Of a DNA stretch of 64,000 nucleotides, positions 1-64,000 are shown piece after piece (positions within the stretch are counted from its first letter, which is position 1; every line of letters starts with the position of its first letter). The translations under genes were made by a program, and so were the position numbers. This stretch comes from Cyanobium sp. (GTDB lineage Bacteria > Cyanobacteriota > Cyanobacteriia > PCC-6307 > Cyanobiaceae). The notes beneath the pieces were generated by a model. It made no database searches and was not told where the DNA came from. It saw only the letters and a list, made by a program, of their open reading frames with translations. The stretch lies in the NCBI GenBank assembly GCA_040399515.1, contig JBBASA010000002.1, forward strand, positions 23,948 through 87,947, read 5' to 3'.

Positions 1-1748
1 CTTTTATTTTAGGGATTAATGCTTTTCACGCTGATGCTTCAGCAGCCTTGATTAAAGACGGGAATATTATTGGAGCAGTTGAAGAAGAGCGGTTTAGAAG
101 AATTAAACATTGGGCTGGATTTCCTAGCCAAGCAATTAAATGGTGTTTGGATGAAGCAAACATTAAACTTGGTGATGTAGATCATATTTCAATTAACACT
201 CAGCCGAACGCTCATAAACTAAGGCGTTTGCTATATGTGATAAAAACGTTGCCGGATCCACGTTTTTTAGCAAAAAGATGGAAGAATAAGCAAGAAAGGA
301 ATGATCTTCAACAACAGTTAACACTTTCGTTTCCAGAAGAAACCATCAATGCACAATTGCATTTTATTGAACACCATCGTTCACATTTGGCATCTGCATT
401 TTACGCATCACCTTTTTTCGAATCCTCATTAATATCTATTGATGGGTTTGGTGATTTCGCAAGTTCTGCATGGGGCTATGGCGGCAATACACATATCAGA
501 GTCGATGGGCATGTGTTTTTCCCTCATTCACTAGGAGCGTTTTACACGGCAATTACCCAGTACCTTGGGTTTCCAAATTATGGAGATGAATATAAGGTCA
601 TGGGACTAGCACCTTACGGAAAACCAGTTTACTTAACGGATATGCGGCAAATCGTAAAGATCAAGAAGAATGGTACTTATGAGCTAAATCTTGACTATTT
701 TCAACACAGTGGCAAAAAGGACCTTGATCACCAATGGAGTTCCGGTACTCCGAGTGTGGGTAGACATTGGAGCGAGGGGATTGAGAAGCTGTTAGGTCCA
801 GCTAGAAAGCCTGATGAGAAACTCGAACAGAAGCATATGGATATAGCAATGTCAACTCAAGCCATGTATGAAGAGGCCTTCTTCGCGCTGCTCAACTCAA
901 TCTACAGGCGGGATAAGTCTAGAAATCTCTGTGTAGCGGGTGGTTGTGGAGCGAACTCTGTCGCAAATGGAAAGATCACAACGCATACAGAGTTTGAGAA
1001 TGTCTATGTCCAGGCAGCTGCTGGGGATGCGGGGGGTGCACTTGGTGCAGCATTAGAGGTTTGGCATCAACTTGGTAATGGGAGATGTGCGCCGATGCTC
1101 AATGCATACCTAGGATACAAATCTTCAACAAGTCAGATAAGAAACCTGCTTGAACTGTCTGATATACGTAGGAAACTTGAAACGGAAAATTGTTCTTTAG
1201 AAGAATTGAGCGATGAATCAATTTTTGAAAGAGTTTCTGACGCTTTAGTTCGAGGAGAGGTTGTTGGTTGGTTTGAAGGAAAAATGGAATGGGGACCACG
1301 AGCTCTTGGTCATCGATCAATTTTGGGAGATCCAAGGAGACACGACATGAAAGACATACTAAACATAAAGATCAAGCGTAGGGAATCATTCCGACCATTC
1401 GCACCTTCGGTTCTTAGAGAGGCAGTTAAGGATTGGTTTATGTGTGATGCTGAAGTGCCCTTTATGATGCAGGTGTTTTCAATCAAGGAAGATAAAAGAG
1501 CATTAATTCCTGCAGTGACTCATGTAGATGGAAGTGGAAGGCTACAGACTGTTTCTAAAGAACAGAATGGACGATATTATGAATTAATTAAATGTTTTTA
1601 TCAAAAGACAGGTGTGCCCATGATTTTGAATACCTCATTCAACGAAAATGAACCAATTGTATGCAAGCCTGAGGAAGCTCTTGACTGTTTCCTACGGACG
1701 AAGATGGATGTGTTAGTAATTGAAAATATATTAATCCGAAGAAAATAA
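1..1748 (+). CDS. carbamoyltransferase (NodU/CmcH family), 5' end truncated by the window edge
   Basis: The ORF track gives 48..1748 from a TTG. The same frame is open back to nt 3 and reads FILGINAFHADASAAL before IKDGNIIGAVEEERFRRIKH, a typical carbamoyltransferase N-terminus. Also seen: VAGGCGANSVANG and the C-terminal ILNTSFNENEPIV. Confidence 0.85.
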   Translation, partial: FILGINAFHADASAALIKDGNIIGAVEEERFRRIKHWAGFPSQAIKWCLDEANIKLGDVDHISINTQPNAHKLRRLLYVIKTLPDPRFLAKRWKNKQERNDLQQQLTLSFPEETINAQLHFIEHHRSHLASAFYASPFFESSLISIDGFGDFASSAWGYGGNTHIRVDGHVFFPHSLGAFYTAITQYLGFPNYGDEYKVMGLAPYGKPVYLTDMRQIVKIKKNGTYELNLDYFQHSGKKDLDHQWSSGTPSVGRHWSEGIEKLLGPARKPDEKLEQKHMDIAMSTQAMYEEAFFALLNSIYRRDKSRNLCVAGGCGANSVANGKITTHTEFENVYVQAAAGDAGGALGAALEVWHQLGNGRCAPMLNAYLGYKSSTSQIRNLLELSDIRRKLETENCSLEELSDESIFERVSDALVRGEVVGWFEGKMEWGPRALGHRSILGDPRRHDMKDILNIKIKRRESFRPFAPSVLREAVKDWFMCDAEVPFMMQVFSIKEDKRALIPAVTHVDGSGRLQTVSKEQNGRYYELIKCFYQKTGVPMILNTSFNENEPIVCKPEEALDCFLRTKMDVLVIENILIRRK

Positions 1749-2539
1749 TGTTTTCCATTCTAGTGGTAGTTCCCACGCTGAACTCATATGATTTTCTCCC
1801 AAGACTTGTAAGATCATTGCAAGATCAGTCTTTCAGTCGTTGGCGGGTATTGTTTATTGATGGAAAAAGTAGTGAGAATCATAAGGATTGGCTTCGTGAT
1901 CAATGCATACAGGACGCCCGCTTTGACTGGGAAGAACAAATATACAGCGATCAAGGGATCTTTGCGGCTATGAACCAAGGATTCAAGCACGCTACAGAAG
2001 AAGAATGGGTATTATTCTGGGGAAGCGATGATTTGGCTACAGACAAGAATGTCTTCAGAAGAGTAGAGCAGAAGCTTATAAGCATGCCTGTACAGCCAGA
2101 CCTATACATATGCAGTGGTAGATACTATTCGACGAATCAGTTGCTGGAGGATGGCTATACATTAAGGATGCAGAGATTCAGTAGGTTTATATCACGAAAG
2201 ACATTTCGTGGGTCCTTGTTTTGGGGATCAACACCACCCCACCAAGCCACCTTTTTTGGGCCAGGAGTAAGAAGACTGCTGAATAGCTATGATGAAGAAT
2301 TTAGGTTAACCGGTGATTTAGATTACTTCTTACGCTTGTCTAGACTAGATGGAATACGGGTCTTTGTCGACAAGACTGTTCTAGTTTTGATGGGCAACTC
2401 AGGAGTAAGTGCAAAGGAAAGTAAAAGAAGAATCAATGAAGTCATATCCTCCTACAAGAAGGCTTTTGGCTCTATGTGGTTTGTCCCATTTCTTTTGAGG
2501 TACTTGCAGCGTTTCTGGAGCATTTTAACTAAGATATGA
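1748..2539 (+). CDS. family 2 glycosyltransferase
   Basis: 263-aa ORF with a GT2-like N-terminus, VVVPTLNSYDFLPRLVRSLQDQS...LFIDGKSSE, and a later GSDD. The start overlaps the upstream stop by 1 nt (TAATG). Confidence 0.7.
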   Translation: MFSILVVVPTLNSYDFLPRLVRSLQDQSFSRWRVLFIDGKSSENHKDWLRDQCIQDARFDWEEQIYSDQGIFAAMNQGFKHATEEEWVLFWGSDDLATDKNVFRRVEQKLISMPVQPDLYICSGRYYSTNQLLEDGYTLRMQRFSRFISRKTFRGSLFWGSTPPHQATFFGPGVRRLLNSYDEEFRLTGDLDYFLRLSRLDGIRVFVDKTVLVLMGNSGVSAKESKRRINEVISSYKKAFGSMWFVPFLLRYLQRFWSILTKI

Positions 2540-3429
2540 CTTACACTATCTTTGGTTGCAACAATCCGAGTGGAGCATATTTTAGAGATCTCGCCTCTAT
2601 ATCATCTGTTGAGATTTGGGGGAGAACAAAACCTATCGATGGAAACTCTAAATATGTCTACTGTGATCTTAAGGCGGAACCAGAATATCCTATACATAAT
2701 ATAAGGGGTGTATTAGTTAGTTTTGCACCAATATGGTTATTGTCTGAGTATCTCTCTAAAGTTTCAGTAAAACAGCCCGAGAGCTTGAAGGATTTGAAAG
2801 GTGTCATTGCAGTTTCATCCTCATCTTATCTGACTAAGCAATTTGCTTTTTCCCACTATGACAAGAATCTAGCAAGATCTTTAAGCGAAGCCCACGCAAC
2901 CATCATACATGTGTGTCAGAGTTTAAAGATACATTGCCAGATACTTGCTCCTACACTGGTATATGGCTTGAAAGATGGATTTAAAGATCGGAATATAAGT
3001 CAGATTATTAAGATTATGCGTTTTTTTCCATTTGTCTTCTTGCCAAAATCAACAGGATTAAGGCAGCCCATCCATGCAAGTCAATTAGCTCAGGTTGCCC
3101 ACAATATGGCAGAAAGAATATTAGAAGGTACTTGGCAGAATGGCAATCCTTTGATATTGACACTTGGTGGAGATGAAATCATGAGTTACTCTCATATGTT
3201 GACAAAGATTCAGAGGTCACTACCAATCAACGATGCTGGTCGAAGATGTCGATTAATTGAGATTCCAGACAGAGTTTTTCTGATTTTTTTTGCTCTATTG
3301 TTACCCATAAATACAAAGTTATTTGAGGCGATAATGAGAATTAACAGTGATTTGGCGGGCTTCTCAAAGGCCAACAATTTGTTAGCCGAAAAACCAAAAG
3401 ATTTTCCAGTACTTCCCCTTTCACTTTGA
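2536..3429 (+). CDS. atypical extended-SDR / NAD-dependent epimerase-dehydratase-like protein (WbpK-like position)
   Basis: 297-aa ORF. Degenerate N-terminal Rossmann loop IFGCNNPSG, APTLVYG and RQPIHASQLAQV resemble extended SDRs. ATGA overlap with the GT2 gene. Confidence 0.45.
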   Translation: MTYTIFGCNNPSGAYFRDLASISSVEIWGRTKPIDGNSKYVYCDLKAEPEYPIHNIRGVLVSFAPIWLLSEYLSKVSVKQPESLKDLKGVIAVSSSSYLTKQFAFSHYDKNLARSLSEAHATIIHVCQSLKIHCQILAPTLVYGLKDGFKDRNISQIIKIMRFFPFVFLPKSTGLRQPIHASQLAQVAHNMAERILEGTWQNGNPLILTLGGDEIMSYSHMLTKIQRSLPINDAGRRCRLIEIPDRVFLIFFALLLPINTKLFEAIMRINSDLAGFSKANNLLAEKPKDFPVLPLSL

Positions 3430-3430
3430 T

Positions 3431-4333
3431 ATGCTTATCAGATTCATGCCTATTACTTTTATTCTTTCAGCAACCATGAGCTGGTTGTTAACTGGCTGTC
3501 TTATTCCCTACTTGAAAAGTGGCTTCATGGATAATCCAAATCATAGAAGTTCTCATATTAGAGCTACTCCAAGAGGAGGAGGTCTTGCTTTTGTCTTAGT
3601 TGGAACACTGTTAAACTTTGTTTATGAAACTGGTCCATCAAGATGGATTCCTGTTGCTTGCCTCCCTTTAGCACTTGTTGGTTTGGTAGATGACTTCAAG
3701 GAACTACCGGCCGCTTTAAGGTACATTGTTCAATTTGTAACTGCGATTGTTCTTGTTGCGCTAGCAGATCGACCTATGTCCATCTGGTTGTCAATGATAT
3801 CTGTCCTACTGATTACGGGGATCATAAATTTTACAAACTTCATGGATGGTCTTGATGGGCTTGTTGCAGGATGTGGGGTGATTTTGATGGCATCAACATC
3901 CTGTTGGGCGATCTCAGGAGCAATCTTTGGCTTTTTAATTTGGAATTGGGCACCAGCCAAAGTTTTTATGGGTGATGTAGGCAGTACATACATTGGGGCT
4001 ATATTTGGAGGAATGCTGATACATACACGTACTGATCACGCTACACTCTCACTACTCCTTATTGGTTTTCCTCTATTTGCAGATGCCTTCGTATGCGTAA
4101 TTCGACGCTTTGTAAATGGAGAAAATATTGTCGAAGCTCATCGAAAGCACCTATTCCAAAGACTGCAACAGGCTGGTTGGTCTCATCAAAAGGTGGCCAG
4201 CCTGTACATAGGTGCGGTAGGAATTCTTCTGTTAAGTTATACTATTGGGGGCTTTTCTGTTCTGGTTGTTTCCATTCTTGGTGAATTCATCATTGCATTC
4301 TACTTGGAAAGATGTGTGGCGACAAAATTTTAA
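3431..4333 (+). CDS. polyprenyl-phosphate HexNAc-1-phosphate transferase (MraY/WecA/WbpL family, GT4 superfamily)
   Basis: 300-aa polytopic membrane ORF with HRSSHIRATPRGGGLAF, VDDFKELP and NFTNFMDGLDGL motifs. Confidence 0.8.
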   Translation: MLIRFMPITFILSATMSWLLTGCLIPYLKSGFMDNPNHRSSHIRATPRGGGLAFVLVGTLLNFVYETGPSRWIPVACLPLALVGLVDDFKELPAALRYIVQFVTAIVLVALADRPMSIWLSMISVLLITGIINFTNFMDGLDGLVAGCGVILMASTSCWAISGAIFGFLIWNWAPAKVFMGDVGSTYIGAIFGGMLIHTRTDHATLSLLLIGFPLFADAFVCVIRRFVNGENIVEAHRKHLFQRLQQAGWSHQKVASLYIGAVGILLLSYTIGGFSVLVVSILGEFIIAFYLERCVATKF

Positions 4334-4398
4334 GCCGCCTAGATCTTATGCTATGATGTATCGATGATTCAAGTTAAAAGAATCAAAAAAGTTTTCTT

Positions 4399-6342
4399 GT
4401 GGAAACATCTCCCAAAGATTCAGTTTCTATGACATTTAGTTGGCTTCTATATATCACTCATCCCCATCTAAACATTGTTGGCAGGAGACTCCTGCTTCTT
4501 GGTCTAGATGGAATTTTGATTGTTATTGCTTTTTATGGTGCTATTGCTTTAAGACTGAATAATCCCGTAGATATCGGCATTTTCCTTACTAAACAAAAAG
4601 CATTGCTTCCAGCAGCAATAGTAAGTGGTTTAGGAGTTTTATGGTTATCAGGCTGGTATAGGGGTTTAACTAGGTACACAGGAAGTTATTCCCTTTATGG
4701 CCTGATTCCAAGAAGTTTCTTAATGGTATTGTTATTACTATTTATTAGTACTCGTTTCTACGCAATTAGCCCTCCTAGATCATACTGGGTTCTATATTGG
4801 CTTTTGTTTACAGGTGGAGCTATCACTATGAGGATAGTCATGCGCGATTTACTTTTGCACCAAATTGATAATAGAAGTTCAATTCTTAATCAAGATGAAT
4901 CGTTACCTAGTAACCCAACTTTGATCTATGGAGCAGGTTCATCTGGATTAACACTACTAATGGCATTGAGGAACGATTCACGATTTAAGGTTATTGGCTA
5001 TCTAGATGATGATCCTGTCCTACATGGACGTACCCTACAGAATCAGGTTATATACTCACCTGATAAGCTTCCAAATCTGATCAATAAATTCTCTATCAGT
5101 CAGGTTCTTTTGGCTATGCCTTCAATCTCAAGACAACGAAAACGCTATCTTGTTGATAATCTAACTCATCATGGAATAACTGTACTTTCTATTCCTTCTC
5201 TCGGGCAATTGGCTAGCGGTTCTAGAACGGTAAGTGATTTAAAGAATGTTGCCATAGAAGATTTACTTGGCAGAGAACCTTCTAATCCACTTATCAACTT
5301 GCTGGAATCAAGTGTAAAAGACAAGGTGGTTCTCGTCACTGGAGCTGGCGGATCGATTGGTAGCGAACTATGTAGACAAATATCTCAACTGGGTGTTAAG
5401 CATCTTGCCATCCTTGAGCTAAATGAATATGCTCTATATTGCATTAGCAAGGAGTTGAGCACGAATCATCCAGAGATACAGCTAACTTGCCTCCTGGGAA
5501 ATGTGTTAGATATGGGATTTGTCTGTAAGATTTGTGGTCAGTTAAACGTCAACACAATTTTCCATGCTGCTGCCTACAAGCACGTTCCGCTTGTCGAGGA
5601 GAATATATGTGCAGGAGTTTCAAATAACATCAGAGGGACTATGTCAGTTATTCAGGCAGCGAAGGACAATAAAATTGAACGCTTGATGTTAATTTCAACA
5701 GACAAAGCGGTTAGACCTACAAACGTTATGGGTGCAAGCAAACGAATTTGTGAGTTACTCATTCAATCTGCAGCAGAAGAGCACACTTCATTTGGTCCGA
5801 TTTTTTCTATGGTAAGGTTTGGAAATGTTCTTGGATCCTCAGGTTCGGTGATCCCTCTCTTCCATGAACAAATCGAGAAAGGTGGTCCAGTTACCGTAAC
5901 CCATCCAGCAGTGACTAGATATTTTATGACTATTCCAGAGGCTGTCCAACTGGTTCTCCAATCTACTGGGATGGCAGTAGGTGGGGATGTTTTTTTACTA
6001 GACATGGGCGAGCCAGTTAGAATTGCTGATCTTGCTAGGCAGATGATTGAGTTGTCAGGTCTACGAGTTAAAGATCAAAAGACTCCTGATGGTGATATAT
6101 CTATTGAATTCACAGGTCTTAGACCCGGGGAAAAGCTTTACGAAGAGCTTCTGATTAGTGCGCATGATCAGCCTACAGATCATCCTCTCATCAGACGAGC
6201 AAGAGAACCAAAAGGAGATAAGATAACTCTAGACTTGATAATTAAAGAGCTGGTCATTGCTCTCAAAAACTGGGATGAGATAAAAACGTATTCGCTTATC
6301 CGCGAACTCGTACCTGAGTTTAACATTAAACAGGAGCCATGA
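4399..6342 (+). CDS. membrane-anchored nucleotide-sugar 4,6-dehydratase/epimerase (CapD/WbpM/PglF family)
   Basis: 647 aa with N-terminal transmembrane segments and two Rossmann regions, IYGAGSSG and VLVTGAGGSIGSEL. Also ISTDKAVRPTNVMGASKR. GTG start at 4399; an alternative ATG lies at 4429. Confidence 0.85.
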   Translation: METSPKDSVSMTFSWLLYITHPHLNIVGRRLLLLGLDGILIVIAFYGAIALRLNNPVDIGIFLTKQKALLPAAIVSGLGVLWLSGWYRGLTRYTGSYSLYGLIPRSFLMVLLLLFISTRFYAISPPRSYWVLYWLLFTGGAITMRIVMRDLLLHQIDNRSSILNQDESLPSNPTLIYGAGSSGLTLLMALRNDSRFKVIGYLDDDPVLHGRTLQNQVIYSPDKLPNLINKFSISQVLLAMPSISRQRKRYLVDNLTHHGITVLSIPSLGQLASGSRTVSDLKNVAIEDLLGREPSNPLINLLESSVKDKVVLVTGAGGSIGSELCRQISQLGVKHLAILELNEYALYCISKELSTNHPEIQLTCLLGNVLDMGFVCKICGQLNVNTIFHAAAYKHVPLVEENICAGVSNNIRGTMSVIQAAKDNKIERLMLISTDKAVRPTNVMGASKRICELLIQSAAEEHTSFGPIFSMVRFGNVLGSSGSVIPLFHEQIEKGGPVTVTHPAVTRYFMTIPEAVQLVLQSTGMAVGGDVFLLDMGEPVRIADLARQMIELSGLRVKDQKTPDGDISIEFTGLRPGEKLYEELLISAHDQPTDHPLIRRAREPKGDKITLDLIIKELVIALKNWDEIKTYSLIRELVPEFNIKQEP

Positions 6343-7274
6343 ATAACCTCACTTTTAGCTTAGCTTTGCTCAAAGACTTTCAACCAAAGTCAATGGTTGC
6401 TTTCTTGGTGAATAAGATACCTCCACCAACATCTCGCAACCTATGGTTAACACTCTCAGCTTTAGTAGCGCTCCAGAGTCTAGTTGTATTTACCAACACC
6501 CAAATAACTGGAAATGCCATAACAGCCCTTATTGTCTGGGGTGGAGCGCTTATCTGTATTGAAGATTTAATTGAGAATATGCGACCTAATCCTTCAAGGA
6601 TCAGCCTTGGATTAGGAGGAGTCTTGATACTATACACTTTGTATAGAACATCACAGGTCAATGGTTCTGACTCCTTCCTTTATTTGCTAGTCCCCATCGC
6701 AGGATTAGGCCTTATCCTTCTAGCGAATCCGATTGCCAATATCTGGAAATATAGAGATGCTCTATTAACTCTGTCTTTATTGCCATTATTCTTGGTTATA
6801 CAAGTCATTGTTGCTACCTACGTAACGAATGACCTTTCAATCATGACCGCAAAATTCGTCATGCTGTGGCTTGGACTTTTGGGAATAGAGCCAACACGTC
6901 TCGAAGGTAATACAGTCTTCATCAATGGAGGTGCTGTACAGGTTATGCATGAATGTAACGGATTGGAGATGATCATGCAAATGTTTATTACCGCTGTGAT
7001 TTTTCTTTTAGCATTTCCACTGCGTTCTAGATTGGGTCGTATAGCAGTTGTTATTTTATCCCCTTTTATTGGATTTATTGTTAACTCATTCAGGATTGCT
7101 TTGCTTGCAGTCTTTACAGGATTGAATTCAGACATTGGTAGGTCAATGTTTGATTTTTTCCATGAACAGGCAGGTTCACTAATCTTTTCAGGGATAGCTG
7201 TTTTCGTTCTTGGGTATCTTTACCTTACAATCCTCAACCGTGAGCTCCCACCCATATGGGATGAAGAAACATGA
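6339..7274 (+). CDS. exosortase, cyanoexosortase-A-like
   Basis: 311-aa polytopic ORF. The three exosortase signature regions are visible: AVQVMHECNGLEMIMQ (Cys), GFIVNSFRIALLAV (Arg) and FFHEQAGSLIFSG (His). ATGA overlap with the capD-like gene. Confidence 0.8.
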   Translation: MNNLTFSLALLKDFQPKSMVAFLVNKIPPPTSRNLWLTLSALVALQSLVVFTNTQITGNAITALIVWGGALICIEDLIENMRPNPSRISLGLGGVLILYTLYRTSQVNGSDSFLYLLVPIAGLGLILLANPIANIWKYRDALLTLSLLPLFLVIQVIVATYVTNDLSIMTAKFVMLWLGLLGIEPTRLEGNTVFINGGAVQVMHECNGLEMIMQMFITAVIFLLAFPLRSRLGRIAVVILSPFIGFIVNSFRIALLAVFTGLNSDIGRSMFDFFHEQAGSLIFSGIAVFVLGYLYLTILNRELPPIWDEET

Positions 7275-7930
7275 ATCAAGACTGCAAGCGACCCTACCTC
7301 ATTTTAATAGTCTTGGCTCTTTTGGCCTCCGGTTACTCTTATTTTAAAACTGGGATAAGCTCACCTGTATATCCATCCATATTGACCTCGAGACTTTTAG
7401 CATTGGATTCGATAGAACCTCCTATCTCCACTTCATCTAAGCTGTTAGATGAGGATACTTCAGATCGAATGTTGTCACCCATGCATCAATATACGTTCCG
7501 TGACGGTTCTAAATTATTAGCTGTAATGGTTAGGATCCGGAAGAGAGATGACTTTAAGATTGAGACCTATGGATTGCTTACGAAAGGAATCGAACCAATT
7601 TATATAAAGTCTCCATCCTTTAACAATGCAGTTCCATACTCCATGTTAGGTGTAATTAATGGGAAGGAAGCACTTCAGACATGTGTCATTCCTGGAACAA
7701 CTAAGTTAGATCAAGTTAATGTCCAACTATTCCCGCTGCTTTCCCAAGCCGAACAACTTGCTGGAAGTAGTCAGTCTTTAAGTTCTAAGTTTTTGGGTAC
7801 TGATGATAGATCTGATTACTCTTGTCTTGTACTTACCTACCATCCAAAATCAGTTAAAGGAGCAACCAAGGCTTGGACTTCCATCATTGAAAATGCACAA
7901 CTTGCTTTATCCAGTAGAAATGATTTATAA
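7271..7930 (+). CDS. exosortase-associated EpsI-like protein (cyanoexosortase system-associated)
   Basis: 219 aa with a single N-terminal transmembrane segment, YLILIVLALLASGYSYF. ATGA overlap with the exosortase gene. The assignment rests mainly on position and size. Confidence 0.5.
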   Translation: MNQDCKRPYLILIVLALLASGYSYFKTGISSPVYPSILTSRLLALDSIEPPISTSSKLLDEDTSDRMLSPMHQYTFRDGSKLLAVMVRIRKRDDFKIETYGLLTKGIEPIYIKSPSFNNAVPYSMLGVINGKEALQTCVIPGTTKLDQVNVQLFPLLSQAEQLAGSSQSLSSKFLGTDDRSDYSCLVLTYHPKSVKGATKAWTSIIENAQLALSSRNDL

Positions 7931-7971
7931 TTTCTTTATTGATTTATCAAAGTCTACATCATCTGCTTTCA

Positions 7972-8517
7972 ATGTTTTCCAATTTTTTTAAGAGAAAAAA
8001 ACCTACGGCTTCTGTAGAACGGTCTGTATTTCAACCAAGAGATTCCAACGTATCAGATCCCCCTTTAATATACAGTTGGATTATAACTAATAAACTTGCT
8101 ATTGGTCCAATGCCAAAAACGAGTTCACATTGGAGACAACTAGATTATGATGGATTTCGAAATCGATTTAGTTGCTGCTTCCCTAATGAACATATCTTTG
8201 CCCCCATACCAGATCATTGGAATAGCAGAGAAGTATCATTGCCAGATCATAGAGAACAGACCCATCTTGAAAAAGCAACACTTGTGTTAGCTTTAAAAGA
8301 AGCCGAGGAGATGATCTTAATGAGTTCGGAACCTGTATATCTTCACTGCCTTGCTGGACAAGAACGATCTGCCTTGATAGCAATCGGTTTAGTTAGCATA
8401 CTGGAAAACAAAGATTTATTTGATAGTATAGCTTTTGTTAGACAATGCCACAAGAAAGCCAAACCGTTATATGGTCAACTTGATCTGTTAGAGCAAGTCC
8501 TAAGAGATAGTTTTTAG
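7972..8517 (+). CDS. Cys-based protein phosphatase (dual-specificity / PTP-like, CX5R)
   Basis: Active-site loop VYLHCLAGQERSALIA fits HCxxGxxRS. The ORF track starts at TTG 7939; the first ATG is at 7972. Confidence 0.7.
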   Translation: MFSNFFKRKKPTASVERSVFQPRDSNVSDPPLIYSWIITNKLAIGPMPKTSSHWRQLDYDGFRNRFSCCFPNEHIFAPIPDHWNSREVSLPDHREQTHLEKATLVLALKEAEEMILMSSEPVYLHCLAGQERSALIAIGLVSILENKDLFDSIAFVRQCHKKAKPLYGQLDLLEQVLRDSF

Positions 8518-8521
8518 TGAT

Positions 8522-11047
8522 CTAGGATTGGTTCGTTTTGTCAGGATTTACCTTATCAGCTACTGTACTAGAGCTATCCATATCTGCTGATTCTTCTTGG
8601 AGATATCTATTTCCAAAATATGAATCCTTTGCTTTCTTGAAGTATCCATTTAAGCCTTGGTTCTTATAGCTATCGGAATAGGAGTAACCATAGTGGTAGT
8701 AATAGCCATATTCATATCCGTAATCATTTAGATTTGTGGGGAACGAAACCTGATTGCAGATCATTCCTAACACATCTACACCAGTAGCTTTGATTCGACG
8801 AACAGCTTGGGGCGCAATTCGTCGTGAAACCTTACCAAGGCCTACTAAGAAGAGAATTCCATCTAACTTTTCCCCCAAAAGAATCGGATCAGCAAGCATC
8901 AAACATGGAGGTGTATCAAAGAGAACAATGTCATAATCCGTTGAATTTCTGATCGATTCAATAACATCTTGACAACGTGAAGAGTTTAGAAGTTTTGCTG
9001 GGTCAGGTGGTTTAGGACCTGAGGAGATAAAGTCGAAGTTTTCTTGCACTCTTACGATCAGCGATTGTAAATCAGATCGAGAATCTGTTAGGAGTGTGGA
9101 GAAACCATCTTCCCCAGATGCAATGCCAAGATATTTTGCCTGAGTTGGCAATCTCATATCCGCGTCAACAACAAGAACTTTTAGGCCTAGGTCAGCAAGA
9201 GTACGTGCAAAGATTGATATTGATGTGGATTTTCCTTCACCTTGAGTAGATGAAGTTACACCTACTAATTTAATATCTCTGTCTGCACGTAAAAGTCTAA
9301 ATGTAGTAAAAAGGCTTCGGAGGGATTCTTTAATCGCAAATCTCTCGCTTGCAGTCATTTTGGAAATACTTTTGCTAATATTCAGGCCTGGCTCCAGCGG
9401 CAAATATGGAATAAGACCAAGAACTGGGAGTTGGAGTTCTTTCTCAGCATCAGAGGGTGTATGAAAAACATTATCTGTTCTGTCTCTTATATATGCGGCA
9501 GCAGCTCCTCCGAGTAAACCAAACAAAAGTGCTCTGATAAGATTATCCTTAACATTCGGAGAAACTGGGTCAGGTGAAAAATATGGTGGAGATATAACTT
9601 GCCATGGAGTTACGAACCTTGCCTTCTCTAACTTAAAATTCTCCATAGCTGAGACATAAGAAGCATAATTTGCCCTTGCAGATTCCAATCTTTGTGAAAT
9701 GTCTGTAAATTCTTTTAACTTGTCTGGACTATTTCTGAAATTTTGATTGAGTAAGAGTATTTGTCTGTTCAACTCATCCTGCTGTTTAACATTCTGAAAC
9801 AATTTCTCTCGGAGAACGTCCAGTTGCTGGTTTTTTACAACTGGAGCTAACGCATCTCTTTTAGCAAGGATCGACTTAACAATAGGTGAGTCGTCACGAT
9901 AAATAGCTCTTGCTCTCGCCAGCTCGATTTCGAATTTCTGGTATTCGCTTGATGGACTCGAGGTGCCAACGGTTTCCTCTAAGACACGATCGGCGGAATC
10001 ACCGGCAGCTGGAATAAGAGTTCCTTGGCGACCAAGTTGTTGGATAGGCGTAGGTGCACCAGAAGGAGTGTATGAAAATTTGCCAGACTGCACGGTTTTC
10101 ATTTGGTTTTCAATTCTCGACTGATCGACCTGTAACGCTCCAACCTGCGCAACAAGAGAATCTCTCTGCGCAATAATTGCTGCAGCATTTTCAGTCGGAT
10201 CAACAACTAGATTTTTTTCACGGAAAGCCCGAAGCTTGTTCTCATATCTGTTGACATTCGAGAGGATTGTGGGGGCTTGGGAATCCAGCCACTTCATGCC
10301 TGCATCGATACTTTGCTGGCGTTGTACCAATGAAAACTGGACATAATCTTTGGCCAGATTTTCAAGAATTAAACGACCCTGCTCTGGATTTCTCCAGTTG
10401 AGGGTGACGTTCATAACTGCTGTAGTCCCTTCTGCCTGATCAATTCGTAACTTTTGAATGATATCCCTTTTGTTCAAACCTAATCTGTCAGCCGTAGGAC
10501 CAACTACAAGTGGGCTTGTCAGCAATGAGCGCAAGGCAGGTATATTACTTTTAACCTGTGCTCTAGCTAGGGCTTCTATTTTGCCTTCACCACCGATAAC
10601 TTGGTTTTGCTCTGCTGGTACAGCTGACTCAATTTGAAGCTTAAAATCGCCGGCAAAATCAGGATTGAACTTACGCTCACGAAATGTGTTAAGCGCCCAC
10701 AAGCTTGATATTAGCGCAGTAGTAAAAAGAAAGATTCCTTGACGTCTCTTGAGTGTTCGAACGAGGCTTCCAAAGCCTCCATCACCGGAATCACCAGAAC
10801 CTAAAGGCGAAAAATTGGGATCGCCCTGACTGCCGGAGTTTTGCGCCAAGCCAGGAGGAAGAGGAGGAAGGACTGGACCACTCCCGGTGGGCTGGACAGA
10901 AGATCCCGATGTCGTCACAGAGACAGTGCACTTGACTGGTAATAATAGATGAGCCGGGGAATCAGTCAAGTCAAACCGATCAGTTTGGAATCCATCACCC
11001 AAACAGTGCTGAGCATCGAGTTGTGCGTTTAAGGTAGATAACCTCAT
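8522..11047 (-). CDS. wzc: polysaccharide co-polymerase with C-terminal tyrosine autokinase (Wzc/GumC type)
   Basis: 841 aa. Walker A TSSTQGEGKST, Walker A' VLVVDADMRLP, Walker B YDIVLFDTPP. C-terminal Tyr cluster YGYEYGYYYHYGYSYSDSY. A long coiled periplasmic region lies between two transmembrane segments. Confidence 0.85.
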   Translation of the reverse strand: MRLSTLNAQLDAQHCLGDGFQTDRFDLTDSPAHLLLPVKCTVSVTTSGSSVQPTGSGPVLPPLPPGLAQNSGSQGDPNFSPLGSGDSGDGGFGSLVRTLKRRQGIFLFTTALISSLWALNTFRERKFNPDFAGDFKLQIESAVPAEQNQVIGGEGKIEALARAQVKSNIPALRSLLTSPLVVGPTADRLGLNKRDIIQKLRIDQAEGTTAVMNVTLNWRNPEQGRLILENLAKDYVQFSLVQRQQSIDAGMKWLDSQAPTILSNVNRYENKLRAFREKNLVVDPTENAAAIIAQRDSLVAQVGALQVDQSRIENQMKTVQSGKFSYTPSGAPTPIQQLGRQGTLIPAAGDSADRVLEETVGTSSPSSEYQKFEIELARARAIYRDDSPIVKSILAKRDALAPVVKNQQLDVLREKLFQNVKQQDELNRQILLLNQNFRNSPDKLKEFTDISQRLESARANYASYVSAMENFKLEKARFVTPWQVISPPYFSPDPVSPNVKDNLIRALLFGLLGGAAAAYIRDRTDNVFHTPSDAEKELQLPVLGLIPYLPLEPGLNISKSISKMTASERFAIKESLRSLFTTFRLLRADRDIKLVGVTSSTQGEGKSTSISIFARTLADLGLKVLVVDADMRLPTQAKYLGIASGEDGFSTLLTDSRSDLQSLIVRVQENFDFISSGPKPPDPAKLLNSSRCQDVIESIRNSTDYDIVLFDTPPCLMLADPILLGEKLDGILFLVGLGKVSRRIAPQAVRRIKATGVDVLGMICNQVSFPTNLNDYGYEYGYYYHYGYSYSDSYKNQGLNGYFKKAKDSYFGNRYLQEESADMDSSSTVADKVNPDKTNQS

Positions 11048-11064
11048 GCACGGGTCCCAAGCTG

Positions 11065-12177
11065 ATGAGATTGGTCTGGAGCCAGGGCTTTAAGCTCAGT
11101 TTTAATTCATTTGCCGTAGGTTCTTGCGCGATTGCCTGTATTGCGTCTGGTTTGCCGCTTTCTTCGCGACCTCTGACCAATGATGTCGTGGCAAACTTAT
11201 CGATGGGCTCGACCAATTCTGAACCTGTTCCCTCGATCACAGAAACATATTCCGATCTCTACACCCTAGGTCCAGGAGATACGTTAACGCTAACGTTTTT
11301 AGATCCAGAATTAAAGAGTGTGGGTGGTGGTATAACTGTTCTTCCAGATGGAACTGCTGTTCTTCCGTTGGTAGGTTCTGCTCAACTATCTGGGTTAACC
11401 ATAGGTCAAGCCACCCGTTGGTTAACATCTCTCTACCAAAAGCAAGTTGTTCGGCCAGAACTTCTTCTTAGTTTACGAACTGCACGCCCAACAAAAGTAA
11501 CTGTCATCGGTGAGGTTCTCAAACCTGGTCTTTTGGAATTGGGCGGCATACCCCGTGTTGTCAGTGCCATTCAGAAAGCAGGTGGTATTTCCCCCAATGC
11601 AGATATACGCAGAGTTTTGCTTCGTCGTGTAGTTGGTCAAAGCGGAGCTCAAAAGCAAACCTTTATTGATTTATCACAAGTTTTTTTGTTGGGGAACCAA
11701 TTTCAAAATCCAGTTTTATTTGATGGAGATACTTTAATTATTGGCAGAGCTTCTGAACCAATTCCTGACGAAGTGATTCGAATCGGACGTACAAACTTAG
11801 CCCCTACTTCTATAAATATTACTATACTTGGCGAAGTCAAATCAGCTGGAACTGTCTCCTTGCCCGCAAACACACCTCTGATTGAAGCAATTTTTAGGGC
11901 TGGTGGTCTTAAAAAATGGCGAGCCAATAAAAACCATATTGAGTTAATTCGTTTTAATGATAACGGTACAACTACACGTCAGGTTTTTGCTTACAAGGAT
12001 GATCTCAACGTTTCTAATGGCTTTAATCCTCCACTAAGAGATCGTGACACTATCATTGTCAACCGTACTTTCTATGGAGAGGCTCTTGATGCACTTAATG
12101 ATATTGCAGTCCCGATCGGGATTATCAACAATCTTGGCGGATTTGGTGGAGGTTGGGGCAACTGGAACAATCGCTAA
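11065..12177 (+). CDS. wza: outer-membrane polysaccharide export protein (Wza/OPX family; Poly_export plus SLBB-like repeats)
   Basis: 370 aa with signal/lipobox-like FAVGSCAIACIASG. YTLGPGDTLTLTF is the Poly_export signature. Repeated GEVxxPG...AGG units are present (VIGEVLKPGL...AIQKAGG; ILGEVKSAGT...AIFRAGG). Confidence 0.8.
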   Translation: MRLVWSQGFKLSFNSFAVGSCAIACIASGLPLSSRPLTNDVVANLSMGSTNSEPVPSITETYSDLYTLGPGDTLTLTFLDPELKSVGGGITVLPDGTAVLPLVGSAQLSGLTIGQATRWLTSLYQKQVVRPELLLSLRTARPTKVTVIGEVLKPGLLELGGIPRVVSAIQKAGGISPNADIRRVLLRRVVGQSGAQKQTFIDLSQVFLLGNQFQNPVLFDGDTLIIGRASEPIPDEVIRIGRTNLAPTSINITILGEVKSAGTVSLPANTPLIEAIFRAGGLKKWRANKNHIELIRFNDNGTTTRQVFAYKDDLNVSNGFNPPLRDRDTIIVNRTFYGEALDALNDIAVPIGIINNLGGFGGGWGNWNNR

Positions 12178-12201
12178 TCTTTTCCATCATCTTCTAAAAC
12201 C

Positions 12202-13422
12202 ATGACTCACAAAGTTCCTAATCCAAATCAAAAGGTCAACAAGAAAGCCATCGCTTGGGCTCTTTTTAGCCAATCCATATGGTTACCAGTTTTATTTACG
12301 GATACACAAGATCAGATTGCAAGTAATAGTAGCGATTATGATTTTTCAGGCGTCGCTGCTAACATTCCTCATCAGAACTTACCAAAACAAATTTCCCTTG
12401 CCAAATCTTTAGATCACTCCACTGTTGGCTTACTTGCACAATCATCAAAGATTGTTGAAACCAATGGTGTGATTTTGAATGCAGCTCTACCCAAGGAAAG
12501 AAGCATTCATAGCAAGCTCGAAAGCATCAATTCGCCTGTATCTATTTCCTCACCAGTTGCTTTCAGTACATCTCTACTTCCACCATCAAGTCCTGTTGCC
12601 CTCAGTCTCAATTCCAGAAATTTTGAGCCTAAATCCCTAGCTCCTGCTGAACGTGCGAATGAATTGCCACCTTCTGATTTGCTACGTAGGTTGTATTCAC
12701 GCTCCGATCTACTTGGTGGAAACCTTACTTTAGGAGACCTGAATGAGCCTCTAATGCCTCCCTTAGCTCGTGCTGAAAGGGCTCAATCGACCCGAACAGG
12801 TGATCCTCTTTCAACTATTCCACAAATGTGGAGAGAGCCCATGAGAAAAGCATTAAGGTCATTATCTGATAATTTAAAGCCTCTATCGGGCCCTGTTTCA
12901 AGTAGATCCACAGGTGTAATTACTGTTGAGCAGGCTCGTGTGATTCACGTTCCCTCATCAAGGGTGAAGCGTTTCTCAGAAGTTCCCCTAGCTCTTCAAT
13001 CTGATGGCACAGTCGATATTCTGAATAGTCCAGATGACCCTGAAGTTGTAGAGGAGATCAAAACTTGGTCCTCTAAGCAACAATTACCAGCAAAAGGGCG
13101 AATGGCTCCAGCAGTGGTTCACCTTCATCCTTTACCTAAGCAAGAACAGGTTCCTGCCTCGGAGAAGGTGACAAAATCAGATTTAAAATTGCCTCAAGAG
13201 ATTCAAACAACAATTCAGCCAGTACAGAAGCTCGCTCCAGAGCTGCAAGAAGCCTCCGTGCGAGATGCTCTTCCACCAACACCTTCGGCACCCACACCCC
13301 CAACTCCACCACCCATCACTGAGTCGCAAACAAGCGAACTGCTACCCCCTGAATCGCAAACAAGAATCGCAGAAGTTCACTCTGACTTATCCACTGCTGA
13401 GAGTAAGGGAGAGATTCAATGA
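12202..13422 (+). CDS. hypothetical membrane-anchored Ser/Pro-rich protein
   Basis: 406-aa ORF with one N-terminal hydrophobic segment, AIAWALFSQSIWLPVLF, and a Pro-rich tail, PPTPSAPTPPTPPPI. It sits between wza and the beta-barrel gene and shares an ATGA overlap with the latter. Confidence 0.5.
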   Translation: MTHKVPNPNQKVNKKAIAWALFSQSIWLPVLFTDTQDQIASNSSDYDFSGVAANIPHQNLPKQISLAKSLDHSTVGLLAQSSKIVETNGVILNAALPKERSIHSKLESINSPVSISSPVAFSTSLLPPSSPVALSLNSRNFEPKSLAPAERANELPPSDLLRRLYSRSDLLGGNLTLGDLNEPLMPPLARAERAQSTRTGDPLSTIPQMWREPMRKALRSLSDNLKPLSGPVSSRSTGVITVEQARVIHVPSSRVKRFSEVPLALQSDGTVDILNSPDDPEVVEEIKTWSSKQQLPAKGRMAPAVVHLHPLPKQEQVPASEKVTKSDLKLPQEIQTTIQPVQKLAPELQEASVRDALPPTPSAPTPPTPPPITESQTSELLPPESQTRIAEVHSDLSTAESKGEIQ

Positions 13423-14120
13423 AGTTTCGCACTTTTTGTGGATCATCTTTAGTCTTCGCGTTGTTTTGCGCTATCGCACCTACTGCCTACTCCCAAGTCC
13501 AGGTTTTACCAAGCAAGCCTGTGTGGCAGCAAGCCCCTGCGGAATCATTGAATCAATCGATTCAATGGACTGCCGTAGAGAATTTTGGGGACGTACCAAC
13601 CCAATTTATGCCTGTTCCAGCAAAAACAGATCCTAGAGAGTTGGCGGCAAAACCAAGAGTAGAGGGACCCTATAAATCAAGAGGCATCTACGGTTTCGGA
13701 GGTGGAGTTAGACCTGGTACCTACACGGGTGATCCAACAAACGCCCTGTTTACAGCTAGAGTTGCTTACAAACTTGACCAAGATTTTTCAATCTCTCTTC
13801 GCCCGAGCATCCTAATTGGAAACGATGACAACAATAATGACAATAACAACAATAATGATAACAATAATGACAGCGGTTGGGAGGCCAGGATTCCATTAAC
13901 GATCGACCTTTTCAACCGCAGTTTTATCACACCCTTCTTTGGCGGCGGAATTGCAACGAATGTCGACGGCTTAGGCTACACCGATGGCATGCTAACAGCT
14001 GGCGTAGATCTTAACATTACAAAATGGCTTACAGTCGGATCTCACGTTAATTATATATATCAAACCAATATAGACGATACGGACTGGGAGGTTCTCAGCA
14101 TGATTTACCTCAGATTTTAA
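13419..14120 (+). CDS. small outer-membrane beta-barrel-like protein with an Asn/Asp low-complexity loop
   Basis: 233 aa. Signal peptide SSLVFALFCAIAPTAYS-Q, alternating aromatic/polar strands, and a C-terminal ...IYLRF ending in Phe, typical of BAM substrates. Confidence 0.55.
   Translation: MKFRTFCGSSLVFALFCAIAPTAYSQVQVLPSKPVWQQAPAESLNQSIQWTAVENFGDVPTQFMPVPAKTDPRELAAKPRVEGPYKSRGIYGFGGGVRPGTYTGDPTNALFTARVAYKLDQDFSISLRPSILIGNDDNNNDNNNNNDNNNDSGWEARIPLTIDLFNRSFITPFFGGGIATNVDGLGYTDGMLTAGVDLNITKWLTVGSHVNYIYQTNIDDTDWEVLSMIYLRF
13821..13871 (+). repeat. AAY/GAY codon repeat encoding NDDNNNDNNNNNDNNND
   Basis: Read directly: aac gat gac aac aat aat gac aat aac aac aat aat gat aac aat aat gac. Confidence 0.9.
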
Positions 14121-14126
14121 GGTAGT

Positions 14127-14648
14127 TCACAGAACCCGATAGGCTACTTGATTCACCGTTTCTTTAATTTCGCATTTCTGCTCATCGTCATATCCCCATC
14201 TTTCGAGAAAGTTTTTATCTTCGCCTCTTTCGTTCAGTCCTTCAACAAGGGTTTCAAGTCTACTTTTGACCTGAAGCGGTTCAAGCAGCCTTAAAAGATC
14301 AAGACATCTTGAGCGAACCCGCAAGGATCCATCCAACAGCGCTTGGTCTTGATTGCGTTTGTGATGAACCCCCATAGCAGTACTCATCGCAAGATTACGG
14401 ACGGTTAGATCAACAACCTCTTCACCAGCCAATCGCAACTGGCAGATGAGGGGCTCAGGCAGACGATCCATCAGGGGGGAGTCGCTGGTGAGGGAGGCCA
14501 CAAAGAATCCTCTTGCCCCGTCTCTCTGACGTACCAGCTCCCCGACGGTATCCGCCAGGACATCGTCGCTCAGCTCTTCCTGATCCCAGCGACGAATCCA
14601 CTCCGTGCTCTGGGCGATGGCTTCTTGAAAAGACAGTGGCTTGGACAT
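14127..14648 (-). CDS. conserved hypothetical protein, compositionally mosaic
   Basis: The ORF is 14127..14669; the internal ATG at 14648 (MSKPLSF...) leaves room for the divergent era promoter. The 5' half is about 60% GC and the 3' half about 35-47% GC. Confidence 0.55.
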   Translation of the reverse strand: MSKPLSFQEAIAQSTEWIRRWDQEELSDDVLADTVGELVRQRDGARGFFVASLTSDSPLMDRLPEPLICQLRLAGEEVVDLTVRNLAMSTAMGVHHKRNQDQALLDGSLRVRSRCLDLLRLLEPLQVKSRLETLVEGLNERGEDKNFLERWGYDDEQKCEIKETVNQVAYRVL

Positions 14649-14711
14649 GAAACGTTTGGGACCAAGCACCCATTTTGGTCAAGGGAGGACATTGACTGCC
14701 AGATTTGGTGG

Positions 14712-15668
14712 ATGGATCTCCCCCCTTCAAGCCCGAATTTTCGTTCTGGATTCATCGCGTTGGTCGGAAGGCCCAACGTTGGCAAGTCGACCCTGCTCAA
14801 TCGCCTGGTGGGGCAGAAGGTCGCCATCACCTCACCCATCGCGCAGACAACCCGCCGCCGTTTGCGGGGGATCCTGACGCTTCCTGAGGCCCAGTTGATT
14901 TTTGTGGATACCCCTGGGATCCACAAACCCCACCACCTGTTGGGGGAGCGACTGGTCAAGAGTGCCCGCGAGGCCATCGGAGAAGTGGATCTGGTTCTCC
15001 TTCTCATGAACGGTGCCATGGAGGCTGGACGTGGCGATGCCTACATCGTGAATCTCCTCAGGAACAGCCGATCCCCTGTTCATGTCGCCCTGAACCACTG
15101 GGATCTGGTGGAAGCATCCCAGGGTCAAACGCAAATCGATTCCTACCGGCAACTGCTTTCTGGATCTGACGAAACGGGTGGTGTGAACTGGCCCATGCAT
15201 CCCGTGAGTGCCTTGACCGGTCTGGGGACGGACGACCTCTTGCAGGCGCTGATCGCCGACCTGCCAACGGGACCTTGCCTCTATCCCCCTGAAACCATCT
15301 GCGACCAAACGGAAGAGGCTCTACTTGGGGAGCTGATCCGCGAACAGGTCTTGCATCAGACAAGGGAGGAGGTGCCTCACTCCGTTGCCGTGCAGATCGA
15401 GAGGGTCGTGGAAGACCCCCGTCCTGGGGCCAAAAATGGCCCAAGGCTGGCCGTGCTGGCCACGGTTCTTGTGGAACGCCAAAGCCAGAAGGGGATCCTG
15501 ATCGGACGCGGAGGCCAGATGCTGCGATCCATCGGCTCCGGGGCCAGGCAGCAGATGGAGTCGCTGCTCCAGTGCCCCGTCTATCTAGAGCTCTTCGTCA
15601 AAGTGGTTCCCAACTGGCGACGCAGCTCCGCCAAGCTCAGCGAACTTGGCTATGGGGGCGAGGGCTGA
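14712..15668 (+). CDS. era: GTPase Era
   Basis: GFIALVGRPNVGKSTLLN (G1), DTPGIH (G3) and a C-terminal KH-like region. I chose the ATG at 14712 (MDLPPSS...) over the upstream extension of ORF 14625. Confidence 0.9.
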   Translation: MDLPPSSPNFRSGFIALVGRPNVGKSTLLNRLVGQKVAITSPIAQTTRRRLRGILTLPEAQLIFVDTPGIHKPHHLLGERLVKSAREAIGEVDLVLLLMNGAMEAGRGDAYIVNLLRNSRSPVHVALNHWDLVEASQGQTQIDSYRQLLSGSDETGGVNWPMHPVSALTGLGTDDLLQALIADLPTGPCLYPPETICDQTEEALLGELIREQVLHQTREEVPHSVAVQIERVVEDPRPGAKNGPRLAVLATVLVERQSQKGILIGRGGQMLRSIGSGARQQMESLLQCPVYLELFVKVVPNWRRSSAKLSELGYGGEG

Positions 15669-15715
15669 GGGTGGCGCCAAACCCTTAAGTTCAAGGAACC
15701 GAGAGCAAAAGCGTC

Positions 15716-16237
15716 TTGACAGACTTCCCCCCGGAGGACATCTGCGGCTTTCTTCAGCTCAATGCCGGGGATTGGCTCGCCCTCCGCAGTCTTCTCAAAC
15801 CTGAGGGTGATGTCTCCACGACGGGGGAAGGTCAACACAGTGGGGAGGGGAGCGAACCTTCCCAGCCATGGCATGCATCAGAGCGGGCGGAAATCCGCAT
15901 GGCGTTGCTGGTGCCCACCTCAGAATCCGACTGGGGGGGGCTGGAGATCTTTGCCGCGAATCAGGCGAACGTGAGGTTGATCTTCCACAAAACAGGAACC
16001 GTGGCCATCAATGCTCTCCTTGGGCACTGGCAACTAGGTGATGACGGCAGCTTGGAGTTAACGGTGGAAGAGGACAACCGACGCCTGAACGAACGGATCT
16101 GGTTTCGCAAACCCAACTTGCGACTGCGCAGCACCCTGGAGCAATTTGCGGATGGTCGACCAGGTCGGGCCAGCTTCAGCTCCGAAATTAGGCGGGTGCG
16201 ACGGCCTGAGGAGAAACCGATGACTTCACCACCCTGA
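15716..16237 (+). CDS. CpcS/CpeS-family phycobilin lyase-like protein
   Basis: N-terminal FLQLNAGDWLALRS and C-terminal GHWQLGDDGSLELT...ERIWFRKPNLRLRS...SFSSEIRRV follow the CpcS skeleton as I recall it. Confidence 0.65.
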   Translation: MTDFPPEDICGFLQLNAGDWLALRSLLKPEGDVSTTGEGQHSGEGSEPSQPWHASERAEIRMALLVPTSESDWGGLEIFAANQANVRLIFHKTGTVAINALLGHWQLGDDGSLELTVEEDNRRLNERIWFRKPNLRLRSTLEQFADGRPGRASFSSEIRRVRRPEEKPMTSPP

Positions 16238-16244
16238 TCCCCCC

Positions 16245-16949
16245 ATGCGCATTGATGTGATCACCCTGGTGCCCGAAGCTTTTGCTCCCATGCTTCAGCT
16301 CGGGGTTATTGGACGGGCCTTGGGTCGGGGAATCGCAGAGCTCCATCTCCACAATCCCCGGGACTACACCCACGATCGCTACCGGAAAGTGGACGATCAA
16401 CCCTACGGCGGTGGGGCGGGCATGGTGTTGAAGCCAGAGCCCGTCTTTGCGGCCTTTGAAGCGATCCCAAGGGATGGGAAGCGGGCCACACTCCTAATGA
16501 CACCGCAGGGGCGGCCCCTGCACCAGTCCGACCTGGAGCGCTGGTCCAAGCAGAAGGATCAGCTGGTGATCCTCTGCGGACACTACGAAGGGTTTGACGA
16601 ACGCATCCGTGGCATAACGGATGAAGAGATCTCCATCGGAGATTTTGTTCTCACTGGTGGCGAACTCCCCGCCATGACCGTGATCAATGGCGTGGTTCGG
16701 CTCTTGCCCGGCACCGTTGGAACAGCCGCGTCCCTGGAGGAGGAAAGCCATCGCGGGCTGCTGCTGGAGCACCCCCACTACACCCGCCCGGCCCTCTTCC
16801 GGGGCATGGAGGTGCCGGCGGTGCTCCGCAGCGGGGACCACAAAGCCATTGCCCTCTGGCGGGAGGGTGAACGACAGCGGCGCACCCAGGAACGCCGCCC
16901 CGATCTCTACGCCCGCTGGCAAGCTCAGGGGGGCGAGGTTGACCCTTGA
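16245..16949 (+). CDS. trmD: tRNA (guanine37-N1)-methyltransferase
   Basis: MRIDVITLVPEAF, YGGGAGMVLKPEPV, VLTGGELPAM. Confidence 0.92.
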   Translation: MRIDVITLVPEAFAPMLQLGVIGRALGRGIAELHLHNPRDYTHDRYRKVDDQPYGGGAGMVLKPEPVFAAFEAIPRDGKRATLLMTPQGRPLHQSDLERWSKQKDQLVILCGHYEGFDERIRGITDEEISIGDFVLTGGELPAMTVINGVVRLLPGTVGTAASLEEESHRGLLLEHPHYTRPALFRGMEVPAVLRSGDHKAIALWREGERQRRTQERRPDLYARWQAQGGEVDP

Positions 16950-16975
16950 CCGCCATCTGAAAACCTCCAACTCCC

Positions 16976-17461
16976 ATGGACCTGCGCATTGGACAGGGCT
17001 ACGACATCCATCGGCTTGTGGCTGGACGGCCTTTGATCCTGGGGGGGGTGGTGCTGGACCATCCCGCTGGGCTAGGTCTCGATGGCCACAGTGATGCGGA
17101 CGTGCTGGTGCATGCCCTGATGGACGCCCTCCTGGGAGCCTTGAGCCTGGGTGATATCGGCCAACACTTCCCACCAGGGGAAGAGCGTTGGAAAGATGCG
17201 GACAGTCTGAAGTTGCTGGAGGAGGTGATGGGGCTGGTGAGAGAACGGGGCTGGAAGGTGATCAATGTGGATCTGGTGGTGGTGGCCGAACGGCCCAAAC
17301 TCAGGCCCCACATCGACCAGATCCGCACCAATCTTGCCAACGCCCTGCACATCCCTATCGATCGGGTGGGCGTGAAGGCCACCACCAATGAGGGGCTGGG
17401 ACCCACGGGCCGGGAGGAGGGAATGGCCTCCTATGCCGTGGCCCTCTTGAAAAAGGACTGA
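16976..17461 (+). CDS. ispF: 2-C-methyl-D-erythritol 2,4-cyclodiphosphate synthase
   Basis: [26 protein letters not shown], 161 aa. Confidence 0.92.
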
Positions 17462-17529
17462 ACGAGCGACCCTCTGCTCCTCCTCCTTCCTAAGCTGATT
17501 TCGATGAACGAAGCAAAACTCGGTGGATC

Positions 17530-17964
17530 ATGGACCCTTCTGATCCAGGCCACGAGCCTGCCCTGCAACGGGATGGACTGGAGGTATTGATCAATCTTGG
17601 GCTGAGCGAGGCGCCGGAAGCCGAAGGGAAGGGGTGGGAGGTGACGGTGGTGGAACACCTGCGCCTCCAAGTGCCTGCCGACGCGAAGGAGATCTGGATC
17701 GAAGCTGAGCTCCAGACCTGGGATCCATGGCTCCGGGAACAGAAGGGATTTTTGGGACGGGAGGTGTTGTGGGACAACCGTCGCCAGGAGGGCGTGCTGC
17801 TGATCCATTGGGCCACCCGCCAAGACTGGATAGCCATTCCAGAGGCCATGGTGGCAGCCGTGCAGGAGAGGTTTGAAGCAGCCGCCAAAAAGAGGCTGTC
17901 GCTCCCTGCGCACAGTGCGAATCCCTTCCCTCTGGTCTACGCAGGGGAAACATCCCGGTCATGA
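17530..17964 (+). CDS. conserved cyanobacterial hypothetical protein (ABM/Dabb-like)
   Basis: 144-aa ORF whose stop overlaps the larB start (ATGA). The coding direction matches its neighbours. Confidence 0.5.
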   Translation: MDPSDPGHEPALQRDGLEVLINLGLSEAPEAEGKGWEVTVVEHLRLQVPADAKEIWIEAELQTWDPWLREQKGFLGREVLWDNRRQEGVLLIHWATRQDWIAIPEAMVAAVQERFEAAAKKRLSLPAHSANPFPLVYAGETSRS

Positions 17965-18635
17965 CCTCCTCGGCCAATCTGGATCTGGGCAGGCGCTCCC
18001 GCCTAGGGATGGTTGAGGCGGTGTGGGGACAGCACAAACGGGCTGATCAGATCGCCGCCATCCTTCGCGAGCTTGTGGCCGCCGGTGAGACGGCCCTCGT
18101 GACGAGGGTGTCACCGGGCAAAGCTGCGGCAGTGGCCAGGTTCTTGGGTGAGGGAGATGCCTGCCCGCCCCCCCTGACCCACCATCCTGAAGCGCGCTGC
18201 CTGACCGCTCCAGGTCTGCCTCCCCCCAACCATCAGAAGGGGAGGGTGATGGTGGTCACGGGAGGAACCAGTGATCAGGTGGTGGCCGAGGAAGCCTGCC
18301 TGGCACTGCGGTGCCATAGCATCTGCACGGAGCTGGTGGAGGACGTGGGGGTGGCCGGGCTCCATCGTCTGCTGGATCGCCTGGAGATCATGCGGGAAGC
18401 TTCCGTGCTCATCGTCTGCGCGGGCATGGAGGGGGCCCTGCCCACAGTGGTGGCAGGACTCCTTCCCCAGCCCGTGATTGGGGTGCCCATCTCCGTGGGC
18501 TACGGGGTGAGCAGCGGCGGAAACGCGGCGCTTCAGGGAATGCTGGCGAGCTGCGCTCCAGGGCTCAGTGTGGTGAACATCGACAATGGTTACGGGGCTG
18601 CCATGGCCGCCCTGCGGATTCTTAATGGCAGATAG
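17961..18635 (+). CDS. larB: LarB-type (PurE-like) nickel-pincer cofactor biosynthesis carboxylase/hydrolase
   Basis: VVTGGTSDQVVAEEA, GVAGLHRLL, CAGMEGALPTVVAGL, PVIGVPISVGYG. Confidence 0.75.
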   Translation: MTSSANLDLGRRSRLGMVEAVWGQHKRADQIAAILRELVAAGETALVTRVSPGKAAAVARFLGEGDACPPPLTHHPEARCLTAPGLPPPNHQKGRVMVVTGGTSDQVVAEEACLALRCHSICTELVEDVGVAGLHRLLDRLEIMREASVLIVCAGMEGALPTVVAGLLPQPVIGVPISVGYGVSSGGNAALQGMLASCAPGLSVVNIDNGYGAAMAALRILNGR

Positions 18636-18661
18636 GAATAGAACGGCAGCCCCCCCCTGAA

Positions 18662-19684
18662 TCAGAGGTGCTGAAGCTGGGGATAGGCCGTGAGCAATTC
18701 CTCCGTAGTGAGCACTTCACCCGCTCCCTCAGGTTGCCAAATCACCTCCAGCGCCAAAAGGTCGTCATCTCCGATGGACCCCAGCTGTTGCAGGGCCTCC
18801 CGGAGGGCCTCAGCGGTGTGGGCTTCCTTGACGGCCAGACGGTGCCTAGTGGCCACCAGAACCGTGACTGCAATGAAATCACTCGTGGCATCACTGGCGC
18901 CCTGGAGGGTTCCAGAGAGGCTTTCCTGGCTGCGGCGCCCTGCCACGTTGGTGGTGATCTCCTTCCGCAGCTTGCTCCGCTCCTGCATGGAGAGACGGTT
19001 GAAGGTGCCTTCTGCGGAAGTAAAGGGAACTTGAGCAGCCTCTGCGTTGGCATAGACCCAGAGCTCAGGGTTTCGCAGCAGCGAAAGAGTGGTTTCTTGA
19101 AGCACCCTCTGCAACCCTGCCGTCGTGCCCGTATCAGCCGTGGCAGCCATCCGGCGAAGATCATCCTGCAACTGCTTTGCTGAGGGCAAAAGACCCAGTT
19201 GAACCTGGGCGATGGACACGGGCCCGTCCAAGCTGCCGTAGGAATCGTCGCCAGGGAGGTTGCCCCCGTAGGACGAGGAGCTGCTGGGACGGATGGCATT
19301 GACCATTAGGCCGAGAACGGCCATCAAGACAAGGAATCCCAGAAGACCGCCGCCGAAACCAAAGATCGGAACAACGAAGGGGAGACCGAATCCGCCTCCT
19401 CCGTAATACCCGCCGCCATATCCCCCACCGTAATAACCGCCGCCGCCATAGGGCACGGGGATGTAGGTGCCCCCGGTGCGCCCTGAGCCCCCGCGGTAAC
19501 GGGTTCCTCCACTGCCGTAGCTGCGGGGGGAGGGAGAAGAGCGAAAGCTGCCGCCTCCGATGCGGCCCCCACTGGCCGCATCAGCAGCGCGGGGGGATGC
19601 CAGGAGAAGGTTGGTGAGCAAGATGGGGACCACCATCAAGCTGGCAACCCGCTTGAGCAGACGGAATCCCATGGAGGATGTCAC
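18662..19684 (-). CDS. Gly-rich membrane protein (DUF1517 family as I recall)
   Basis: 340 aa with a signal/transmembrane segment, a GGRIGGGSFRS...GGGYYGGGYGGGYYGGGG region, a second transmembrane segment and a conserved C-terminal soluble domain. Confidence 0.7.
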   Translation of the reverse strand: MTSSMGFRLLKRVASLMVVPILLTNLLLASPRAADAASGGRIGGGSFRSSPSPRSYGSGGTRYRGGSGRTGGTYIPVPYGGGGYYGGGYGGGYYGGGGFGLPFVVPIFGFGGGLLGFLVLMAVLGLMVNAIRPSSSSSYGGNLPGDDSYGSLDGPVSIAQVQLGLLPSAKQLQDDLRRMAATADTGTTAGLQRVLQETTLSLLRNPELWVYANAEAAQVPFTSAEGTFNRLSMQERSKLRKEITTNVAGRRSQESLSGTLQGASDATSDFIAVTVLVATRHRLAVKEAHTAEALREALQQLGSIGDDDLLALEVIWQPEGAGEVLTTEELLTAYPQLQHL

Positions 19685-19708
19685 TGAGAGATTGAAGGTC
19701 TTAGAAAT

Positions 19709-19915
19709 CTACGTACCTCCTCCCACAATGGTGACCACCTCCAAGGCATCGGATTCCACGACCCTCCGCTCAAACCCCTGGGAGCGGGTATAAATGGTGC
19801 CGTTGAGCTCCACCACCACCACATCAGGTTTGTAGCCCAGGTGGAGCAGCACCTCCCGCAGTTCCAGCCCCGCCGGGCAGGTTCTGGGTTCACCATTGAC
19901 GGTGATGGCGATCAT
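19709..19915 (-). CDS. thiS: sulfur-carrier protein ThiS
   Basis: The internal ATG of ORF 19709..20077 gives a 68-aa protein, MIAITVNGE...VVTIVGGGT, with a C-terminal GG. ATGA overlap with the thiE stop. Confidence 0.85.
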   Translation of the reverse strand: MIAITVNGEPRTCPAGLELREVLLHLGYKPDVVVVELNGTIYTRSQGFERRVVESDALEVVTIVGGGT

Positions 19916-20973
19916 GCAGAAGCCGCCAGCTGCCGCAGGAGCTCCAGGCTCGCCCCATGGGGATCCGTGGCGGCGGTGATTGCCCGGATAACGGCCACGC
20001 GGCTGGCACCAGCTTGCAGCACGGCATCCAGGTTGGCCCCATCCACTCCCCCAATGGCAAACCAGGGAATAGGGCAATCGGCAGCGGCAGAGGCCACATA
20101 ATCCAGGCCCACCGGTGGACGGCCTGGTTTGGATGGGGTCGCATGCACGGGCCCAACCCCTACATAGTCGCAGCCTTCCAGGACAGCCTGGCGCAACTGG
20201 TCGGGGGCATGGGTGCTCCGACCAATCAGCCGATGAGGCCCGAGGAGTCGGCGGGCCACCGCCGCAGGCAGATCGTCCTGACCCAGGTGTACACCGTCGG
20301 CCTCCACGGCCAACGCCAGATCCAGGCGATCATTAACGAGGAAGAGGGCGCCATGGCTCCAGCAGAGCTGGCGAAGCTGGCTGGCCTCCGCAAACCGCTC
20401 CAGGTCGGTGGAAGGTTGTTGCTTGGGGCGGTATTGGACCAGCCGCACCCCCGCCCGCAAGGCCGCCTCCACCGTGCCCAATAGATCCGGACCTGGGGAG
20501 GTGATCAGATACAGATGGCAACGGGCCAGCCGTTCTTTTCTGGACTCCCCTGGGGCCCCACTGCCCCGCAGACAATCCACCTCCAGGTCGTAGAGGGCAT
20601 AGCGGATCCTGGCAGCCTCCTCTGCCAGCTCAGGATCCAAATCCCTCCCAAACTCTTCGAGGACTCGCAGGGCTTCCTGGACCCTTCCCGCATTGGCCTC
20701 GACCACATCGAGCGGGGTCTGCCGTTCGTTCTGGGCAGAGTGGCCCAGGCCGTTGGCCCCGTCGGAGGCGGTATGGCGAGCCATCTTGTAGGCCAGGCGA
20801 TGGCACCGGCCCAGACGCTGGCGGAGGTCTTTGCACCGCACCACCAGATCGGGGCGATCGAGCGCAAAACGGCACCAATCCTCCAGAACCCTCAGCCCCT
20901 CCCGGGCCCGATCCAGATTCGCGTCCAGAAGGCGCTCAATCGAAGCCGTCCCGCCCACGGATGAATCATTCAT
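19912..20973 (-). CDS. thiE: thiamine-phosphate synthase, long form with an N-terminal extra domain
   Basis: The C-terminal 200 aa carry HLYLITSP, FLVNDRLDLALAVEADGVHLGQDD and FAIGGV. The N-terminal ~145 aa are additional. Confidence 0.88.
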   Translation of the reverse strand: MNDSSVGGTASIERLLDANLDRAREGLRVLEDWCRFALDRPDLVVRCKDLRQRLGRCHRLAYKMARHTASDGANGLGHSAQNERQTPLDVVEANAGRVQEALRVLEEFGRDLDPELAEEAARIRYALYDLEVDCLRGSGAPGESRKERLARCHLYLITSPGPDLLGTVEAALRAGVRLVQYRPKQQPSTDLERFAEASQLRQLCWSHGALFLVNDRLDLALAVEADGVHLGQDDLPAAVARRLLGPHRLIGRSTHAPDQLRQAVLEGCDYVGVGPVHATPSKPGRPPVGLDYVASAAADCPIPWFAIGGVDGANLDAVLQAGASRVAVIRAITAATDPHGASLELLRQLAASA

Positions 20974-21902
20974 TGGGCCAACGGGTGCGAGACCAGATCC
21001 TCCCTTGCCTTTTCCACATCGCAGCCAATCTGTTGGCAGAGCTCCTCCAGGTTGGCAAAACGACGCTGGGGCCGCAGCCAGCGAATGGGTTGCACCACCA
21101 GGGATTGGCCCAGCAGATCCACCTCCCGGTCGAGGAGATGGACCTCGACGGCAGAGGGAGCTTCCGGATCAACGGTGGGCTGGCCTCCCAGATTCATCAC
21201 GGCAGCCACGGGAGAACCCCCGAGCTGGTCGGGGGTCCAGGCCAAGGCCGCATAGACGCCTTCCATAGGAAGAAACTTGCGCCCGCTGACCTGCAGATTG
21301 GCGGTGGGCCAGCCCAGTTGGCGGCCCAGCCCCCGGCCGCTCTGCACCAGGCCTTCGAACCGGTAGGGACGGCCCAGAAGGGCCTCGGCTTCGGGAAGCC
21401 TTCCCTCGGCCAAGGCCTGTCGGATCCGGCTGCTGCTCACACGGCCGGCTGCGTCATAGATCATGGGCACCACGGACACCCGAATCCCGTGCTGCTGGCC
21501 AAGGGCCGAAAGGCGTTCGGCGTCGCCGGAACGGCGCACCCCAAAACGGAAGTTTTCCCCAACCGCCACGCAGCGGGCCCCCAGCTGGCCCGCCAGAACT
21601 TCGGCCACAAACCCTTCAGGACTGAGGGAGGCCAATTGCGGGGTGAAGGGCAGCAACACCAGCTGCTGAATGCCGAGGGGTTCTAAGAGAGCCAGCTTCT
21701 CCTCTGGCAAATCCAGGCGCAGGCGGGTTTCGCCGTACAGCACTTCCCGGGGATGGGGCCAGAAGCTCACCACCGTGGGCACCGGTGGCCCATCCTGGGG
21801 TGCAGCTTCGGCCGCCATGGCCCTCGCCTCGGTGATCACCCGCCGATGGCCGGCATGCAGGCCATCAAAGGTCCCGAGTGCCACGGCCGTTGGTTGGCGC
21901 AC
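20970..21902 (-). CDS. ribF: bifunctional riboflavin kinase / FMN adenylyltransferase
   Basis: ALGTFDGLHAGHRRVI; the kinase part carries GRQLGWPTANL and VEVHLLD. Confidence 0.9.
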   Translation of the reverse strand: MRQPTAVALGTFDGLHAGHRRVITEARAMAAEAAPQDGPPVPTVVSFWPHPREVLYGETRLRLDLPEEKLALLEPLGIQQLVLLPFTPQLASLSPEGFVAEVLAGQLGARCVAVGENFRFGVRRSGDAERLSALGQQHGIRVSVVPMIYDAAGRVSSSRIRQALAEGRLPEAEALLGRPYRFEGLVQSGRGLGRQLGWPTANLQVSGRKFLPMEGVYAALAWTPDQLGGSPVAAVMNLGGQPTVDPEAPSAVEVHLLDREVDLLGQSLVVQPIRWLRPQRRFANLEELCQQIGCDVEKAREDLVSHPLAQ

Positions 21903-22013
21903 CGGCGCGGGGGGAGACAGAGTGGTCAGGATGCAGATGCAGGCTTAGGGATGGGCCTTGCTCTCACTTTCTTGATCTTCCCATGGCAAGTTGGTGCAGA
22001 GCTGCCGACCACC

Positions 22014-22589
22014 ATGGCTGAAGCCCTTGACCTGTACCGGATTTCCGCTGCTCTCCGACGCGTGGGTTGGGTGCGGTTCTGGAGTCAGCTGACCCTGGGC
22101 GTGGTGGTGGTGGGGGTGCTCTTCTTCAGCAAGATCGGGAGCCAGCTCGCCGCCAATTCCCAGCGGGCACTCGGTTTGGGACCAGGGCTCTCCTTCACCA
22201 CCCTGTCCTTTCTCGTGCTGCTCTGGAGCCTTTGGCATGGCTGGCTGGTGGTGCGCTGCGGCCGCGCCCTAGACCGACCGGTCCGCCCCAGCAAAGGGGA
22301 GACGGCCCAGCTGCTCAAACGGGGCCTTCTCGGGGATCTGCTGGGCCTGACCCTGGCCGCGGTGGGCTACCAGGCCCTGGCCGGAAGTCTGTTTGTGCAG
22401 GCCTCCCTGCAGGCACCGGGATTTTTCGGCGCCCCCATCAATGGGGGGGGATTGAACAGGTTGGTGGGCTTTCCAATCACCTCGATTGAGATGCTTGGCG
22501 TGCTGAGCAACACCCAGGTGCTCTTTGCCCATCTTCTCGGAATGATGTTCTCCCTCTGGATGCTGCAGCGGATCCATCGCCGCAGTTAG
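22014..22589 (+). CDS. membrane protein (DUF3611 family as I recall)
   Basis: [33 protein letters not shown] followed by further transmembrane segments. The upstream part of ORF 21753 is antisense to ribF. ATG 21951 is an alternative start. Confidence 0.6.
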
Positions 22590-23431
22590 GCCATCCGTTC
22601 CCCAGGGCTCCCGCTGACCGGCATCCTCTCTAGATGGGGCAAGGAGGAGATTGGGCCTCGCCAGAACAACTCCGGCTGCAGCGGCGAGAGGCTAGCCCCA
22701 TTGGCCTGGATCCAGCCCACATCCGTGGGCCAGTCCTCTGGACCGGCAACCCTGGCCTCGAGGTCGTTGACCACTTCCCCTGCTAACCAGTAGTAGATGC
22801 GCCCCCTGGGATCGACGCGGCAATCGAACTGGTCGACGTAGCGCCGCACGGCAGGGCGGCACCAGCGCAGCGGACCGATCGCCTCCCAGGGGACGGGGGG
22901 CACGTTGAGGTTGAGCAGCAGACCCTCAGGCCACGCCTTGGCCAGCATGCCCTCCGCCACCTCAAGTGCTAGACGGGCAGCAGGTTGGAACTGGCGCCAG
23001 CGAAAATCCGCGGCGCTCACCGCCATGGAGGGCAGGCCCTCAATGGTGCCCTCCATGGCCGCAGCCACCGTGCCCGAATAGAGCACATCCGTTCCCAGGT
23101 TGGGGCCATGGTTGATGCCGGAGAGCACGAGGTCGGGGGGCTCCTCCATCAAGCGAAACAGGGCCAGCTTTACGCAATCGGCCGGGGTGCCACTACAGGC
23201 CCAGGCGGTCACCCCTTCAGCAAAGAGCTCATCTGCCCTCTCGGCACGGAGGGGGGTCTGGAGCGTGAGGCCATGGCCGGTGGCGGAGCGTTCCTGATCG
23301 GGACATACCACCGTGACCCGATGACCCCGCAGCTGGGCTTCCGCCGCAAGGGACTGGATGCCCTCCGCAAAGACCCCATCGTCATTGCTGATGAGAATGC
23401 GAAGAGGGATCAAGGGGGTTGGCGGGGTCAT
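22586..23431 (-). CDS. surE: 5'/3'-nucleotidase SurE
   Basis: [36 protein letters not shown]. Confidence 0.92.
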
Positions 23432-23512
23432 GGGGGTTGGCCATGGCGGTGGCGAAAGGGAGGCCCAGAAAGCAGATTAGTCAGCTCCCTACAGTCGCCC
23501 TCAGCTATCCCC

Positions 23513-24541
23513 GTGCCCGTGGGCGCCATCATCAGCCTTGAGGAGCTCCGCCAACAGCTCGACCAACTGGAGCAGGAGGCGGTTGGTGCCATCGAGGAGG
23601 CCAACAGCCCAGGGGCGTTGGAGGAGTTGCGGGTCAACCTTCTCGGTCGGAAGGGGCGGCTCTCGGCAGTGCTGGGAGCGATGGGCCAGCTCACCGCAGA
23701 GGAACGGCCCCTGGTGGGGGAAAGGGCCAATCGCCTCAAGGATCAAGTGCAGCATCAGATGGCCGAGCGGCTTGAGCATCTGAGCTCCTCGGAACTGGAG
23801 GAACGGCTCCAGAGAGAACGCATTGACGTGACCATGCCCTGGTCCGGGACCCCGCCCGGCCATCGCCATCCCCTCATTCAGACCTGCGAGGAAATCGTGG
23901 ATCTCTTCGCAGGTCTGGGCTATCGGGTTTCGGAAGGGCCGGAGATCGAAACCGATCACTACAACTTCACAGCGCTGAACATCCCGCCCCACCATCCGGC
24001 CAGGGACATGCAAGACACCTTCTACCTGGATAGAGGGAGTGGGAAGGATCAGCGATTGTTGAGAACCCACACCTCACCGGTTCAAATTCGCTATCTCGAG
24101 GCCAATCCCCCTCCAGTGCGGGTGGTGGCACCAGGGCGGGTGTTCCGAAGGGATTCCATGGATGCGACCCACTCCCCCGTGTTCCACCAGGTGGAAGTGC
24201 TGGCGATTGACGAGGGATTGGATTTCAGCCACCTCAGAGGAACGGTGACCACCTTCCTGCAAGCCTTTTTTGGGGATCTGCCGGTGCGATTTCGCGCCAG
24301 CTACTTTCCCTTCACCGAGCCTTCCGCGGAGGTGGACGTGCAGTGGCGCGGCCGCTGGCTGGAGGTCATGGGCTGCGGCATGGTCGATCCAGCTGTGTTA
24401 GAGGGATTAGGCATTGATCCGAAGCGGTGGAGTGGCTTCGCCGCAGGGCTTGGCGTGGAGCGGTTCTGCATGGTGCGGCATGGCATTGACGACATCCGCA
24501 GGCTGTACACCAGTGATCTGCGTTTTCTCCAACAGTTTTAA
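23513..24541 (+). CDS. pheS: phenylalanine--tRNA ligase alpha subunit
   Basis: Class II motifs [18 protein letters not shown] and [11 protein letters not shown]. There is no in-frame ATG after surE, so the candidate starts are GTG 23513 or 23519. The first ~530 nt of ORF 22985 are antisense to surE. Confidence 0.88.
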
Positions 24542-24576
24542 AGCGAGTTTCCGCGCAACTTCTCTGGATCAATGAA

Positions 24577-25626
24577 ATGACCCATTGGATTCATACAAGG
24601 AAGACATGGAGACAACAGCACGACTGGCCAACCATGGTGACGCGAGCTCGCGAGCAGCGGAGAGTCGCGCAAGCAAGCATGATGCATGTTGATGACAGAT
24701 TCCTTCTTTGCCGTCCCCATGGTGGACTTAACGACATCCTGAGCCAAGTCCACAAAACACTGATCCACGCCCTCCAATACAAGAGACAGTTAATCATCGA
24801 CACACGTGCCAATGGTTTCCATGATGACTTTTGCCAGTATTTTGAGACAGTCAGAAGCTTTCCATCTATTCAACCACGATTCACCAGTGAAGACTTAAAT
24901 CACTTAAATCAACAATCCTGTTTCCCCAGCTCCCTGCGGGCCAGGGTGGATAACTATACACTTAAGTATGTCGAGAGCTTTTCAAACTATGAGGTAGCAA
25001 CTTCTGGGGAGCGACCGCAAATCGGGATCACAGACAGACCTGAACAACTTATCGTTCACGACCAATGCGGAGGCGGGAGAGGCTGCCAAGCCCTGCCTTA
25101 TCTTAAATTCACGGCCAAAGTTTCCGACGAGATAACGACACGAATCCTGTCCCTTCCCCAAGGGTATGAAGCGGTTCACATTCGTTACTCGGATGTTCCT
25201 TTCAACTATTCGCCCTTTCTTCAAGTCCTTGGGGAAGCTTTGAAGGGCCGTTCCGTCGTGGTGTGTACAGACAGCTTCGAGGTCCTCAAGGCCTGCAAAG
25301 AACAGTTTACCGACAGTGCGGTTTACAGCTTGGGGAATCCGCCCAAGACCTCTCAAAAGATTCATGACAACCCTGGCGTTACCAATCAAACCACCAATAC
25401 CAACGCTTTGGTCGATCTCCTAACCCTCGCTCTGGCGAAAAAGATTTACTTCCCAAGTGGACATGGTGTGTATCCATCCGGTTTCTCCATTTTGGCCGCT
25501 GATCTCTCAAACAGAGATGACCTCAAGCGTCAACTCCTCGGCAGAAGAAACTGGAGGTCGATTCAGACACGACTTCATGGCGGCGCCCTCTCAAGCTGTG
25601 CTGCTGGGGTGTCCGTGTCTCCCTAA
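24577..25626 (+). CDS. hypothetical protein, GT-B fucosyltransferase-like glycosyltransferase (tentative)
   Basis: LCRPHGGLNDILSQ near the N-terminus, VHIRYSDV (HxRxxD-like) and LVDLLTLALAKKIYF resemble the three motifs shared by fucosyltransferase-type GTs. Gene-body lines count 38-52% GC. The likely start is MMHV at 24679. Confidence 0.45.
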   Translation: MTHWIHTRKTWRQQHDWPTMVTRAREQRRVAQASMMHVDDRFLLCRPHGGLNDILSQVHKTLIHALQYKRQLIIDTRANGFHDDFCQYFETVRSFPSIQPRFTSEDLNHLNQQSCFPSSLRARVDNYTLKYVESFSNYEVATSGERPQIGITDRPEQLIVHDQCGGGRGCQALPYLKFTAKVSDEITTRILSLPQGYEAVHIRYSDVPFNYSPFLQVLGEALKGRSVVVCTDSFEVLKACKEQFTDSAVYSLGNPPKTSQKIHDNPGVTNQTTNTNALVDLLTLALAKKIYFPSGHGVYPSGFSILAADLSNRDDLKRQLLGRRNWRSIQTRLHGGALSSCAAGVSVSP

Positions 25627-25632
25627 CATCCA

Positions 25633-26571
25633 TTGATCTGCGGCAACACCCTGCCCCGCGTCGGACTCATCGTGAATGATGGCAAGGCGGTGGCGCTCTC
25701 CACGGCCGAAACCATCGAATCCCGGCTCAAAGCGGCCGGAGTGGATGTGGTTCGGGCGAGCAGTTCCGGCGGGGTTGTGGGATTTGCCAATCCAGATCAG
25801 CATCTTCGGGGACTGGGATACGCCGCCTGCGTGCCCAAGGGTTTTGACGAGAGCCTGGGCCTGGCCCTTGTGCTGGGGGGGGATGGCACCGTGCTCTCCG
25901 CCGCCCGCCAGACCGCTCCCATCGGGGTTCCCATCCTCACCATCAACACGGGCCACCTGGGTTTTCTGGCGGAGGCCTACCTCAAGGATCTAGACAGGGT
26001 CCTGGATCAGGTGGTGGCCCAGCAGTGGAGCGTGGAAGAACGCACCATGCTGGTGGTGACCGTGATGCGAGGGGAACAGCGCCGCTGGGAATTGCTCTGT
26101 CTCAATGAGATGGCCCTCCATCGGGAGCCCCTCACCAGCATGTGCCATTTCGAGGTGGCCATCGGCCGCCATGCTCCGGTGGACATTGCCGCCGATGGGG
26201 TGATTCTCTCCACCCCCACCGGGTCCACGGCCTACTCACTGAGTGCCGGAGGCCCGGTGATCACGCCCGATTGTCCCGTCCTGCAGCTCACGCCCATCGC
26301 GGCCCATTCCCTGGCCTCCAGGGCGCTGGTTTTTTCTGATCGGGAGCCTGTCACCGTCTTTCCCGCCACCCCCGAGCGGCTGATGATGGTGGTGGATGGT
26401 AGTGCGGGCTGCTACGTGTGGCCGGAAGATCGGGTCCTCATCCGTCGCAGCGACCATCCGCTGGGCTTTGTGCGCCTGGCCGACCATGAATTTTTCCAGG
26501 TGCTCCGCAACAAATTGGGCTGGGGCCTCCCCCATGTGGCCAAACCTCGCCAAAATTCCGAAAATGGCTGA
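25633..26571 (+). CDS. nadK: NAD+ kinase
   Basis: [42 protein letters not shown] start. Confidence 0.9.
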
Positions 26572-27232
26572 ATCCATACCCATGGTTCTGCTGGGAGGAA
26601 CAGCGGCCATGGAACTGGCCCCGCGGCTGGAAGCCTCCGGGTACGCCACCCACCCCCTGCTGCCCCTGGAGGAGCCCGACAGGGAGGAGAGCCCCCCTCC
26701 AGCGGCGGTGATCCTCTCCAGCGGGCTGGAAGGACACATCCCCTCCCTTCGGCGTCGCTGGGGTGCCTTGCCCATCCTGCTTGGAAGTCCTCAGGACGAT
26801 GTGGAGGGCCGATGCCGGGCACTGGGCAGCGGGGCCGATGATCTCTGGCTCTCCTCCGCTGGACCAAGCGACCTCCTGACGCGCCTGCGCCTCCACCTGC
26901 AGCTCCAGCCTCCAGCCAGCGAGGAGGATCAGCCCATTGTGGTGGGCGACCTTGAGGTGAATCCCTTGAACCACTCGGTCCAGCGAGCCGGCCATCCCAT
27001 TTCTCTGACCTCCAGGGAGTTTGAGCTGCTCCTTCTCCTGCTGCGACTCAGTCCAAAGGTGGTTAGTCGGGAAGTCATCCTCAAGGAAATCTGGCCCGAG
27101 GAACGGACCACCACCAGCAACGTGATTGAGGTCTACGTGCGCTATCTGCGTCGCAAACTGGAAATGGGGGGGGAGTCCAGGCTCATCCATACGGTACGAG
27201 GCCTGGGCTACGCCCTGAGGGAAGATCGATGA
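26564..27232 (+). CDS. OmpR-family winged-helix regulator with a degenerate (pseudo-)receiver domain
   Basis: The C-terminal half, [34 protein letters not shown]...[12 protein letters not shown]...[13 protein letters not shown], is a canonical OmpR/PhoB DNA-binding domain. The start is the ATG at 26564 (MAESIP), 8 nt inside nadK. Confidence 0.8.
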
Positions 27233-27753
27233 GAATCGGCATGCCTCCAGGGAGTGTGGTGATGGGCCTCTCCACTGCCTGCCTGTTCATGGCGGCCTGC
27301 GGGGCAGATGGTGTCGAGAAAGGACCACCCCAATACCTGCCGATCGAAGCCCAATGGTGTCTGTCGGGGGAGCCACCCCGCTGCATCGACCTGGAAGTGC
27401 CGACAACACCACGCCAATTCAGCATGGGGCTGCAGCAGAGGCCGGCCCTGCCTCCCCTTCGGGGGATGTGGTTTGTCTTCAGCCCTCCTGAGGTGGCGAA
27501 ATTCTGGATGCACCGGACCCTCGCCCCCCTCGACCTTCTCTTCATCGCCAACAACCGCATCCTGGCCATCGAGGCCAATGTGCCCATCTGTCCCAACCTC
27601 CCCTGCCCTAGCTATGGACCCGACACGCCAGTAGACGGGGTGGTGGAGCTCGGCGCGGGAGAAGCCGAAAGGCTCGGGCTCATGGTGGGCAGCTCTGTGC
27701 AGTTCAACTGGCTCGCCCAACCGGCCAAGCCTTCAACACGAACACCGGATTGA
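27229..27753 (+). CDS. DUF192-family lipoprotein
   Basis: Lipobox-like LFMAACG, then RQFSMGLQQR...RGMWFVF...FWMHRTLAPLDLLFI...VVELGAGEA, which resembles DUF192. ATGA overlap with the regulator gene. Confidence 0.65.
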   Translation: MRIGMPPGSVVMGLSTACLFMAACGADGVEKGPPQYLPIEAQWCLSGEPPRCIDLEVPTTPRQFSMGLQQRPALPPLRGMWFVFSPPEVAKFWMHRTLAPLDLLFIANNRILAIEANVPICPNLPCPSYGPDTPVDGVVELGAGEAERLGLMVGSSVQFNWLAQPAKPSTRTPD

Positions 27754-28978
27754 GCGGGGCCAAACGGGTGCCATCGGCCAGGGGGACCCCTCGCCAGGCC
27801 TGCACCTGACTGACAGCCACCTGCAGACCCCCATAGTCGAGCTCAGCCCGAAGCTCCGCCAGGGCCTCCACGGTGGCCAAGGGGATCACCACCTTTCCCT
27901 CCGGCTTCAACCGGGCCAGGACAGCACGTAGCACCTCCCTGCGGTCTCGACCGCCCCCGCCGATCAGCACACGGTCGGGCGGCGGCAGATCGGCCAGGGC
28001 ACCCGGGGCCTCCCCTTCCACCACGCCTGCCGGCTGCACAGCGAGCCACCTCGCGTTCCGGCGGATCAGATCGGCAGCGCCAGGCCGGCGCTCCACTGCC
28101 CAGAGCTGAAGGTGGGGACGCAACCGCAGGGCTTCCAAGCCCACAGAACCCACCCCTGCCCCCACATCCCACAACACCCCTACCGGGGGAAGATCCAGGT
28201 CGGCCAGGAGCTGAATGCGCACCTCCCGCTTGGTCATCAGACCGGGGTGATCGTCAATTTGGAGCCAAAGCCCATCCTCCAGGCCAAACAAAGGCAACCG
28301 CTCTGGATCGGGGGGGTCGGGGGACTCCGCCAGAAGCACCACTATGTGGAGAGGGTCGAGATCCTCCGGCAGGGGAAGCTGGGCAGGGAACCGGCGCATA
28401 CGCTCCTGGGGGTGGCCAAGGCGTTCACACACCCAGAAGGCGTAACTCGCACCCAGACCTGAGGCCAGTAGCCCTTGTCGGACCGTTTCTGCTCCCCGCT
28501 GGCCAGGATCAGTGAGGACGGCCAATGCAGATGGACGGCCCTTCAACGCTACCGCCAGGGGCTCCGGATCCCGTCCGTGCACACTCAACCAGGCCGCGTC
28601 CTGCCAGGGACGGCCCAGGCGGGCAAAGGCCAGCTGCAGGGAGGTGGGCGCGGGGTGGAACGTCAGGCACTGGGCCGGCAGGGTGTTCACGAGCAGGCGG
28701 CCAATGCCAAACCACAGGGGATCACCACTGGCCAGCAACACCCCCTGTCCGCCAGCGTCCAGCGCCTCCTCCAGCCAGGGAAGCAGCACATCCGGCTGAT
28801 CCGTAGCCATGATCGGAAGGGGGGAAGCGGCCTTGGCACACCAGGCCTGCAGTCCGGCATGGAGCCGGCGGGGGGCGGCCACCCAATCCACCTCAAGAAG
28901 CCGATCCTTCCAGCGCTGGCTCAAGCCCTCAAGGCCGGACGCATCGGTGCCCACCACATCCAGATGGCCACTTCCCAT
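27704..28978 (-). CDS. cobL: precorrin-6Y C5,15-methyltransferase (decarboxylating), CbiE/CbiT fusion
   Basis: 424 aa. The N-terminal tetrapyrrole methylase part carries LLASGDPLWFGIG. The C-terminal SAM methyltransferase part carries LWDVGAGVGSVGLEA. Confidence 0.85.
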   Translation of the reverse strand: MGSGHLDVVGTDASGLEGLSQRWKDRLLEVDWVAAPRRLHAGLQAWCAKAASPLPIMATDQPDVLLPWLEEALDAGGQGVLLASGDPLWFGIGRLLVNTLPAQCLTFHPAPTSLQLAFARLGRPWQDAAWLSVHGRDPEPLAVALKGRPSALAVLTDPGQRGAETVRQGLLASGLGASYAFWVCERLGHPQERMRRFPAQLPLPEDLDPLHIVVLLAESPDPPDPERLPLFGLEDGLWLQIDDHPGLMTKREVRIQLLADLDLPPVGVLWDVGAGVGSVGLEALRLRPHLQLWAVERRPGAADLIRRNARWLAVQPAGVVEGEAPGALADLPPPDRVLIGGGGRDRREVLRAVLARLKPEGKVVIPLATVEALAELRAELDYGGLQVAVSQVQAWRGVPLADGTRLAPLNPVFVLKAWPVGRAS

Positions 28979-29016
28979 GATGCCTATGACCTACCCAGGA
29001 GGACGACCCTTCCACC

Positions 29017-29301
29017 ATGGCTGATCGTCGCCAAAGGATTCATGAACTGGTGGTGGCCCTGATGGCACACCAGGGGGAGATGGAGTTGTTGAGGGAAGAG
29101 GGTGGCCACCTGGGTCCACCCCAAGGGGAGGGCCAAACCCACCCTGGGGAAGCGATGAAGCGCAGCCGACGGGTGATTCGGCACTACCAGGCACTGGTGC
29201 ATTCGGCGGTCACCCTGGATGCGCTGATCGACCAGGAACTGCTCGGGAGCCCGCTGGCCTCCTCCTCCCTCACGGGGACAGGAGACAGCCTCTGCCCCTG
29301 A
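29017..29301 (+). CDS. small hypothetical protein (94 aa)
   Basis: It fills the cobL-mqo gap. Codon third positions are GC-rich like the neighbouring genes, and the opposite-strand ORF (28984..29307) looks non-protein-like. No family was recognised. Confidence 0.4.
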   Translation: MADRRQRIHELVVALMAHQGEMELLREEGGHLGPPQGEGQTHPGEAMKRSRRVIRHYQALVHSAVTLDALIDQELLGSPLASSSLTGTGDSLCP

Positions 29302-29323
29302 GGCCATCCGAGGACATCCCCCC

Positions 29324-30769
29324 TCAAACCACCTCAGGCTGGGGAGACTCCATCAATTCCTGCGCCAACAGCACCCGATCCAACTGGCCCCCCAGATGCT
29401 GAACGATGGCTTCGGCATCGCGCACGGCATTGCCCAGGCAGCAGGTTCCCCCCGGGGAGGGGGTGACATTGAAGACCAGGCCAGGGCAAGCGGGAATGCT
29501 TACCTCACCCAGCATCAACTTACGCTGCTGTTTATCAATTAACTGGGGCCGAACCCCCCCATACCCCAGAGCAAAGTGGAGATCCTTGATCTGCATATCG
29601 GGGACGATCTTGCGCACATCACTCGCAAACAGGCGCCGACGCAATCCGGGCACTTCATAGAGCAGATTACGAAAGATGTAGGAACGGATATCGGAATCGA
29701 AAAAGAGCTCGCCTAAAACGGCCAGCACATTTCCATCAACGCGGAGCACCTCCAGAAATTCGGCAAAGGAAGCGGGTCGGTAGCGTTCCAAGAGAGGAAG
29801 GAGAAGGGCGGTGGGCCCGAAGCGCGTTTGCCCGGCCACCCGTACATCCGGATCCCCATGGAGGGCAGCAAAGGGCAACTTGTCGTTCTGCATGGTGTAG
29901 ACCTTGCCGCGCAGAACGGACGGGGCGAAGTAGAAACTGCCCGCTACGGGCAGACAGGAGTACTGCAGGCCGTAGCCCATGCGTTGGGCCAGCAGCAGGC
30001 TGTGGCCCCCCGCGTTCACCACCACGTAGCGAGCCCTCAGGCGCCTTGGTTTGGGGATGCGGCCAGGAGCTCCCTCACTCCCTGGCCATGGCTTGAGCTC
30101 CACCAGAAAGCCTTCCCCATCGGGGGTCAGGCTTCGAAGCTCCGTTCCCAGATGGAGGTTCAGGGTTCGATGGGGCTGGCTGGCGAGCCGGGTGGTGGCC
30201 TGGTCGACAAACGATTCCGCCAGAGCTTCGTAATCCACCGCCGTAGCCTCCCCCCGAATGCCGATGGCCGCCAGGTCCTCGGGCCGGAGCTCTCCCTTCA
30301 CCAGACCAACCCGGGGCTCCCATTCCGCAATGGCGGCCTTGTCCAGCAGCTGCATGGCAGGGAAATGGGGAGAGAAACCCTGAAAGCGCTCCCGCAGTCG
30401 GGTGGTTTCCCCTTTCCCCACGGCCAGCACCATTTTCTGGGTGTTGAATACACAGCGTTCCCGCTGGGCCGGGGGCAACTGGCTGGCATAACGGCCGATC
30501 ATCCCGGCGATCCGCTTCACCTTCAGCGCCTTTTCGAGGGTGTAGTTGGTCTCGATATCCCCGCAGTGAATGGTCTGGCTGTTGCTTGAAGCGCGGGAGT
30601 TCACCTGGGCCAGCTGCCCATAGCGCTCCACCAGGGTGAGATGGGAGAGGGCGCTGTAACGGGCCAGAACGAACAACAAGGCCGTCCCGCACACGCCGCC
30701 CCCGACGATCAGCACATCCGTGGTGGGAAGGGTTTCGGCTTCCAGAGAAAGCGTCTCCGGCTGCGGCAT
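29324..30769 (-). CDS. mqo: malate:quinone oxidoreductase-like FAD-dependent oxidoreductase
   Basis: DVLIVGGGVCGTALL dinucleotide fold and NSQTIHCGDIETNYT resembling the Mqo family; 481 aa. Confidence 0.6.
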   Translation of the reverse strand: MPQPETLSLEAETLPTTDVLIVGGGVCGTALLFVLARYSALSHLTLVERYGQLAQVNSRASSNSQTIHCGDIETNYTLEKALKVKRIAGMIGRYASQLPPAQRERCVFNTQKMVLAVGKGETTRLRERFQGFSPHFPAMQLLDKAAIAEWEPRVGLVKGELRPEDLAAIGIRGEATAVDYEALAESFVDQATTRLASQPHRTLNLHLGTELRSLTPDGEGFLVELKPWPGSEGAPGRIPKPRRLRARYVVVNAGGHSLLLAQRMGYGLQYSCLPVAGSFYFAPSVLRGKVYTMQNDKLPFAALHGDPDVRVAGQTRFGPTALLLPLLERYRPASFAEFLEVLRVDGNVLAVLGELFFDSDIRSYIFRNLLYEVPGLRRRLFASDVRKIVPDMQIKDLHFALGYGGVRPQLIDKQQRKLMLGEVSIPACPGLVFNVTPSPGGTCCLGNAVRDAEAIVQHLGGQLDRVLLAQELMESPQPEVV

Positions 30770-30816
30770 GGCACCCCATGGCAGGCATCACAGCCCCCAT
30801 GGTGGCGGATCAGCCC

Positions 30817-31704
30817 TCAGCCGTTGGGAGACACCAAAATCAGGACGGCACCCGCCAGCATCAGGGCCACGGCAGGGAGCCGAAGATCGGGCCGGGGCTC
30901 CCCCAACAACATCCCCCCGGCGGCCGCACTGAAGAGGGTGCTAATCCGCTTGATGGCAATGACATTCACGACGGCCGTGCGCTGCAGAGCTTCCATCTGC
31001 ACGGCCATGCCCAGGGCGCCGATCACCCCAAAGAGCAGCAGGCTTCCCCTGTTGCTCTGCCAAAACCCCCCATCCACAGACGGGAGGGTCAGACTTCTCC
31101 CCTCGCCCGCCACCAGGGCTGAAAGCGTCAGGGGCAGGCCCACCACCATGTTCAATCCCACGACCCAAGCCAAGCTGCTGCTGGCCCTCACACCCACTTT
31201 GTCGATGCCGGCGCCGATGCCCCAGAGCATGGCGACGAGCAGCATCCATCGGGCCCCAGGGGTGTTCACTATGCCCTGGGAAATGTCCCCATCCGTGGCC
31301 CCCAACCGAAGGGCCCCGAGAACGATCAACACCATGCCAGCCAGGCTCCCGGGACCCGGCGTCTCCCCCAGCATCAACCAGGCACTGATCAGGAGCACTA
31401 GGGGGGAGAGATTGAGCAGCGGCACCACAAGGCTGAGCTCGCCGCGACTGAGGGCTCGGCCGTAGGCCCAGAAGGCCAGACCGTTCACCAGGGCGGTGGC
31501 GACGAGGGCCTGAAGGAGCCCAGGCCACTGGGGGGTGGGCCCGGGAAGCAAGGTGAGGGGCAACGCAACCAGAGCCGCCACCAGACATCCCACGCCCATC
31601 ACCAATCTGGAAGTGAGGCCGGATCGTTTCAGGAGGCGCCGGGCCAGCAAGTCCTGACCGCTCTGGCAGCAGGCGGTGAGCAAGGCCAAAGCGGGCCAGA
31701 TCAT
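30817..31704 (-). CDS. DMT-superfamily (EamA-like) transporter
   Basis: About 10 transmembrane segments in two EamA-like halves. The start is trimmed to ATG 31704 (MIWPALALL) because the longer ORF runs into tRNA-Val. Confidence 0.7.
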   Translation of the reverse strand: MIWPALALLTACCQSGQDLLARRLLKRSGLTSRLVMGVGCLVAALVALPLTLLPGPTPQWPGLLQALVATALVNGLAFWAYGRALSRGELSLVVPLLNLSPLVLLISAWLMLGETPGPGSLAGMVLIVLGALRLGATDGDISQGIVNTPGARWMLLVAMLWGIGAGIDKVGVRASSSLAWVVGLNMVVGLPLTLSALVAGEGRSLTLPSVDGGFWQSNRGSLLLFGVIGALGMAVQMEALQRTAVVNVIAIKRISTLFSAAAGGMLLGEPRPDLRLPAVALMLAGAVLILVSPNG

Positions 31705-31772
31705 GGGGTGGGTAACGGGCCCAGGGTGGTTTATGCTCCCATTGTTGGCTGATCGCTCAAGGCGGGCCACCA

Positions 31773-31844
<72 letters not shown>

Positions 31845-32099
31845 TTTTCAGTCTTTTGAGTCTCGGCTGAGGCGGCTACTGCTTGCTTTGGAAAAAGCCG
31901 ATGCCCTGTTCATGGATAAGGATCCACTCACGGGGCTGGCCTTGAAGGGCAGCCTCTCCCCGTCGGCAGCGGCGCCGCCCTATCCGCACCCATTCCGGCA
32001 ACGCCGCTCCCACAGCACACCTCCTGGCCGGTGGTGCGGTCTGGAGCCCATGCAGGCCGTCTCTCCTCTGGCCATACTTCGAGTGGCTGAACCCCATGC

Positions 32100-33011
32100 A
32101 TGATGAGCGACCCTGAGGCCCCTCTCTCCTTCGATGGGGTTGGGGAGGACTCCATCCCTGAGCTGGTCCGGCTTGGGGAACAACTGATGCGTGCCCGGGA
32201 GGGTGCGGGATTGTCCCTGGATGCCCTGGCGACGCGGCTCCGAGTGGAACCGCGCCTCCTGCAGGCCTTGGAGCAGGGGGATCACCGCAAACTCCCTGAA
32301 GGGGTGTTCATCGTGGCCCTGGCCCGCCGCATCGCTGGAACCCTGAACGCGAATGTGGAGGAAGGGATCGCCAACGTGCGCCAGAGCCGGCTCATGGAGC
32401 ACAGGCCTGCCAGCACCTCCAAACCCTCCGGGGACGCCAGCCCTGACCTTGCCCGCAGGCTGACAGAGCCAACCCGCAAGCCCCCTCGACAGACGCCGAG
32501 TTCTTCGGGGCGACGACCGCCCATCCCCCTCTGGGGCTGGGCACTGGCTGCCCTGCTGACGGCCCTGGGAGCGACAGCCGCTTGGCTCCTGCTGGCCCCA
32601 TCCCCCAGCCGCCGCCCCACCGCTTCGCCGGAGCCGGAGCCCACCCCGGCTCCGGCTCCGGAACGGGCCGTGCCCCCACCTACTTCCCTCCAGCCGACCC
32701 AGGGCATCAAGCCCGGTGGCGTCTCGAGCACCAGTACGGACACCCTGCGCCTTCAGGCCAGCGAGGCCAGCTGGCTGGAGGTGCGTGACGCCAACGGCAA
32801 AACACTCTTTGAAGGAACCCTGATTGGGGAACGGAGCTTCCCTCTGGGCCGCGGCCTGGAGGTGATGGCCGGCCGTCCCTATGTGGTGCGTGCCTCCATC
32901 GGGCCCGGTCAGGCCACTCCCCTAGGCGGTGTGGATGACATCCGCTGGAAACGGTTCAGCCCCGAGCCGCTCACGCCGGCAGCGACTCCTCCGCCAACGC
33001 CCTCACCTTGA
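32100..33011 (+). CDS. RodZ-like helix-turn-helix protein with a C-terminal DUF4115-like domain
   Basis: HTH region LGEQLMRAREGAGLSLDALATRL...LPEGVFIVALARRIA, a Pro-rich linker, one transmembrane segment (WGWALAALLTALGATAAWLLL), and the C-terminal LRLQASEASWLEVRDANGKTLFEG. Confidence 0.7.
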   Translation: MMSDPEAPLSFDGVGEDSIPELVRLGEQLMRAREGAGLSLDALATRLRVEPRLLQALEQGDHRKLPEGVFIVALARRIAGTLNANVEEGIANVRQSRLMEHRPASTSKPSGDASPDLARRLTEPTRKPPRQTPSSSGRRPPIPLWGWALAALLTALGATAAWLLLAPSPSRRPTASPEPEPTPAPAPERAVPPPTSLQPTQGIKPGGVSSTSTDTLRLQASEASWLEVRDANGKTLFEGTLIGERSFPLGRGLEVMAGRPYVVRASIGPGQATPLGGVDDIRWKRFSPEPLTPAATPPPTPSP

Positions 33012-34638
33012 GCTCCAATCCCGATGCCTCCAGCACAACGGGAGCACAGGAGCGGAGACTCCAGCACTCCAGGCTTAGATCCGGACATCCCTCTCCGTTC
33101 CTGGCCGTCTCGGGCACCAGGATCACCTCGAAGGCGGCCGTTCCCAGGCGCCTGACCTGGAGATCTGCCACCATCTGGCCCGGGCGACGGTCGAGGGCGG
33201 CGGCCAGTCGCAACAGCAGGGCCATCATGCTGACCGTGCGGCGATCCTCCCGACTTTCGATCAATTGCCACGACTCGTGCCGTTTTTTGGGCAGGCTCCG
33301 GCGGTGGTAGCGGGCCATGGCAGCCACCATCAGGTGCTCTGCCTCGGAGTAGCCCAACAGCTCCCCATGGCGAATCAGATACCAGGTGTGCTTGTGATAG
33401 GCCGCCACGTTGATGTGCTGCCCACAGGTATGGAGCTGGGCTGCGGCCCAGAGCAGCAAGCGCCCCGCCCCCGGATCCTGATGCAACCATCCCCGGGTCT
33501 GGTCGTAGAGGCTCAGGGCAAAGCTCGATACCCGGGCCGCCCGAGCCAGATCCACCCCGTAGGTGCGGGCGAGGTGGAGCACCGTGCGTTCCCGTATGGT
33601 GCTCTGAAAAGCGAATCGGTCGTCGAGCAATCCCTGGCGCAGCATCCAATCCACGATCAGGCCCTCCCGCAGGGCTCGCTCACACACCACCAGCTCGCGC
33701 ATCTGCAGCATCGCCATGGCGGTGTGAAGAATGAGCGCCCCGTGCACGATGATTTCCGCCCGACGGTCGTTGATCGGGGCGAGCTGCCGGCGCTGCTCCA
33801 GAGGCATCGCCATGAGGCGCTGGAGCAGCGCCTGCACCCGTGATCGGGTGAGGCGATAGCCCTGGAGGCGCAGGGGTGTGCGGCCTTCCTCCGCCGCCAG
33901 CAGGGCCGCCATAGCCATGGCCGTGCCGCTGGTGGCCACCATCAGGGGCTTCTCGCCCGGCTGCAGGGCCTGCTTGACCTGGGCCACGGCAGGGTCCAAC
34001 GAACCCTGGATGTAGGCCTCCAGAAAGCTGCGCCGAGAGGGGGGAAGGGGATCCTCCTGGCCGAAATCGCGCTGCAGGCGCACCGCTCCGATCCGGGTGC
34101 TCGTCAGCACCCGGGCATCGGAGCCATCGGCCAGGATCAGCTCCGTGGACCCCCCGCCGATGTCCAGAATGATGTGGGGTGTCTGATCTAGGGCCATGCC
34201 GGAGAGCACGCCCAGATAGATCAAACGAGCCTCCTCCGGACCGCTGACCAGATCCACCTCCAGGCCGAGCTGGTCTTCAATGGCTTGCAGCACCTCCCGG
34301 CCGTTGGGCGCCTCCCGCACCGCACTGGTGGCTGCGGTGAGGATCTGCTCCACCCCATGGCTCAGGGCCAGATCACGGCAGTGGCGGAGAGTGAGAAAGG
34401 CCCGCTCGATGGCCTCTCCGCCCAGATCGCCGGTCACGGGATCCCGTTCCCCCAGGCGGGTGGTGGCTTTCTCCGCCAGGAGCACCCGAAAGCTGTGGAG
34501 GGCAGGATCGACGGCGGCGATCAGCAAATGGATGGAGTTGGTGCCGATGTCAATGGCGGCCACACGGCGTTCACCCCCATCTGTGTTCCCCTGGAGAGGG
34601 ATCGAAACCGAAGGATCGCTGCTGCCCATCAGAACCAT
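32971..34638 (-). CDS. ppx: exopolyphosphatase (Ppx/GppA family with a C-terminal HD-like domain)
   Basis: AAIDIGTNSIHLLIA, LDIGGGSTELIL. The start is trimmed to ATG 34638 to avoid overlapping the divergent ubiA start. Confidence 0.85.
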   Translation of the reverse strand: MVLMGSSDPSVSIPLQGNTDGGERRVAAIDIGTNSIHLLIAAVDPALHSFRVLLAEKATTRLGERDPVTGDLGGEAIERAFLTLRHCRDLALSHGVEQILTAATSAVREAPNGREVLQAIEDQLGLEVDLVSGPEEARLIYLGVLSGMALDQTPHIILDIGGGSTELILADGSDARVLTSTRIGAVRLQRDFGQEDPLPPSRRSFLEAYIQGSLDPAVAQVKQALQPGEKPLMVATSGTAMAMAALLAAEEGRTPLRLQGYRLTRSRVQALLQRLMAMPLEQRRQLAPINDRRAEIIVHGALILHTAMAMLQMRELVVCERALREGLIVDWMLRQGLLDDRFAFQSTIRERTVLHLARTYGVDLARAARVSSFALSLYDQTRGWLHQDPGAGRLLLWAAAQLHTCGQHINVAAYHKHTWYLIRHGELLGYSEAEHLMVAAMARYHRRSLPKKRHESWQLIESREDRRTVSMMALLLRLAAALDRRPGQMVADLQVRRLGTAAFEVILVPETARNGEGCPDLSLECWSLRSCAPVVLEASGLELKVRALAEESLPA

Positions 34639-34751
34639 GCTGGGCGAAGGCTGAGCCACTTTGCCACCGGTGGCCCCCGGCAGACCGTCCGCTGCAGCAA
34701 TCCGCAGTGCTCCCCTGACCGATATCCTGCCGCCACTAGGGGGGGTAAAGG

Positions 34752-35675
34752 TTGGGGCAGACATCGCCAGTAACCTGGCCCATGGGCCGAAAGATTGGCA
34801 ACTGGCTGGAACTGCTGCGCTGGCACAAACCCAGCGGAAGGCTGATCTTGCTCATCCCGGCGGGATGGGCCCTCTGGCTCCATCCGCTCTCCCCTCCCCC
34901 TGCAGCGCTGGTGGGATGGATCGTTTTGGGAGGCCTGGCGGTGAGTGGGGCCGGCTGCGTGGCCAACGACCTTTGGGACCAATCCATTGATCCCCTGGTG
35001 GATCGCACCAAGGGCCGCCCCCTGGCCGATGGACGGGTGAAGGTCGGCACCGCCTGGGCCCTGCTGGGGAGCTGCCTTCTGGTCGCCCTGATGGCGGTGC
35101 TGGCCCTCCCGGCACCAAGCCGTGGCCCCTGTATGGCCCTGGCCCTGACCTGCCTCCCGCCGGTGTTGCTCTATCCCTCCGCCAAGCGCTGGTTCCCCTT
35201 TCCCCAGCTGGTGTTGGCCCTCTGCTGGGGGTTTGCAGTGCTGATTCCCTGGGCCGCCAGCAGCGGCGCTGAGGGAGCTGCCTCTGGAGCGGTCTGGGGG
35301 TCTCTCCTTCTCACCTGGGTGGCCACCCTGCTGTGGACCTTCGGGTTCGACACGGTGTATGCCATGAGTGATCAGGAGGACGATCGTCGGATCGGAGTGC
35401 GCAGCAGCGCACTTACCCTTGGCCCAGCAGCGCCTATAGTTGTGGCCGGGTGTTACGCCCTGACATGCTTGGCCCTGGCGGGTGCGGCCTTGCTTCGCGG
35501 TGTGAACCACCCCCTGTTCTGGGTGCTCTGGGCTGGAGCGACTCTTGCCATGCAGCGGGAAGCCTGGATCCTGCGCCGCCCTGCCCTGCCCAGGGCGATC
35601 TACGGACAACACTTCAGCCACCAGGTGTGGCTCGGCAGCATGATGCTTCTAGGGCTGGTGGTGGCCCAGGCATGA
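34752..35675 (+). CDS. ubiA: 4-hydroxybenzoate polyprenyl (solanesyl) transferase
   Basis: LRWHKPSGRLILLIP, NDLWDQSIDPLVDRTKGRPLA, YAMSDQEDDRRIG. The alternative start is 34782. Confidence 0.88.
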   Translation: MGQTSPVTWPMGRKIGNWLELLRWHKPSGRLILLIPAGWALWLHPLSPPPAALVGWIVLGGLAVSGAGCVANDLWDQSIDPLVDRTKGRPLADGRVKVGTAWALLGSCLLVALMAVLALPAPSRGPCMALALTCLPPVLLYPSAKRWFPFPQLVLALCWGFAVLIPWAASSGAEGAASGAVWGSLLLTWVATLLWTFGFDTVYAMSDQEDDRRIGVRSSALTLGPAAPIVVAGCYALTCLALAGAALLRGVNHPLFWVLWAGATLAMQREAWILRRPALPRAIYGQHFSHQVWLGSMMLLGLVVAQA

Positions 35676-36622
35676 GGCGCCCCCCCTTGCCACCCCTTCC
35701 GCCCCCCCTGCGCCCAGGCGTCCGAGTGCAGTTGGTGGCCGCCAGCTCAGCCCTGGAATCGGCTGAGCGGCTGGAAGCTGGCATCGCCCTGCTCCGGAGT
35801 TGGGGGCTGGAGGTGGGGGAACCAGGCCCATTAATGGGGAGGCGCTGGGGCTATCTGGCGGGCACAGACTCGGAGCGAACGGAAGATCTAACGCGCCAGG
35901 AACCGGATGGCTCCATGGCGCCCCTCCTAGCCTGCGTGCGCGGGGGCTGGGGGTCGGCCCGTCTGCTGGACGATGGGGGGGCTGGGCTGCCCTCCCTGGC
36001 GAGCTCCCAGTGGCTGCTTGGCTTCTCTGACGTCACCTCCCTCCTCTGGGCCCGCTGGGCCCGGGGCTGCAGCGGCGGGGTGCATGGCCCACTTCTCACC
36101 ACCCTGGCGAGTGAACCCCTTTGGAGTAAGGAGCGGCTGCACGACCTTCTCTTTGGCAGGGGACTGGCCCCGCTGGAGGGCAGCGGGTGGGTGGGCGGCG
36201 TAGCCGAAGGGCCCCTGCTGGTGGCCAACCTCACGGTGGCGACCCATCTCCTTGGCACCACCCACTTGCCGGATCTGCGAGGCGCCATCGTGGTGTTTGA
36301 GGACGTGGGAGAGGCCCCCTACCGCATCGAGCGGATGCTCACCCACTGGCGCCTCTGTGGGGCGCTCCAGCAGCTGGGGGGGATCGGCTGGGGGAGCTTC
36401 CGTGGCTGCTTCGATAGGGATCGGGCCGACCAGGCCTCCGACACCTTCTTCACCACCGAGCAGGTGCTGCGGGAGCGCACGGCCGACCTGGGAATTCCTG
36501 TGGTGGCCCACCTGCCCGTGGGCCACACCCCTGGCAACGCGGCCCTACCTCTAGGGGTCTGGGCCCGCCTGGATGGATCGGCGGGCCTGCTGGAGCTGGA
36601 ACCCACCTGGCGGGAGGCCTAA
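35672..36622 (+). CDS. LD-carboxypeptidase (peptidase S66)
   Basis: GFSDVTSLL nucleophile motif and the C-terminal VAHLPVGHTPGN. ATG 35672 forms an ATGA overlap with the ubiA stop. The upstream part of ORF 35450 lies inside ubiA. Confidence 0.8.
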   Translation: MRRPPLPPLPPPLRPGVRVQLVAASSALESAERLEAGIALLRSWGLEVGEPGPLMGRRWGYLAGTDSERTEDLTRQEPDGSMAPLLACVRGGWGSARLLDDGGAGLPSLASSQWLLGFSDVTSLLWARWARGCSGGVHGPLLTTLASEPLWSKERLHDLLFGRGLAPLEGSGWVGGVAEGPLLVANLTVATHLLGTTHLPDLRGAIVVFEDVGEAPYRIERMLTHWRLCGALQQLGGIGWGSFRGCFDRDRADQASDTFFTTEQVLRERTADLGIPVVAHLPVGHTPGNAALPLGVWARLDGSAGLLELEPTWREA

Positions 36623-38307
36623 GCCCCAGGGCGGGGTGGCCAGGGCGGCACAGTGCTGGGATTGCCGCTGCGAATGGCGTGGTACCCCGGAGAGAGAATC
36701 TCCACCCCTGCCTCGGCGAACTGATCCTGGATGGCCCCCAGCAGGTCGGAGAGGATCTCGCGGTAGCGGAACACATCCCCCACAAAGGCATTCAGTTCGT
36801 AGCTGATGTGAAAGTCGTTGAGGGAGGTTTGCAGCACATAGGGAGGGGGCTCGGCGGAGATTCCCGCCACCGACGTGGCGGCTCCCAGGAGAAGGAGGTG
36901 CACCTGGCGCCAGGGCACGTCGTAACCAATGGTGATGGTGGTAGCCACAGCTACCGGTTGGGCAGCCTCCCGGCGACTGAAGCTGTAGTTGAGAATGGGC
37001 GAGGCGATGACACTGGCGTTGGGCAGGCTCACCACCTCCTGGCGGGGAGTGACGATGCGGGTGACCAGCAGATCCCGGTCCTGCACCACCCCCAGCACCC
37101 CATTGATTTCAACGCGATCCCCCTCCTGGAAAGCCCGGGTATAGATCAGCATCAGCCCACTGATCACATTGGTGGCCACGGCGCTCGATCCCAGGGCCGC
37201 CAGCAGACCCACAAACAACCCGGCTCCCTGGAAAGCCTGACTGCCTGATCCAGGAATGTAGGGGTAGGCCGTCACCAATCCCGCCAGAAGAATGGCCCCC
37301 GACACCAGGCGCCCGGTGGGGCGGGCCCATTCCTGGTAAAAGCCTGGAAACACCAGCCGTCCCCGCTCAATGGTGGCGAACCAGGCCTTGCACCCCTGCA
37401 TGGCCAGGCGGGTGAGAAAGAGGATCAGGGCCACCGCCAGGAGGTTGGGAATGGCGTTGGTGCCCCTGTCCATCAGTTGGCCCATCACCCTGAGGATGTG
37501 GGCCCGCAACCCCTCCGCAATGGCCTGGGTGGGAGGGAAGAAGCTCAGGAGCAGAGGGATCAGCAGGTAGCTGGCCACGAGCAGAAGGGTCCAGTGCCCC
37601 AGGCGCCGGAGCACCTGCAGCCCTCCCCGCACCTGCTCCTCATCCAGCACCTGATTGCCCCCCAAGCGCAGCCCAACCGCCCTAAATCGGCCAGCCAGCC
37701 AGCGCTGAAGCCAGTGATTGAGCTCCGTCTGGAGCTTCCACCAGAGCAAATACAGCAGCAGGACCGCCAAGGCCAGCGCAAGCCCCGTCAGCCAGGCCTC
37801 CAGGCTGTGGGTGCTGCGATATTGCTTGAGGGCACCGCGCATCTGGTCGCGATAGAGCAGAGCCAATTCCTCACGGGAGAGGGCGAAGGCCCTGGCCGCC
37901 CTCTCATCAACGGCCAGCTGGGGCTGGAAACGACCATCGCTGCCCTGCACCCCCACCATGAAATAGGGCGGGTCCTCCTTCACCACAAGCTGGTCGGGAT
38001 CCAGCCGTGGGTTCTTCGCCAGCTCCTCCAGAATCCGGCTGCCCCGCTCGGCCACGAACTGGGGGGTCTGGGCACCGGCCGCTACTCGCACCTCCAGCAC
38101 CTTCCGCCCATCGAGGGTGATCCACGCTGGCGTCGGCACATCTTCCGCAGCCTTCTGCGCCGAGGGGGCAACGGAATCCTGCGGCACATTCGCCGGGGCG
38201 GCCATGGTTGCGCTGAACCCCATGGGAAGGATGAGGGCCGCCATCACCAGCCCCAGCGGCGCCCAGCGCTTCAGCCATCCCCTGGCTGCTCGGACGACTC
38301 CACCCAT
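36619..38307 (-). CDS. mechanosensitive ion channel family protein (MscS-like)
   Basis: EGDRVEINGVLGVVQDRDLLVTRIVTPRQEVVSLPNASV is the MscS beta-domain signature. An N-terminal signal and several transmembrane segments are present. The start is trimmed to ATG 38307 (MGGVVRAARGW). Confidence 0.8.
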   Translation of the reverse strand: MGGVVRAARGWLKRWAPLGLVMAALILPMGFSATMAAPANVPQDSVAPSAQKAAEDVPTPAWITLDGRKVLEVRVAAGAQTPQFVAERGSRILEELAKNPRLDPDQLVVKEDPPYFMVGVQGSDGRFQPQLAVDERAARAFALSREELALLYRDQMRGALKQYRSTHSLEAWLTGLALALAVLLLYLLWWKLQTELNHWLQRWLAGRFRAVGLRLGGNQVLDEEQVRGGLQVLRRLGHWTLLLVASYLLIPLLLSFFPPTQAIAEGLRAHILRVMGQLMDRGTNAIPNLLAVALILFLTRLAMQGCKAWFATIERGRLVFPGFYQEWARPTGRLVSGAILLAGLVTAYPYIPGSGSQAFQGAGLFVGLLAALGSSAVATNVISGLMLIYTRAFQEGDRVEINGVLGVVQDRDLLVTRIVTPRQEVVSLPNASVIASPILNYSFSRREAAQPVAVATTITIGYDVPWRQVHLLLLGAATSVAGISAEPPPYVLQTSLNDFHISYELNAFVGDVFRYREILSDLLGAIQDQFAEAGVEILSPGYHAIRSGNPSTVPPWPPRPGA

Positions 38308-38345
38308 CTCTGCGCCGGTGCACACCTGAAACCAGCTTGGCGCCG

Positions 38346-38357
38346 CCCCCCCCCCCC
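38346..38357. repeat. C12 homopolymer (G12 on the minus strand) upstream of the MscS-like gene
   Basis: Counted directly: cgccg followed by 12 c, then agg. Confidence 0.95.
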
Positions 38358-38378
38358 AGGCGTCAGCCCAAACGCTGC

Positions 38379-38813
38379 TCAGGTCCAGGCGACAAGCCCG
38401 GCCCCTAGGGCAATCAGCACCACACCCGCCCACTGAAGGGGGCTGAGGGTTTCCCCCATAAGGGCCACGCCGCCAATGGCCACGAGCACCACGCTGAACT
38501 TGTCGATGGGCGCGACCCGCGCCACAGGCCCCAGCTGCAGCGCCCGGAAAAAGCACATCCAGGACCCAGCGGTGGCGAGACCGGAGAGGAGGAGAAACAC
38601 CAGACTCCGGCGGGGCAGGGATGACAGGGGCAGGCCCTCACCACGTGCAAGCACCACTGCCCCAAGGAACAGCACCACCACGAGGGTGCGCAACAGGGTG
38701 GCCAGGTTGCTGGGAAGCCCCTCCACTCCGACTTTGGCGAACAGAGAGGTGAGGGCCGCAAGGAGGGCAGCGGCCAGGGCCCAGAAGGACCATTGGTTCC
38801 AGAGTTCAGCCAT
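38379..38813 (-). CDS. small EamA-like (single-domain DMT) membrane transporter
   Basis: 144 aa with 4-5 transmembrane segments. FAKVGVEGLPSNLATLLRT and ...RALQLGPVARVAPIDKFS are typical of the EamA domain. Confidence 0.65.
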   Translation of the reverse strand: MAELWNQWSFWALAAALLAALTSLFAKVGVEGLPSNLATLLRTLVVVLFLGAVVLARGEGLPLSSLPRRSLVFLLLSGLATAGSWMCFFRALQLGPVARVAPIDKFSVVLVAIGGVALMGETLSPLQWAGVVLIALGAGLVAWT

Positions 38814-38836
38814 GGGTTCCTCCCCCTCCAGCCTTA

Positions 38837-39529
38837 CTAGCCACGGGAGCGCAGCACGGCTTCAGCCACAGCCATATCAAAGGGAGTGGTGAGTTTGATA
38901 TTGGACGCCGGGGCCTCCAGCACCCGCACGGGGAACCCCAGGCGCTCGTAGAGGGCCGCATCATCGGTGACACTCCAACCGTCCTCCTGGGCCTGCCGAT
39001 GGGCCTGCCGGAGCTGCTGCACCGCAAACCCCTGGGGGGTTTGCGCCGCCCAGAGCTGCTGCCGGTCGGGGGTGGAGAGGATCTGACCGGCGCTATCCAC
39101 CTGCTTGATGGTGTCGGTCACCGGGGTAGCCGCGATGATGCCTGCCCCCGCAGGGATGGCGTCCCTCAAGGCCCCGGCACAACGGCTGAAGAGGTCCGCG
39201 GTGGCCAGACAACGGGCGCCGTCATGGATCAACACCGCCTCAGCCTCCGCGGGCAGGGCCGCCAACCCCAGACGCACGGAGTCCTGGCGGGTCGGTCCCC
39301 CCAGAATCCATTGGACAAGCTTGGCCGGCCCCGCTGCGGCCAAGATCGCAGCGATGGTGGGCCCATCCTCCGGTTGGCCCATGACTCCGATCCAGTGAAT
39401 GTCCTCGCAGGCCAGGGCAGCCTCCAAGGTCCAGGCCAGGACGGGCCTCCCCGCCACCGGCAGCAGGAGCTTATTGATCTCCGCTCCCATGCGGCGGCCA
39501 CTTCCTGCGGCAGCGATCAGCAAATGCAT
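38837..39529 (-). CDS. ispD: 2-C-methyl-D-erythritol 4-phosphate cytidylyltransferase
   Basis: [15 protein letters not shown]...[13 protein letters not shown]. The start is the ATG at 39529. Confidence 0.9.
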
Positions 39530-39602
39530 GCAGCTCCTCCAACAGGGACGGACGGCCTGGTGACTTGATCCATACAATCAGGCCTACCGCCACCGCTACC
39601 CG

Positions 39603-40445
39603 ATGCGCGCCCTCTTTCTGGTCCCCGGGGATGCTCTCCAACAGTTGCAGGTGCTGCCGGCGGCAGCCGCCGTGGCGGACAACCTGGGATTCAGTCTGCA
39701 GGTGGCCTGCTCGCCAGCCGCGGCCCCGGTGTGGCGACTGCTCCCGGCCGTTGAGAAAGTGATTCCCTTCTCCTTCAGCGACGCCAACCTGGCGGACTGG
39801 GCCAACCTGCTCGGGTCGATTCGGGAGCCCGATTTCCAGGTGTGCATCAATCTGGCCGGTGGCCGCCAGGTCGATCTGATGCTCTCCATGAGCCATATCC
39901 CCACGCGCATTGCCACGGCAGGGTTTTCCGCCACGGAGCTGGTGAACCAGCCTCGGGGGGGATGGCTCAGCCAGGAGCTTGCGGCCTACCTCAAGCCGAT
40001 CGGCGTGCCCCTGGACGCCGATCGGTTCCGCCTCTCCCTGCCGAAATCAGCCTTGGAGAAGGCCACGGCAAGCCTCCCCCCAGGGGAAGGGCCCATGCTC
40101 CTTCTCGTGCCGGCAGGGGTGCCTGGCGACTGGCCCCAGGAGCGATGGGAGGGCCTGCCCTCCACCATTGGCGGCAAGATCCCGGGGCTGCGCCATCAGG
40201 TGCTTACACCTGCGAAGCCAGCGGCCCTGCTGGAACGAGCGACCCAAGTGGCCGGGAGCGATGTGGTGCTCACCAGCGACCCCATCACGGAGGAACTGGC
40301 CCTTTATTGCGGTGTGCCCTTGGTGGCCCTCGGCCGTAGCGCCGACTCCCTCCCTACCCGGGACGGGGTGCGGGGTCTGGCCGACCCTTCAGGCCTGGCG
40401 ACCCTCAGCGATGCGGAGGTGCTCAACGCCCTTGGCCTGGCCTAA
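39603..40445 (+). CDS. GT9-like (heptosyltransferase-fold) protein
   Basis: The N-terminus MRALFLVPGDALQQLQVLPAAAAV is typical of GT9. 280 aa, shorter than canonical heptosyltransferases. Confidence 0.45.
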   Translation: MRALFLVPGDALQQLQVLPAAAAVADNLGFSLQVACSPAAAPVWRLLPAVEKVIPFSFSDANLADWANLLGSIREPDFQVCINLAGGRQVDLMLSMSHIPTRIATAGFSATELVNQPRGGWLSQELAAYLKPIGVPLDADRFRLSLPKSALEKATASLPPGEGPMLLLVPAGVPGDWPQERWEGLPSTIGGKIPGLRHQVLTPAKPAALLERATQVAGSDVVLTSDPITEELALYCGVPLVALGRSADSLPTRDGVRGLADPSGLATLSDAEVLNALGLA

Positions 40446-40533
40446 AGCCCTCCTTCGGAGCAGAGGAAAGTCCACGCGACGGTCAACGCCCCGTCGCCCC
40501 CCACCCACCTCCCAGATCAAACGGCCCTGGCTG

Positions 40534-41589
40534 ATGCCCCTGGTGGCTCTGGTGATGGTGGTGAATGCCAGTGCCCTGGGCTACCGCCTCACTGAAGGGT
40601 GGGACTGGGGCGACTGCTACTGGATGGTGGCCATCACCATTCCCACCATCGGCTACGGCGAGGTGGAACCCCTCAGCCATGCGGGGCGGGTGGTAACGGT
40701 GTTTTCAATCGTTGGAGGGCTGGTGGTGGTGCAGCTGACCATCCGAAGCCTCGTGGGTGTAGCGGAATCGGGCTACTTTCGGCGTCTGCATGCGCGCCGC
40801 CTTCTTCACTGGCTTCAAACCATGAACGACCACGTGATCCTTTGCGGCTACGGCCGCATCGGCCGCGAAATCGCCGCCCAGCTCAGCAAGGAAGGGACCC
40901 CCCTGCTGGTGGTGGAGATGGATCCCGATCGACGGGACGCTGCAGAGGCGAAGGGACTCCCCGTTCTTCTGGCGGATGCCACCTTGGATGAAACCCTCGT
41001 GGATGCAGGAATTCACCGCTGCCGCAGTCTGGTGGCTGCCCTGCCGAACGATGCGGCCAACGTATACGTGGTGTTGAGTGCCCGGGCCATTGCCCCCCGG
41101 TGCCGGCTGATCGCCCGCTCGGACAGTGAGGAGGCCGAGCGCAAATTGCGCCAGGCAGGCGCCGACCAAGTAGTCAGTCCCTATGTGGCGGGGGGCCGCA
41201 CGATGGCCGCAACAGCCACCCGGCCCCTGGCGGTGGACTTCATGGAACTCCTGGCGGGTTCGGAGTGCGAGGTGGAGGAATTTCAACTCAGCGACGACGC
41301 GGCCCAGCTCGGGAACCTCAATGGGCGCACCCTGGCGGAACTGGACCTCCGGGGCCGCTCCGGGGCACTGGTCCTGGCGATTCGCAAGCCAGCGCCGGCT
41401 GTGGTGAATCCCTACAGCTACCGCGGCAGCAGCTACGCCAGCTCCCCAACGCTGGTGGCGAACCCCGGAGGGGAAACCAAGCTGGGCCCCGGGCAGCTGA
41501 TGGTGGTCCTGGGAAGCAAAGAACAACTGGAGATCTTCGCGAACCTGCTGGGTGACGCGGTGGTGAGTGTCGAACACATGCAGGGCTAG
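40534..41589 (+). CDS. two-TM potassium channel with RCK (TrkA-N/TrkA-C) domains
   Basis: Selectivity filter TIPTIGYGE and RCK Rossmann motif VILCGYGRIGREIA. I chose ATG 40534; upstream of it ORF 39979 overlaps the GT9-like gene in another frame. Confidence 0.85.
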   Translation: MPLVALVMVVNASALGYRLTEGWDWGDCYWMVAITIPTIGYGEVEPLSHAGRVVTVFSIVGGLVVVQLTIRSLVGVAESGYFRRLHARRLLHWLQTMNDHVILCGYGRIGREIAAQLSKEGTPLLVVEMDPDRRDAAEAKGLPVLLADATLDETLVDAGIHRCRSLVAALPNDAANVYVVLSARAIAPRCRLIARSDSEEAERKLRQAGADQVVSPYVAGGRTMAATATRPLAVDFMELLAGSECEVEEFQLSDDAAQLGNLNGRTLAELDLRGRSGALVLAIRKPAPAVVNPYSYRGSSYASSPTLVANPGGETKLGPGQLMVVLGSKEQLEIFANLLGDAVVSVEHMQG

Positions 41590-41654
41590 ATCTGCGCGCG
41601 GTCATGCCTCTTTCGGCGCGGGCATACGATCGCCGCCTCAGCCGTCGCTCCGCC

Positions 41655-42434
41655 ATGACCAGCCACCCACAGCCCGCCATCGGGGAAAGGTCGGGGGCCC
41701 TCGCTGGCCAAGTGGCCCTGGTGACGGGCGCTAGCCGGGGGATTGGCCGCGCCATTGCCCAGGAGCTGGCCGCTGCCGGGGCGGAGGTGGTGGTGAATTA
41801 CGCCCAGTCGCCTACGGCGGCAGCTGAGGTGGTGGAAGGCATCGTGAAGGCGGGTGGCCAAGCCTGGGCCCATCAAGCCAACGTGGCTGAGGAAGCAGAG
41901 GTGGAGGCGATGGTGCAGGACATCGTGGGGCGGCGAGGACGGATCGACGTGCTGGTGAACAACGCTGGCATCACCAGGGATGGACTGGTGATACGGATGA
42001 AAACGGCGGATTGGCAGAGCGTGATGGATCTCAACCTCACCGGCTGTTTTCTGACCACAAGGGCCGTGAGCAAGCTGATGCTTAAGGCCCGCAAGGGCCG
42101 CATCATCAACATCACCTCCGTAGTGGCCCTGATGGGGAATCCGGGCCAGGCCAACTACAGCGCGGCCAAGGCGGGCCTGATCGGCCTCACCCGGAGCAAC
42201 GCAGCGGAATTTGCAGGCCGTGGAGTCACGGTGAACGCGGTGGCTCCGGGCTTCATCGAAAGTGAGATGACGGCAAAGCTGGATCAGGAGCCGATCCTGA
42301 AGGCCATCCCCCTAGGGCGGATGGGGCTTCCCCAGGAGGTGGCTGGGGTGGTGCGATTCCTCGCCGCCGATCCAGCATCGGCCTACATCACCGGCCAGGT
42401 GCTGCAGGTGGATGGGGGAATGGTGATGCGCTAG
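41655..42434 (+). CDS. fabG: 3-oxoacyl-[ACP] reductase
   Basis: VALVTGASRGIGRAIA, NNAGI, NYSAAKAGLIGL. Confidence 0.88.
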   Translation: MTSHPQPAIGERSGALAGQVALVTGASRGIGRAIAQELAAAGAEVVVNYAQSPTAAAEVVEGIVKAGGQAWAHQANVAEEAEVEAMVQDIVGRRGRIDVLVNNAGITRDGLVIRMKTADWQSVMDLNLTGCFLTTRAVSKLMLKARKGRIINITSVVALMGNPGQANYSAAKAGLIGLTRSNAAEFAGRGVTVNAVAPGFIESEMTAKLDQEPILKAIPLGRMGLPQEVAGVVRFLAADPASAYITGQVLQVDGGMVMR

Positions 42435-42736
42435 GAGACCTGACCGGGATCCTTGGCCCCTGGGGTCGCCAGGGGCTGGCCCAGGTCTTCACGCAGGCGG
42501 CGGATCCGCTGCAGCAACCGCAGCCGACGGCTTCGGGCGGTGATGGTGAGAAACAGGCGGATCGGCACGTACACCAGGGCCATCACCAGGCCAAGGGAGG
42601 CAATGAGCAGAAAGACGAGCCCGTCCGCAGCCGCGGGGGGGGAGAGGGCCCGATCAGCGGCGCCCTCAAGAGTTTGCTGGAGGATCTCCTCCATTGGACC
42701 AAGTTCTGTCTGCACAAGGCCGACCCTACCGGCCAC
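42431..42736 (-). CDS. small hypothetical membrane protein
   Basis: 101-aa ORF with one transmembrane segment (LVFLLIASLGLVMALVYVPI) and a basic tail. The internal ATG (MEEILQ) may be the true start. No family was recognised. Confidence 0.4.
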   Translation of the reverse strand: MAGRVGLVQTELGPMEEILQQTLEGAADRALSPPAAADGLVFLLIASLGLVMALVYVPIRLFLTITARSRRLRLLQRIRRLREDLGQPLATPGAKDPGQVS

Positions 42737-42754
42737 ACCCCCCTATCCGAGCCC

Positions 42755-44500
<1,746 letters not shown>

Positions 44501-44505
44501 GTTGC

Positions 44506-44742
44506 CTAAAAGGCATTCACCAACTTGGCGTGCAGCCGACACACCGCAGTGGCCTGCTTCGGGGGATTGCTGGAGCAGAGCTTGCCAAGTTCCCGATTCA
44601 GTGCTTCAAATTGGGCCAGATGGCCAGGGCTCAGGGGAAAAGCCGCCGCACCGAGCAAAGCAACGCTTAGGAGCGCCCTTGAGCCAAGGGGCGAGTGTAT
44701 TGACTTGACCCTCCCCTGCCGGAGAAGAAATTCCTGAGCCAT
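44506..44742 (-). CDS. small putative secreted protein (78 aa)
   Basis: ORF with a signal-like RALLSVALLGAAAFPLSPG and two Cys in the mature part. It lies in a locally lower-GC stretch. No family was recognised. Confidence 0.35.
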   Translation of the reverse strand: MAQEFLLRQGRVKSIHSPLGSRALLSVALLGAAAFPLSPGHLAQFEALNRELGKLCSSNPPKQATAVCRLHAKLVNAF

Positions 44743-44809
44743 GGCCGTCCTTCAGCCTCCAGAACCACACCCTTCATCGTGCGCGTTAATGGGACCGATG
44801 TGATCCTGA

Positions 44810-45565
44810 CTACAGAAAGATTTGTGATCCTTTCCTCAAAGTTCTCACATAGCGAGTCACTTGTAGGTCCACTCCGGTGATGGCGGTTCCAACGACCACA
44901 AAGTCAGCGCCCTCTTTCAGGACCTGCTGAGCCTGCTCTGGACTGGCAATGCCACCTTCACAGACCAGGGGAACCGCAGCAGGCAACGCTTCGCGAAGCT
45001 GGCTGAGCAGGCCAAAGGCTGGAGGTGCAAATCTCTTGGTTGCCTCGGTATAGCCGTAAAGCGTGGTGCCCACCCAGGCACAGCCGAGCTCGGCAGCGCG
45101 CAGTCCCGAATCCAGGGAATCCACATCGGCCATCAGGGGCACACCCAGCTCCTCTCGGGCCCGCCGCACCAGATCATCCAAGAGCTGCCCCTCCGGCCTA
45201 GGGCGCTGGGTGGCATCGAGGGCCACCACATCGGCCCCTGCAGCCCACACGGACTGCAGCTCCTCCCAGCGGGGGGTGATGTACACCGCACTCTCAGGCC
45301 AGGTTCGCTTCCAGAGGCCCACGATCAACGCATCTGGGCATCGCAGACGAACCGCGGCGATGTGTTCGGGGCTTTCCAGGCGCACTCCGGAGGCCCCATT
45401 CGCCAGGCAGGCCTCCGCCATCGCCGTAATGGCCAAGGGATGGCGGAGGGGAGAACCTTCAGGGGCCTGAACGGACACAATCAGCGACCCCTTCAAGGGG
45501 GACCAATCGGTGACGGAAGGCCTTGTCAAGACCGTGGCCTGGACTGGACAGCGCCGGGCAACCAA
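44810..45565 (-). CDS. nanE: putative N-acetylmannosamine-6-phosphate 2-epimerase
   Basis: LKGSLIVSVQA...NGASGVRLESPEHIAAVR...LMADVDS...GTTLYGYT...CEGGI follows the NanE pattern. Confidence 0.75.
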   Translation of the reverse strand: MVARRCPVQATVLTRPSVTDWSPLKGSLIVSVQAPEGSPLRHPLAITAMAEACLANGASGVRLESPEHIAAVRLRCPDALIVGLWKRTWPESAVYITPRWEELQSVWAAGADVVALDATQRPRPEGQLLDDLVRRAREELGVPLMADVDSLDSGLRAAELGCAWVGTTLYGYTEATKRFAPPAFGLLSQLREALPAAVPLVCEGGIASPEQAQQVLKEGADFVVVGTAITGVDLQVTRYVRTLRKGSQIFL

Positions 45566-46269
45566 ACCAGCCAGGGCTCCAGGGCTGGAGAGATCGGGGC
45601 TGGAGAGACGTGGCCTCGTCTGTCGTCATTCCTGGATCGGCGGGGTGGGAGGATGGACCCACTGGAGAGACCTTCCACCTCAAAGTTGGGCACGGGGGCC
45701 GCCGCTCTCTCTTCCATCGCCTCACCGGGGAATGGCTCGTCCGAAGTTGTTCCAGGGAGGGAGGGGGAATCGGGAAGGGGATGGATTAGGCCGTCGTTCG
45801 GGAGGGGATCCTCAAGAGAGGTGGTTAGCGGGGGGAAGGCAACCTCAAGGGGAGCGAACGCTTCATCCAAACCCACGGGGGCGGGTGGCAAGGGAGATGG
45901 GGAGGGAAGGGAAAGTGGCAGCTGCGCGACGCCAGGCTGGGCCAGCAGGGGGAGCAACCAGGAACGAACCGCTTCCGCATCTCCCCCAAGCTCCTCGGCC
46001 CGATCCATGACAGATTCGAGAGTGTGCATTCCATAACGATGCACACAGCGCTCTGCCAGCTGGATGGCACGGGGAGCATCCCGCTGCTGAATCGCCTCCA
46101 CTAAAGCCTGTTGCCAATCAGGCACGAGGTGTGAGGAATCGGGCGGAGTTCCGCCGCCATCTCCGGACGAAGCACTTAATGGTGATGGATTCACTGCAAC
46201 TTTCGATCGAGCAGAGGGCGAACGGCCAGAAAGAGGGCCAAGGCTAGGGTCAGGAGGATAACCAGGCAA
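45526..46269 (-). CDS. hypothetical Pro-rich protein
   Basis: 247-aa ORF on the same strand as its neighbours. The central helical segment DWQQALVEAIQQRDAPRAIQLAERCVHRYGMHTLESVMDRAEELG looks folded. Both ends overlap neighbouring genes, so the limits are uncertain. Confidence 0.4.
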   Translation of the reverse strand: MPGYPPDPSLGPLSGRSPSARSKVAVNPSPLSASSGDGGGTPPDSSHLVPDWQQALVEAIQQRDAPRAIQLAERCVHRYGMHTLESVMDRAEELGGDAEAVRSWLLPLLAQPGVAQLPLSLPSPSPLPPAPVGLDEAFAPLEVAFPPLTTSLEDPLPNDGLIHPLPDSPSLPGTTSDEPFPGEAMEERAAAPVPNFEVEGLSSGSILPPRRSRNDDRRGHVSPAPISPALEPWLVWLPGAVQSRPRS

Positions 46270-47054
46270 GTGGTCCCAGTCAGGTCACCGTAAGGAGCCT
46301 GAAGCACCACTTGAGAAAAGACATTAGAGCCATTGTATGCGGCACGAATGGGCTCGATCGCAAAGGTGAGGGGGTTCAAAGAAGCCAGCCATGCCAACCA
46401 GCTGGGCATGAAGGTAAGGGGGGCTAATGCCGTGCTAGCAAAGAGAAGAGGCAGATTCACCACAAAGATCACCGCAATCAGCTCGATATGACCAGGCAGG
46501 GCGAAGGCCAGACCAAGGCTTAGGGCGGTCACAGCAAATACCAACAGCGTCAGCGTGAGAAGCACCAAGAGAAAACCCAAGAATCCTGGCCAGCCATAAC
46601 CCAGCACCCCCGCAACAAGAACAATGGCAATGCTCTGAACAAGGCTCAGAGAAAGGATATAAAGAACGGAAGCCAGCACAATCGAGCTGCGCGAGCGAAG
46701 AGGGGCCACAAGAAGACGATTAAGAAAACCAAATTCCCGATCAAACATGACGGGTAGGCCAGCATTCAAAGCGGCGCTGAATGCGGTGAAAACAATCACA
46801 CCGGCCCCGAAGAAATGTCCATAACTCTCAGAACCAGGCAAGAAACCAGCCGGAGCTTTGGCAAACAAGGCACCAAACAAGAACAGCCAGATGAGGGGCT
46901 GAAGTACCCCAGCGACCAGGGTGGATGGACGCCGAAGCAACTGCACAAACAACCGCCGGGTCAAGGCCAGGGTCTCCTGGATCACCTCAGCAAGGGCGGA
47001 GGGTGGGGCCGTCTCGGAAGGCAGAGGGCTCAACATAGGGGAAACGCTGGTCAT
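46191..47054 (-). CDS. ABC-2 type transporter permease
   Basis: 287 aa with 6 transmembrane segments, directly downstream of the DrrA-like ATPase. Confidence 0.8.
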   Translation of the reverse strand: MTSVSPMLSPLPSETAPPSALAEVIQETLALTRRLFVQLLRRPSTLVAGVLQPLIWLFLFGALFAKAPAGFLPGSESYGHFFGAGVIVFTAFSAALNAGLPVMFDREFGFLNRLLVAPLRSRSSIVLASVLYILSLSLVQSIAIVLVAGVLGYGWPGFLGFLLVLLTLTLLVFAVTALSLGLAFALPGHIELIAVIFVVNLPLLFASTALAPLTFMPSWLAWLASLNPLTFAIEPIRAAYNGSNVFSQVVLQAPYGDLTGTTCLVILLTLALALFLAVRPLLDRKLQ

Positions 47055-47110
47055 GGAGGGGGGGGCTCGGGCTGGACGGGATGGGATTCGGGGGAAAGGG
47101 TGCGATGCCG

Positions 47111-48151
47111 TTAACGCATCTGTTTCTTTCGCTCCTCCTTTGCATCCCTCTGGCCAACCACAGCCAGTTCCGCATCCATCAGAGTGCGTCCTGTGGCCTG
47201 GAGGTACACATCATCGAGGCTGGGCCGGCTGAGCGCGAGTGAGAAGACTGGCAGATCGGCCGCCCTCATTCTGGAACGGATGGCTTCCGTGACGCCCTCA
47301 TCTTCCACAACCAGATTGAGGGAATACCCCTGAGATCGATTCGCCACCACTTGCCTCACGCCAGGACAGACTTGGAGGAGATCCCTCACCCGGGTGGATT
47401 CGTCCTCATCGCTGAACTCCCTGACCCGGAGCGTGACGCGATCCCCTCCCAGGGACTGCTTCAGGTGCTGAGGGGTGCCTTCCGCCAGGACACGTCCGGC
47501 TTCAATGATGGCAAGACGGTCGGCCAGGGCATCCACTTCCTCCAGGTAGTGACTGCTCAGCACGATGGTGGTGCCGGAGTCGCGGAGCTGCCGCAGGACC
47601 TGCCAGATGGCATTTCGGCTTTCCAGATCCAGCCCAACGGTGGGCTCATCCAGCACCAGCACGGCAGGGCGATGGAGCAGCCCAGACGCCAGATCGAGCC
47701 TGCGACGCATGCCACCGGAATAGGTTCCGCAGCGACGATCGATCCACTCCTCCATCGACAGGAGGGAGATCACCTCCTGGAGGCGTGTCGCGGTCTGCGA
47801 TGGGCGCAGGTGATAAAGATCTGCCTGCAACTGAAGCAGCTCACGACCCGTCAGAATTTTATCGATCGCCACTTCCTGAGCCACGTACCCCAGCAAGCGA
47901 CGCACGGCCCGCGGATCCGCCAGTGCATCATGCCCTGCCACCTTCACCTCTCCCCCATCGGGCTCCAGCAGAGTGCAGAGAATACGGATGGCCGTGGTTT
48001 TACCGGCACCGTTGGGGCCCAGGACGCCATAGATACAGCCTGACGGCACCTGGAGCGAGAGGTCATCGAGAGCCTGAACAGAGGCTGTTTTGCGATCGCC
48101 ACCGAAGCGCTTCTTGAGGTGGTGGAGCTCAATCAAGCCGAGCTTCTCCAA
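47111..48151 (-). CDS. ABC transporter ATP-binding protein (DrrA-like)
   Basis: GVLGPNGAGKTT, YSGGMRRRLDLA, VLVLDEPTVGLD. Confidence 0.9.
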   Translation of the reverse strand: MEKLGLIELHHLKKRFGGDRKTASVQALDDLSLQVPSGCIYGVLGPNGAGKTTAIRILCTLLEPDGGEVKVAGHDALADPRAVRRLLGYVAQEVAIDKILTGRELLQLQADLYHLRPSQTATRLQEVISLLSMEEWIDRRCGTYSGGMRRRLDLASGLLHRPAVLVLDEPTVGLDLESRNAIWQVLRQLRDSGTTIVLSSHYLEEVDALADRLAIIEAGRVLAEGTPQHLKQSLGGDRVTLRVREFSDEDESTRVRDLLQVCPGVRQVVANRSQGYSLNLVVEDEGVTEAIRSRMRAADLPVFSLALSRPSLDDVYLQATGRTLMDAELAVVGQRDAKEERKKQMR

Positions 48152-48172
48152 CGGTTTTACGGCCTTCGTAAT

Positions 48173-49126
48173 CTAGGCAGAGCCAGGGGTGGGGAGGTGG
48201 AGGAGAACCGCCATCGCCCCCATGGTGACCTGGGAGGCCTGGGGAGTGCGAGCCAGCAACAGCAGGAGACAAATCCCAAAGAGGTAGAAGATCGACCACC
48301 GGAAAAGGTTGCGAGCGCAGACCGGGTCTGCTGGCTCTTGGCGCAAACGGTCGGTGAGCTGCAAAAGACGAGCGTTGAAGGGCAAGACCAAGAGCCCGTA
48401 AAGCCAGCCACCACTGGGAAGGGCCACAATCCCCAGCAGGCTGAGGAGTGCGGTCAGCGCGCTGTAGCGGGCAATGGCATTAGCGGTGGGAACGACCCCA
48501 TGCACCACAGGCAACATAGGGATCCCGGCAGCCCGGTAGTCCTCCCGCAAGAGAAGGGAAAGGGCCCAGAAGTGAGCAGGGGTCCAGACCAAAACCAGGG
48601 AAAAGAGCCACCAGCAAGGCCAGCCGCCAAGGGAGCCAGCAGCGGCAGCACCCACAAGGGGTGGAATGGCCCCAGCAACGCCTCCGATCACGATGTTGAG
48701 GGAGGTTCGCGGTTTCAGTAGGGCGGTGTAAAGCAGGACGTAGCTGCAAAGGCCCAGCAGAGCAAGAGCTGCGGCCAGGGGATTCACGCCCCACACCAGA
48801 ACCAGGACGGCTCCGAGGGTCAGGGCGATAGCCAAGGCAAAGGCCTGTCGTTGGGCCAGACGCCCCGAAGGGATCGCCCGTTTGCTGGTGCGGAGCATGC
48901 GGCGATCGAGCTCCTCCTCCCAAAGGCAATTGAGAACCCCTGCCCCAGCAGAGGCCATGGCTCCACCCACCAGGGTGCAGGTGAGGCGAAGGGGATCGAG
49001 GGGCCAACCCGCGGAAACGGCCATCCCTCCCAAGGTGGTCGCCAACAAAAGGGGGATCAAACGGGGCTTGGCCACTTCCAGCCAAGCGGGCAAGCGGGAG
49101 GAGCGGGGGATGGTGGTACTAACCAC
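48173..49126 (-). CDS. ctaB: protoheme IX farnesyltransferase (heme O synthase)
   Basis: UbiA-superfamily membrane protein with [18 protein letters not shown] and [17 protein letters not shown]. It is adjacent to ctaA and the ctaCDE genes. Confidence 0.88.
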
Positions 49127-50012
49127 AACTCACCTCCATGGACGAGGAATCAGGACGCCAGGCGCGAAGGGTGCGGCCACAAAGGGCCCCGAGATGAGCC
49201 ATGAGAAGAGCAGCGACCAATTGGTGGGCAATGGTCAGGGAAGGAAGATGCAATTGAGCCCGCAGGGTGAGAACTCCCAAGGTGACTTGAAAGGCGACGA
49301 GGGCGGTAGCAGAAAGAGCGAGGGCCCGGATCGGGACATCAGCGCGGATCAGAAGGACTGCGCTGACGGCGAGAGTGATGACGGAAAGGCTGGCAGCCCC
49401 CGCCAGTTGGCGGTGCCGCAGAACCCATTCACACAGTTCACCAGACGAAAAACATTGATCCACAGCCCACTGGCTGGCCATGGAGGCCCCAATGACGCAT
49501 TGGGTGAACACCAGAGCTGTACTGATCACGGGCAAGGGAAGCCACCAGGTAGGAAGGGGGGCTGAAGGCTCCTCACCAGCGAGGCCCTGATCCAGGCCGC
49601 TGATGACAAGGACAAGGAGAAGAGCCGTGGCCAGGTGGGCTGTGACCGTGGAGGAGTCGAGAAGCCCTGTAACCGTAAGGGCGCCAAGAATTCCCTGGAG
49701 AACCACCAATCCAACGGCAAGGCCTGAAACCCAAGGAAGCCAAGAAGGAAGTTTGCGCCGTCCCCAAAGGCTCAGGGCCAACAAGGAAAGCAAGGCAAGC
49801 CCCACAAGGAATGCATCTAATCGATGGAACCACTCCAAAAAGACCTGCATATTCATCTGCCTTCCGGGCAGGAACGCGCCATAACAGAGAGGCCAGTCCG
49901 GGCATGCGAGGCCAGCCTCCATGACTCGGGTGGCTCCCCCGATCACCACAAGGGCCACGAGGGCGATCACCAGGTGGGTAGTGAGCATCCGCAGGGCGGG
50001 CCGCAAAGACAA
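49119..50012 (-). CDS. ctaA: heme A synthase (COX15/CtaA)
   Basis: [21 protein letters not shown] plus multiple His-containing transmembrane segments. It overlaps ctaB by 8 nt. Confidence 0.85.
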
Positions 50013-50243
50013 GCGAATGAATGTCGTTGGGCAAAATGCTAACGGGATTTTTCAGATCAGGGATTCCAAACATCCCTGGAAGGTTTGTAACAATTGGCGC
50101 CAAATGCCACTGCTGCTACAAAAGGACTCACGTCACCAGAGCACTTTTCATAGGATGTTTTGGGGTTTACCCACCCCGCCCTGCGCTTCCTCCCTATCTT
50201 GGATTGCGCACCAAACGGACTCTGTCCCTTCCTCTAGAAGGTC

Positions 50244-51140
50244 ATGGCAATTCCCACCTCTCTGATCACCTTCCTGGTGGGCATGGTTCTCGTGCTCGCT
50301 GGCCTCTGGCTTGGCCAGAATGTTTCCCTTTTGCCGCCAGCAGCCAGCTTGAATGCTCCGGTCTACGACGAACTTTTTAAGGTTCTCTTCATCATCGGGG
50401 CCATCCTCTTTCTTGGCATCGTTGGTCTTCTCCTCTTCAGCCTGGTTCGTTTCCGCAGGAAGCCGGGAGACAACAGTGATGGTGAAGCAATTGAAGGCAA
50501 TCTCCCTCTGGAAATTGTGTGGACGGCCATTCCAGCCATCGTAGTATTGTTTATAGGAATCTACAGTTACGACATTTATGAACGCATGGGAGGGATGACC
50601 CCTCTCAATGATCACAGCGCCATGGCACATGCTCAGCCCATGGGAGAGATGTCGAGCTTGCAACCCGCGTCCATTTCGCCTGCCAACGATCCAAAAAATT
50701 CAGCACCGCAGGTTTGGGGAGGAATTGGACCAGCTTCGGGAGAGAATGCACTCATTGTTGATCTAACTGCACTGCAATTTGCTTTCATTTTTCATTATCC
50801 CGAAGCCAACATCACTAGTGGCGAGCTCCATATCCCCGCCAACCAACCTGTAGAACTACGAATGAAAGCCAATGATGTCATCCACGCCTTCTGGGTTCCC
50901 CAATTCCGACTGAAGCAGGATGTGATTCCAGGTCAGCAGACCATCCTCACCTTCACTGCCACCAAACCTGGAACTTACCCCGTGGTTTGCGCCGAGCTCT
51001 GCGGCCCATATCACGGAGGGATGCGTTCATCTGTCGTTGTTCATGAGCCGGGTGATTATGCCCAGTGGCTTGAGAAGAACAGCCCGATCACCCCACCATC
51101 TGCAGCCGTGGCCCAACTCGATCCCCAACCCATTGCCTGA
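50244..51140 (+). CDS. ctaC: cytochrome c oxidase subunit II
   Basis: DVIHAFWVPQFRLKQDVIPG and the CuA site CAELCGPYHGGM. Confidence 0.93.
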   Translation: MAIPTSLITFLVGMVLVLAGLWLGQNVSLLPPAASLNAPVYDELFKVLFIIGAILFLGIVGLLLFSLVRFRRKPGDNSDGEAIEGNLPLEIVWTAIPAIVVLFIGIYSYDIYERMGGMTPLNDHSAMAHAQPMGEMSSLQPASISPANDPKNSAPQVWGGIGPASGENALIVDLTALQFAFIFHYPEANITSGELHIPANQPVELRMKANDVIHAFWVPQFRLKQDVIPGQQTILTFTATKPGTYPVVCAELCGPYHGGMRSSVVVHEPGDYAQWLEKNSPITPPSAAVAQLDPQPIA

Positions 51141-51142
51141 CC

Positions 51143-52819
51143 ATGACTGTTGCCACACCCCAAGATCTGAACCTTCAACCCCAACCCGGAGAAAGCCTAC
51201 AACCCAAAGGATGGCTGAAGTATTTCAGCTTTAGCTTGGATCACAAAGTGATAGGGATTCAATATATCGTTACAAGCTTCCTCTTCTATTTAATTGGTGG
51301 GGCATTGGCGGGCGTTATCCGCACGGAGCTCATCAGCCCCATGTCTGATTTTGTGAGCCGAGAAACCTACAACGAGGTGCTCACGCTTCATGGCACGATT
51401 ATGATCTTTTTGTGGATCGTGCCAGTCGTGAATGGAGGGTTTGGTAATTATCTGATTCCGTTTTATGTGGGCGCTCGAGACATGGCGTTCCCCAGGCTCA
51501 ATGCAGTTGCTTTTTGGTTGATTCCACCGGCGGGCCTTCTGCTGATTGCCAGTCATTTCATCACCGGCTCCGCTCAAGCCGGTTGGACCGCTTATCCGCC
51601 TTTGAGCATTACTACCCCGGCAAAGGCTCAGGTGGTCTGGATCATCAGCGTTTTGCTACTGGGGGGAAGTTCAATCTTTGGGGCCATTAATTTTATCGCC
51701 ACCATCTTGAAGTTACGGCGGCCTGGGCTGAAGATGATGCAACTTCCCATGTATTGCTGGGCCATGTTGGGTACCAGCATTCTTGCTGTTTTATCCACCC
51801 CTGTTCTCGCGGGCACACTTCTGCTGCTCAGCTTCGATATTGTGGCCCACACGGGTTTCTTCAATCCAAGCCTGGGGGGCAACGTGGTGGTATATCAGCA
51901 CTTGTTTTGGTTCTACTCCCATCCAGCTGTTTACATCATGGTGCTCCCTGCCTTCGGGTTAGTGAGCGAAATTCTTCCTATCCATGCAAGAAAGCCCCTG
52001 TTTGGCTACAGCACGATGGTGTATTCGATCATGGCGATTGTTTTTCTTGGCCTGATCGTATGGGCCCACCACATGTTCACTAGTGGCACCCCGCCCTGGA
52101 TGCGATTGTTTTTCACCATCGCCACAGCCTTCATCGCCGTTCCAACGGGAATCAAATTCTTTAACTGGCTTGCCACATTGTGGGGGGGGAAGATTGCACT
52201 GAATAGCGCTATGCTTTTCTCCTGCGCATTTATTGTTAACTTTGTTTTTGGAGGCATCACTGGAGTTGCGCTTGCACAGGTTCCTTTTGATATCCACGTT
52301 CATGACACCTACTTCGTTGTTGGCCATTTTCACTACATTGTTTATGGTGGCTCCGTTTTCGTCATCTTCAGCTCCATCTATCACTGGTATCCCAAATTCA
52401 CAGGCAGAATGCTCAATGAGCCCCTTGGAAAGCTGCATTTCGCCCTGACCTTCATTGGGTTCAACCTCTGCTTCGCCCCCCATCATTGGCTTGGCCTCAA
52501 CGGCATGCCCAGGAGAGTGGCTGAATACGATCCCACATTCACCACTCTCAACCAGCTGAGCAGCGTCGGAGCTCTTCTGATGGCAGTCAGCACCTTGCCG
52601 TTCCTGTTCAACGTGATCTGGAGCCTTCGGGCAGGCCCAAAGGCAGGGGATAACCCCTGGAATGCCCTCACCCCGGAATGGCTCACCAGCTCTCCTCCCC
52701 CGGTTGAAAACTGGATTGGAGAAGCTCCGCTGGTGGAACACCCCTACGGCTACGGCCATGCCCCTGGCGCCCTGACCTTGGAGCAAGCCACAGGCAAGGA
52801 CCTCTGGACCGGGAACTGA
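51143..52819 (+). CDS. ctaD: cytochrome c oxidase subunit I
   Basis: WFYSHPAVYIMVLPAFG, WAHHMF, VGHFHYIV. Confidence 0.95.
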   Translation: MTVATPQDLNLQPQPGESLQPKGWLKYFSFSLDHKVIGIQYIVTSFLFYLIGGALAGVIRTELISPMSDFVSRETYNEVLTLHGTIMIFLWIVPVVNGGFGNYLIPFYVGARDMAFPRLNAVAFWLIPPAGLLLIASHFITGSAQAGWTAYPPLSITTPAKAQVVWIISVLLLGGSSIFGAINFIATILKLRRPGLKMMQLPMYCWAMLGTSILAVLSTPVLAGTLLLLSFDIVAHTGFFNPSLGGNVVVYQHLFWFYSHPAVYIMVLPAFGLVSEILPIHARKPLFGYSTMVYSIMAIVFLGLIVWAHHMFTSGTPPWMRLFFTIATAFIAVPTGIKFFNWLATLWGGKIALNSAMLFSCAFIVNFVFGGITGVALAQVPFDIHVHDTYFVVGHFHYIVYGGSVFVIFSSIYHWYPKFTGRMLNEPLGKLHFALTFIGFNLCFAPHHWLGLNGMPRRVAEYDPTFTTLNQLSSVGALLMAVSTLPFLFNVIWSLRAGPKAGDNPWNALTPEWLTSSPPPVENWIGEAPLVEHPYGYGHAPGALTLEQATGKDLWTGN

Positions 52820-52849
52820 TCCCCCTTCCTTATCACCGCCCCCTTTCCC

Positions 52850-53473
52850 ATGGACCGTCTGGCCACTGCTGCACCCAGCGAACCTTCTGCCCATCTACAG
52901 GCGGAGGTGCTTGCCCACGCTTCCACCGAAGGGCATGCCGATTTCAGGCTCTTTGGGTTGGCCACCTTCCTGGTGGCCGACGGCATGACCTTCGCCGGAT
53001 TCTTCGCGGCCTATCTGACCTTCCGGGCTGTGAACCCCCTACCCAGTGGGTCCAACTACGAACTGGAGCTGGTCCTTCCCACGATCAACACCGCCCTGTT
53101 GATCATCAGCAGCTTCACCTTCCACAGGGCCGGTAGAGCCCTCCTATCAGGTCAACCCAAACCCTGCCGTCTCTGGCTGCTCCTGACCGCAGGATTGGGA
53201 ATCGCCTTCCTTATCGGCCAGATGGTGGAGTATTTCCATCTCCCCTTTGGTTTGAGGGACCATCTCTTCGCAAGCACGTTCTACGCCCTAACCGGGTTCC
53301 ATGGTCTCCATGTGACCCTCGGAGTGATCTGCATCCTTGTGGTTCTCCTCCAGGTGGGTGAGCAGGGGCAGGTCTCCCCCTCAAAGCCATTCGGCCTCGA
53401 AGCAGCAGAACTTTACTGGCACTTTGTGGATGGGATCTGGGTGGTGCTCTACGGACTCCTGTATCTCCTCTGA
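52850..53473 (+). CDS. ctaE: cytochrome c oxidase subunit III
   Basis: FYALTGFHGLHVTLG, ELYWHFVDGIWV. Confidence 0.92.
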   Translation: MDRLATAAPSEPSAHLQAEVLAHASTEGHADFRLFGLATFLVADGMTFAGFFAAYLTFRAVNPLPSGSNYELELVLPTINTALLIISSFTFHRAGRALLSGQPKPCRLWLLLTAGLGIAFLIGQMVEYFHLPFGLRDHLFASTFYALTGFHGLHVTLGVICILVVLLQVGEQGQVSPSKPFGLEAAELYWHFVDGIWVVLYGLLYLL

Positions 53474-53552
53474 TCACAACTTTTAGGTTTCGATTGGATG
53501 ATTTCCTTGCGAAAAGCAGGCCCTACGGGCAAAATCAAGATATAAGTGCTCA

Positions 53553-54050
53553 TTGACACGGATGGCTGCGAACAAAGGCTCAGCCAGCCCTGCTGGTTCG
53601 GCCAGTCCTACTTCATCAACCTCCCGCATCGCCAACAAGGCGGACAGGTTGCCCCACGGGCCATCTGAGAGCAATGGGCTGCCTACGTCGGCCCCTTTGG
53701 AGGGCAAGGACTTGCTGGACAAGGCCCGTTCGCTGAGCAACCGTCCGGAAGACCAGATCGCCCGTGCCTGCGGATATGTGGGTCCCAGTGGCAGGGTGCT
53801 CAAAAAGAGTTTCTACCGAGCCCTTGTTGCAGCAAAGGGTTACACCCTTCCCTCAAGCAGCATGGCCACCAACCTCAGCCGAGGGCGCCATGCCGACTTC
53901 CGAACCAGGGTCCATGGCAATGGGAACCTCCTGATTGGACAGGCTTACACCAGGCGGATGGGATTGGAACCAGGCCAGGAGTTCCGCATTGAGCTGCATC
54001 GGGAAACTGGTTCGATCTGGCTTTTGCCCCTTGATGCAACAAAAAGATAA
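53553..54050 (+). CDS. cyanobacterial AbrB-type transcriptional regulator (cyAbrB, C-terminal AbrB/SpoVT domain)
   Basis: The N-terminal region carries DLLDKARSLS...IARACGYVGPSGRVLKKSFYRALVAAKG. The C-terminal NGNLLIGQAYTRRMGLEPGQEFRIELHRETGSIWLLP is a swapped-hairpin AbrB-like motif. Confidence 0.7.
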   Translation: MTRMAANKGSASPAGSASPTSSTSRIANKADRLPHGPSESNGLPTSAPLEGKDLLDKARSLSNRPEDQIARACGYVGPSGRVLKKSFYRALVAAKGYTLPSSSMATNLSRGRHADFRTRVHGNGNLLIGQAYTRRMGLEPGQEFRIELHRETGSIWLLPLDATKR

Positions 54051-54061
54051 GCCCCCCCTGG

Positions 54062-54733
54062 TCACCAGCCTTGATCGACCAGCCACTGGCTGGTGAGGAT
54101 TGCACGAGCTGGCTGGACCTTTAGGCCACCCCCCTGGGTCTGATCCGCCAGCAAACGCTCCAGATAACGGGCCACCAGATCTGCCTCCAGGTTGACCGCA
54201 TCCCCCACGCGCCGCTTCTTCAAAGTGGTGTTCTGCCAGGTGTGGGGGATCACCGCCAACCAAAAGTGCTCACCCCCATCTTCACAGCCGGCCACCGTGA
54301 GACTGATCCCATCCACAGTGATGCTGGCCTTTTCGCAGATGTATCGCCCGTAGCGGGGATCTTGCCAGGCCACGGAGAGGCGCCAGGAGGCCGGCAAGGG
54401 CTCAATGCCCAGGACGGTTCCCAGTCCATCAACATGGCCACTAACCAGGTGGCCGCCAAGACGATCAGCGAGGCGGAGCGCAGGCTCCACGTTCACCAGA
54501 GCCCGCGCCTGGGCCCGCCTGCCGAGGGTGGTGCGGGAGAGGGTCTCTTCGCTGGCATCCGCCCGAAATCCCTCGCCAGAGCCAGCCAGTTCCGCCACCG
54601 TGAGACAGACCCCATCAACAGCGATGCTGTCTCCAAGGGCCATCGGCCCCAACTCTCCAAAAGCCCCCCGCACCCACACTCCCTGGGAACAGGGTTCAAG
54701 ACGGCCGATGGCCTGAACCAATCCGGTAAACAT
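54062..54733 (-). CDS. ribE: riboflavin synthase (alpha chain)
   Basis: MFTGLVQAIGRLE, and two repeats with SIAVDGVCLTV and SITVDGISLTV. Confidence 0.92.
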   Translation of the reverse strand: MFTGLVQAIGRLEPCSQGVWVRGAFGELGPMALGDSIAVDGVCLTVAELAGSGEGFRADASEETLSRTTLGRRAQARALVNVEPALRLADRLGGHLVSGHVDGLGTVLGIEPLPASWRLSVAWQDPRYGRYICEKASITVDGISLTVAGCEDGGEHFWLAVIPHTWQNTTLKKRRVGDAVNLEADLVARYLERLLADQTQGGGLKVQPARAILTSQWLVDQGW

Positions 54734-54822
54734 GCCGTGGGCGAAGGGGGGCTGCTAGCTCGTCATAATCAAACAACGGCCAGGGCTGTTGCACAGCAGA
54801 CACACCCAGGAGCAAAAACACC

Positions 54823-55431
54823 ATGGTGGAAATGCAGGTCGCCGGCATCGCCCTTGATGCCGCAAGCCGCAGCCCGATTGTCCTTCTTCGAGACCCTTCG
54901 GGTCGCCGCCAGGTACCCATCTGGATTGATCAGGCCCAAGCTCAGAACATTCTTGCTGGGATCAACCGGGAGCGCCCCCCCCGGCCTCTCAGCCACGATC
55001 TGATGGCCCAGATCCTCACCCTGGCAGGGCTGGAGCTGGAGCGAGTTGTTGTTCATGCCATTGAGGACAACACCTTCAGGGCCGTTCTCAAACTGATCAA
55101 CGAGGCGGGGGAGAGCACGGAACTGGACGCCCGGCCCAGCGATGCGATAGCCCTGGCCCTGCGCACCGACAGCAGCATCTGGATGCTGGAAGAGGTGGTT
55201 GCGGATGCCTCGATCCCGGTGGATGCGGAAGCCGATGCGGAAGATCAGGAGGATTTCCGCCGCTTTCTCGACCGGACCAGCCCGGCGGAATTGATCCGCC
55301 ATCTTCACAAAGCCGCTCCCGAGGGCTCCCTCCAGGATGGGGAGGAAGGGGAGGGAACAGCGGACGATTCCCACGGTACGGGCTCGGAAGAGGGCCCGGG
55401 CGCACCGGATGATGGCGACTCCTCCTCCTGA
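54823..55431 (+). CDS. bifunctional nuclease family protein (DUF151)
   Basis: MVEMQVAGIALDAASRSPIVLLRDPSGRRQVPIWIDQAQA...RPLSHDLM...DARPSDAIALALR. Confidence 0.8.
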   Translation: MVEMQVAGIALDAASRSPIVLLRDPSGRRQVPIWIDQAQAQNILAGINRERPPRPLSHDLMAQILTLAGLELERVVVHAIEDNTFRAVLKLINEAGESTELDARPSDAIALALRTDSSIWMLEEVVADASIPVDAEADAEDQEDFRRFLDRTSPAELIRHLHKAAPEGSLQDGEEGEGTADDSHGTGSEEGPGAPDDGDSSS

Positions 55432-56587
55432 CGGGCAGGGCATAGACCCCTCCAAAGCAATCCGTCGCCCCTTCGGAACTGGGCGGCCTGTTTCCCTGTT
55501 CACCCTGGGCACCATGCGGGCCCTCGAGAGCCCTGCAGCCATGGAGGCTGTATTGGCCAAGGCCGTGGCCATCGGCATCAATCACCTTGAAACGGCTCCC
55601 GCCTACGGACCAGCGGAGACCTATCTCGGAGCCGCCCTGGCCTCCCTCTTCAGGGACCAATCGGAACAGCGGGCCGATCTGGTGATCACCAGCAAGCTGC
55701 TGCCCACCTTCGAAGTCGCTGAGGCCTGGAACCACCTGCAAGGAAGTCTTCAGCGGCTGGGCATCGGCAGGCTGGATAACCTGGCCCTCCATGGCCTGAA
55801 CACGGAAGAGCACCTTCATTGGGCCTTGGATGGACCAGGAGCTGACCTCTGTGCCCGTGCCCTTGGAGAAGGCCTCGTGGAGCAGGTGGGCTTCAGCAGC
55901 CATGGCTCCAACAGCCTCATTGCCAGGGCGTTGGAGAGCGGCCTGTTCCGGTTCTGCAGCCTGCACCTCCATCTCTTTGATCCCTCCCGCCTGCCCCTCG
56001 CCCAGCAAGCCCTGGAGGCGGGGCTGGGGGTGATGGCCATTTCCCCTGCAGACAAGGGGGGGCGGCTTCAGGATCCCCCTCCCCAACTCGTGGAGGACTG
56101 TGCCCCCTGGCCCCCGCTTGCGTTGGCCTACCGGTTTCTCCTCGCCCAGGGGGTCAGCACCCTCACCGTGGGCGCCGCCGTTCCTTCTGACCTGGAACTG
56201 GCCGCCGCCCTGGCCTGCGCCCACCAGCCCCTCAGCCAGGAGGAACAACAGGCTGTGCAACGCCTCGAAACCAAGCGCAAGGAGCGCCTGGGCGAGGAGT
56301 GGTGTGGCCAATGTCAGGCCTGCCTCCCCTGCCCCCAGGAGGTGCCCATACCCTCCCTGCTGCGGCTGCGACAGCTGGCCATCGGCCATGGCATGGAGGC
56401 CTTTGCCCGGGAGCGCTACAGCCTCATCGGACAGGCAGGCCATTGGTGGGAGCAGGTGGATGCACGGGCCTGTGAGCGCTGTGGCGCCTGCCTGCCCCGC
56501 TGTCCTCATCACTTACCCATCCCTGCGCTGCTGGCGGATGGCCACCGCCGGCTGGCGGCACCCCCTCGCCGGCGGCTCTGGGGCTAG
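55409..56587 (+). CDS. aldo/keto reductase with a C-terminal Cys-rich (Fe-S-like) domain
   Basis: The AKR-like region carries GTMRAL...GINHLETAPAYG. The C-terminus carries CGQCQACLPCPQEVPI and CERCGACLPRCPHHLPI. I chose ATG 55409. Confidence 0.7.
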   Translation: MMATPPPDGQGIDPSKAIRRPFGTGRPVSLFTLGTMRALESPAAMEAVLAKAVAIGINHLETAPAYGPAETYLGAALASLFRDQSEQRADLVITSKLLPTFEVAEAWNHLQGSLQRLGIGRLDNLALHGLNTEEHLHWALDGPGADLCARALGEGLVEQVGFSSHGSNSLIARALESGLFRFCSLHLHLFDPSRLPLAQQALEAGLGVMAISPADKGGRLQDPPPQLVEDCAPWPPLALAYRFLLAQGVSTLTVGAAVPSDLELAAALACAHQPLSQEEQQAVQRLETKRKERLGEEWCGQCQACLPCPQEVPIPSLLRLRQLAIGHGMEAFARERYSLIGQAGHWWEQVDARACERCGACLPRCPHHLPIPALLADGHRRLAAPPRRRLWG

Positions 56588-57606
56588 GCCCGTTGGCAGG
56601 GAAGGGTGCCGTTCCAGAGCTCCTGAAGCCGGTTCCGCTCCTGGGGCTCCAAGGGGGGGAGATCCTGGCAGCGCTCCAGGACGACAGCGGGAGGGAGCAG
56701 CAGCTGTGCCACGGCGGGGGGAAAGCCCTTCAGGGCCGCAGCCAGCGCTGGGATGGGAAGGGGCGGCACCCACCCGGCAGCCAGGAGCCTGGAGAGCAGG
56801 GGCGGTTGCAGAATCGCCTCCAGCCACTCTGCGGGGGGACTCTCCTCCCCTCCTGCTGGCCGCAGCAGCATGGACCAGGCCTGGGGTGAGCCCTGGTCCG
56901 GCAGCAACACGGCCAGTCGGGGGTCGCGGCGGAGCAGGGGGACCGCCTGCTGCCTGGGAAGGACGGCCGCCTGGGCGGGCCCACTGAGCAAGAGATGGAG
57001 CCCATGGCGATCGTCATGGGCAAGGGCCTGCCGCCGTAGCTGGCACAAGCGTTGCGGATCTTCCTGCACCAACGCCATCACGACCCGCGGGCTGGAAGGC
57101 AGCACCACCTTGCCCGCAAGACTGGGATCCAAGAGGAGGTCCCAACCGCGAGGGGCCTGCTTCGCCAGATCCGATCTGTCTCGCAAGACCAGAACCCAGG
57201 GGTTGCAGCTCCAGGGGAAGGCCACCGGTGCCTCTCCCCCCGCACGGAAGAGACGGCTGGGGGCAGCGGCCCTGGCATCGAGACGGCTGAGGAGGGGGGC
57301 ATGGCCAAAGGGGGCCCAGGTGTCCCTTGGCAAATCGCTGGCCCAGCCATCCCCGAGTTGAACCAGGGCGGGACGTTCAGCCAGGGGGGCTTGGCTCGCC
57401 TCCTTCACCTGGGCAGGACCCTCAAGCCAGCGCACCCCCCACTCCCTTGGCAGCTGACGCAACCAGCGCTCGGGCAGATCTCCCCTACGAGCCGCCAGCC
57501 CCGGCCCCCGCCGAGCGCACCCCAGCAACCCGCCTTCCAGCAGAGCCAGGGATCCGAAGACCCCCATCCCCAGCAGGGATCGCCGTGTCAGTTGCCCCTC
57601 AGCCAT
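56584..57606 (-). CDS. hypothetical exported protein, periplasmic-binding-protein-like (tentative)
   Basis: The start is ATG 57606 (MAEGQLTRRSLLGMGVFGSLALL, Tat/signal-like), 8 nt inside the upstream CobT-like gene. The rest has no motif I can name with certainty. Confidence 0.45.
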   Translation of the reverse strand: MAEGQLTRRSLLGMGVFGSLALLEGGLLGCARRGPGLAARRGDLPERWLRQLPREWGVRWLEGPAQVKEASQAPLAERPALVQLGDGWASDLPRDTWAPFGHAPLLSRLDARAAAPSRLFRAGGEAPVAFPWSCNPWVLVLRDRSDLAKQAPRGWDLLLDPSLAGKVVLPSSPRVVMALVQEDPQRLCQLRRQALAHDDRHGLHLLLSGPAQAAVLPRQQAVPLLRRDPRLAVLLPDQGSPQAWSMLLRPAGGEESPPAEWLEAILQPPLLSRLLAAGWVPPLPIPALAAALKGFPPAVAQLLLPPAVVLERCQDLPPLEPQERNRLQELWNGTLPCQRA

Positions 57607-58789
57607 GGGTGGACCGTAGACGCTGGCCGGACAGCGCAGGAGGAGCCGGAATGAGCTGGTGGCAAGCCGCACTGCAGGTGGTGGCCAGATCCTCGGGATC
57701 TCGACCGCCCATTTCCCAGAGCAAGGCCAGCCCCCCAGCCCCAACACCTTCCTTGACAAACCCCTCTTCATAGTCGGCCAAGGCCGGATGGCATGAGGGG
57801 GAAAACCGCAAGGAACTAGCGAAAGCAAGGGGCTGCACCTCCCACCGCTCTGCCAGCTGGTGCAGCAAACGCGTCAGATCGCTGCTGGGTTCCTCGGCCA
57901 CCCAACGGGTGGTGGCCAGGGCCGTTGCAGCCATGAGCCGGGGCCGCTGGCAGGGGGAGGCCAGCGCCAGCGCCAGCGCCAGAACGGCAACCATCTGACT
58001 GCCGCCGGCGAGCATCACGGGCACATCGGCGAGTGCGGCCTCCAGGAGCAGGGCGGCCGCCAGGGGCTGCATGGGATCCCCGAGGGCTGCAGCCACGGCC
58101 AGGGGATCGTTCCAGGCGTTACCCCTTAATCCCAGCTCTGCCCTCAGAGCCCCTTGCTCCACCAGAGCCCGCTTCAACCCATGGGCAGGGCGCCTGAGGC
58201 TGCCGCTGACCAGGCCCTGGGCCTCCACACCCAGGCCACACAGCACGGCCTGGGCCGTGGTGGTTCCCCCGGGAACGCACTCAGCCAACAGGAGGGGGGC
58301 CTGGGGGACACGGTTCGCCAGGCATCTCCCCCAACGTTTCCCCTGCTCCAGAAGGGCATCCACCCGCGCCGGGGCCATCGCCGCCCCCGTGCTCAGGCAC
58401 CGGGCGGGTCCTACTCCAGCGGGCGGCGGCAGGCGCAGGTGGGGAATGGCCGGCGCCACGGCACAGCCCAGATCCACCACAAGGGGACGGAGGGCCAGGG
58501 CTTCCACCACCACATGGCTAATCAAGGCAGGGGAGACCCCAGCGGGGAGGGGCGGCAGGGCGTGGGGCCGGAGCCCCCGGGGACCCTGCAATAGCAATTC
58601 CGCATCCGCAGCGGCCGTGGCTCGGCGCGACTCTGGGGTCGCTCCCGCGGCGGAGATTCCTGGCACGGAGGCGGTTTCGGTGGCAGCCAACAGCAAGAGC
58701 ACCTGGGGGGCAGGCCCCTCAGGAAGCCAGCCGCCCAGCCAACGCTCCCCCATCCCGGGAGACCCGCACAGCAGCCTTGGCCGGATCAA
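57599..58789 (-). CDS. CobT-like phosphoribosyltransferase-fold protein (UPF0284-type as I recall)
   Basis: LLLAATETASVPGISAAGATPESRRATAAADAELLL and CVPGGTTTAQAV follow the CobT/UPF0284 pattern. Confidence 0.65.
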   Translation of the reverse strand: MIRPRLLCGSPGMGERWLGGWLPEGPAPQVLLLLAATETASVPGISAAGATPESRRATAAADAELLLQGPRGLRPHALPPLPAGVSPALISHVVVEALALRPLVVDLGCAVAPAIPHLRLPPPAGVGPARCLSTGAAMAPARVDALLEQGKRWGRCLANRVPQAPLLLAECVPGGTTTAQAVLCGLGVEAQGLVSGSLRRPAHGLKRALVEQGALRAELGLRGNAWNDPLAVAAALGDPMQPLAAALLLEAALADVPVMLAGGSQMVAVLALALALASPCQRPRLMAATALATTRWVAEEPSSDLTRLLHQLAERWEVQPLAFASSLRFSPSCHPALADYEEGFVKEGVGAGGLALLWEMGGRDPEDLATTCSAACHQLIPAPPALSGQRLRSTHG

Positions 58790-59469
58790 AGGGGGTCTAG
58801 GCTCACCAGCGCCTGCAAAACGGGTGGAGGCTCGCTGATGGGTGCCTCCAGGCGAGGAAAGATCCAGTAAGCCACCGCATGGAGACAGAAAACCACCAGC
58901 AGGTTTTGCACCAACACCAAAGCGAGGGCCGCACCCTGCACCTGGGCGAGGTCAAGACCGGCCCCCAACCCCAGGGCATCCGTGAACCGATCCAATAGCT
59001 GGGACGCTGCGGTGGTGATCAGAACCCAGAGGTTTTCCCCGATCAGAACGGAGAGCACGGCGAGGCGCACGAGGAACCCAAAGGCTCCAATCAGGGCACC
59101 AACGGGCAAGGTGATCCACCAACTCAGGCGATGGCGCCAGCCCCACCCCAACCACAGGGCCAGCAGTCCATAGGGGAAGAGCACGAGGGGGCCCCGGATC
59201 GGGCCCATCAGGGCCACCAGCAGCAGACTGGTGACCGCCACTCCCTCCAGGGCGCAGCGCCAGCCTTGGCGCAGCTGGAGCAGGGTGAGGGGCAGGGGGA
59301 GGGCCAGGCGAAATAGGGGACTGCCCACCGGCAGGTAGTACAGCGCGGCCCAGAGCAGGGCCGTCGCCGCCGCCAGATAGGCGGTGTCCATGAGTTGGCG
59401 GGCCTGCCGCGGGCTGAGGTCCCGCCGGCTCTCACCCAGGCCTGGGCGGGGAGGGGTTCCCATGGTCAA
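58786..59469 (-). CDS. polytopic membrane protein (DUF2232-like)
   Basis: 227 aa with MDTAYLAAATALLWAALYYLPVG and about 6 transmembrane segments. ATGA-type overlaps at both ends. Confidence 0.55.
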   Translation of the reverse strand: MTMGTPPRPGLGESRRDLSPRQARQLMDTAYLAAATALLWAALYYLPVGSPLFRLALPLPLTLLQLRQGWRCALEGVAVTSLLLVALMGPIRGPLVLFPYGLLALWLGWGWRHRLSWWITLPVGALIGAFGFLVRLAVLSVLIGENLWVLITTAASQLLDRFTDALGLGAGLDLAQVQGAALALVLVQNLLVVFCLHAVAYWIFPRLEAPISEPPPVLQALVSLDPL

Positions 59470-60047
59470 CGGGGGGGAGGGGCTGGACGGACCGAGGGTG
59501 AGAGGGCTGAACCTGCTGGGGGGGCTTCGGCAGGCTGGGCGGCAGCTCCGTTCACCCGCTCGATCGTTTCGACTTCAAAGGGAATGCCGGCGGTTCGCAG
59601 CGCCTCGGTCACCCCCTCCGCCGGGGCAGAAGGGTCGGCCTGGGGCAGCCGGATCGTAACCCGGTAGGGGGAGGGAGCGGTGGCCACGGAGGGGGGTTTG
59701 GGCTTGGCAGCCGCTGTCTTGGACGCCTGGGGCTCCTTGGGCTTGGAGTCAGGAGCTGGGGAGGGAGAGGAGGGGACACGCTGGGGTGCCATGGCGGTAC
59801 CACCCGTCTTGCCAGCGGCCCCCGGGGAAGGGGAGCCGATGGGCGCCTCGGCCTCCAGGCGTTGCGGGGCTTGAGGAGCCTCCTGCTCCGCCGTGGCCTG
59901 CACCGGCGGCGTAGGAAAACTACCGGAAAGGGTGTCACCCCAAGGGGTGCCCGCACAGCCGGAGAGTGAGCTGAGCAGGGGAAGAGACCAGACCATTGTC
60001 CACACCTTGAACCTTCTCCCCCTCACTTGCGGACGGCTGATCCTCAT
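59466..60047 (-). CDS. Pro/Ala-rich lipoprotein
   Basis: Signal with a basic n-region RGRRFK, the h-region, and lipobox LSGC. The C-terminal [11 protein letters not shown]...[12 protein letters not shown] is a small folded domain. ATGA overlap with the topA stop. Confidence 0.55.
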
Positions 60048-62797
60048 CCGTTTCCTGCCGGGCGGATCACCCGAACGGGGCTGGCCCGGAGGCGACCGCT
60101 CTTGGTGGTGGAGGGCGCCTTCCTGGCGGTTCCTGCTGTGCTGGCACGAGGAGTCTTGGCGGCTGCTGGGGCTTTGGCCCGGGTCGTCTTCGGAGCGGCA
60201 GCAGCCCTGGTGGCCGTGCGTCCCCGGCTGCTTCCTTTCCCTTTGCCCGTGCTTGCCTTCGCCGCGAGCAGCTCGATGGCCTGCTCGAGGGTCAGGCTCT
60301 CGGCCGTGGTGCCCTCCGGCAGGGAGGCGTTGACCTTGCCCTGCTTCACATACAAGCCATAAGGCCCGTCGAACAGTTGGATCGCCTCGCTGCTCCCCTC
60401 CGGGGTTCCAAGATCCTTCAACGCCGTGCGTCCTCCGCGCCCCCGCTTGGGCTGGGCCAGCAGCTCGAGGGCCCGGCTCAAGCCGATGGCGAGCACATCG
60501 TCTTCCGCTTTCAAGGAGCGGTAGTCCTTCTCCCCTTTGCCCTTGTCGTGCACCACATAGGGACCGAAACGACCGAGACCCGCTTGAATCTTTCCCCCCT
60601 CCGGGTGCTCCCCCAGGTGCCTCGGCAACCGCAGAAGCCCCAGGGCATCCTCCAAGCTGAGGTCTTCGGGCTTGACCCCCTTGGGTAAGGAGGCCCGCTT
60701 GGGTTTAGGGGTGTCCTCACTCACCTGGCCCAGCTGGAGATAAGGCCCGTACTGTCCGAAGAGAAGATACACCTGCTGGCAGGTTTCCGGATCTTCTCCC
60801 AGGGATTCCGGCCCCTCCGTTTTTTGCTTCAGCAACAACTCCGCCTTCTGGGCGTCCAGATCGGCGGGGGTGATTTCTTGGGGGAGGGTGGCCTTGCAGA
60901 GCTCTTCGCTGCCATCCTCCGCTTCCCGCTTGCTCTCGAGGTAGGCACCAAAGCGGCCAATGCGCACCACGCAGGGCAATCCCTCGAGGGCAATGGTGCG
61001 GGAGGTGCCGGGGTCAATGTCGCCCTCCCGGCGTTGCACCTGGGCTTCGAGCCCCTCCTCCCCCTTGTAGAACTTCTCCAGGTAGGGAAGCCAGGGTGTC
61101 TTGCCGGCGGAGATGTCATCCAGGCTGCTCTCCATGCGGGCGGTGAACCCCGGATCAACCAATTCCGGAAAGTGCTGCTCCAGCAGGGCCGTGACTGCAA
61201 AAGCCGTGAAACTTGGGATCAGGGCATTGTTCTGCAGGGTTGCGTAGCCCCGGTCCTGGATCGTGCCGATGATGCTGGCGTAGGTGGAAGGTCGGCCGAT
61301 CCCCTCCTTTTCAAGGGTCTTGACCAGGGCCGCTTCGCTGTAGCGGGCGGGCGGCTGGGTTTGGTGGCCAAGGGCCTCCACCCCTTTGCAAGTGGGGGTC
61401 TGCCCCACCACCAGGGCGGGGAGCAGCACCTCCTGACCCTCCAGGGCCGCATCGGGATCGTCGCTGCCCTCCACATAGGCCCGGAAGAAGCCAGGGAAAT
61501 CGATTCGCTTGCCACTCGAGCGGAAGGTGGCCTCCGCAGCTTCCAGATCCACGGCCAGCAGGGTGAGCCGGGCGTCGGCCATCTGGCAGGCCACGGTGCG
61601 TTTCCAGATGAGCTCGTAGAGGGCCAGTTCCCGACCGTCTAATCCGGTCTCCGAGGGGGTGCGGAAGGCCTCTCCCGCGGGCCGGATCGCCTCGTGGGCC
61701 TCTTGGGCATTCCGAGCCTTGGTCTGGAACTGGCGGGGAGCGGGGGAGAGATAGTCCTTGCCGTATTTGCTGGCCACACAGCTGCGGGCGGCCTGCACGG
61801 CCTGATCCGAGAGATGGACCGAGTCGGTGCGCATGTAGGTGATGAAGCCCCGCTCATAGAGCGCCTGGGCCGTGCGCATGGTGTCCCTGGCAGAGAGACG
61901 GAGTTTGCGGTTGGCCTCCTGCTGCAGGGTGCTGGTGGTGAACGGGGGCACCGGTTTGCGCACGGTGGGCTTTTCCTCCACCGCTTTCACCTTCCAGGGA
62001 GCCTGTTGCACCCGCTCCTGAAGGGAGCCTGCCTCCTCTTCGCTCAGGAGCTTGACCTTGCTGCCGCTCTTGAGGGCACCGGTGCCCTCATCAAAATCAC
62101 TGCCTCCGGCCACCCGGTCCTTGCCAACATGGGTGAGCTTGGCCTCAAAGGTCAGAGCCTGGCTTTCCAGAGCGGCCTTGAGATCCCAGTAGCTGCCGCT
62201 GCGAAACGCTCTACGCGCCTGCTCCCGCAACACCAGCAGCCTCACCGCAACGGATTGCACCCGACCGGCGGACAATCCCCACGCCACCTTCTTCCACAGC
62301 AAGGGGGAGAGGGTGTAGCCCACCAAACGATCCAGGATGCGCCGGGTTTCCTGGGCGTGCACCAACTCCATGTCGATGGACCGGGGCGTTTCCAGTGCTT
62401 TCTGGATGGCCGGCTTGGTGATCTCGTGAAACACCATCCGCCGCACGGGCACCTTGGGATCCAGGAGCTGCTGCAGATGCCAACTGATGCTTTCTCCTTC
62501 CCGATCCTCATCCGTAGCCAGCAAGAGCTGGTCGGCGCCCTTGAGAGCGTCCTTAAGTTCCTTCACCACTTTCTTCTTATCCTTCGGCACCACGTAAAGG
62601 GGCTCAAAGTTATGGGCCGTATCGACGCCGAGGTTGGCCCACTTTTCTGCCTTGTGGGTTGCAGGAATTTCGCTGGCGTTGTTGGGAAGATCTCGCACGT
62701 GCCCCATCGAGGCCTCGACGCGGAAATCCTTGGGCAAGAAGTTCCGGATGGTGCGGGCCTTGGTGGGGCTCTCGACGATCACCAGGGTGTGCGCCAC
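60044..62797 (-). CDS. topA: DNA topoisomerase I
   Basis: [12 protein letters not shown] (Toprim) and the active-site Tyr in [10 protein letters not shown]. It has a Lys/Ala-rich basic C-terminal tail. GTG start. Confidence 0.95.
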
Positions 62798-62940
62798 AGG
62801 AGATGGATCAAACCGGTTGATCCTCTATATCGCATCGGGGCGCCCTTCGGGGCAACGTTTCGCGAATCAGCCGCCCGCAGGAGGCGCCTAAACCCGTAGC
62901 CAGCGCCGCTACAGTCCGCTTCAACGCTCGATCCATCGCT

Positions 62941-64000
62941 GTGGTTGCCGACATCGGTTTGCAGTTGAACGCGGCAGCGATTGCCCCGGAATCCGCCGTT
63001 TTGATTGCCCTTGTGGCCTGTCTACTGGTGGATCTAGCCGGTGAAAAAACCGCAAGCCGGTGGGTGCCGCCCCTCTGCTACCTGGGGCTGGGAACCTCCC
63101 TGGTGCTGCTCGCGCTCCAATGGAATGGGTCGCTGGAACCCTCCTTTCTGGGTGCCTTCCTGGCGGACAATCTGGCCATCGCCTTCCGAGCCGTCGTTGC
63201 AGGCTCCACCTTGATCTCCCTGCTGCTGAGCTGGCGGTATGTAGAGCAAAGCGGCACCCCGCTTGGGGAGTATGCCGCGATCCTCCTCGCCGCCACCCTC
63301 GGCGGGATGTTCCTCTGTGGAGCCACAGATCTGGTGAGCATCTTCATCTCCCTGGAAACCCTTTCCGTGGCGAGCTACCTGCTCTCGGGATACATGAAAC
63401 GGGATGCCCGAAGCTCCGAGGCCGCCCTCAAATACTTGCTGGTGGGCTCCGCAGCGGCTGCGGTATTTCTCTACGGCGCCTCCCTTCTGTATGGCCTCAG
63501 TGGGGGCAACACGGGGTTGGAGGCCATCGGTGTGGCCCTGGCTAGCAGCAGCGCTCCGATCGCCGCCCTCTCCCTGGTGTTCGTGCTCTCCACCGTGGCC
63601 TTCAAGATCGCCGCCGTGCCCTTCCACCAGTGGACCCCTGATGTGTACGAGGGCTCCCCTACGCCAGTAGTGGCCTTCCTTTCCGTGGGCTCCAAAGCGG
63701 CCGGTTTCGCCTTGGCCCTGCGCATACTCGTTGGTTGTTTTGACAGCTTTGATGCCCAATGGAAGTTCCTGTTCACCGTGCTGGCTGTCTTGAGCATGGT
63801 GCTTGGCAATGTTGTGGCTCTGGCCCAAACTTCCATGAAGCGGATGTTGGCCTACAGCTCCATTGGCCAGGCTGGATTCGTGATGATCGGTCTGGTATGT
63901 GGAACCGAGGAAGGCTTCGCCTCGATGGTGCTTTACATGGCGGCCTATCTGTTCATGAATCTCGGCGCCTTTGCCTGCATCATTCTCTTCTCCCTTCGCA
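62941..64000 (+). CDS. ndhB: NAD(P)H-quinone oxidoreductase subunit 2 (NdhB), 3' end cut by the window edge
   Basis: It is absent from the ORF track because the frame has no stop before nt 64000. My manual translation from GTG 62941 reads [36 protein letters not shown]...[63 protein letters not shown]. Confidence 0.85.

Follow-up and report, generated by a model that had tools for sequence, protein, structure and literature searches.

Why should the high-GC chromosome of a picocyanobacterium carry, directly upstream of era, a long AT-rich block filled with genes for a surface polysaccharide? In the 64-kb window (the whole stretch of DNA analysed here, 64,000 nucleotides), GC content is 37.8-47.2% in all 14 of the 1-kb bins covering positions 1-14,000, whereas the lowest value among the other 50 bins is 51.4%; beyond the block GC is 60-70%, and GC3 is 26-43% in island genes against 66-75% in flank genes. 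A sequence-only reading had described this block as an island of more than 14 kb dedicated to polysaccharide export, probably acquired through recombination at flanking homology and likely to vary between strains. The GC contrast on which it was built is real, and the reading as a whole is partly supported. The picocyanobacterial assignment that it made agrees with the cpeS/psbC context and with the closest Era matches (Cyanobium, Vulcanococcus and Synechococcus, 63-70%). Twelve ORFs, on both strands, lie upstream of 14,120, followed by the two genes that mark the right edge:

1..1748, plus strand: carbamoyltransferase of the NodU/CmcH type (Pfam Carbam_trans_N 8.7e-56, Carbam_trans_C 2.6e-71)
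1748..2539, plus strand: family-2 glycosyltransferase (PF00535 4.1e-15)
2536..3429, plus strand: 297-aa protein, candidate SDR-fold sugar-nucleotide reductase/epimerase (PDB match, E = 0.0015)
3431..4333, plus strand: WecA/MraY-family polyprenyl-phosphate HexNAc-1-phosphate transferase, the priming enzyme (PF00953 6.1e-24)
4399..6342, plus strand: membrane-anchored PglF/WbpM-like UDP-HexNAc 4,6-dehydratase (PF02719 3.8e-115)
6339..7274, plus strand: exosortase (PF09721 88.9 bits, cut-off 25.7; TIGR04178 48.8, cut-off 23)
7271..7930, plus strand: 219-aa exosortase partner of a narrow, lineage-restricted family, overlapping the exosortase gene by 4 nt
7939..8517, plus strand: putative Cys-based (CX5R) protein phosphatase (HCLAGQERS, an HCxxGxxRS motif)
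8522..11047, minus strand: Wzc-like polysaccharide co-polymerase / BY tyrosine autokinase (TIGR01007 121.9 bits, cut-off 108)
11065..12177, plus strand: OPX (Wza-family) periplasmic/outer-membrane polysaccharide export protein (Poly_export and two SLBB)
12202..13422, plus strand: 406-aa Pro/Ser-rich protein, fast-evolving and lineage-specific
13419..14120, plus strand: 233-aa putative outer-membrane beta-barrel protein (OMP_b-brl E = 8.7e-4, below cut-off)
14127..14648, minus strand: UCP020893-family backbone gene (PF27721 annotation), divergent from era and containing the right border
14712..15668, plus strand: era (NF000908 Era, 334.6 bits; start MDLPP), first gene of the high-GC right flank

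Eight of the 12 ORFs match families at scores over the curated cut-offs (the families being carbamoyltransferase, GT2, WecA/MraY-family GT4, PglF/WbpM-like 4,6-dehydratase, exosortase, BY-kinase and OPX); for the other four the evidence is weak or absent. The carbamoyltransferase gene is truncated at its 5' end by the window edge and is complete in a same-species contig, L001 (583 aa, starting 4 nt before the window); by its family the enzyme probably O-carbamoylates a sugar. The weak PDB match of the 297-aa protein is to an NAD-dependent epimerase/dehydratase, and Pfam and NCBIfam searches returned nothing for it; in many lineages its gene likewise precedes the WecA-like gene, and it is possibly an SDR-fold sugar-nucleotide reductase or epimerase. 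The priming transferase has seven TM-like segments and also matches TIGR02380 wecA (1.1e-17, under that model's cut-off), while the dehydratase carries an N-terminal CoA_binding_3 domain and TM segments and is 63-69% identical to its orthologue in syntenic relatives. The exosortase likewise has seven TM-like segments. The family of its 219-aa partner comprises just 14 cluster representatives among 1.84 billion proteins searched; a PDB profile search gave no match, and one member matches TIGR04153 at E = 0.003, so that the partner may be a divergent relative of the cyanoexosortase-A-associated protein.

The phosphatase candidate gives sub-threshold matches to DSPc (E = 1.4e-3) and to DUSP structures (E = 0.05-0.1), and its gene always adjoins the kinase gene in relatives; it is annotated as 181 aa on public contigs, its true start is probably 7972, and it is a candidate partner of the BY-kinase. 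The kinase itself shows Walker A (GEGKST, residues 600-606), Walker A' (VVDADMR) and Walker B (LFDTPP) motifs and the C-terminal cluster YGYEYGYYYHYGYSYSDSY. Its alignment with relatives begins only at about residue 43, indels at 10,938-11,080 distinguish same-species contigs, and the first 40-odd N-terminal residues are doubtful. In the OPX protein the match to the Wza structure is limited to residues 60-230. Family searches gave no match for the 406-aa protein, which is present elsewhere only in the relative L083 (79% identity) and whose dN/dS of 0.23 is the highest of the cluster. The 233-aa protein (OMP_b-brl 19.9 bits against a cut-off of 28.7) begins with a signal peptide, ends in Phe and carries an Asn/Asp-rich insert at 13,821-13,874; its gene keeps its position in many relatives, at 25-60% identity. 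Family matches and motifs thus bear out the polysaccharide theme, and the transferase, exosortase, BY-kinase and OPX named in the sequence-only reading are confirmed, while its phosphatase and beta-barrel rest on sub-threshold matches.

The edges of the block lie elsewhere than first thought. On the right, GC switches at about 14,300-14,400 (200-bp resolution), rising from 0.41 through 0.50 to 0.63 across a border that we place at about 14,300, within the gene at 14127-14648, instead of at 14,450. Identity between the window and L083 rises from 0.83 to 0.94 at 14,300, the GC and divergence borders being no more than 150 bp apart, and GC3 by thirds of the border gene is 68/51/36. This gene adjoins era in every relative, whether the cluster is present or absent. 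As the earlier reading had observed, hallmarks of mobility are missing, with no integrase, transposase, tRNA or repeat in or beside the block (the sole tRNA of the window is at 31,773), and genes overlap by 1-4 nt, at five junctions of the block. On the left, the same-species contigs L001, L002, L163 and L179 extend the block by about 22.5 kb past the window edge, to psbC. The block of more than 14 kb is therefore real, but it is the right-hand 40% (1-14,300) of a low-GC domain of about 37 kb that starts at the end of psbC and stops midway through the gene next to era. L001 and L002, 99.9-100% identical to the window, supply 8.25 kb more at 37-42% GC, and L163 a further 5.7 kb. L179 (97.3-98.6% identity in the overlap) carries, in order, psbC (GC 50), Npun_F0494, a 329-aa gene, sigma70, pdhA, ARC6, ffh, rpsP and a gmd-like gene, with GC3 of 31-35 from Npun_F0494 through the gmd-like gene.

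Core genes thus lie within the domain (sigma70, pdhA, ftn2/arc6, ffh and rpsP, GC3 about 33%), and with such housekeeping genes in its left extension the block cannot be called dedicated to polysaccharide export. The sigma-pdhA-ARC6-ffh-rpsP...era backbone is kept at high GC in relatives that lack the cluster, and is also conserved in Prochlorococcus. The domain ffh shares 59.5-62% identity with every relative, and the relatives share 70.5% or more with one another; the divergence of ffh and pdhA exceeds the whole Synechococcus/Prochlorococcus spread. The psbC protein, by comparison, is 99-100% identical.

From the gene families, we infer a Wzc/Wza-type surface-polysaccharide locus that takes up some 28-29 kb of the domain, from the gmd-like gene through that of the small outer-membrane protein. 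The PglF/WbpM-like dehydratase, probably with the SDR-like enzyme, would make a 6-deoxy-HexNAc nucleotide sugar; the WecA-family enzyme would prime this sugar on undecaprenyl phosphate; and about ten glycosyltransferases and the carbamoyltransferase would assemble the repeat unit and decorate it. No Wzx or Wzy could be recognised; the sole candidate flippase or polymerase is an unassigned 469-aa multi-TM protein (about nine segments). Polymerisation and export may be controlled by the BY-kinase and CX5R-phosphatase pair, and the polymer would exit through the OPX protein, perhaps with the small outer-membrane protein. Proteins with sorting signals, encoded at other sites in the genome, are the probable substrates of the divergent cyanoexosortase-A-like pair.

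Among known systems, the Wzx/Wzy-dependent Wza-Wzb-Wzc machinery of E. coli group-1 capsule and colanic acid is close, with an OPX protein carrying Poly_export and SLBB, a co-polymerase with Walker A/A'/B and a C-terminal tyrosine cluster as in Wzc, a Cys-based phosphatase gene beside the kinase, a WecA-family priming enzyme and many glycosyltransferases. Unlike in that paradigm, the phosphatase is nearer, weakly, to dual-specificity/classical PTPs than to the LMW-PTP Wzb, and the cluster contains an exosortase gene pair. An exosortase-family gene beside Wzc/Wza-type genes recalls the exosortase/PEP-CTERM EPS loci; the best subtype match is cyanoexosortase A (CrtA, TIGR03763) at a score of 115.8 against a cut-off of 150, and the partner's family matches TIGR04153 weakly. 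Unlike in those loci, no PEP-CTERM-like ORF is present in the 64-kb window, and the partner family is tiny. O-antigen initiation in Pseudomonas aeruginosa employs wbpK-wbpL-wbpM, an SDR-like gene, a WecA-family transferase and a large membrane-bound 4,6-dehydratase. By gene order alone, we take 2536-6342 to match this trio, the SDR-fold assignment of the 297-aa protein being weak. An OPX gene followed by a putative beta-barrel gene is also reminiscent of the class-3 OPX and barrel translocon of Myxococcus xanthus, but the partner barrels there are PgaA-like and 16-18-stranded, for which 233 aa is too short, and the OPX protein of the locus (370 aa) is closer to the class-1 median of 378 aa than to the class-3 median of 256 aa (PMC9601211, PMC9603273).

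How long has the locus been where it is? It is present in all eight same-species contigs (flank identity 99.2-100%) with the same genes at 95.8-99.6% identity, which speaks against strain variability; an identical Era protein occurs on 21 public contigs. The same low-GC cluster is found at the same place in L083 (about 95% flank identity) and in L151 (71-84% flank protein identity). With era as synteny anchor, the order thiE - era - kinase - carbamoyltransferase is shared by dozens of lake-metagenome contigs and Cyanobium genomes, and in dozens of freshwater picocyanobacterial lineages the rpsP-era interval holds the genes of the cluster in unchanged order. Distance matrices of export module and flank correlate at a Pearson coefficient of 0.95 (0 of 2000 permutations as high) in data made up of metagenome contigs, possibly consensus mosaics; the neighbour-joining clades of the two agree, and the cluster-bearing lineages may form one group (52% bootstrap). 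The locus has long occupied the rpsP-era interval and has passed down vertically from, at the latest, the last ancestor that the window, L083 and L151 lineages share; with relatives carrying it and the module tracking the flank, low GC does not serve as the mark of a recently acquired island.

Its composition has been just as durable. Module GC3 is 0.33-0.34 against 0.69-0.74 in the flank in the window, L083 and L151, and window-L151 dS is saturated. The genome GC predicted from codon positions is about 38% for the island, by GC1 (49.9) and GC3 (34.2) alike, and for the flank about 70% by GC1 and about 61% by GC3. Polarised polymorphisms are balanced in the island (113 S>W against 137 W>S; GC* 0.47) and lopsided in the flank (35 against 5; GC* 0.19). 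Module GC3 is below flank GC3 in 26 of 26 lineages (difference 0.02-0.40; Spearman 0.92), the deficit is larger where genome GC is lower, and the trough broadens outward from the export module as flank GC3 decreases. The low GC has been maintained locally for a long time and looks compositionally equilibrated; it is not a foreign signature awaiting amelioration. The domain also diverges some 3-5 times as fast as the flank: against L083, dS is 0.44-0.67 in the island and 0.10-0.18 in the flank (NG86 estimates, uncorrected for the unequal base composition of the two), dN in the island is about three times that of the flank, and island divergence is the greater in 45 of 45 pairs. Overall, we believe it likely that the AT-rich block is ancient and vertically inherited, as part of a fast-evolving low-GC domain in an uncultured freshwater picocyanobacterium.

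An unlikely alternative is that an ancestor shared by the window, L083 and L151 lineages exchanged the whole segment from psbC to the neighbour of era, together with its core genes, for another version that has descended vertically since; the donor would be a deep-branching low-GC picocyanobacterial relative, acting through homologous recombination. Such a history covers the origin of the low GC, its maintenance needing another cause. Marine Synechococcus, Prochlorococcus and some freshwater lineages lack the cluster, and the space between their rpsP and the gene next to era holds phoH-like and BI-1-like genes; since the cluster stands where these genes stand in marine relatives, an ancient flank-homology replacement is plausible. 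The occupant changed at least twice, and the sister lineages L012 and L016 differ in cluster state (99.7% bootstrap), so the interval can change occupant through flanking homology over the long term, the route that the sequence-only reading proposed, with no support for acquisition in any recent time. Borders inside the conserved psbC and UCP020893 genes, the sharpness of the right one, the outlying ffh and pdhA (the look expected of a segment from such a donor) and codon positions all consistent with a genome of about 38% GC fit as well. Against it stand the lack of amelioration despite saturated dS within the clade, an excess of divergence at every depth (within the species, against L083 and against L151) instead of on one stem branch, and GC troughs in other clades that are graded, narrower and centred on the export module. 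Nor is there a plausible donor: freshwater picocyanobacterial genomes known so far span 51.8-72.5% GC (PMC11316352), and none near 38% is known.

A locally raised, AT-biased mutation rate, owing for example to transcription, replication or repair context, would lower GC and raise dS and dN together, and would require no special population-genetic regime. The joint rise of both by about 3-4.5-fold at similar dN/dS, the uniform dS of 0.6-1.0 in the left half, in core genes and polysaccharide genes alike, and a strong G>C skew of the coding strand in the left part are what it predicts. We nonetheless regard it as improbable, because W>S changes are raised about 12-fold per site over the flank and S>W only about 3-fold, which is no AT-biased excess; the skew is inconsistent between genes and strands; and a higher rate alone leaves equilibrium GC unmoved. 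Recent import from a foreign low-GC donor by flank recombination, with the strain variability that it entails, is very improbable. It has in its favour the 25-point GC contrast, the sharp right border, the absence of integrase, tRNA and repeats, and the status of the locus as an insertion relative to the marine backbone, but it is contradicted by the presence of the locus throughout the species and in L083 and L151, a module tree that follows the flank tree, island divergence that never falls below that of the flank, equilibrated-looking codon positions and polymorphisms, and core genes that are low-GC too. Fusion of contigs from a low-GC and a high-GC organism, suggested by a junction within a conserved gene and by largely metagenomic comparison data, is scarcely credible, as the same junction recurs in diverged lineages and in ten or more independent assemblies that differ in sample and assembler, and GC rises again on single contigs through psbC (50%) to psbD (59-60%).

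The long residence of the domain sets it apart from the low-GC "metagenomic" or replacement flexible islands for O-chain and surface polysaccharides, such as Salinibacter ruber MGI1/2 (PMC2800850) and the Pelagibacterales O-chain cluster (PMC11898729). Like these, it is a polysaccharide cluster at a fixed site between conserved genes, with GC well under that of the genome, raised population diversity and no need of classical mobility genes. Unlike them, its gene content is identical in the sampled conspecifics and largely kept across deep lineages, its phylogeny follows the flank, decay by pseudogenes or IS elements is absent, and it takes in essential core genes.

As to the cause of the low GC, new mutations in the host genome would be strongly AT-biased, and the force that keeps the core genome at about 63% GC, be it selection or recombination-linked biased gene conversion, would be weaker on the domain; to these steps we attach moderate confidence. 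With a weaker GC-holding force, the divergent surface-polysaccharide domain would sit nearer mutational equilibrium, and, with similar confidence, falling genome GC in the lineage may have drawn neighbouring core genes into it. By a back-of-envelope estimate, a simple model of fixation bias alone is insufficient for the 4-5-fold difference in dS. In an ancient, vertically inherited domain that includes essential housekeeping genes, low GC would be no mark of recent foreign import.

The low-GC composition noted by the sequence-only reading is borne out by the binned GC: all 14 of the 1-kb bins over positions 1-14,000 of the window lie at 37.8-47.2% GC, the lowest other bin in the 64 kb is at 51.4%, and bins of 200 bp place the climb in GC, from 0.40 to 0.60, at about 14,200-14,500. 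Overall, the block stands at 38-47% GC against 60-70% outside, and GC at third codon positions (GC3) is 34 against 71. The idea that such a composition is common in the replicon finds no support within the 50 kb of available flank, where other dips reach only 51-58% GC. These milder dips (50,244-53,473, 46,191-48,151 and 24,577-25,626), none of them near the island's 38-47%, cover ctaCDE (cytochrome c oxidase), a pair of ABC-2 transporter genes and a 349-aa ORF of unknown kind.

The block reaches beyond positions 1-14,450, where the sequence-only reading had noted it: public contigs of the same species carry the low GC on past the window's left edge. Two of them, L001 and L002 (99.9-100% identical to the window), extend it 8.25 kb leftward with eight more sugar genes at 37-42% GC; L163 (97.7% identity) adds a further 5.7 kb; and L179, whose overlaps are 97.3-98.6% identical and lie within the island diversity of the species, reaches the left end of the domain. 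The genes there, in the order of L179, are as follows.

psbC (GC 50%)
small Npun_F0494-like gene
329-aa gene
sigma-70 factor
pdhA
ARC6/Ftn2
ffh
rpsP
gmd-like gene
AsnB-like 512-aa gene
glycosyltransferases

Beyond psbC, GC3 in L179 is 31-35% throughout. Position 1 of the window falls at 23,729 in L179, and the low-GC domain, from the end of psbC to within the UCP020893 gene beside era, therefore spans about 36.8 kb, of which housekeeping genes make up roughly 8.5 kb. In L176, a relative, the gene preceding psbC is already back to 59-60% GC. The left half of the cluster (L163, positions 1-8,000) also shows very strong purine loading of the coding strand, with GC skew of +0.17 to +0.37 and AT skew of +0.05 to +0.2; the window's kinase gene, on the opposite strand, has almost no skew and the genes at 12-14 kb have negative skew, a pattern that matches no simple replication or transcription explanation.

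The sequence-only reading had assigned all twelve ORFs before 14,120 to one polysaccharide theme. Seven families do score above curated cut-offs, namely a carbamoyltransferase (its gene cut by the window edge), a GT2 glycosyltransferase, a WecA/MraY-family priming transferase, a PglF/WbpM-like membrane 4,6-dehydratase, an exosortase, a Wzc-like BY-kinase and an OPX protein; the phosphatase, the beta-barrel and a 297-aa ORF are weak, and a 406-aa ORF is matchless. The overlaps of 1-4 nt between genes are present at five junctions. The features that bear on export and sorting are these.

priming glycosylphosphotransferase: PF00953, 85.2 bits (cut-off 27)
297-aa ORF: SDR-like at best weakly
exosortase: family signature present, with PF09721 at 88.9 bits (cut-off 25.7) and TIGR04178 at 48.8 (cut-off 23)
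7939-8517, putative phosphatase: HCxxGxxRS motif; DSPc 18.9 bits, below the cut-off of 33.5; PDB matches at E = 0.05-0.9
BY-kinase (PCP-2a): TIGR01007, 121.9 bits (cut-off 108.05)
OPX protein: PF02563 49.2 bits (cut-off 28), PF10531 64.8, PF22461 55.4; Wza structures at E = 1e-14
13419-14120, putative beta-barrel: signal peptide and terminal Phe; sub-threshold OMP_b-brl match
14127-14648, minus strand: UCP020893 gene, holding the right border of the domain
14712-15668, plus strand: era, first gene of the high-GC flank

The OPX protein has the Poly_export and SLBB domains that Wza-Wzb-Wzc type systems require, its alignment to Wza covering query residues 60-230 only and leaving the last 140 residues outside, and Walker A, A' and B motifs can be read off the kinase sequence, as can a cluster of tyrosines at its C-terminus. 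The 406-aa ORF is rich in Pro and Ser, and no family match was found for it. No Wzx flippase or Wzy polymerase was found in the 64-kb window; the left extension encodes a 469-aa protein with about nine transmembrane segments and without a Pfam match. Cyanoexosortase A (CrtA) is the nearest exosortase subtype, with TIGR03763 at 115.8 bits, under its cut-off of 150. The 219-aa partner of the exosortase has no match to TIGR04153, the CrtA-system-associated family; Pfam, NCBIfam and single-sequence and profile PDB searches were empty for its tiny family save for one weak TIGR04153 match (E = 0.003) in one of 12 members. A motif scan for PEP-CTERM-type substrates over every ORF of 60 aa or more in the 64-kb window returned only two spurious antisense ORFs.

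Family memberships suggest a pathway in which the PglF/WbpM-like dehydratase, possibly with the SDR-like 297-aa protein, would supply a 6-deoxy-HexNAc nucleotide, the WecA-family enzyme would prime undecaprenyl phosphate, and the glycosyltransferases, at least eight more of which lie in the left extension, would assemble a repeat unit that the carbamoyltransferase may decorate. The 469-aa protein is a candidate flippase or polymerase, and a kinase/phosphatase cycle would steer polymerisation as well as export by way of the OPX protein, with the small outer-membrane protein perhaps assisting. Because no sorting substrate was found in the window, the exosortase and its 219-aa partner presumably process sorting-signal proteins encoded elsewhere in the genome. 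The predicted machinery thus combines two known kinds of system, a Wzc/Wza-type EPS or capsule locus and the exosortase embedded in it.

Several parts of this locus vary in detail. The 5' end of the kinase gene and the divergent kinase-OPX intergenic region (10,938-11,080) carry indels of up to about 143 bp among contigs of the same species, so that the shared promoter region is itself variable; gene callers make the kinase 797-841 aa, and the annotated N-terminus is doubtful because relatives align only from about residue 43. At 13,821-13,874 the gene of the small outer-membrane protein encodes a low-complexity insert rich in Asn and Asp, NDDNNNDNNNNNDNNNDS, and this insert is 6 nt longer in L083, the closest lineage. 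The 406-aa ORF (12,202-13,422), between the OPX and outer-membrane protein genes, is seen only in that closest lineage, at 79% identity, and has the highest dN/dS of the cluster (0.23); L169, of the same species, has a mere 160-aa call in its place. In another low-GC lineage (L174/L175, 14,076-18,521) the carbamoyltransferase is absent and a GT1 glycosyltransferase (285 aa) and a WecA-like gene (182 aa) are truncated, which suggests gene decay in that lineage's cluster.

Regardless of what the locus makes, its distribution speaks of descent. A search of GTDB species genomes with Era gave no close representative of the species, the best match being 70%. Flanking gene order is kept in Cyanobium, Vulcanococcus and Synechococcus, and several Cyanobium genomes have PglF, exosortase, phosphatase, kinase (minus strand), OPX and outer-membrane protein genes at the same site, yet at 62-73% GC. 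A kinase-based metagenome scan yielded 80 lake contigs, and those long enough to show it keep the order thiE, era, OPX, kinase, exosortase, PglF, WecA, GT2, carbamoyltransferase. An identical Era is encoded on 21 public contigs; in the eight retrieved, flank identity to the window is 99.2-100%, and each of the eight carries the island genes at 95.8-99.6% identity, with identical gene content over the 10 kb examined in what is a small, metagenomic sample. Likewise, L002, L163, L179 and L180 share the same gene content in the left half of the cluster. Island proteins are 77-92% identical to those of L083 and 46-78% to those of L151, a farther relative, against 93-97% and 71-84% for flank proteins, and in both relatives an island GC3 of about 0.33 sits beside flanks at 0.69-0.74. 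The expectation that the island would vary between strains therefore finds no support here, and relatives that share its genes, its locus and its low GC are what the sequence-only reading had itself said would mark an old, vertically inherited feature.

Trees and distances tell the same story. Concatenated export-module and flank distances correlate at r = 0.95 (a value reached by 0 of 2000 permutations), the two neighbour-joining trees recover the same six clades, and discordance between module and flank is limited to another lineage, L012. Neither Pfam nor NCBIfam matches, nor gene lists spanning the whole domain of about 37 kb, include an integrase or a transposase, and the block has no tRNA within it or next to it; the sole tRNA of the window, tRNA-Val(CAC) at 31,773-31,844, is far from both domain borders. 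Two contigs with typical picocyanobacterial synteny here bear other labels, L010 (JACJSZ010000010.1, 'Microcystis elabens FACHB-917') and L015 (CALRQT020000018.1, 'Pseudanabaena sp. UWO311'), and probably represent contamination or mis-binning; in L015 a further stretch of low GC (47-56%), separate from this one, begins right after trmD.

The core genes within the domain are those of an old backbone. Freshwater and marine relatives that lack the cluster have the order sigma70-pdhA-ARC6-ffh-rpsP ... UCP020893-era at high GC, and Prochlorococcus keeps it too, at low GC. The left-hand core genes have a GC3 of 32-35% in the window's species and are again of low GC in L176-178, L181, L183, L174 and L172/173, the last of these being the L151 lineage (100% identical overlap), in a survey that covers low-GC lineages only, the ffh query itself being of low GC and so returning no others; a look-up of P0326 for the left border of a high-GC lineage gave an unrelated, transposase-rich context. 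These core genes also sit on long branches: for ffh, identity between the domain and every relative is 59.5-62%, against 70.5% or more among the relatives themselves; pdhA is long-branched in the same way, and era is not.

Divergence steps where composition does. Identity to L083 goes from 0.83 to 0.94 at 14,300, where GC rises, and within the UCP020893 gene GC3 by thirds runs 68/51/36 in the window and 66/54/31 in L083. Between the window and L083, dS is 0.44-0.67 for island genes against 0.10-0.18 for flank genes, and dN is about threefold higher in the island, leaving dN/dS similar (0.06-0.23 against 0.08-0.33) and arguing that the island genes are under purifying selection. Divergence in the island exceeds that in the flank in 45 of 45 pairs, with a ratio of 1.2-9.6 in all 36 within-species pairs and of 2.9 to L083, and in the left half, L179 against L176 shows an even dS of 0.6-1.0 across core and sugar genes. 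Four-gamete incompatibility is 54% in the island and 44% in the flank, figures that are not a measure of recombination because the contigs may be consensus mosaics.

The low GC is also old and apparently at rest. Synonymous divergence between the window and L151 is saturated with GC3 near 0.33 in both, so there has been no amelioration. An island GC1 of 49.9% and GC3 of 34.2% each point to a genome GC of about 38%, by codon-position regression constants that are reportedly those of Lawrence and Ochman (1997), and from this agreement the amino-acid composition has equilibrated too. In the flank (14,712-20,973), the genome GC implied by GC1 is about 70% and that implied by GC3 about 61%, codon positions off equilibrium that suggest a lineage whose core genome is itself losing GC. 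Polymorphisms polarised with L083 point the same way: 113 GC>AT and 137 AT>GC changes in the island imply an equilibrium of 0.47 (present 0.42), and 35 GC>AT and 5 AT>GC changes in the flank imply 0.19 (present 0.63), the flank counts being small and the polarisation imperfect with an outgroup at 14% divergence.

The deficit is, moreover, graded. Export-module GC3 lies below flank GC3 in 26 of 26 lineages (difference 0.02-0.40; Spearman 0.92), and across the series it falls from 0.93 to 0.32. Lineages with a flank GC3 of 0.84-0.90 have the depression in the export module only, the sugar genes beside the module are intermediate in L113 and L132, and in the window's clade the entire cluster is at about 0.33. 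The trough would thus be centred on the export module and widen into its neighbours, essential genes included, as a lineage's genome GC drops.

Taken together, AT-biased new mutations, an equilibrated island, a deficit that scales with genome GC, sharp borders with a divergence step, and excess divergence at every depth examined are best fitted by a model wherein the force that raises GC in the core genome acts only weakly in the domain. That force would probably be recombination-linked biased gene conversion or selection, and its weakness would follow if divergent polysaccharide alleles were long kept and recombined poorly with the rest of the population. We tentatively read the region as a self-maintaining, fast-evolving compositional domain, formed or very long kept in place around the polysaccharide locus, such that low-GC 'islands' can arise endogenously; we give this somewhat less than an even chance of being right. 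Ancient import of the cassette from psbC to the era neighbour, from a divergent low-GC relative, could be the origin of the state, and would account for borders that are sharp, an ffh that is an outlier and codon positions that have equilibrated, but it can account neither for the missing amelioration nor for the continuing excess divergence. Known freshwater picocyanobacterial genomes range from 51.8 to 72.5% GC (PMC11316352), none near the island, so there is no known donor. A locally raised mutation rate is a further possibility. A shared low-GC donor pool is rejected because island divergence is never below flank divergence in any pair; recent foreign acquisition is rejected on presence across the population, synteny and co-divergence with the flank; and an assembly chimera is dismissed by the same junction in at least 10 independent assemblies and by the recovery of GC leftward within single contigs. 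The finding of the sequence-only reading is ordinary in kind, and it was wrong about recent acquisition.

At greater depth, the site does have a history of exchange. Cluster-less picocyanobacteria (L003-L006, L013-L017 and Prochlorococcus L019-L053) have phoH-like and BI-1-like genes between rpsP and the UCP020893 gene, and these genes occur in no cluster-bearing locus retrieved, nor anywhere in the 64-kb window. In a tree of six flank proteins rooted on Prochlorococcus, the freshwater lineages form one clade (93.5% bootstrap), and L012 (NZ_JAGQBB010000002.1), which has a cluster, is sister to L016 (NZ_NQKW01000004.1), which has the phoH/BI-1 state, in 99.7% of replicates, so that the cluster-bearing lineages as a whole are never monophyletic; without L012 they are so in only 52%. 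The L012 module is the most divergent, lacks an exosortase and is at 47-60% GC, and the L012/L016 difference is likely an independent replacement event. From these states, the occupant of the interval has changed at least twice, without mobility genes. The proposed acquisition by flank-homology recombination thus fits as a mechanism on an ancient time scale only, the window's own cluster having been vertically inherited since.

Low-GC cell-surface 'metagenomic' or replacement islands have been described in many aquatic bacteria (PMC2800850, PMC11898729), and the present locus resembles them as a low-GC surface-polysaccharide locus with population diversity above that of its flanks. Unlike them, it has conserved gene content, with no strain-specific gene sets at the site in the small metagenomic sample, it descends vertically, its GC is graded over the whole radiation, and it includes essential core genes. 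With the classical horizontally acquired island it shares atypical composition, but not mobility genes, patchy presence or phylogenetic discordance. The class-3 OPX/beta-barrel translocon of Myxococcus xanthus (PMC9601211, PMC9603273), in which the OPX protein lacks the Wza_C outer-membrane helix, differs in its partner: the partners described are 16-18-stranded PgaA-like barrels of about 400 aa, whereas the candidate here is 233 aa, too short for such a barrel, with only the sub-threshold OMP_b-brl match. Overall, the compositional domain is moderately unusual.

The low GC of surface-polysaccharide clusters is routinely read as proof of horizontal acquisition, and here it is not: the same cluster occupies the same site over the freshwater picocyanobacterial radiation, co-diverging with its flanks over the full span of GC3, and in low-GC lineages it drags ffh and rpsP into its composition. 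In this context, the locus is a tractable natural system in which foreign origin can be separated from a local evolutionary regime, be it recombination, biased gene conversion, balancing selection by phages or grazers, or local mutation rate, and it is a caution for composition-based island callers. If the endogenous reading is true, the 26 lineages would show, as a natural time series, how islands form without horizontal transfer. The work also pinpoints, for abundant lake picocyanobacteria, the main locus of cell-surface polysaccharide and exosortase genes, one that likely determines their susceptibility to phages and grazers.

What the first reader, a model, noticed from the sequence alone, without database searches (positions are those of the whole stretch)
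6339..7930. Cyanoexosortase plus EpsI-like partner embedded in a sugar operon, with no PEP-CTERM substrate in view
The 311-aa ORF shows the three exosortase signature regions: Cys in HECNGLEM, Arg in NSFRIAL and His in FFHEQAGS. It is translationally coupled by ATGA overlaps to the capD-like dehydratase upstream and to a single-TM partner downstream. None of the ORFs in the island ends with a PEP motif followed by a transmembrane segment and a basic tail. The sorting substrate is therefore either outside the window or not a classical PEP-CTERM protein. The residue context of the catalytic Cys (E-C-N-G) also differs from the G-C-S-G I recall for cyanoexosortase A. Direct fusion of protein sorting with an EPS operon on a transferred island suggests a portable unit of unknown cargo.
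Basis: partly seen in the sequence, partly recalled or inferred. Interest (0 to 1): 0.65.

Follow-up and report, generated by a model that had tools for sequence, protein, structure and literature searches.

The report
Picocyanobacterial exosortase pair in capsule locus
This is a real but fairly ordinary exosortase (a membrane enzyme that processes surface-protein sorting tails) with a dedicated, unnamed partner protein, sitting in a conserved cell-surface polysaccharide gene cluster of freshwater picocyanobacteria; its target proteins are not encoded nearby, which is normal for this enzyme family.

Summary
ORF 6339-7274 is an exosortase: it passes Pfam PF09721 and the TIGR04178 signature model, Cys206, Arg252 and His275 are invariant, and it has eight hydrophobic segments. 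ATGA overlaps couple it to a CapD-like dehydratase upstream and a 219-aa single-helix partner downstream. No PEP-CTERM-like tail occurs in the window, in 8 kb upstream, or in about 800 kb of related loci.

The enzyme is closest to cyanoexosortase A but fails its cutoff (115.8 vs 150 bits), as do all 17 relatives tested. The partner is not EpsI by sequence. It belongs to an unnamed family that follows this exosortase in 70 of 73 loci.

The "portable unit on a transferred island" reading is not supported. The same gene order lies at the same chromosomal site, beside era-cpeS-trmD, in dozens of picocyanobacterial contigs with locus GC from 0.38 to 0.74, and there is no plasmid or phage copy. Exosortases inside EPS loci with scattered substrates are the published norm.

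Verdict: an uncurated CrtA-like exosortase subtype with a new partner family in a resident Wza/Wzc-type polysaccharide locus. The substrate is unknown and could not be tested here. Modest interest.

The parts
1..1748 (+). Carbamoyltransferase gene. Its start lies about 3 nt before the window; in L012 the gene encodes 583 aa.
   Evidence: PF02543/PF16861 on the orthologues; ORF; L012 is 99.95% identical to the window.
1748..2539 (+). Family-2 glycosyltransferase.
   Evidence: PF00535 on the identical L012 gene and on orthologues.
2536..3429 (+). Conserved 297-aa protein with no family match.
   Evidence: No Pfam or NCBIfam hit; syntenic in nearly all loci.
3431..4333 (+). WecA/MraY-type polyprenyl-phosphate sugar-phosphate transferase (initiating enzyme).
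   Evidence: PF00953 at 85.2 bits; TIGR02380 wecA-like, sub-threshold.
4399..6342 (+). CapD/WbpM/PglF-like membrane-anchored nucleotide-sugar 4,6-dehydratase. Its stop overlaps the exosortase start (ATGA).
   Evidence: PF02719 at 384.5 bits; junction sequence.
6339..7274 (+). Exosortase, 311 aa, about 8 TM segments, Cys206/Arg252/His275. It is CrtA-like but below the CrtA cutoff.
   Evidence: PF09721 88.9 bits; TIGR04178 48.8 bits; TIGR03763 115.8 bits against a cutoff of 150; invariant residues; hydropathy.
7271..7930 (+). Partner protein, 219 aa: an N-terminal helix plus an alpha/beta domain of about 190 aa predicted to be periplasmic. It has invariant Q136-x-C138 and C185 and an RKRDDFKIETYGLLTK motif. 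The family is unnamed.
   Evidence: Alignments A1 and A4; AF2 pLDDT 81; no family, PDB or fold match; directly downstream of the exosortase in 70/73 loci.
7939..8517 (+). Cys-based protein phosphatase (CX5R, Cys137), the likely cognate phosphatase of the Wzc kinase.
   Evidence: Weak PF00782 DSPc hit, E=0.0014; CLAGQER motif; syntenic.
8522..11047 (-). Wzc-like chain-length determinant and tyrosine autokinase with a Tyr-rich C-terminal tail.
   Evidence: TIGR01007 121.9 bits against a cutoff of 108; tail YGYEYGYYYHYGYSYSDSY.
11065..12177 (+). Wza-like outer-membrane polysaccharide export protein.
   Evidence: PF02563 plus SLBB domains.
12202..13422 (+). Conserved Pro-rich 406-aa protein of unknown function. 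Only a central block of about 130 aa is conserved across loci.
   Evidence: No family hit; the tblastn block is conserved in almost all loci.
13419..14120 (+). Small protein resembling an outer-membrane beta-barrel. It is the last low-GC gene of the island.
   Evidence: Weak PF13505 hit, E=8.7e-4; the GC3 step occurs after this gene.
14127..15668 (.). Core-genome flank: UCP020893 (-) and era (+). These mark the fixed chromosomal site of the locus.
   Evidence: Pfam families on the orthologues; GC3 of 0.51 and 0.70 against 0.26-0.43 in the island.

Best explanation
The two genes encode a CrtA-like exosortase and its dedicated periplasm-facing partner. They are a fixed component of a resident Wza/Wzc-type (Wzy-dependent) surface-polysaccharide locus found at one chromosomal site in freshwater picocyanobacteria (the Cyanobium/Synechococcus group).

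Shown: family membership; the invariant Cys-Arg-His residues; eight hydrophobic segments; obligate pairing with the partner; conserved translational coupling to the CapD-like dehydratase; conserved synteny and chromosomal position; and transcript-derived contigs in lake metatranscriptomes.

Inferred by analogy with XrtA and CrtB. The enzyme acts as an intramembrane cysteine transpeptidase or protease. It recognises a C-terminal tripartite sorting signal (probably a PEP-CTERM variant) on Sec-exported proteins encoded elsewhere in the genome. It removes the membrane anchor and releases or attaches these proteins so that they hold the locus's polysaccharide at the cell surface. The partner probably helps with substrate or acceptor recognition on the periplasmic side. 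The low GC reflects the usual atypical composition and allele turnover of surface-polysaccharide loci, not a mobile element.
For: Family: PF09721 88.9 bits and TIGR04178 48.8 bits, both above cutoff; best subtype CrtA at 115.8 bits. C206, R252 and H275 are invariant in 44 sequences down to 37% identity. Eight hydrophobic segments.

Pairing: a partner-family ORF lies directly downstream in 70/73 loci. ATGA/GTGA overlaps are conserved in L010, L007 and L008.

Synteny: capD-exo-partner-PTP-Wzc(-)-Wza-unk406-(OMP)-UCP(-)-era-cpeS in L001-L002, L007-L008, L010 and most of L014-L077, with locus GC 0.38-0.74.

Polysaccharide machinery: Wzc TIGR01007 at 121.9 bits against 108, Wza domains, WecA-like GT4, CapD, and upstream glycosyltransferases plus a Wzy-like 469-aa multi-pass protein.

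Not on plasmids or phages.

Expression: metatranscriptome contigs span the capD/exosortase junction and both genes.

Literature: about 90% of EpsH homologues lie near EPS genes and PEP-CTERM genes are numerous and dispersed (PMC1569441). CrtB lies in a Wzx/Wzy locus and is needed to retain polysaccharide at the cell surface (PMC12188702).
Against: No substrate has been identified. No PEP-CTERM-like tail was found in the window, in 8.25 kb upstream, or in 798 kb of homologous loci. The rest of the genome could not be scanned, so it is not known whether these organisms have any PEP-CTERM proteins. The enzyme fails the curated cutoff of every named subtype, so the sorting signal cannot be inferred from subtype. 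The partner has no detectable relationship to EpsI and only a noise-level link to the CrtA-associated family (3/57 members, best E=0.005). No biochemical evidence exists for any member of this clade.
Confidence: 0.6

Rival explanations
1. Non-classical cargo. This exosortase clade recognises a sorting signal that is not PEP-CTERM, or it transfers its substrate onto a sugar or lipid-linked intermediate made by the co-translated CapD/WecA-like enzymes. That would be analogous to the attachment of type IX secretion cargo to a glycolipid through a Wbp-pathway linking sugar.
For: The enzyme fails all subtype models. An invariant C-N-G context and extra invariant residues (W36, W67, C73, E75, D76) mark the clade. 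Translational coupling to the 4,6-dehydratase is conserved across about 42% identity. The partner family is new. Precedents exist for exosortases with a partner and no known target, such as XrtF (PMC12188702), and for T9SS cargo glycolipid linkage (PMC7468200, title and abstract only).
Against: The nearest subtype by a wide margin is CrtA (115.8 bits against 51.8 for the next), and CrtA belongs to the PEP-CTERM world. Gene adjacency and coupling do not show a chemical link. Absence of substrates in cis is uninformative because substrates are normally dispersed.
Confidence: 0.22
2. Portable unit. The exosortase, partner and sugar genes form a horizontally transferred cassette that carries its own sorting function between hosts.
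For: Island GC is 0.38-0.45 (GC3 0.26-0.37) against 0.60-0.68 in the core (GC3 0.70 at era). Low-GC and high-GC versions of the locus occur in hosts of similar era divergence: L001 has exosortase identity 72% and L007 has 43%, at era identities of 69% and 67%. This is compatible with allele replacement by recombination.
Against: The chromosomal site and gene order are identical in dozens of contigs across the clade, including native-GC loci (GC 0.61-0.74). Low GC occurs in both sequence classes of the exosortase. There is no match on 72,556 plasmid or 50,697 phage records. No tRNA lies at the visible right boundary. All ORFs called in the visible part of the island are sugar, export or envelope genes, or have no family match.
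Confidence: 0.08
3. Polysaccharide-handling role. The 8-TM protein acts as a flippase, polymerase or ligase for the polysaccharide rather than as a protein-sorting enzyme. This is the older suggestion made for EpsH of Methylobacillus.
For: It is always embedded in the sugar operon, and no Wzx was recognised in the 72 kb seen. The historical proposal is cited in PMC1569441.
Against: The invariant Cys/Arg/His triad typical of exosortase and archaeosortase transpeptidases is retained. A separate Wzy-like multi-pass protein is present upstream. EpsH disruption did not affect methanolan synthesis (PMC1569441).
Confidence: 0.05

Closest known systems
Cyanoexosortase A (CrtA, NCBIfam TIGR03763) with its associated protein (TIGR04153)
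   Same: CrtA is the best-scoring subtype, aligned over residues 37-296 and model positions 9-257 of 260. The host is a cyanobacterium. A small single-helix protein lies immediately downstream. JGI pipelines label the relatives 'cyanoexosortase A'.
   Different: The score is 115.8 bits against a cutoff of 150, and all 17 relatives tested score 97-129. NCBI names the relatives only 'exosortase/archaeosortase family protein'. The partner does not match TIGR04153: the window protein and the consensus sequences give no hit, and only 3 of 57 relatives hit at E>=0.005. The C-N-G context is invariant here.
EpsH/EpsI of Methylobacillus sp. 12S and XrtA systems (TIGR02602, TIGR03109, TIGR02914)
   Same: An exosortase sits inside an EPS locus with a downstream partner, next to Wza/Wzc-type export and tyrosine-kinase genes. 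The XrtA-system models for the kinase, chain-length determinant and exporter give sub-threshold hits to Wzc and Wza here.
   Different: XrtA scores only 35.6 bits against 208. There is no EpsI homology. No PrsK/PrsR/PrsT regulators are seen. No PEP-CTERM genes lie near the locus.
Cyanoexosortase B (CrtB) of Nostoc punctiforme (PMC12188702)
   Same: A cyanobacterial exosortase located in a Wzx/Wzy-type polysaccharide locus. Its experimentally supported role, keeping the polysaccharide attached to the cell through PEP-CTERM proteins, is the best functional model for this pair.
   Different: CrtB (TIGR04156) does not appear among the window protein's hits at E<=0.01 and scores at most 52 bits against 300 for relatives. 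The paper reports CrtB in nearly all filamentous strains and notes its absence from some commonly used unicellular models. Here the host is a unicellular picocyanobacterium.
XrtF with its adjacent partner in Flavobacterium johnsoniae (cited in PMC12188702; PMC10936215)
   Same: A variant exosortase with an obligatory adjacent partner, a surface or biofilm role, and no known target proteins.
   Different: The phylum and subtype differ: no XrtF (TIGR04128) hit appears for the window protein at E<=0.01. No partner homology was shown.

Membership tests
Exosortase/archaeosortase superfamily (PF09721, TIGR04178) | HMM score above the curated cutoff | tested here: met
   PF09721 88.9 bits against 25.7; TIGR04178 48.8 bits against 23.
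Exosortase/archaeosortase superfamily (PF09721, TIGR04178) | Conserved Cys, Arg and His signature residues | tested here: met
   C206, R252 and H275 are invariant in 44 sequences; motif positions verified.
Exosortase/archaeosortase superfamily (PF09721, TIGR04178) | Polytopic membrane protein with about 8 TM segments | tested here: met
   Eight hydrophobic segments by a hydropathy scan. This is a heuristic, not a topology predictor.
Exosortase/archaeosortase superfamily (PF09721, TIGR04178) | Cognate C-terminal sorting-signal proteins (motif, TM helix, basic tail) in the same genome | not testable with these tools
   Only about 72 kb of this genome and the neighbourhoods of related loci could be read, and none was found there.
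Cyanoexosortase A (TIGR03763) | Score at or above the 150-bit cutoff of the subtype model | tested here: not met
   115.8 bits. All 17 relatives tested score 97-129 bits.
Cyanoexosortase A (TIGR03763) | Adjacent cyanoexosortase A system-associated protein (TIGR04153) | tested here: inconclusive
   A partner is adjacent, but the window protein and the family consensus sequences give no hit at E<=10. Only 3 of 57 relatives hit weakly, best E=0.005.
Cyanoexosortase A (TIGR03763) | Cyanobacterial host | tested here: met
   Flanking cpeS, ctaCD and other core genes. Relatives are named Cyanobium, Synechococcaceae or Cyanobacteriota by NCBI.
Cyanoexosortase A (TIGR03763) | Residue context of the catalytic Cys as in CrtA seed sequences | not tested
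Here C-N-G is invariant, and sister clades show C-S-G or C-A-G.
EpsI family (TIGR02914, PF11984) | Sequence match to the EpsI model | tested here: not met
   No hit at E<=10 for the window protein or for the family consensus sequences. At E<=10 none of the 57 relatives shows the NCBIfam EpsI model. At E<=0.01 the 37 distant relatives hit nothing in NCBIfam or Pfam, and the window protein hits nothing in Pfam.
EpsI family (TIGR02914, PF11984) | Encoded immediately downstream of, or fused to, an exosortase | tested here: met
   4-nt overlap in the window; adjacent in 70/73 loci.
Wzy-dependent (Wza/Wzb/Wzc-type) polysaccharide assembly locus | Outer-membrane exporter and a PCP tyrosine autokinase | tested here: met
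   Wza: PF02563 plus SLBB domains. Wzc: TIGR01007 121.9 bits against 108, with a Tyr-rich tail.
Wzy-dependent (Wza/Wzb/Wzc-type) polysaccharide assembly locus | Wzy polymerase and Wzx flippase | tested here: inconclusive
   A 469-aa multi-pass protein without a Pfam hit lies upstream in L012 and may be Wzy. No Wzx was recognised in the stretch seen.
Mobile genomic island or integrative element | Integrase or transposase genes, a tRNA or att-type boundary, and occurrence on plasmids, phages or at varied sites | tested here: not met
   The site next to era is fixed in all loci with flanks. No tRNA lies at the boundary. There are no plasmid or phage matches. The left end of the island lies outside the data.

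The most novel reading that the evidence does not exclude
Freshwater picocyanobacteria carry an uncurated exosortase subtype (invariant C-N-G) with an obligate, previously undescribed periplasmic partner family. It is co-translated with the sugar-nucleotide dehydratase of a capsule-like locus. It may recognise a so far unrecognised sorting signal, or attach its cargo to the locus's own glycan, rather than processing classical PEP-CTERM proteins.
Probability: 0.2. Interest if true: 0.6.

Novelty: new variant of a known kind. Interest (0 to 1): 0.33.

Why it matters
[quoted passage not shown] Their surface polysaccharides affect grazing, phage adsorption, aggregation and carbon export. The work shows that a whole clade keeps an exosortase-partner pair hard-wired into its main surface-polysaccharide locus, and it defines a partner family that is in neither Pfam nor NCBIfam. 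That gives annotators a concrete case for a new subtype model. It gives experimentalists a simple target: delete the pair, then look at cell-bound polysaccharide and the exoproteome. It does not by itself reveal a new mechanism. Its placement in an EPS locus and the lack of a nearby substrate are what the exosortase literature already describes.

Tried and rejected
1. EpsI homology of the partner. NCBIfam and Pfam scans at E<=10 of the window protein, NCBIfam at E<=10 of 57 relatives, both libraries at E<=0.01 of 37 distant relatives, and both libraries at E<=10 of three consensus sequences all gave nothing for EpsI. Rejected at the sequence level.

2. Link of the partner to TIGR04153. Only 3 of 57 relatives hit weakly. 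An exhaustive profile search of 1.84 billion representatives and a merged-profile search found only unnamed picocyanobacterial proteins. Left as inconclusive.

3. Fold of the partner. The AF2 model is adequate (pLDDT 81), but Foldseek against the PDB gave no significant match (best E=0.056, TM<=0.26). There are no PDB sequence relatives for either protein.

4. Substrate search. A PEP-type regex and a generic C-terminal helix plus basic tail scan were run on the window, on 8.25 kb upstream and on 77 loci. There were no credible hits. The few generic hits were permease-like tails or spurious ORFs. A positive control for the regex was considered only by hand; none was run on a real PEP-CTERM protein.

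5. Mobility. Plasmid and phage tblastn searches found nothing. The tRNA scan found only tRNA-Val at 31773, far from the island.

6. Literature. No paper in the held library links PEP-CTERM or exosortases to picocyanobacteria. PMC3256604, the id I recalled for the 2012 exosortase and archaeosortase classification paper, is not held.

7. The conserved 406-aa and 233-aa proteins downstream of Wza, and the partner itself, were considered as in-locus substrates. Rejected: none has a C-terminal helix with a basic tail.


Full report
**Observation.** The window has a 40% GC block from position 1 to about 14,120, next to 60-68% GC core sequence. GC3 is 0.26-0.37 in the island genes from capD to unk406, 0.43 in the last island gene, and 0.70 at era. 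Within the block, ORF 6339-7274 (311 aa) and ORF 7271-7930 (219 aa) are as described. The three motifs are at residues 204, 249 and 273. Both junctions are ATGA start/stop overlaps. The 311-aa protein passes Pfam PF09721 (88.9 bits, cutoff 25.7, E=4.4e-25) and the NCBIfam exosortase/archaeosortase signature model TIGR04178 (48.8 bits, cutoff 23). It has eight hydrophobic segments. In an alignment of 44 relatives down to 37% identity, Cys206, Arg252 and His275 are invariant, as are Asn207, Gly208 and an N-terminal W..W-G...C-x-E-D block.

**Subtype.** The best subtype model is cyanoexosortase A (TIGR03763) at 115.8 bits, but its curated cutoff is 150. The next best, CrtC, scores 51.8 against 225. 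Ten relatives from the syntenic loci and L003 score 98-129 bits. Seven sequences from more distant contigs include four further exosortases that score 97-111 bits. None passes any named subtype. JGI pipelines call the relatives 'cyanoexosortase A', while NCBI calls them only 'exosortase/archaeosortase family protein'. This is therefore a consistently CrtA-like but uncurated clade. C-N-G is invariant in this clade, whereas sister clades from the metagenome scan have G-S-C-S-G, G-P-C-S-G or C-A-G. I could not compare with true CrtA seed sequences.

**Partner.** The 219-aa protein has an N-terminal helix (AF2 helix 6-26) followed by an alpha/beta domain. The model has mean pLDDT 81 and pTM 0.76. 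Eighty-seven close homologues exist, all labelled 'hypothetical' and none with a Pfam domain. Their alignment shows an RKRDDFKIETYGLLTK motif and invariant Q136, C138 and C185. An exhaustive profile search of 1.84 billion representative proteins found only 52 hits. The distant hits are the partners of the high-GC versions of the same locus, and across both groups P35, Q136, C138 and C185 remain invariant. Neither group, nor their consensus sequences, matches EpsI (TIGR02914, PF11984) or any other family. The only hint is a weak hit to TIGR04153, the cyanoexosortase A system-associated protein, in 3 of 57 members (best E=0.005). I rate that as inconclusive. A merged-profile search returned nothing new or named. 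Foldseek against the PDB and a sequence search of the PDB gave nothing significant. 'EpsI-like' therefore holds only for position and architecture. Across all fetched loci, a partner-family ORF lies directly downstream of the exosortase in 70 of 73 cases with room. The three exceptions belong to the C-A-G clade, whose downstream ORF still carries the LQTC...YEC motifs.

**Context.** The flanking genes are a carbamoyltransferase, a GT2, an unknown 297-aa protein, a WecA-type initiating transferase and a CapD/WbpM-like dehydratase. After the pair come a CX5R phosphatase, a Wzc-like tyrosine autokinase on the opposite strand with a Tyr-rich tail, a Wza-like exporter, a Pro-rich 406-aa protein and a small protein resembling an OM barrel. 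A contig 99.95% identical to the window (L012) extends 8.25 kb upstream. It shows more glycosyltransferases, an epimerase and a 469-aa multi-pass, Wzy-like protein, all at 39% GC. This is a Wzy-dependent capsule or EPS locus.

**Is it a transferred, portable unit?** The same gene order, from the carbamoyltransferase through the OM barrel, lies next to the same core genes (UCP020893, era, cpeS, trmD) in MAGs and metagenome contigs whose exosortases are 42-90% identical to the window's. A metagenome scan added 64 loci. Almost every one with enough flank shows capD-exo-partner-PTP-Wzc(-)-Wza-unk406-...-UCP(-)-era-cpeS, and locus GC ranges continuously from 0.38 to 0.74. Native-GC versions exist: L007 at 0.71, L008 from Cyanobium sp. 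FGCU-52 at 0.68, and L023 at 0.70. Low GC occurs in both sequence classes of the exosortase. No homologue exists on 72,556 plasmid or 50,697 phage records. The only tRNA in the window is 17 kb away from the island. The low GC therefore marks a compositionally atypical, probably recombining surface-polysaccharide locus at a fixed site, not a mobile cassette. Some allele exchange remains plausible. At similar era divergence (69% and 67%), L001 has a 72%-identical exosortase and L007 a 43%-identical one. The rest of the window is ordinary core genome: pheS, NAD kinase, ctaCD, topA, MscS and Ppx.

**Substrate.** No PEP-like motif followed by a hydrophobic helix and a basic tail was found in any frame of the window, in a generic scan for a C-terminal helix plus basic tail, in the 8.25 kb upstream, or in 798 kb of related loci. 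The refutation condition 'PEP-CTERM proteins immediately upstream' is therefore not met. This absence is not anomalous. The founding paper reports one or two EpsH genes against dozens of dispersed PEP-CTERM genes per genome, and about 90% of EpsH homologues near EPS genes (PMC1569441). [quoted passage not shown] XrtF has an adjacent partner and no known targets (PMC12188702). Whether these picocyanobacteria have PEP-CTERM proteins at all could not be tested. No whole genome was accessible, and the literature held here is silent on the point.

**Expression and provenance.** The stretch occurs in many freshwater and lake metagenomes. Contigs from three RNA-labelled runs (two metatranscriptomic libraries and one labelled 'METAGENOMIC RNA-Seq') cover the capD/exosortase junction (6313-6497, 6233-6469), the exosortase (6514-6771, 6844-7188) and the partner (7270-7479) at 90-99% identity. 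This is consistent with transcription through the coupled genes. DNA carry-over cannot be excluded.

**Mechanism.** The pair is most likely a cysteine transpeptidase and its periplasmic accessory subunit. They would process C-terminally anchored, Sec-exported proteins encoded elsewhere, which then associate with the polysaccharide made and exported by the surrounding genes. Shown: family membership, catalytic residues, pairing, coupling, synteny and expression. Inferred: the reaction, the substrates and the link to polysaccharide retention. I give the classical reading 0.6 and a non-classical signal or glycan-linked transfer 0.22. The portable-island reading gets 0.08, a polysaccharide-handling role 0.05, and other possibilities take the remainder.

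**Novelty.** The kind of system, an exosortase with a partner in an EPS locus, is well known. The new points are that this clade escapes every curated subtype model, that its partner family is undescribed, and that its placement is fixed across freshwater picocyanobacteria. I classify it as a new variant of a known kind with modest interest (0.33).

Noticed in passing
window 1-14120; L001-L002, L007-L008, L010, L014-L077: The same syntenic polysaccharide locus at the same chromosomal site has GC anywhere from 0.38 to 0.74 in different picocyanobacteria. The flanking era gene stays at 0.60-0.72 in the loci where it was measured. Low GC occurs in both sequence classes of the exosortase, which suggests repeated AT-drift or allele exchange at this site.
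   Followed up: partly
L075 9938-11598; also L071, L073, L074: A second, paralogous exosortase-partner pair (C-A-G context, CrtA score 103-108 bits for the two typed, L075 and L074). Its partner carries the same LQTC...YEC motifs. In L075 the pair lies outside any sugar locus, next to two AraC-family regulators, HlyD/FtsX genes, a PAS-HAMP histidine kinase and purD.
   Followed up: partly
window 7271-7930 and alignment A1: 30 of 57 close partner homologues, and 5 of 37 distant ones, have a lipobox-like L-x-[GAS]-C at the end of the N-terminal helix. The window's copy has Gly there (LLASG). Some partners may be lipoproteins and others signal-anchored.
   Followed up: partly
window 12202-13422: A Pro-rich 406-aa protein that is always found between Wza and the small OM-barrel-like protein. 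Only a central block of about 130 aa is conserved across loci (46-59% identity in the loci). It has no Pfam or NCBIfam family.
   Followed up: no
window 13419-14120: The small OM-barrel-like protein contains an Asn/Asp low-complexity insert (NDDNNNDNNNNNDNNNDSG).
   Followed up: no
window 14127-14669 (-) and 14625-15668 (+): The longest era ORF (TTG start at 14625) overlaps the end of the convergent-looking UCP020893 ORF by 45 nt. In L010 the called genes do not overlap, so the true era start is probably further downstream.
   Followed up: no
L003 13141-19024 (-): Near a distant exosortase-partner pair lies a giant repetitive surface-type protein with tandem repeats of about 100 aa (VDYATADGTATAGSDY..., which look Calx-beta-like to me). 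The ORFs overlap in two frames, which suggests an assembly frameshift. It has no PEP-CTERM tail.
   Followed up: no
window 24577-25626: A 349-aa ORF without any Pfam match lies in a local GC dip (0.55) between pheS and NAD kinase.
   Followed up: no
window 8522-11047 (-): The Wzc-like protein is 841 aa here against 778-817 aa in relatives. It has a Pro/Gly/Ser-rich low-complexity N-terminal extension.
   Followed up: no
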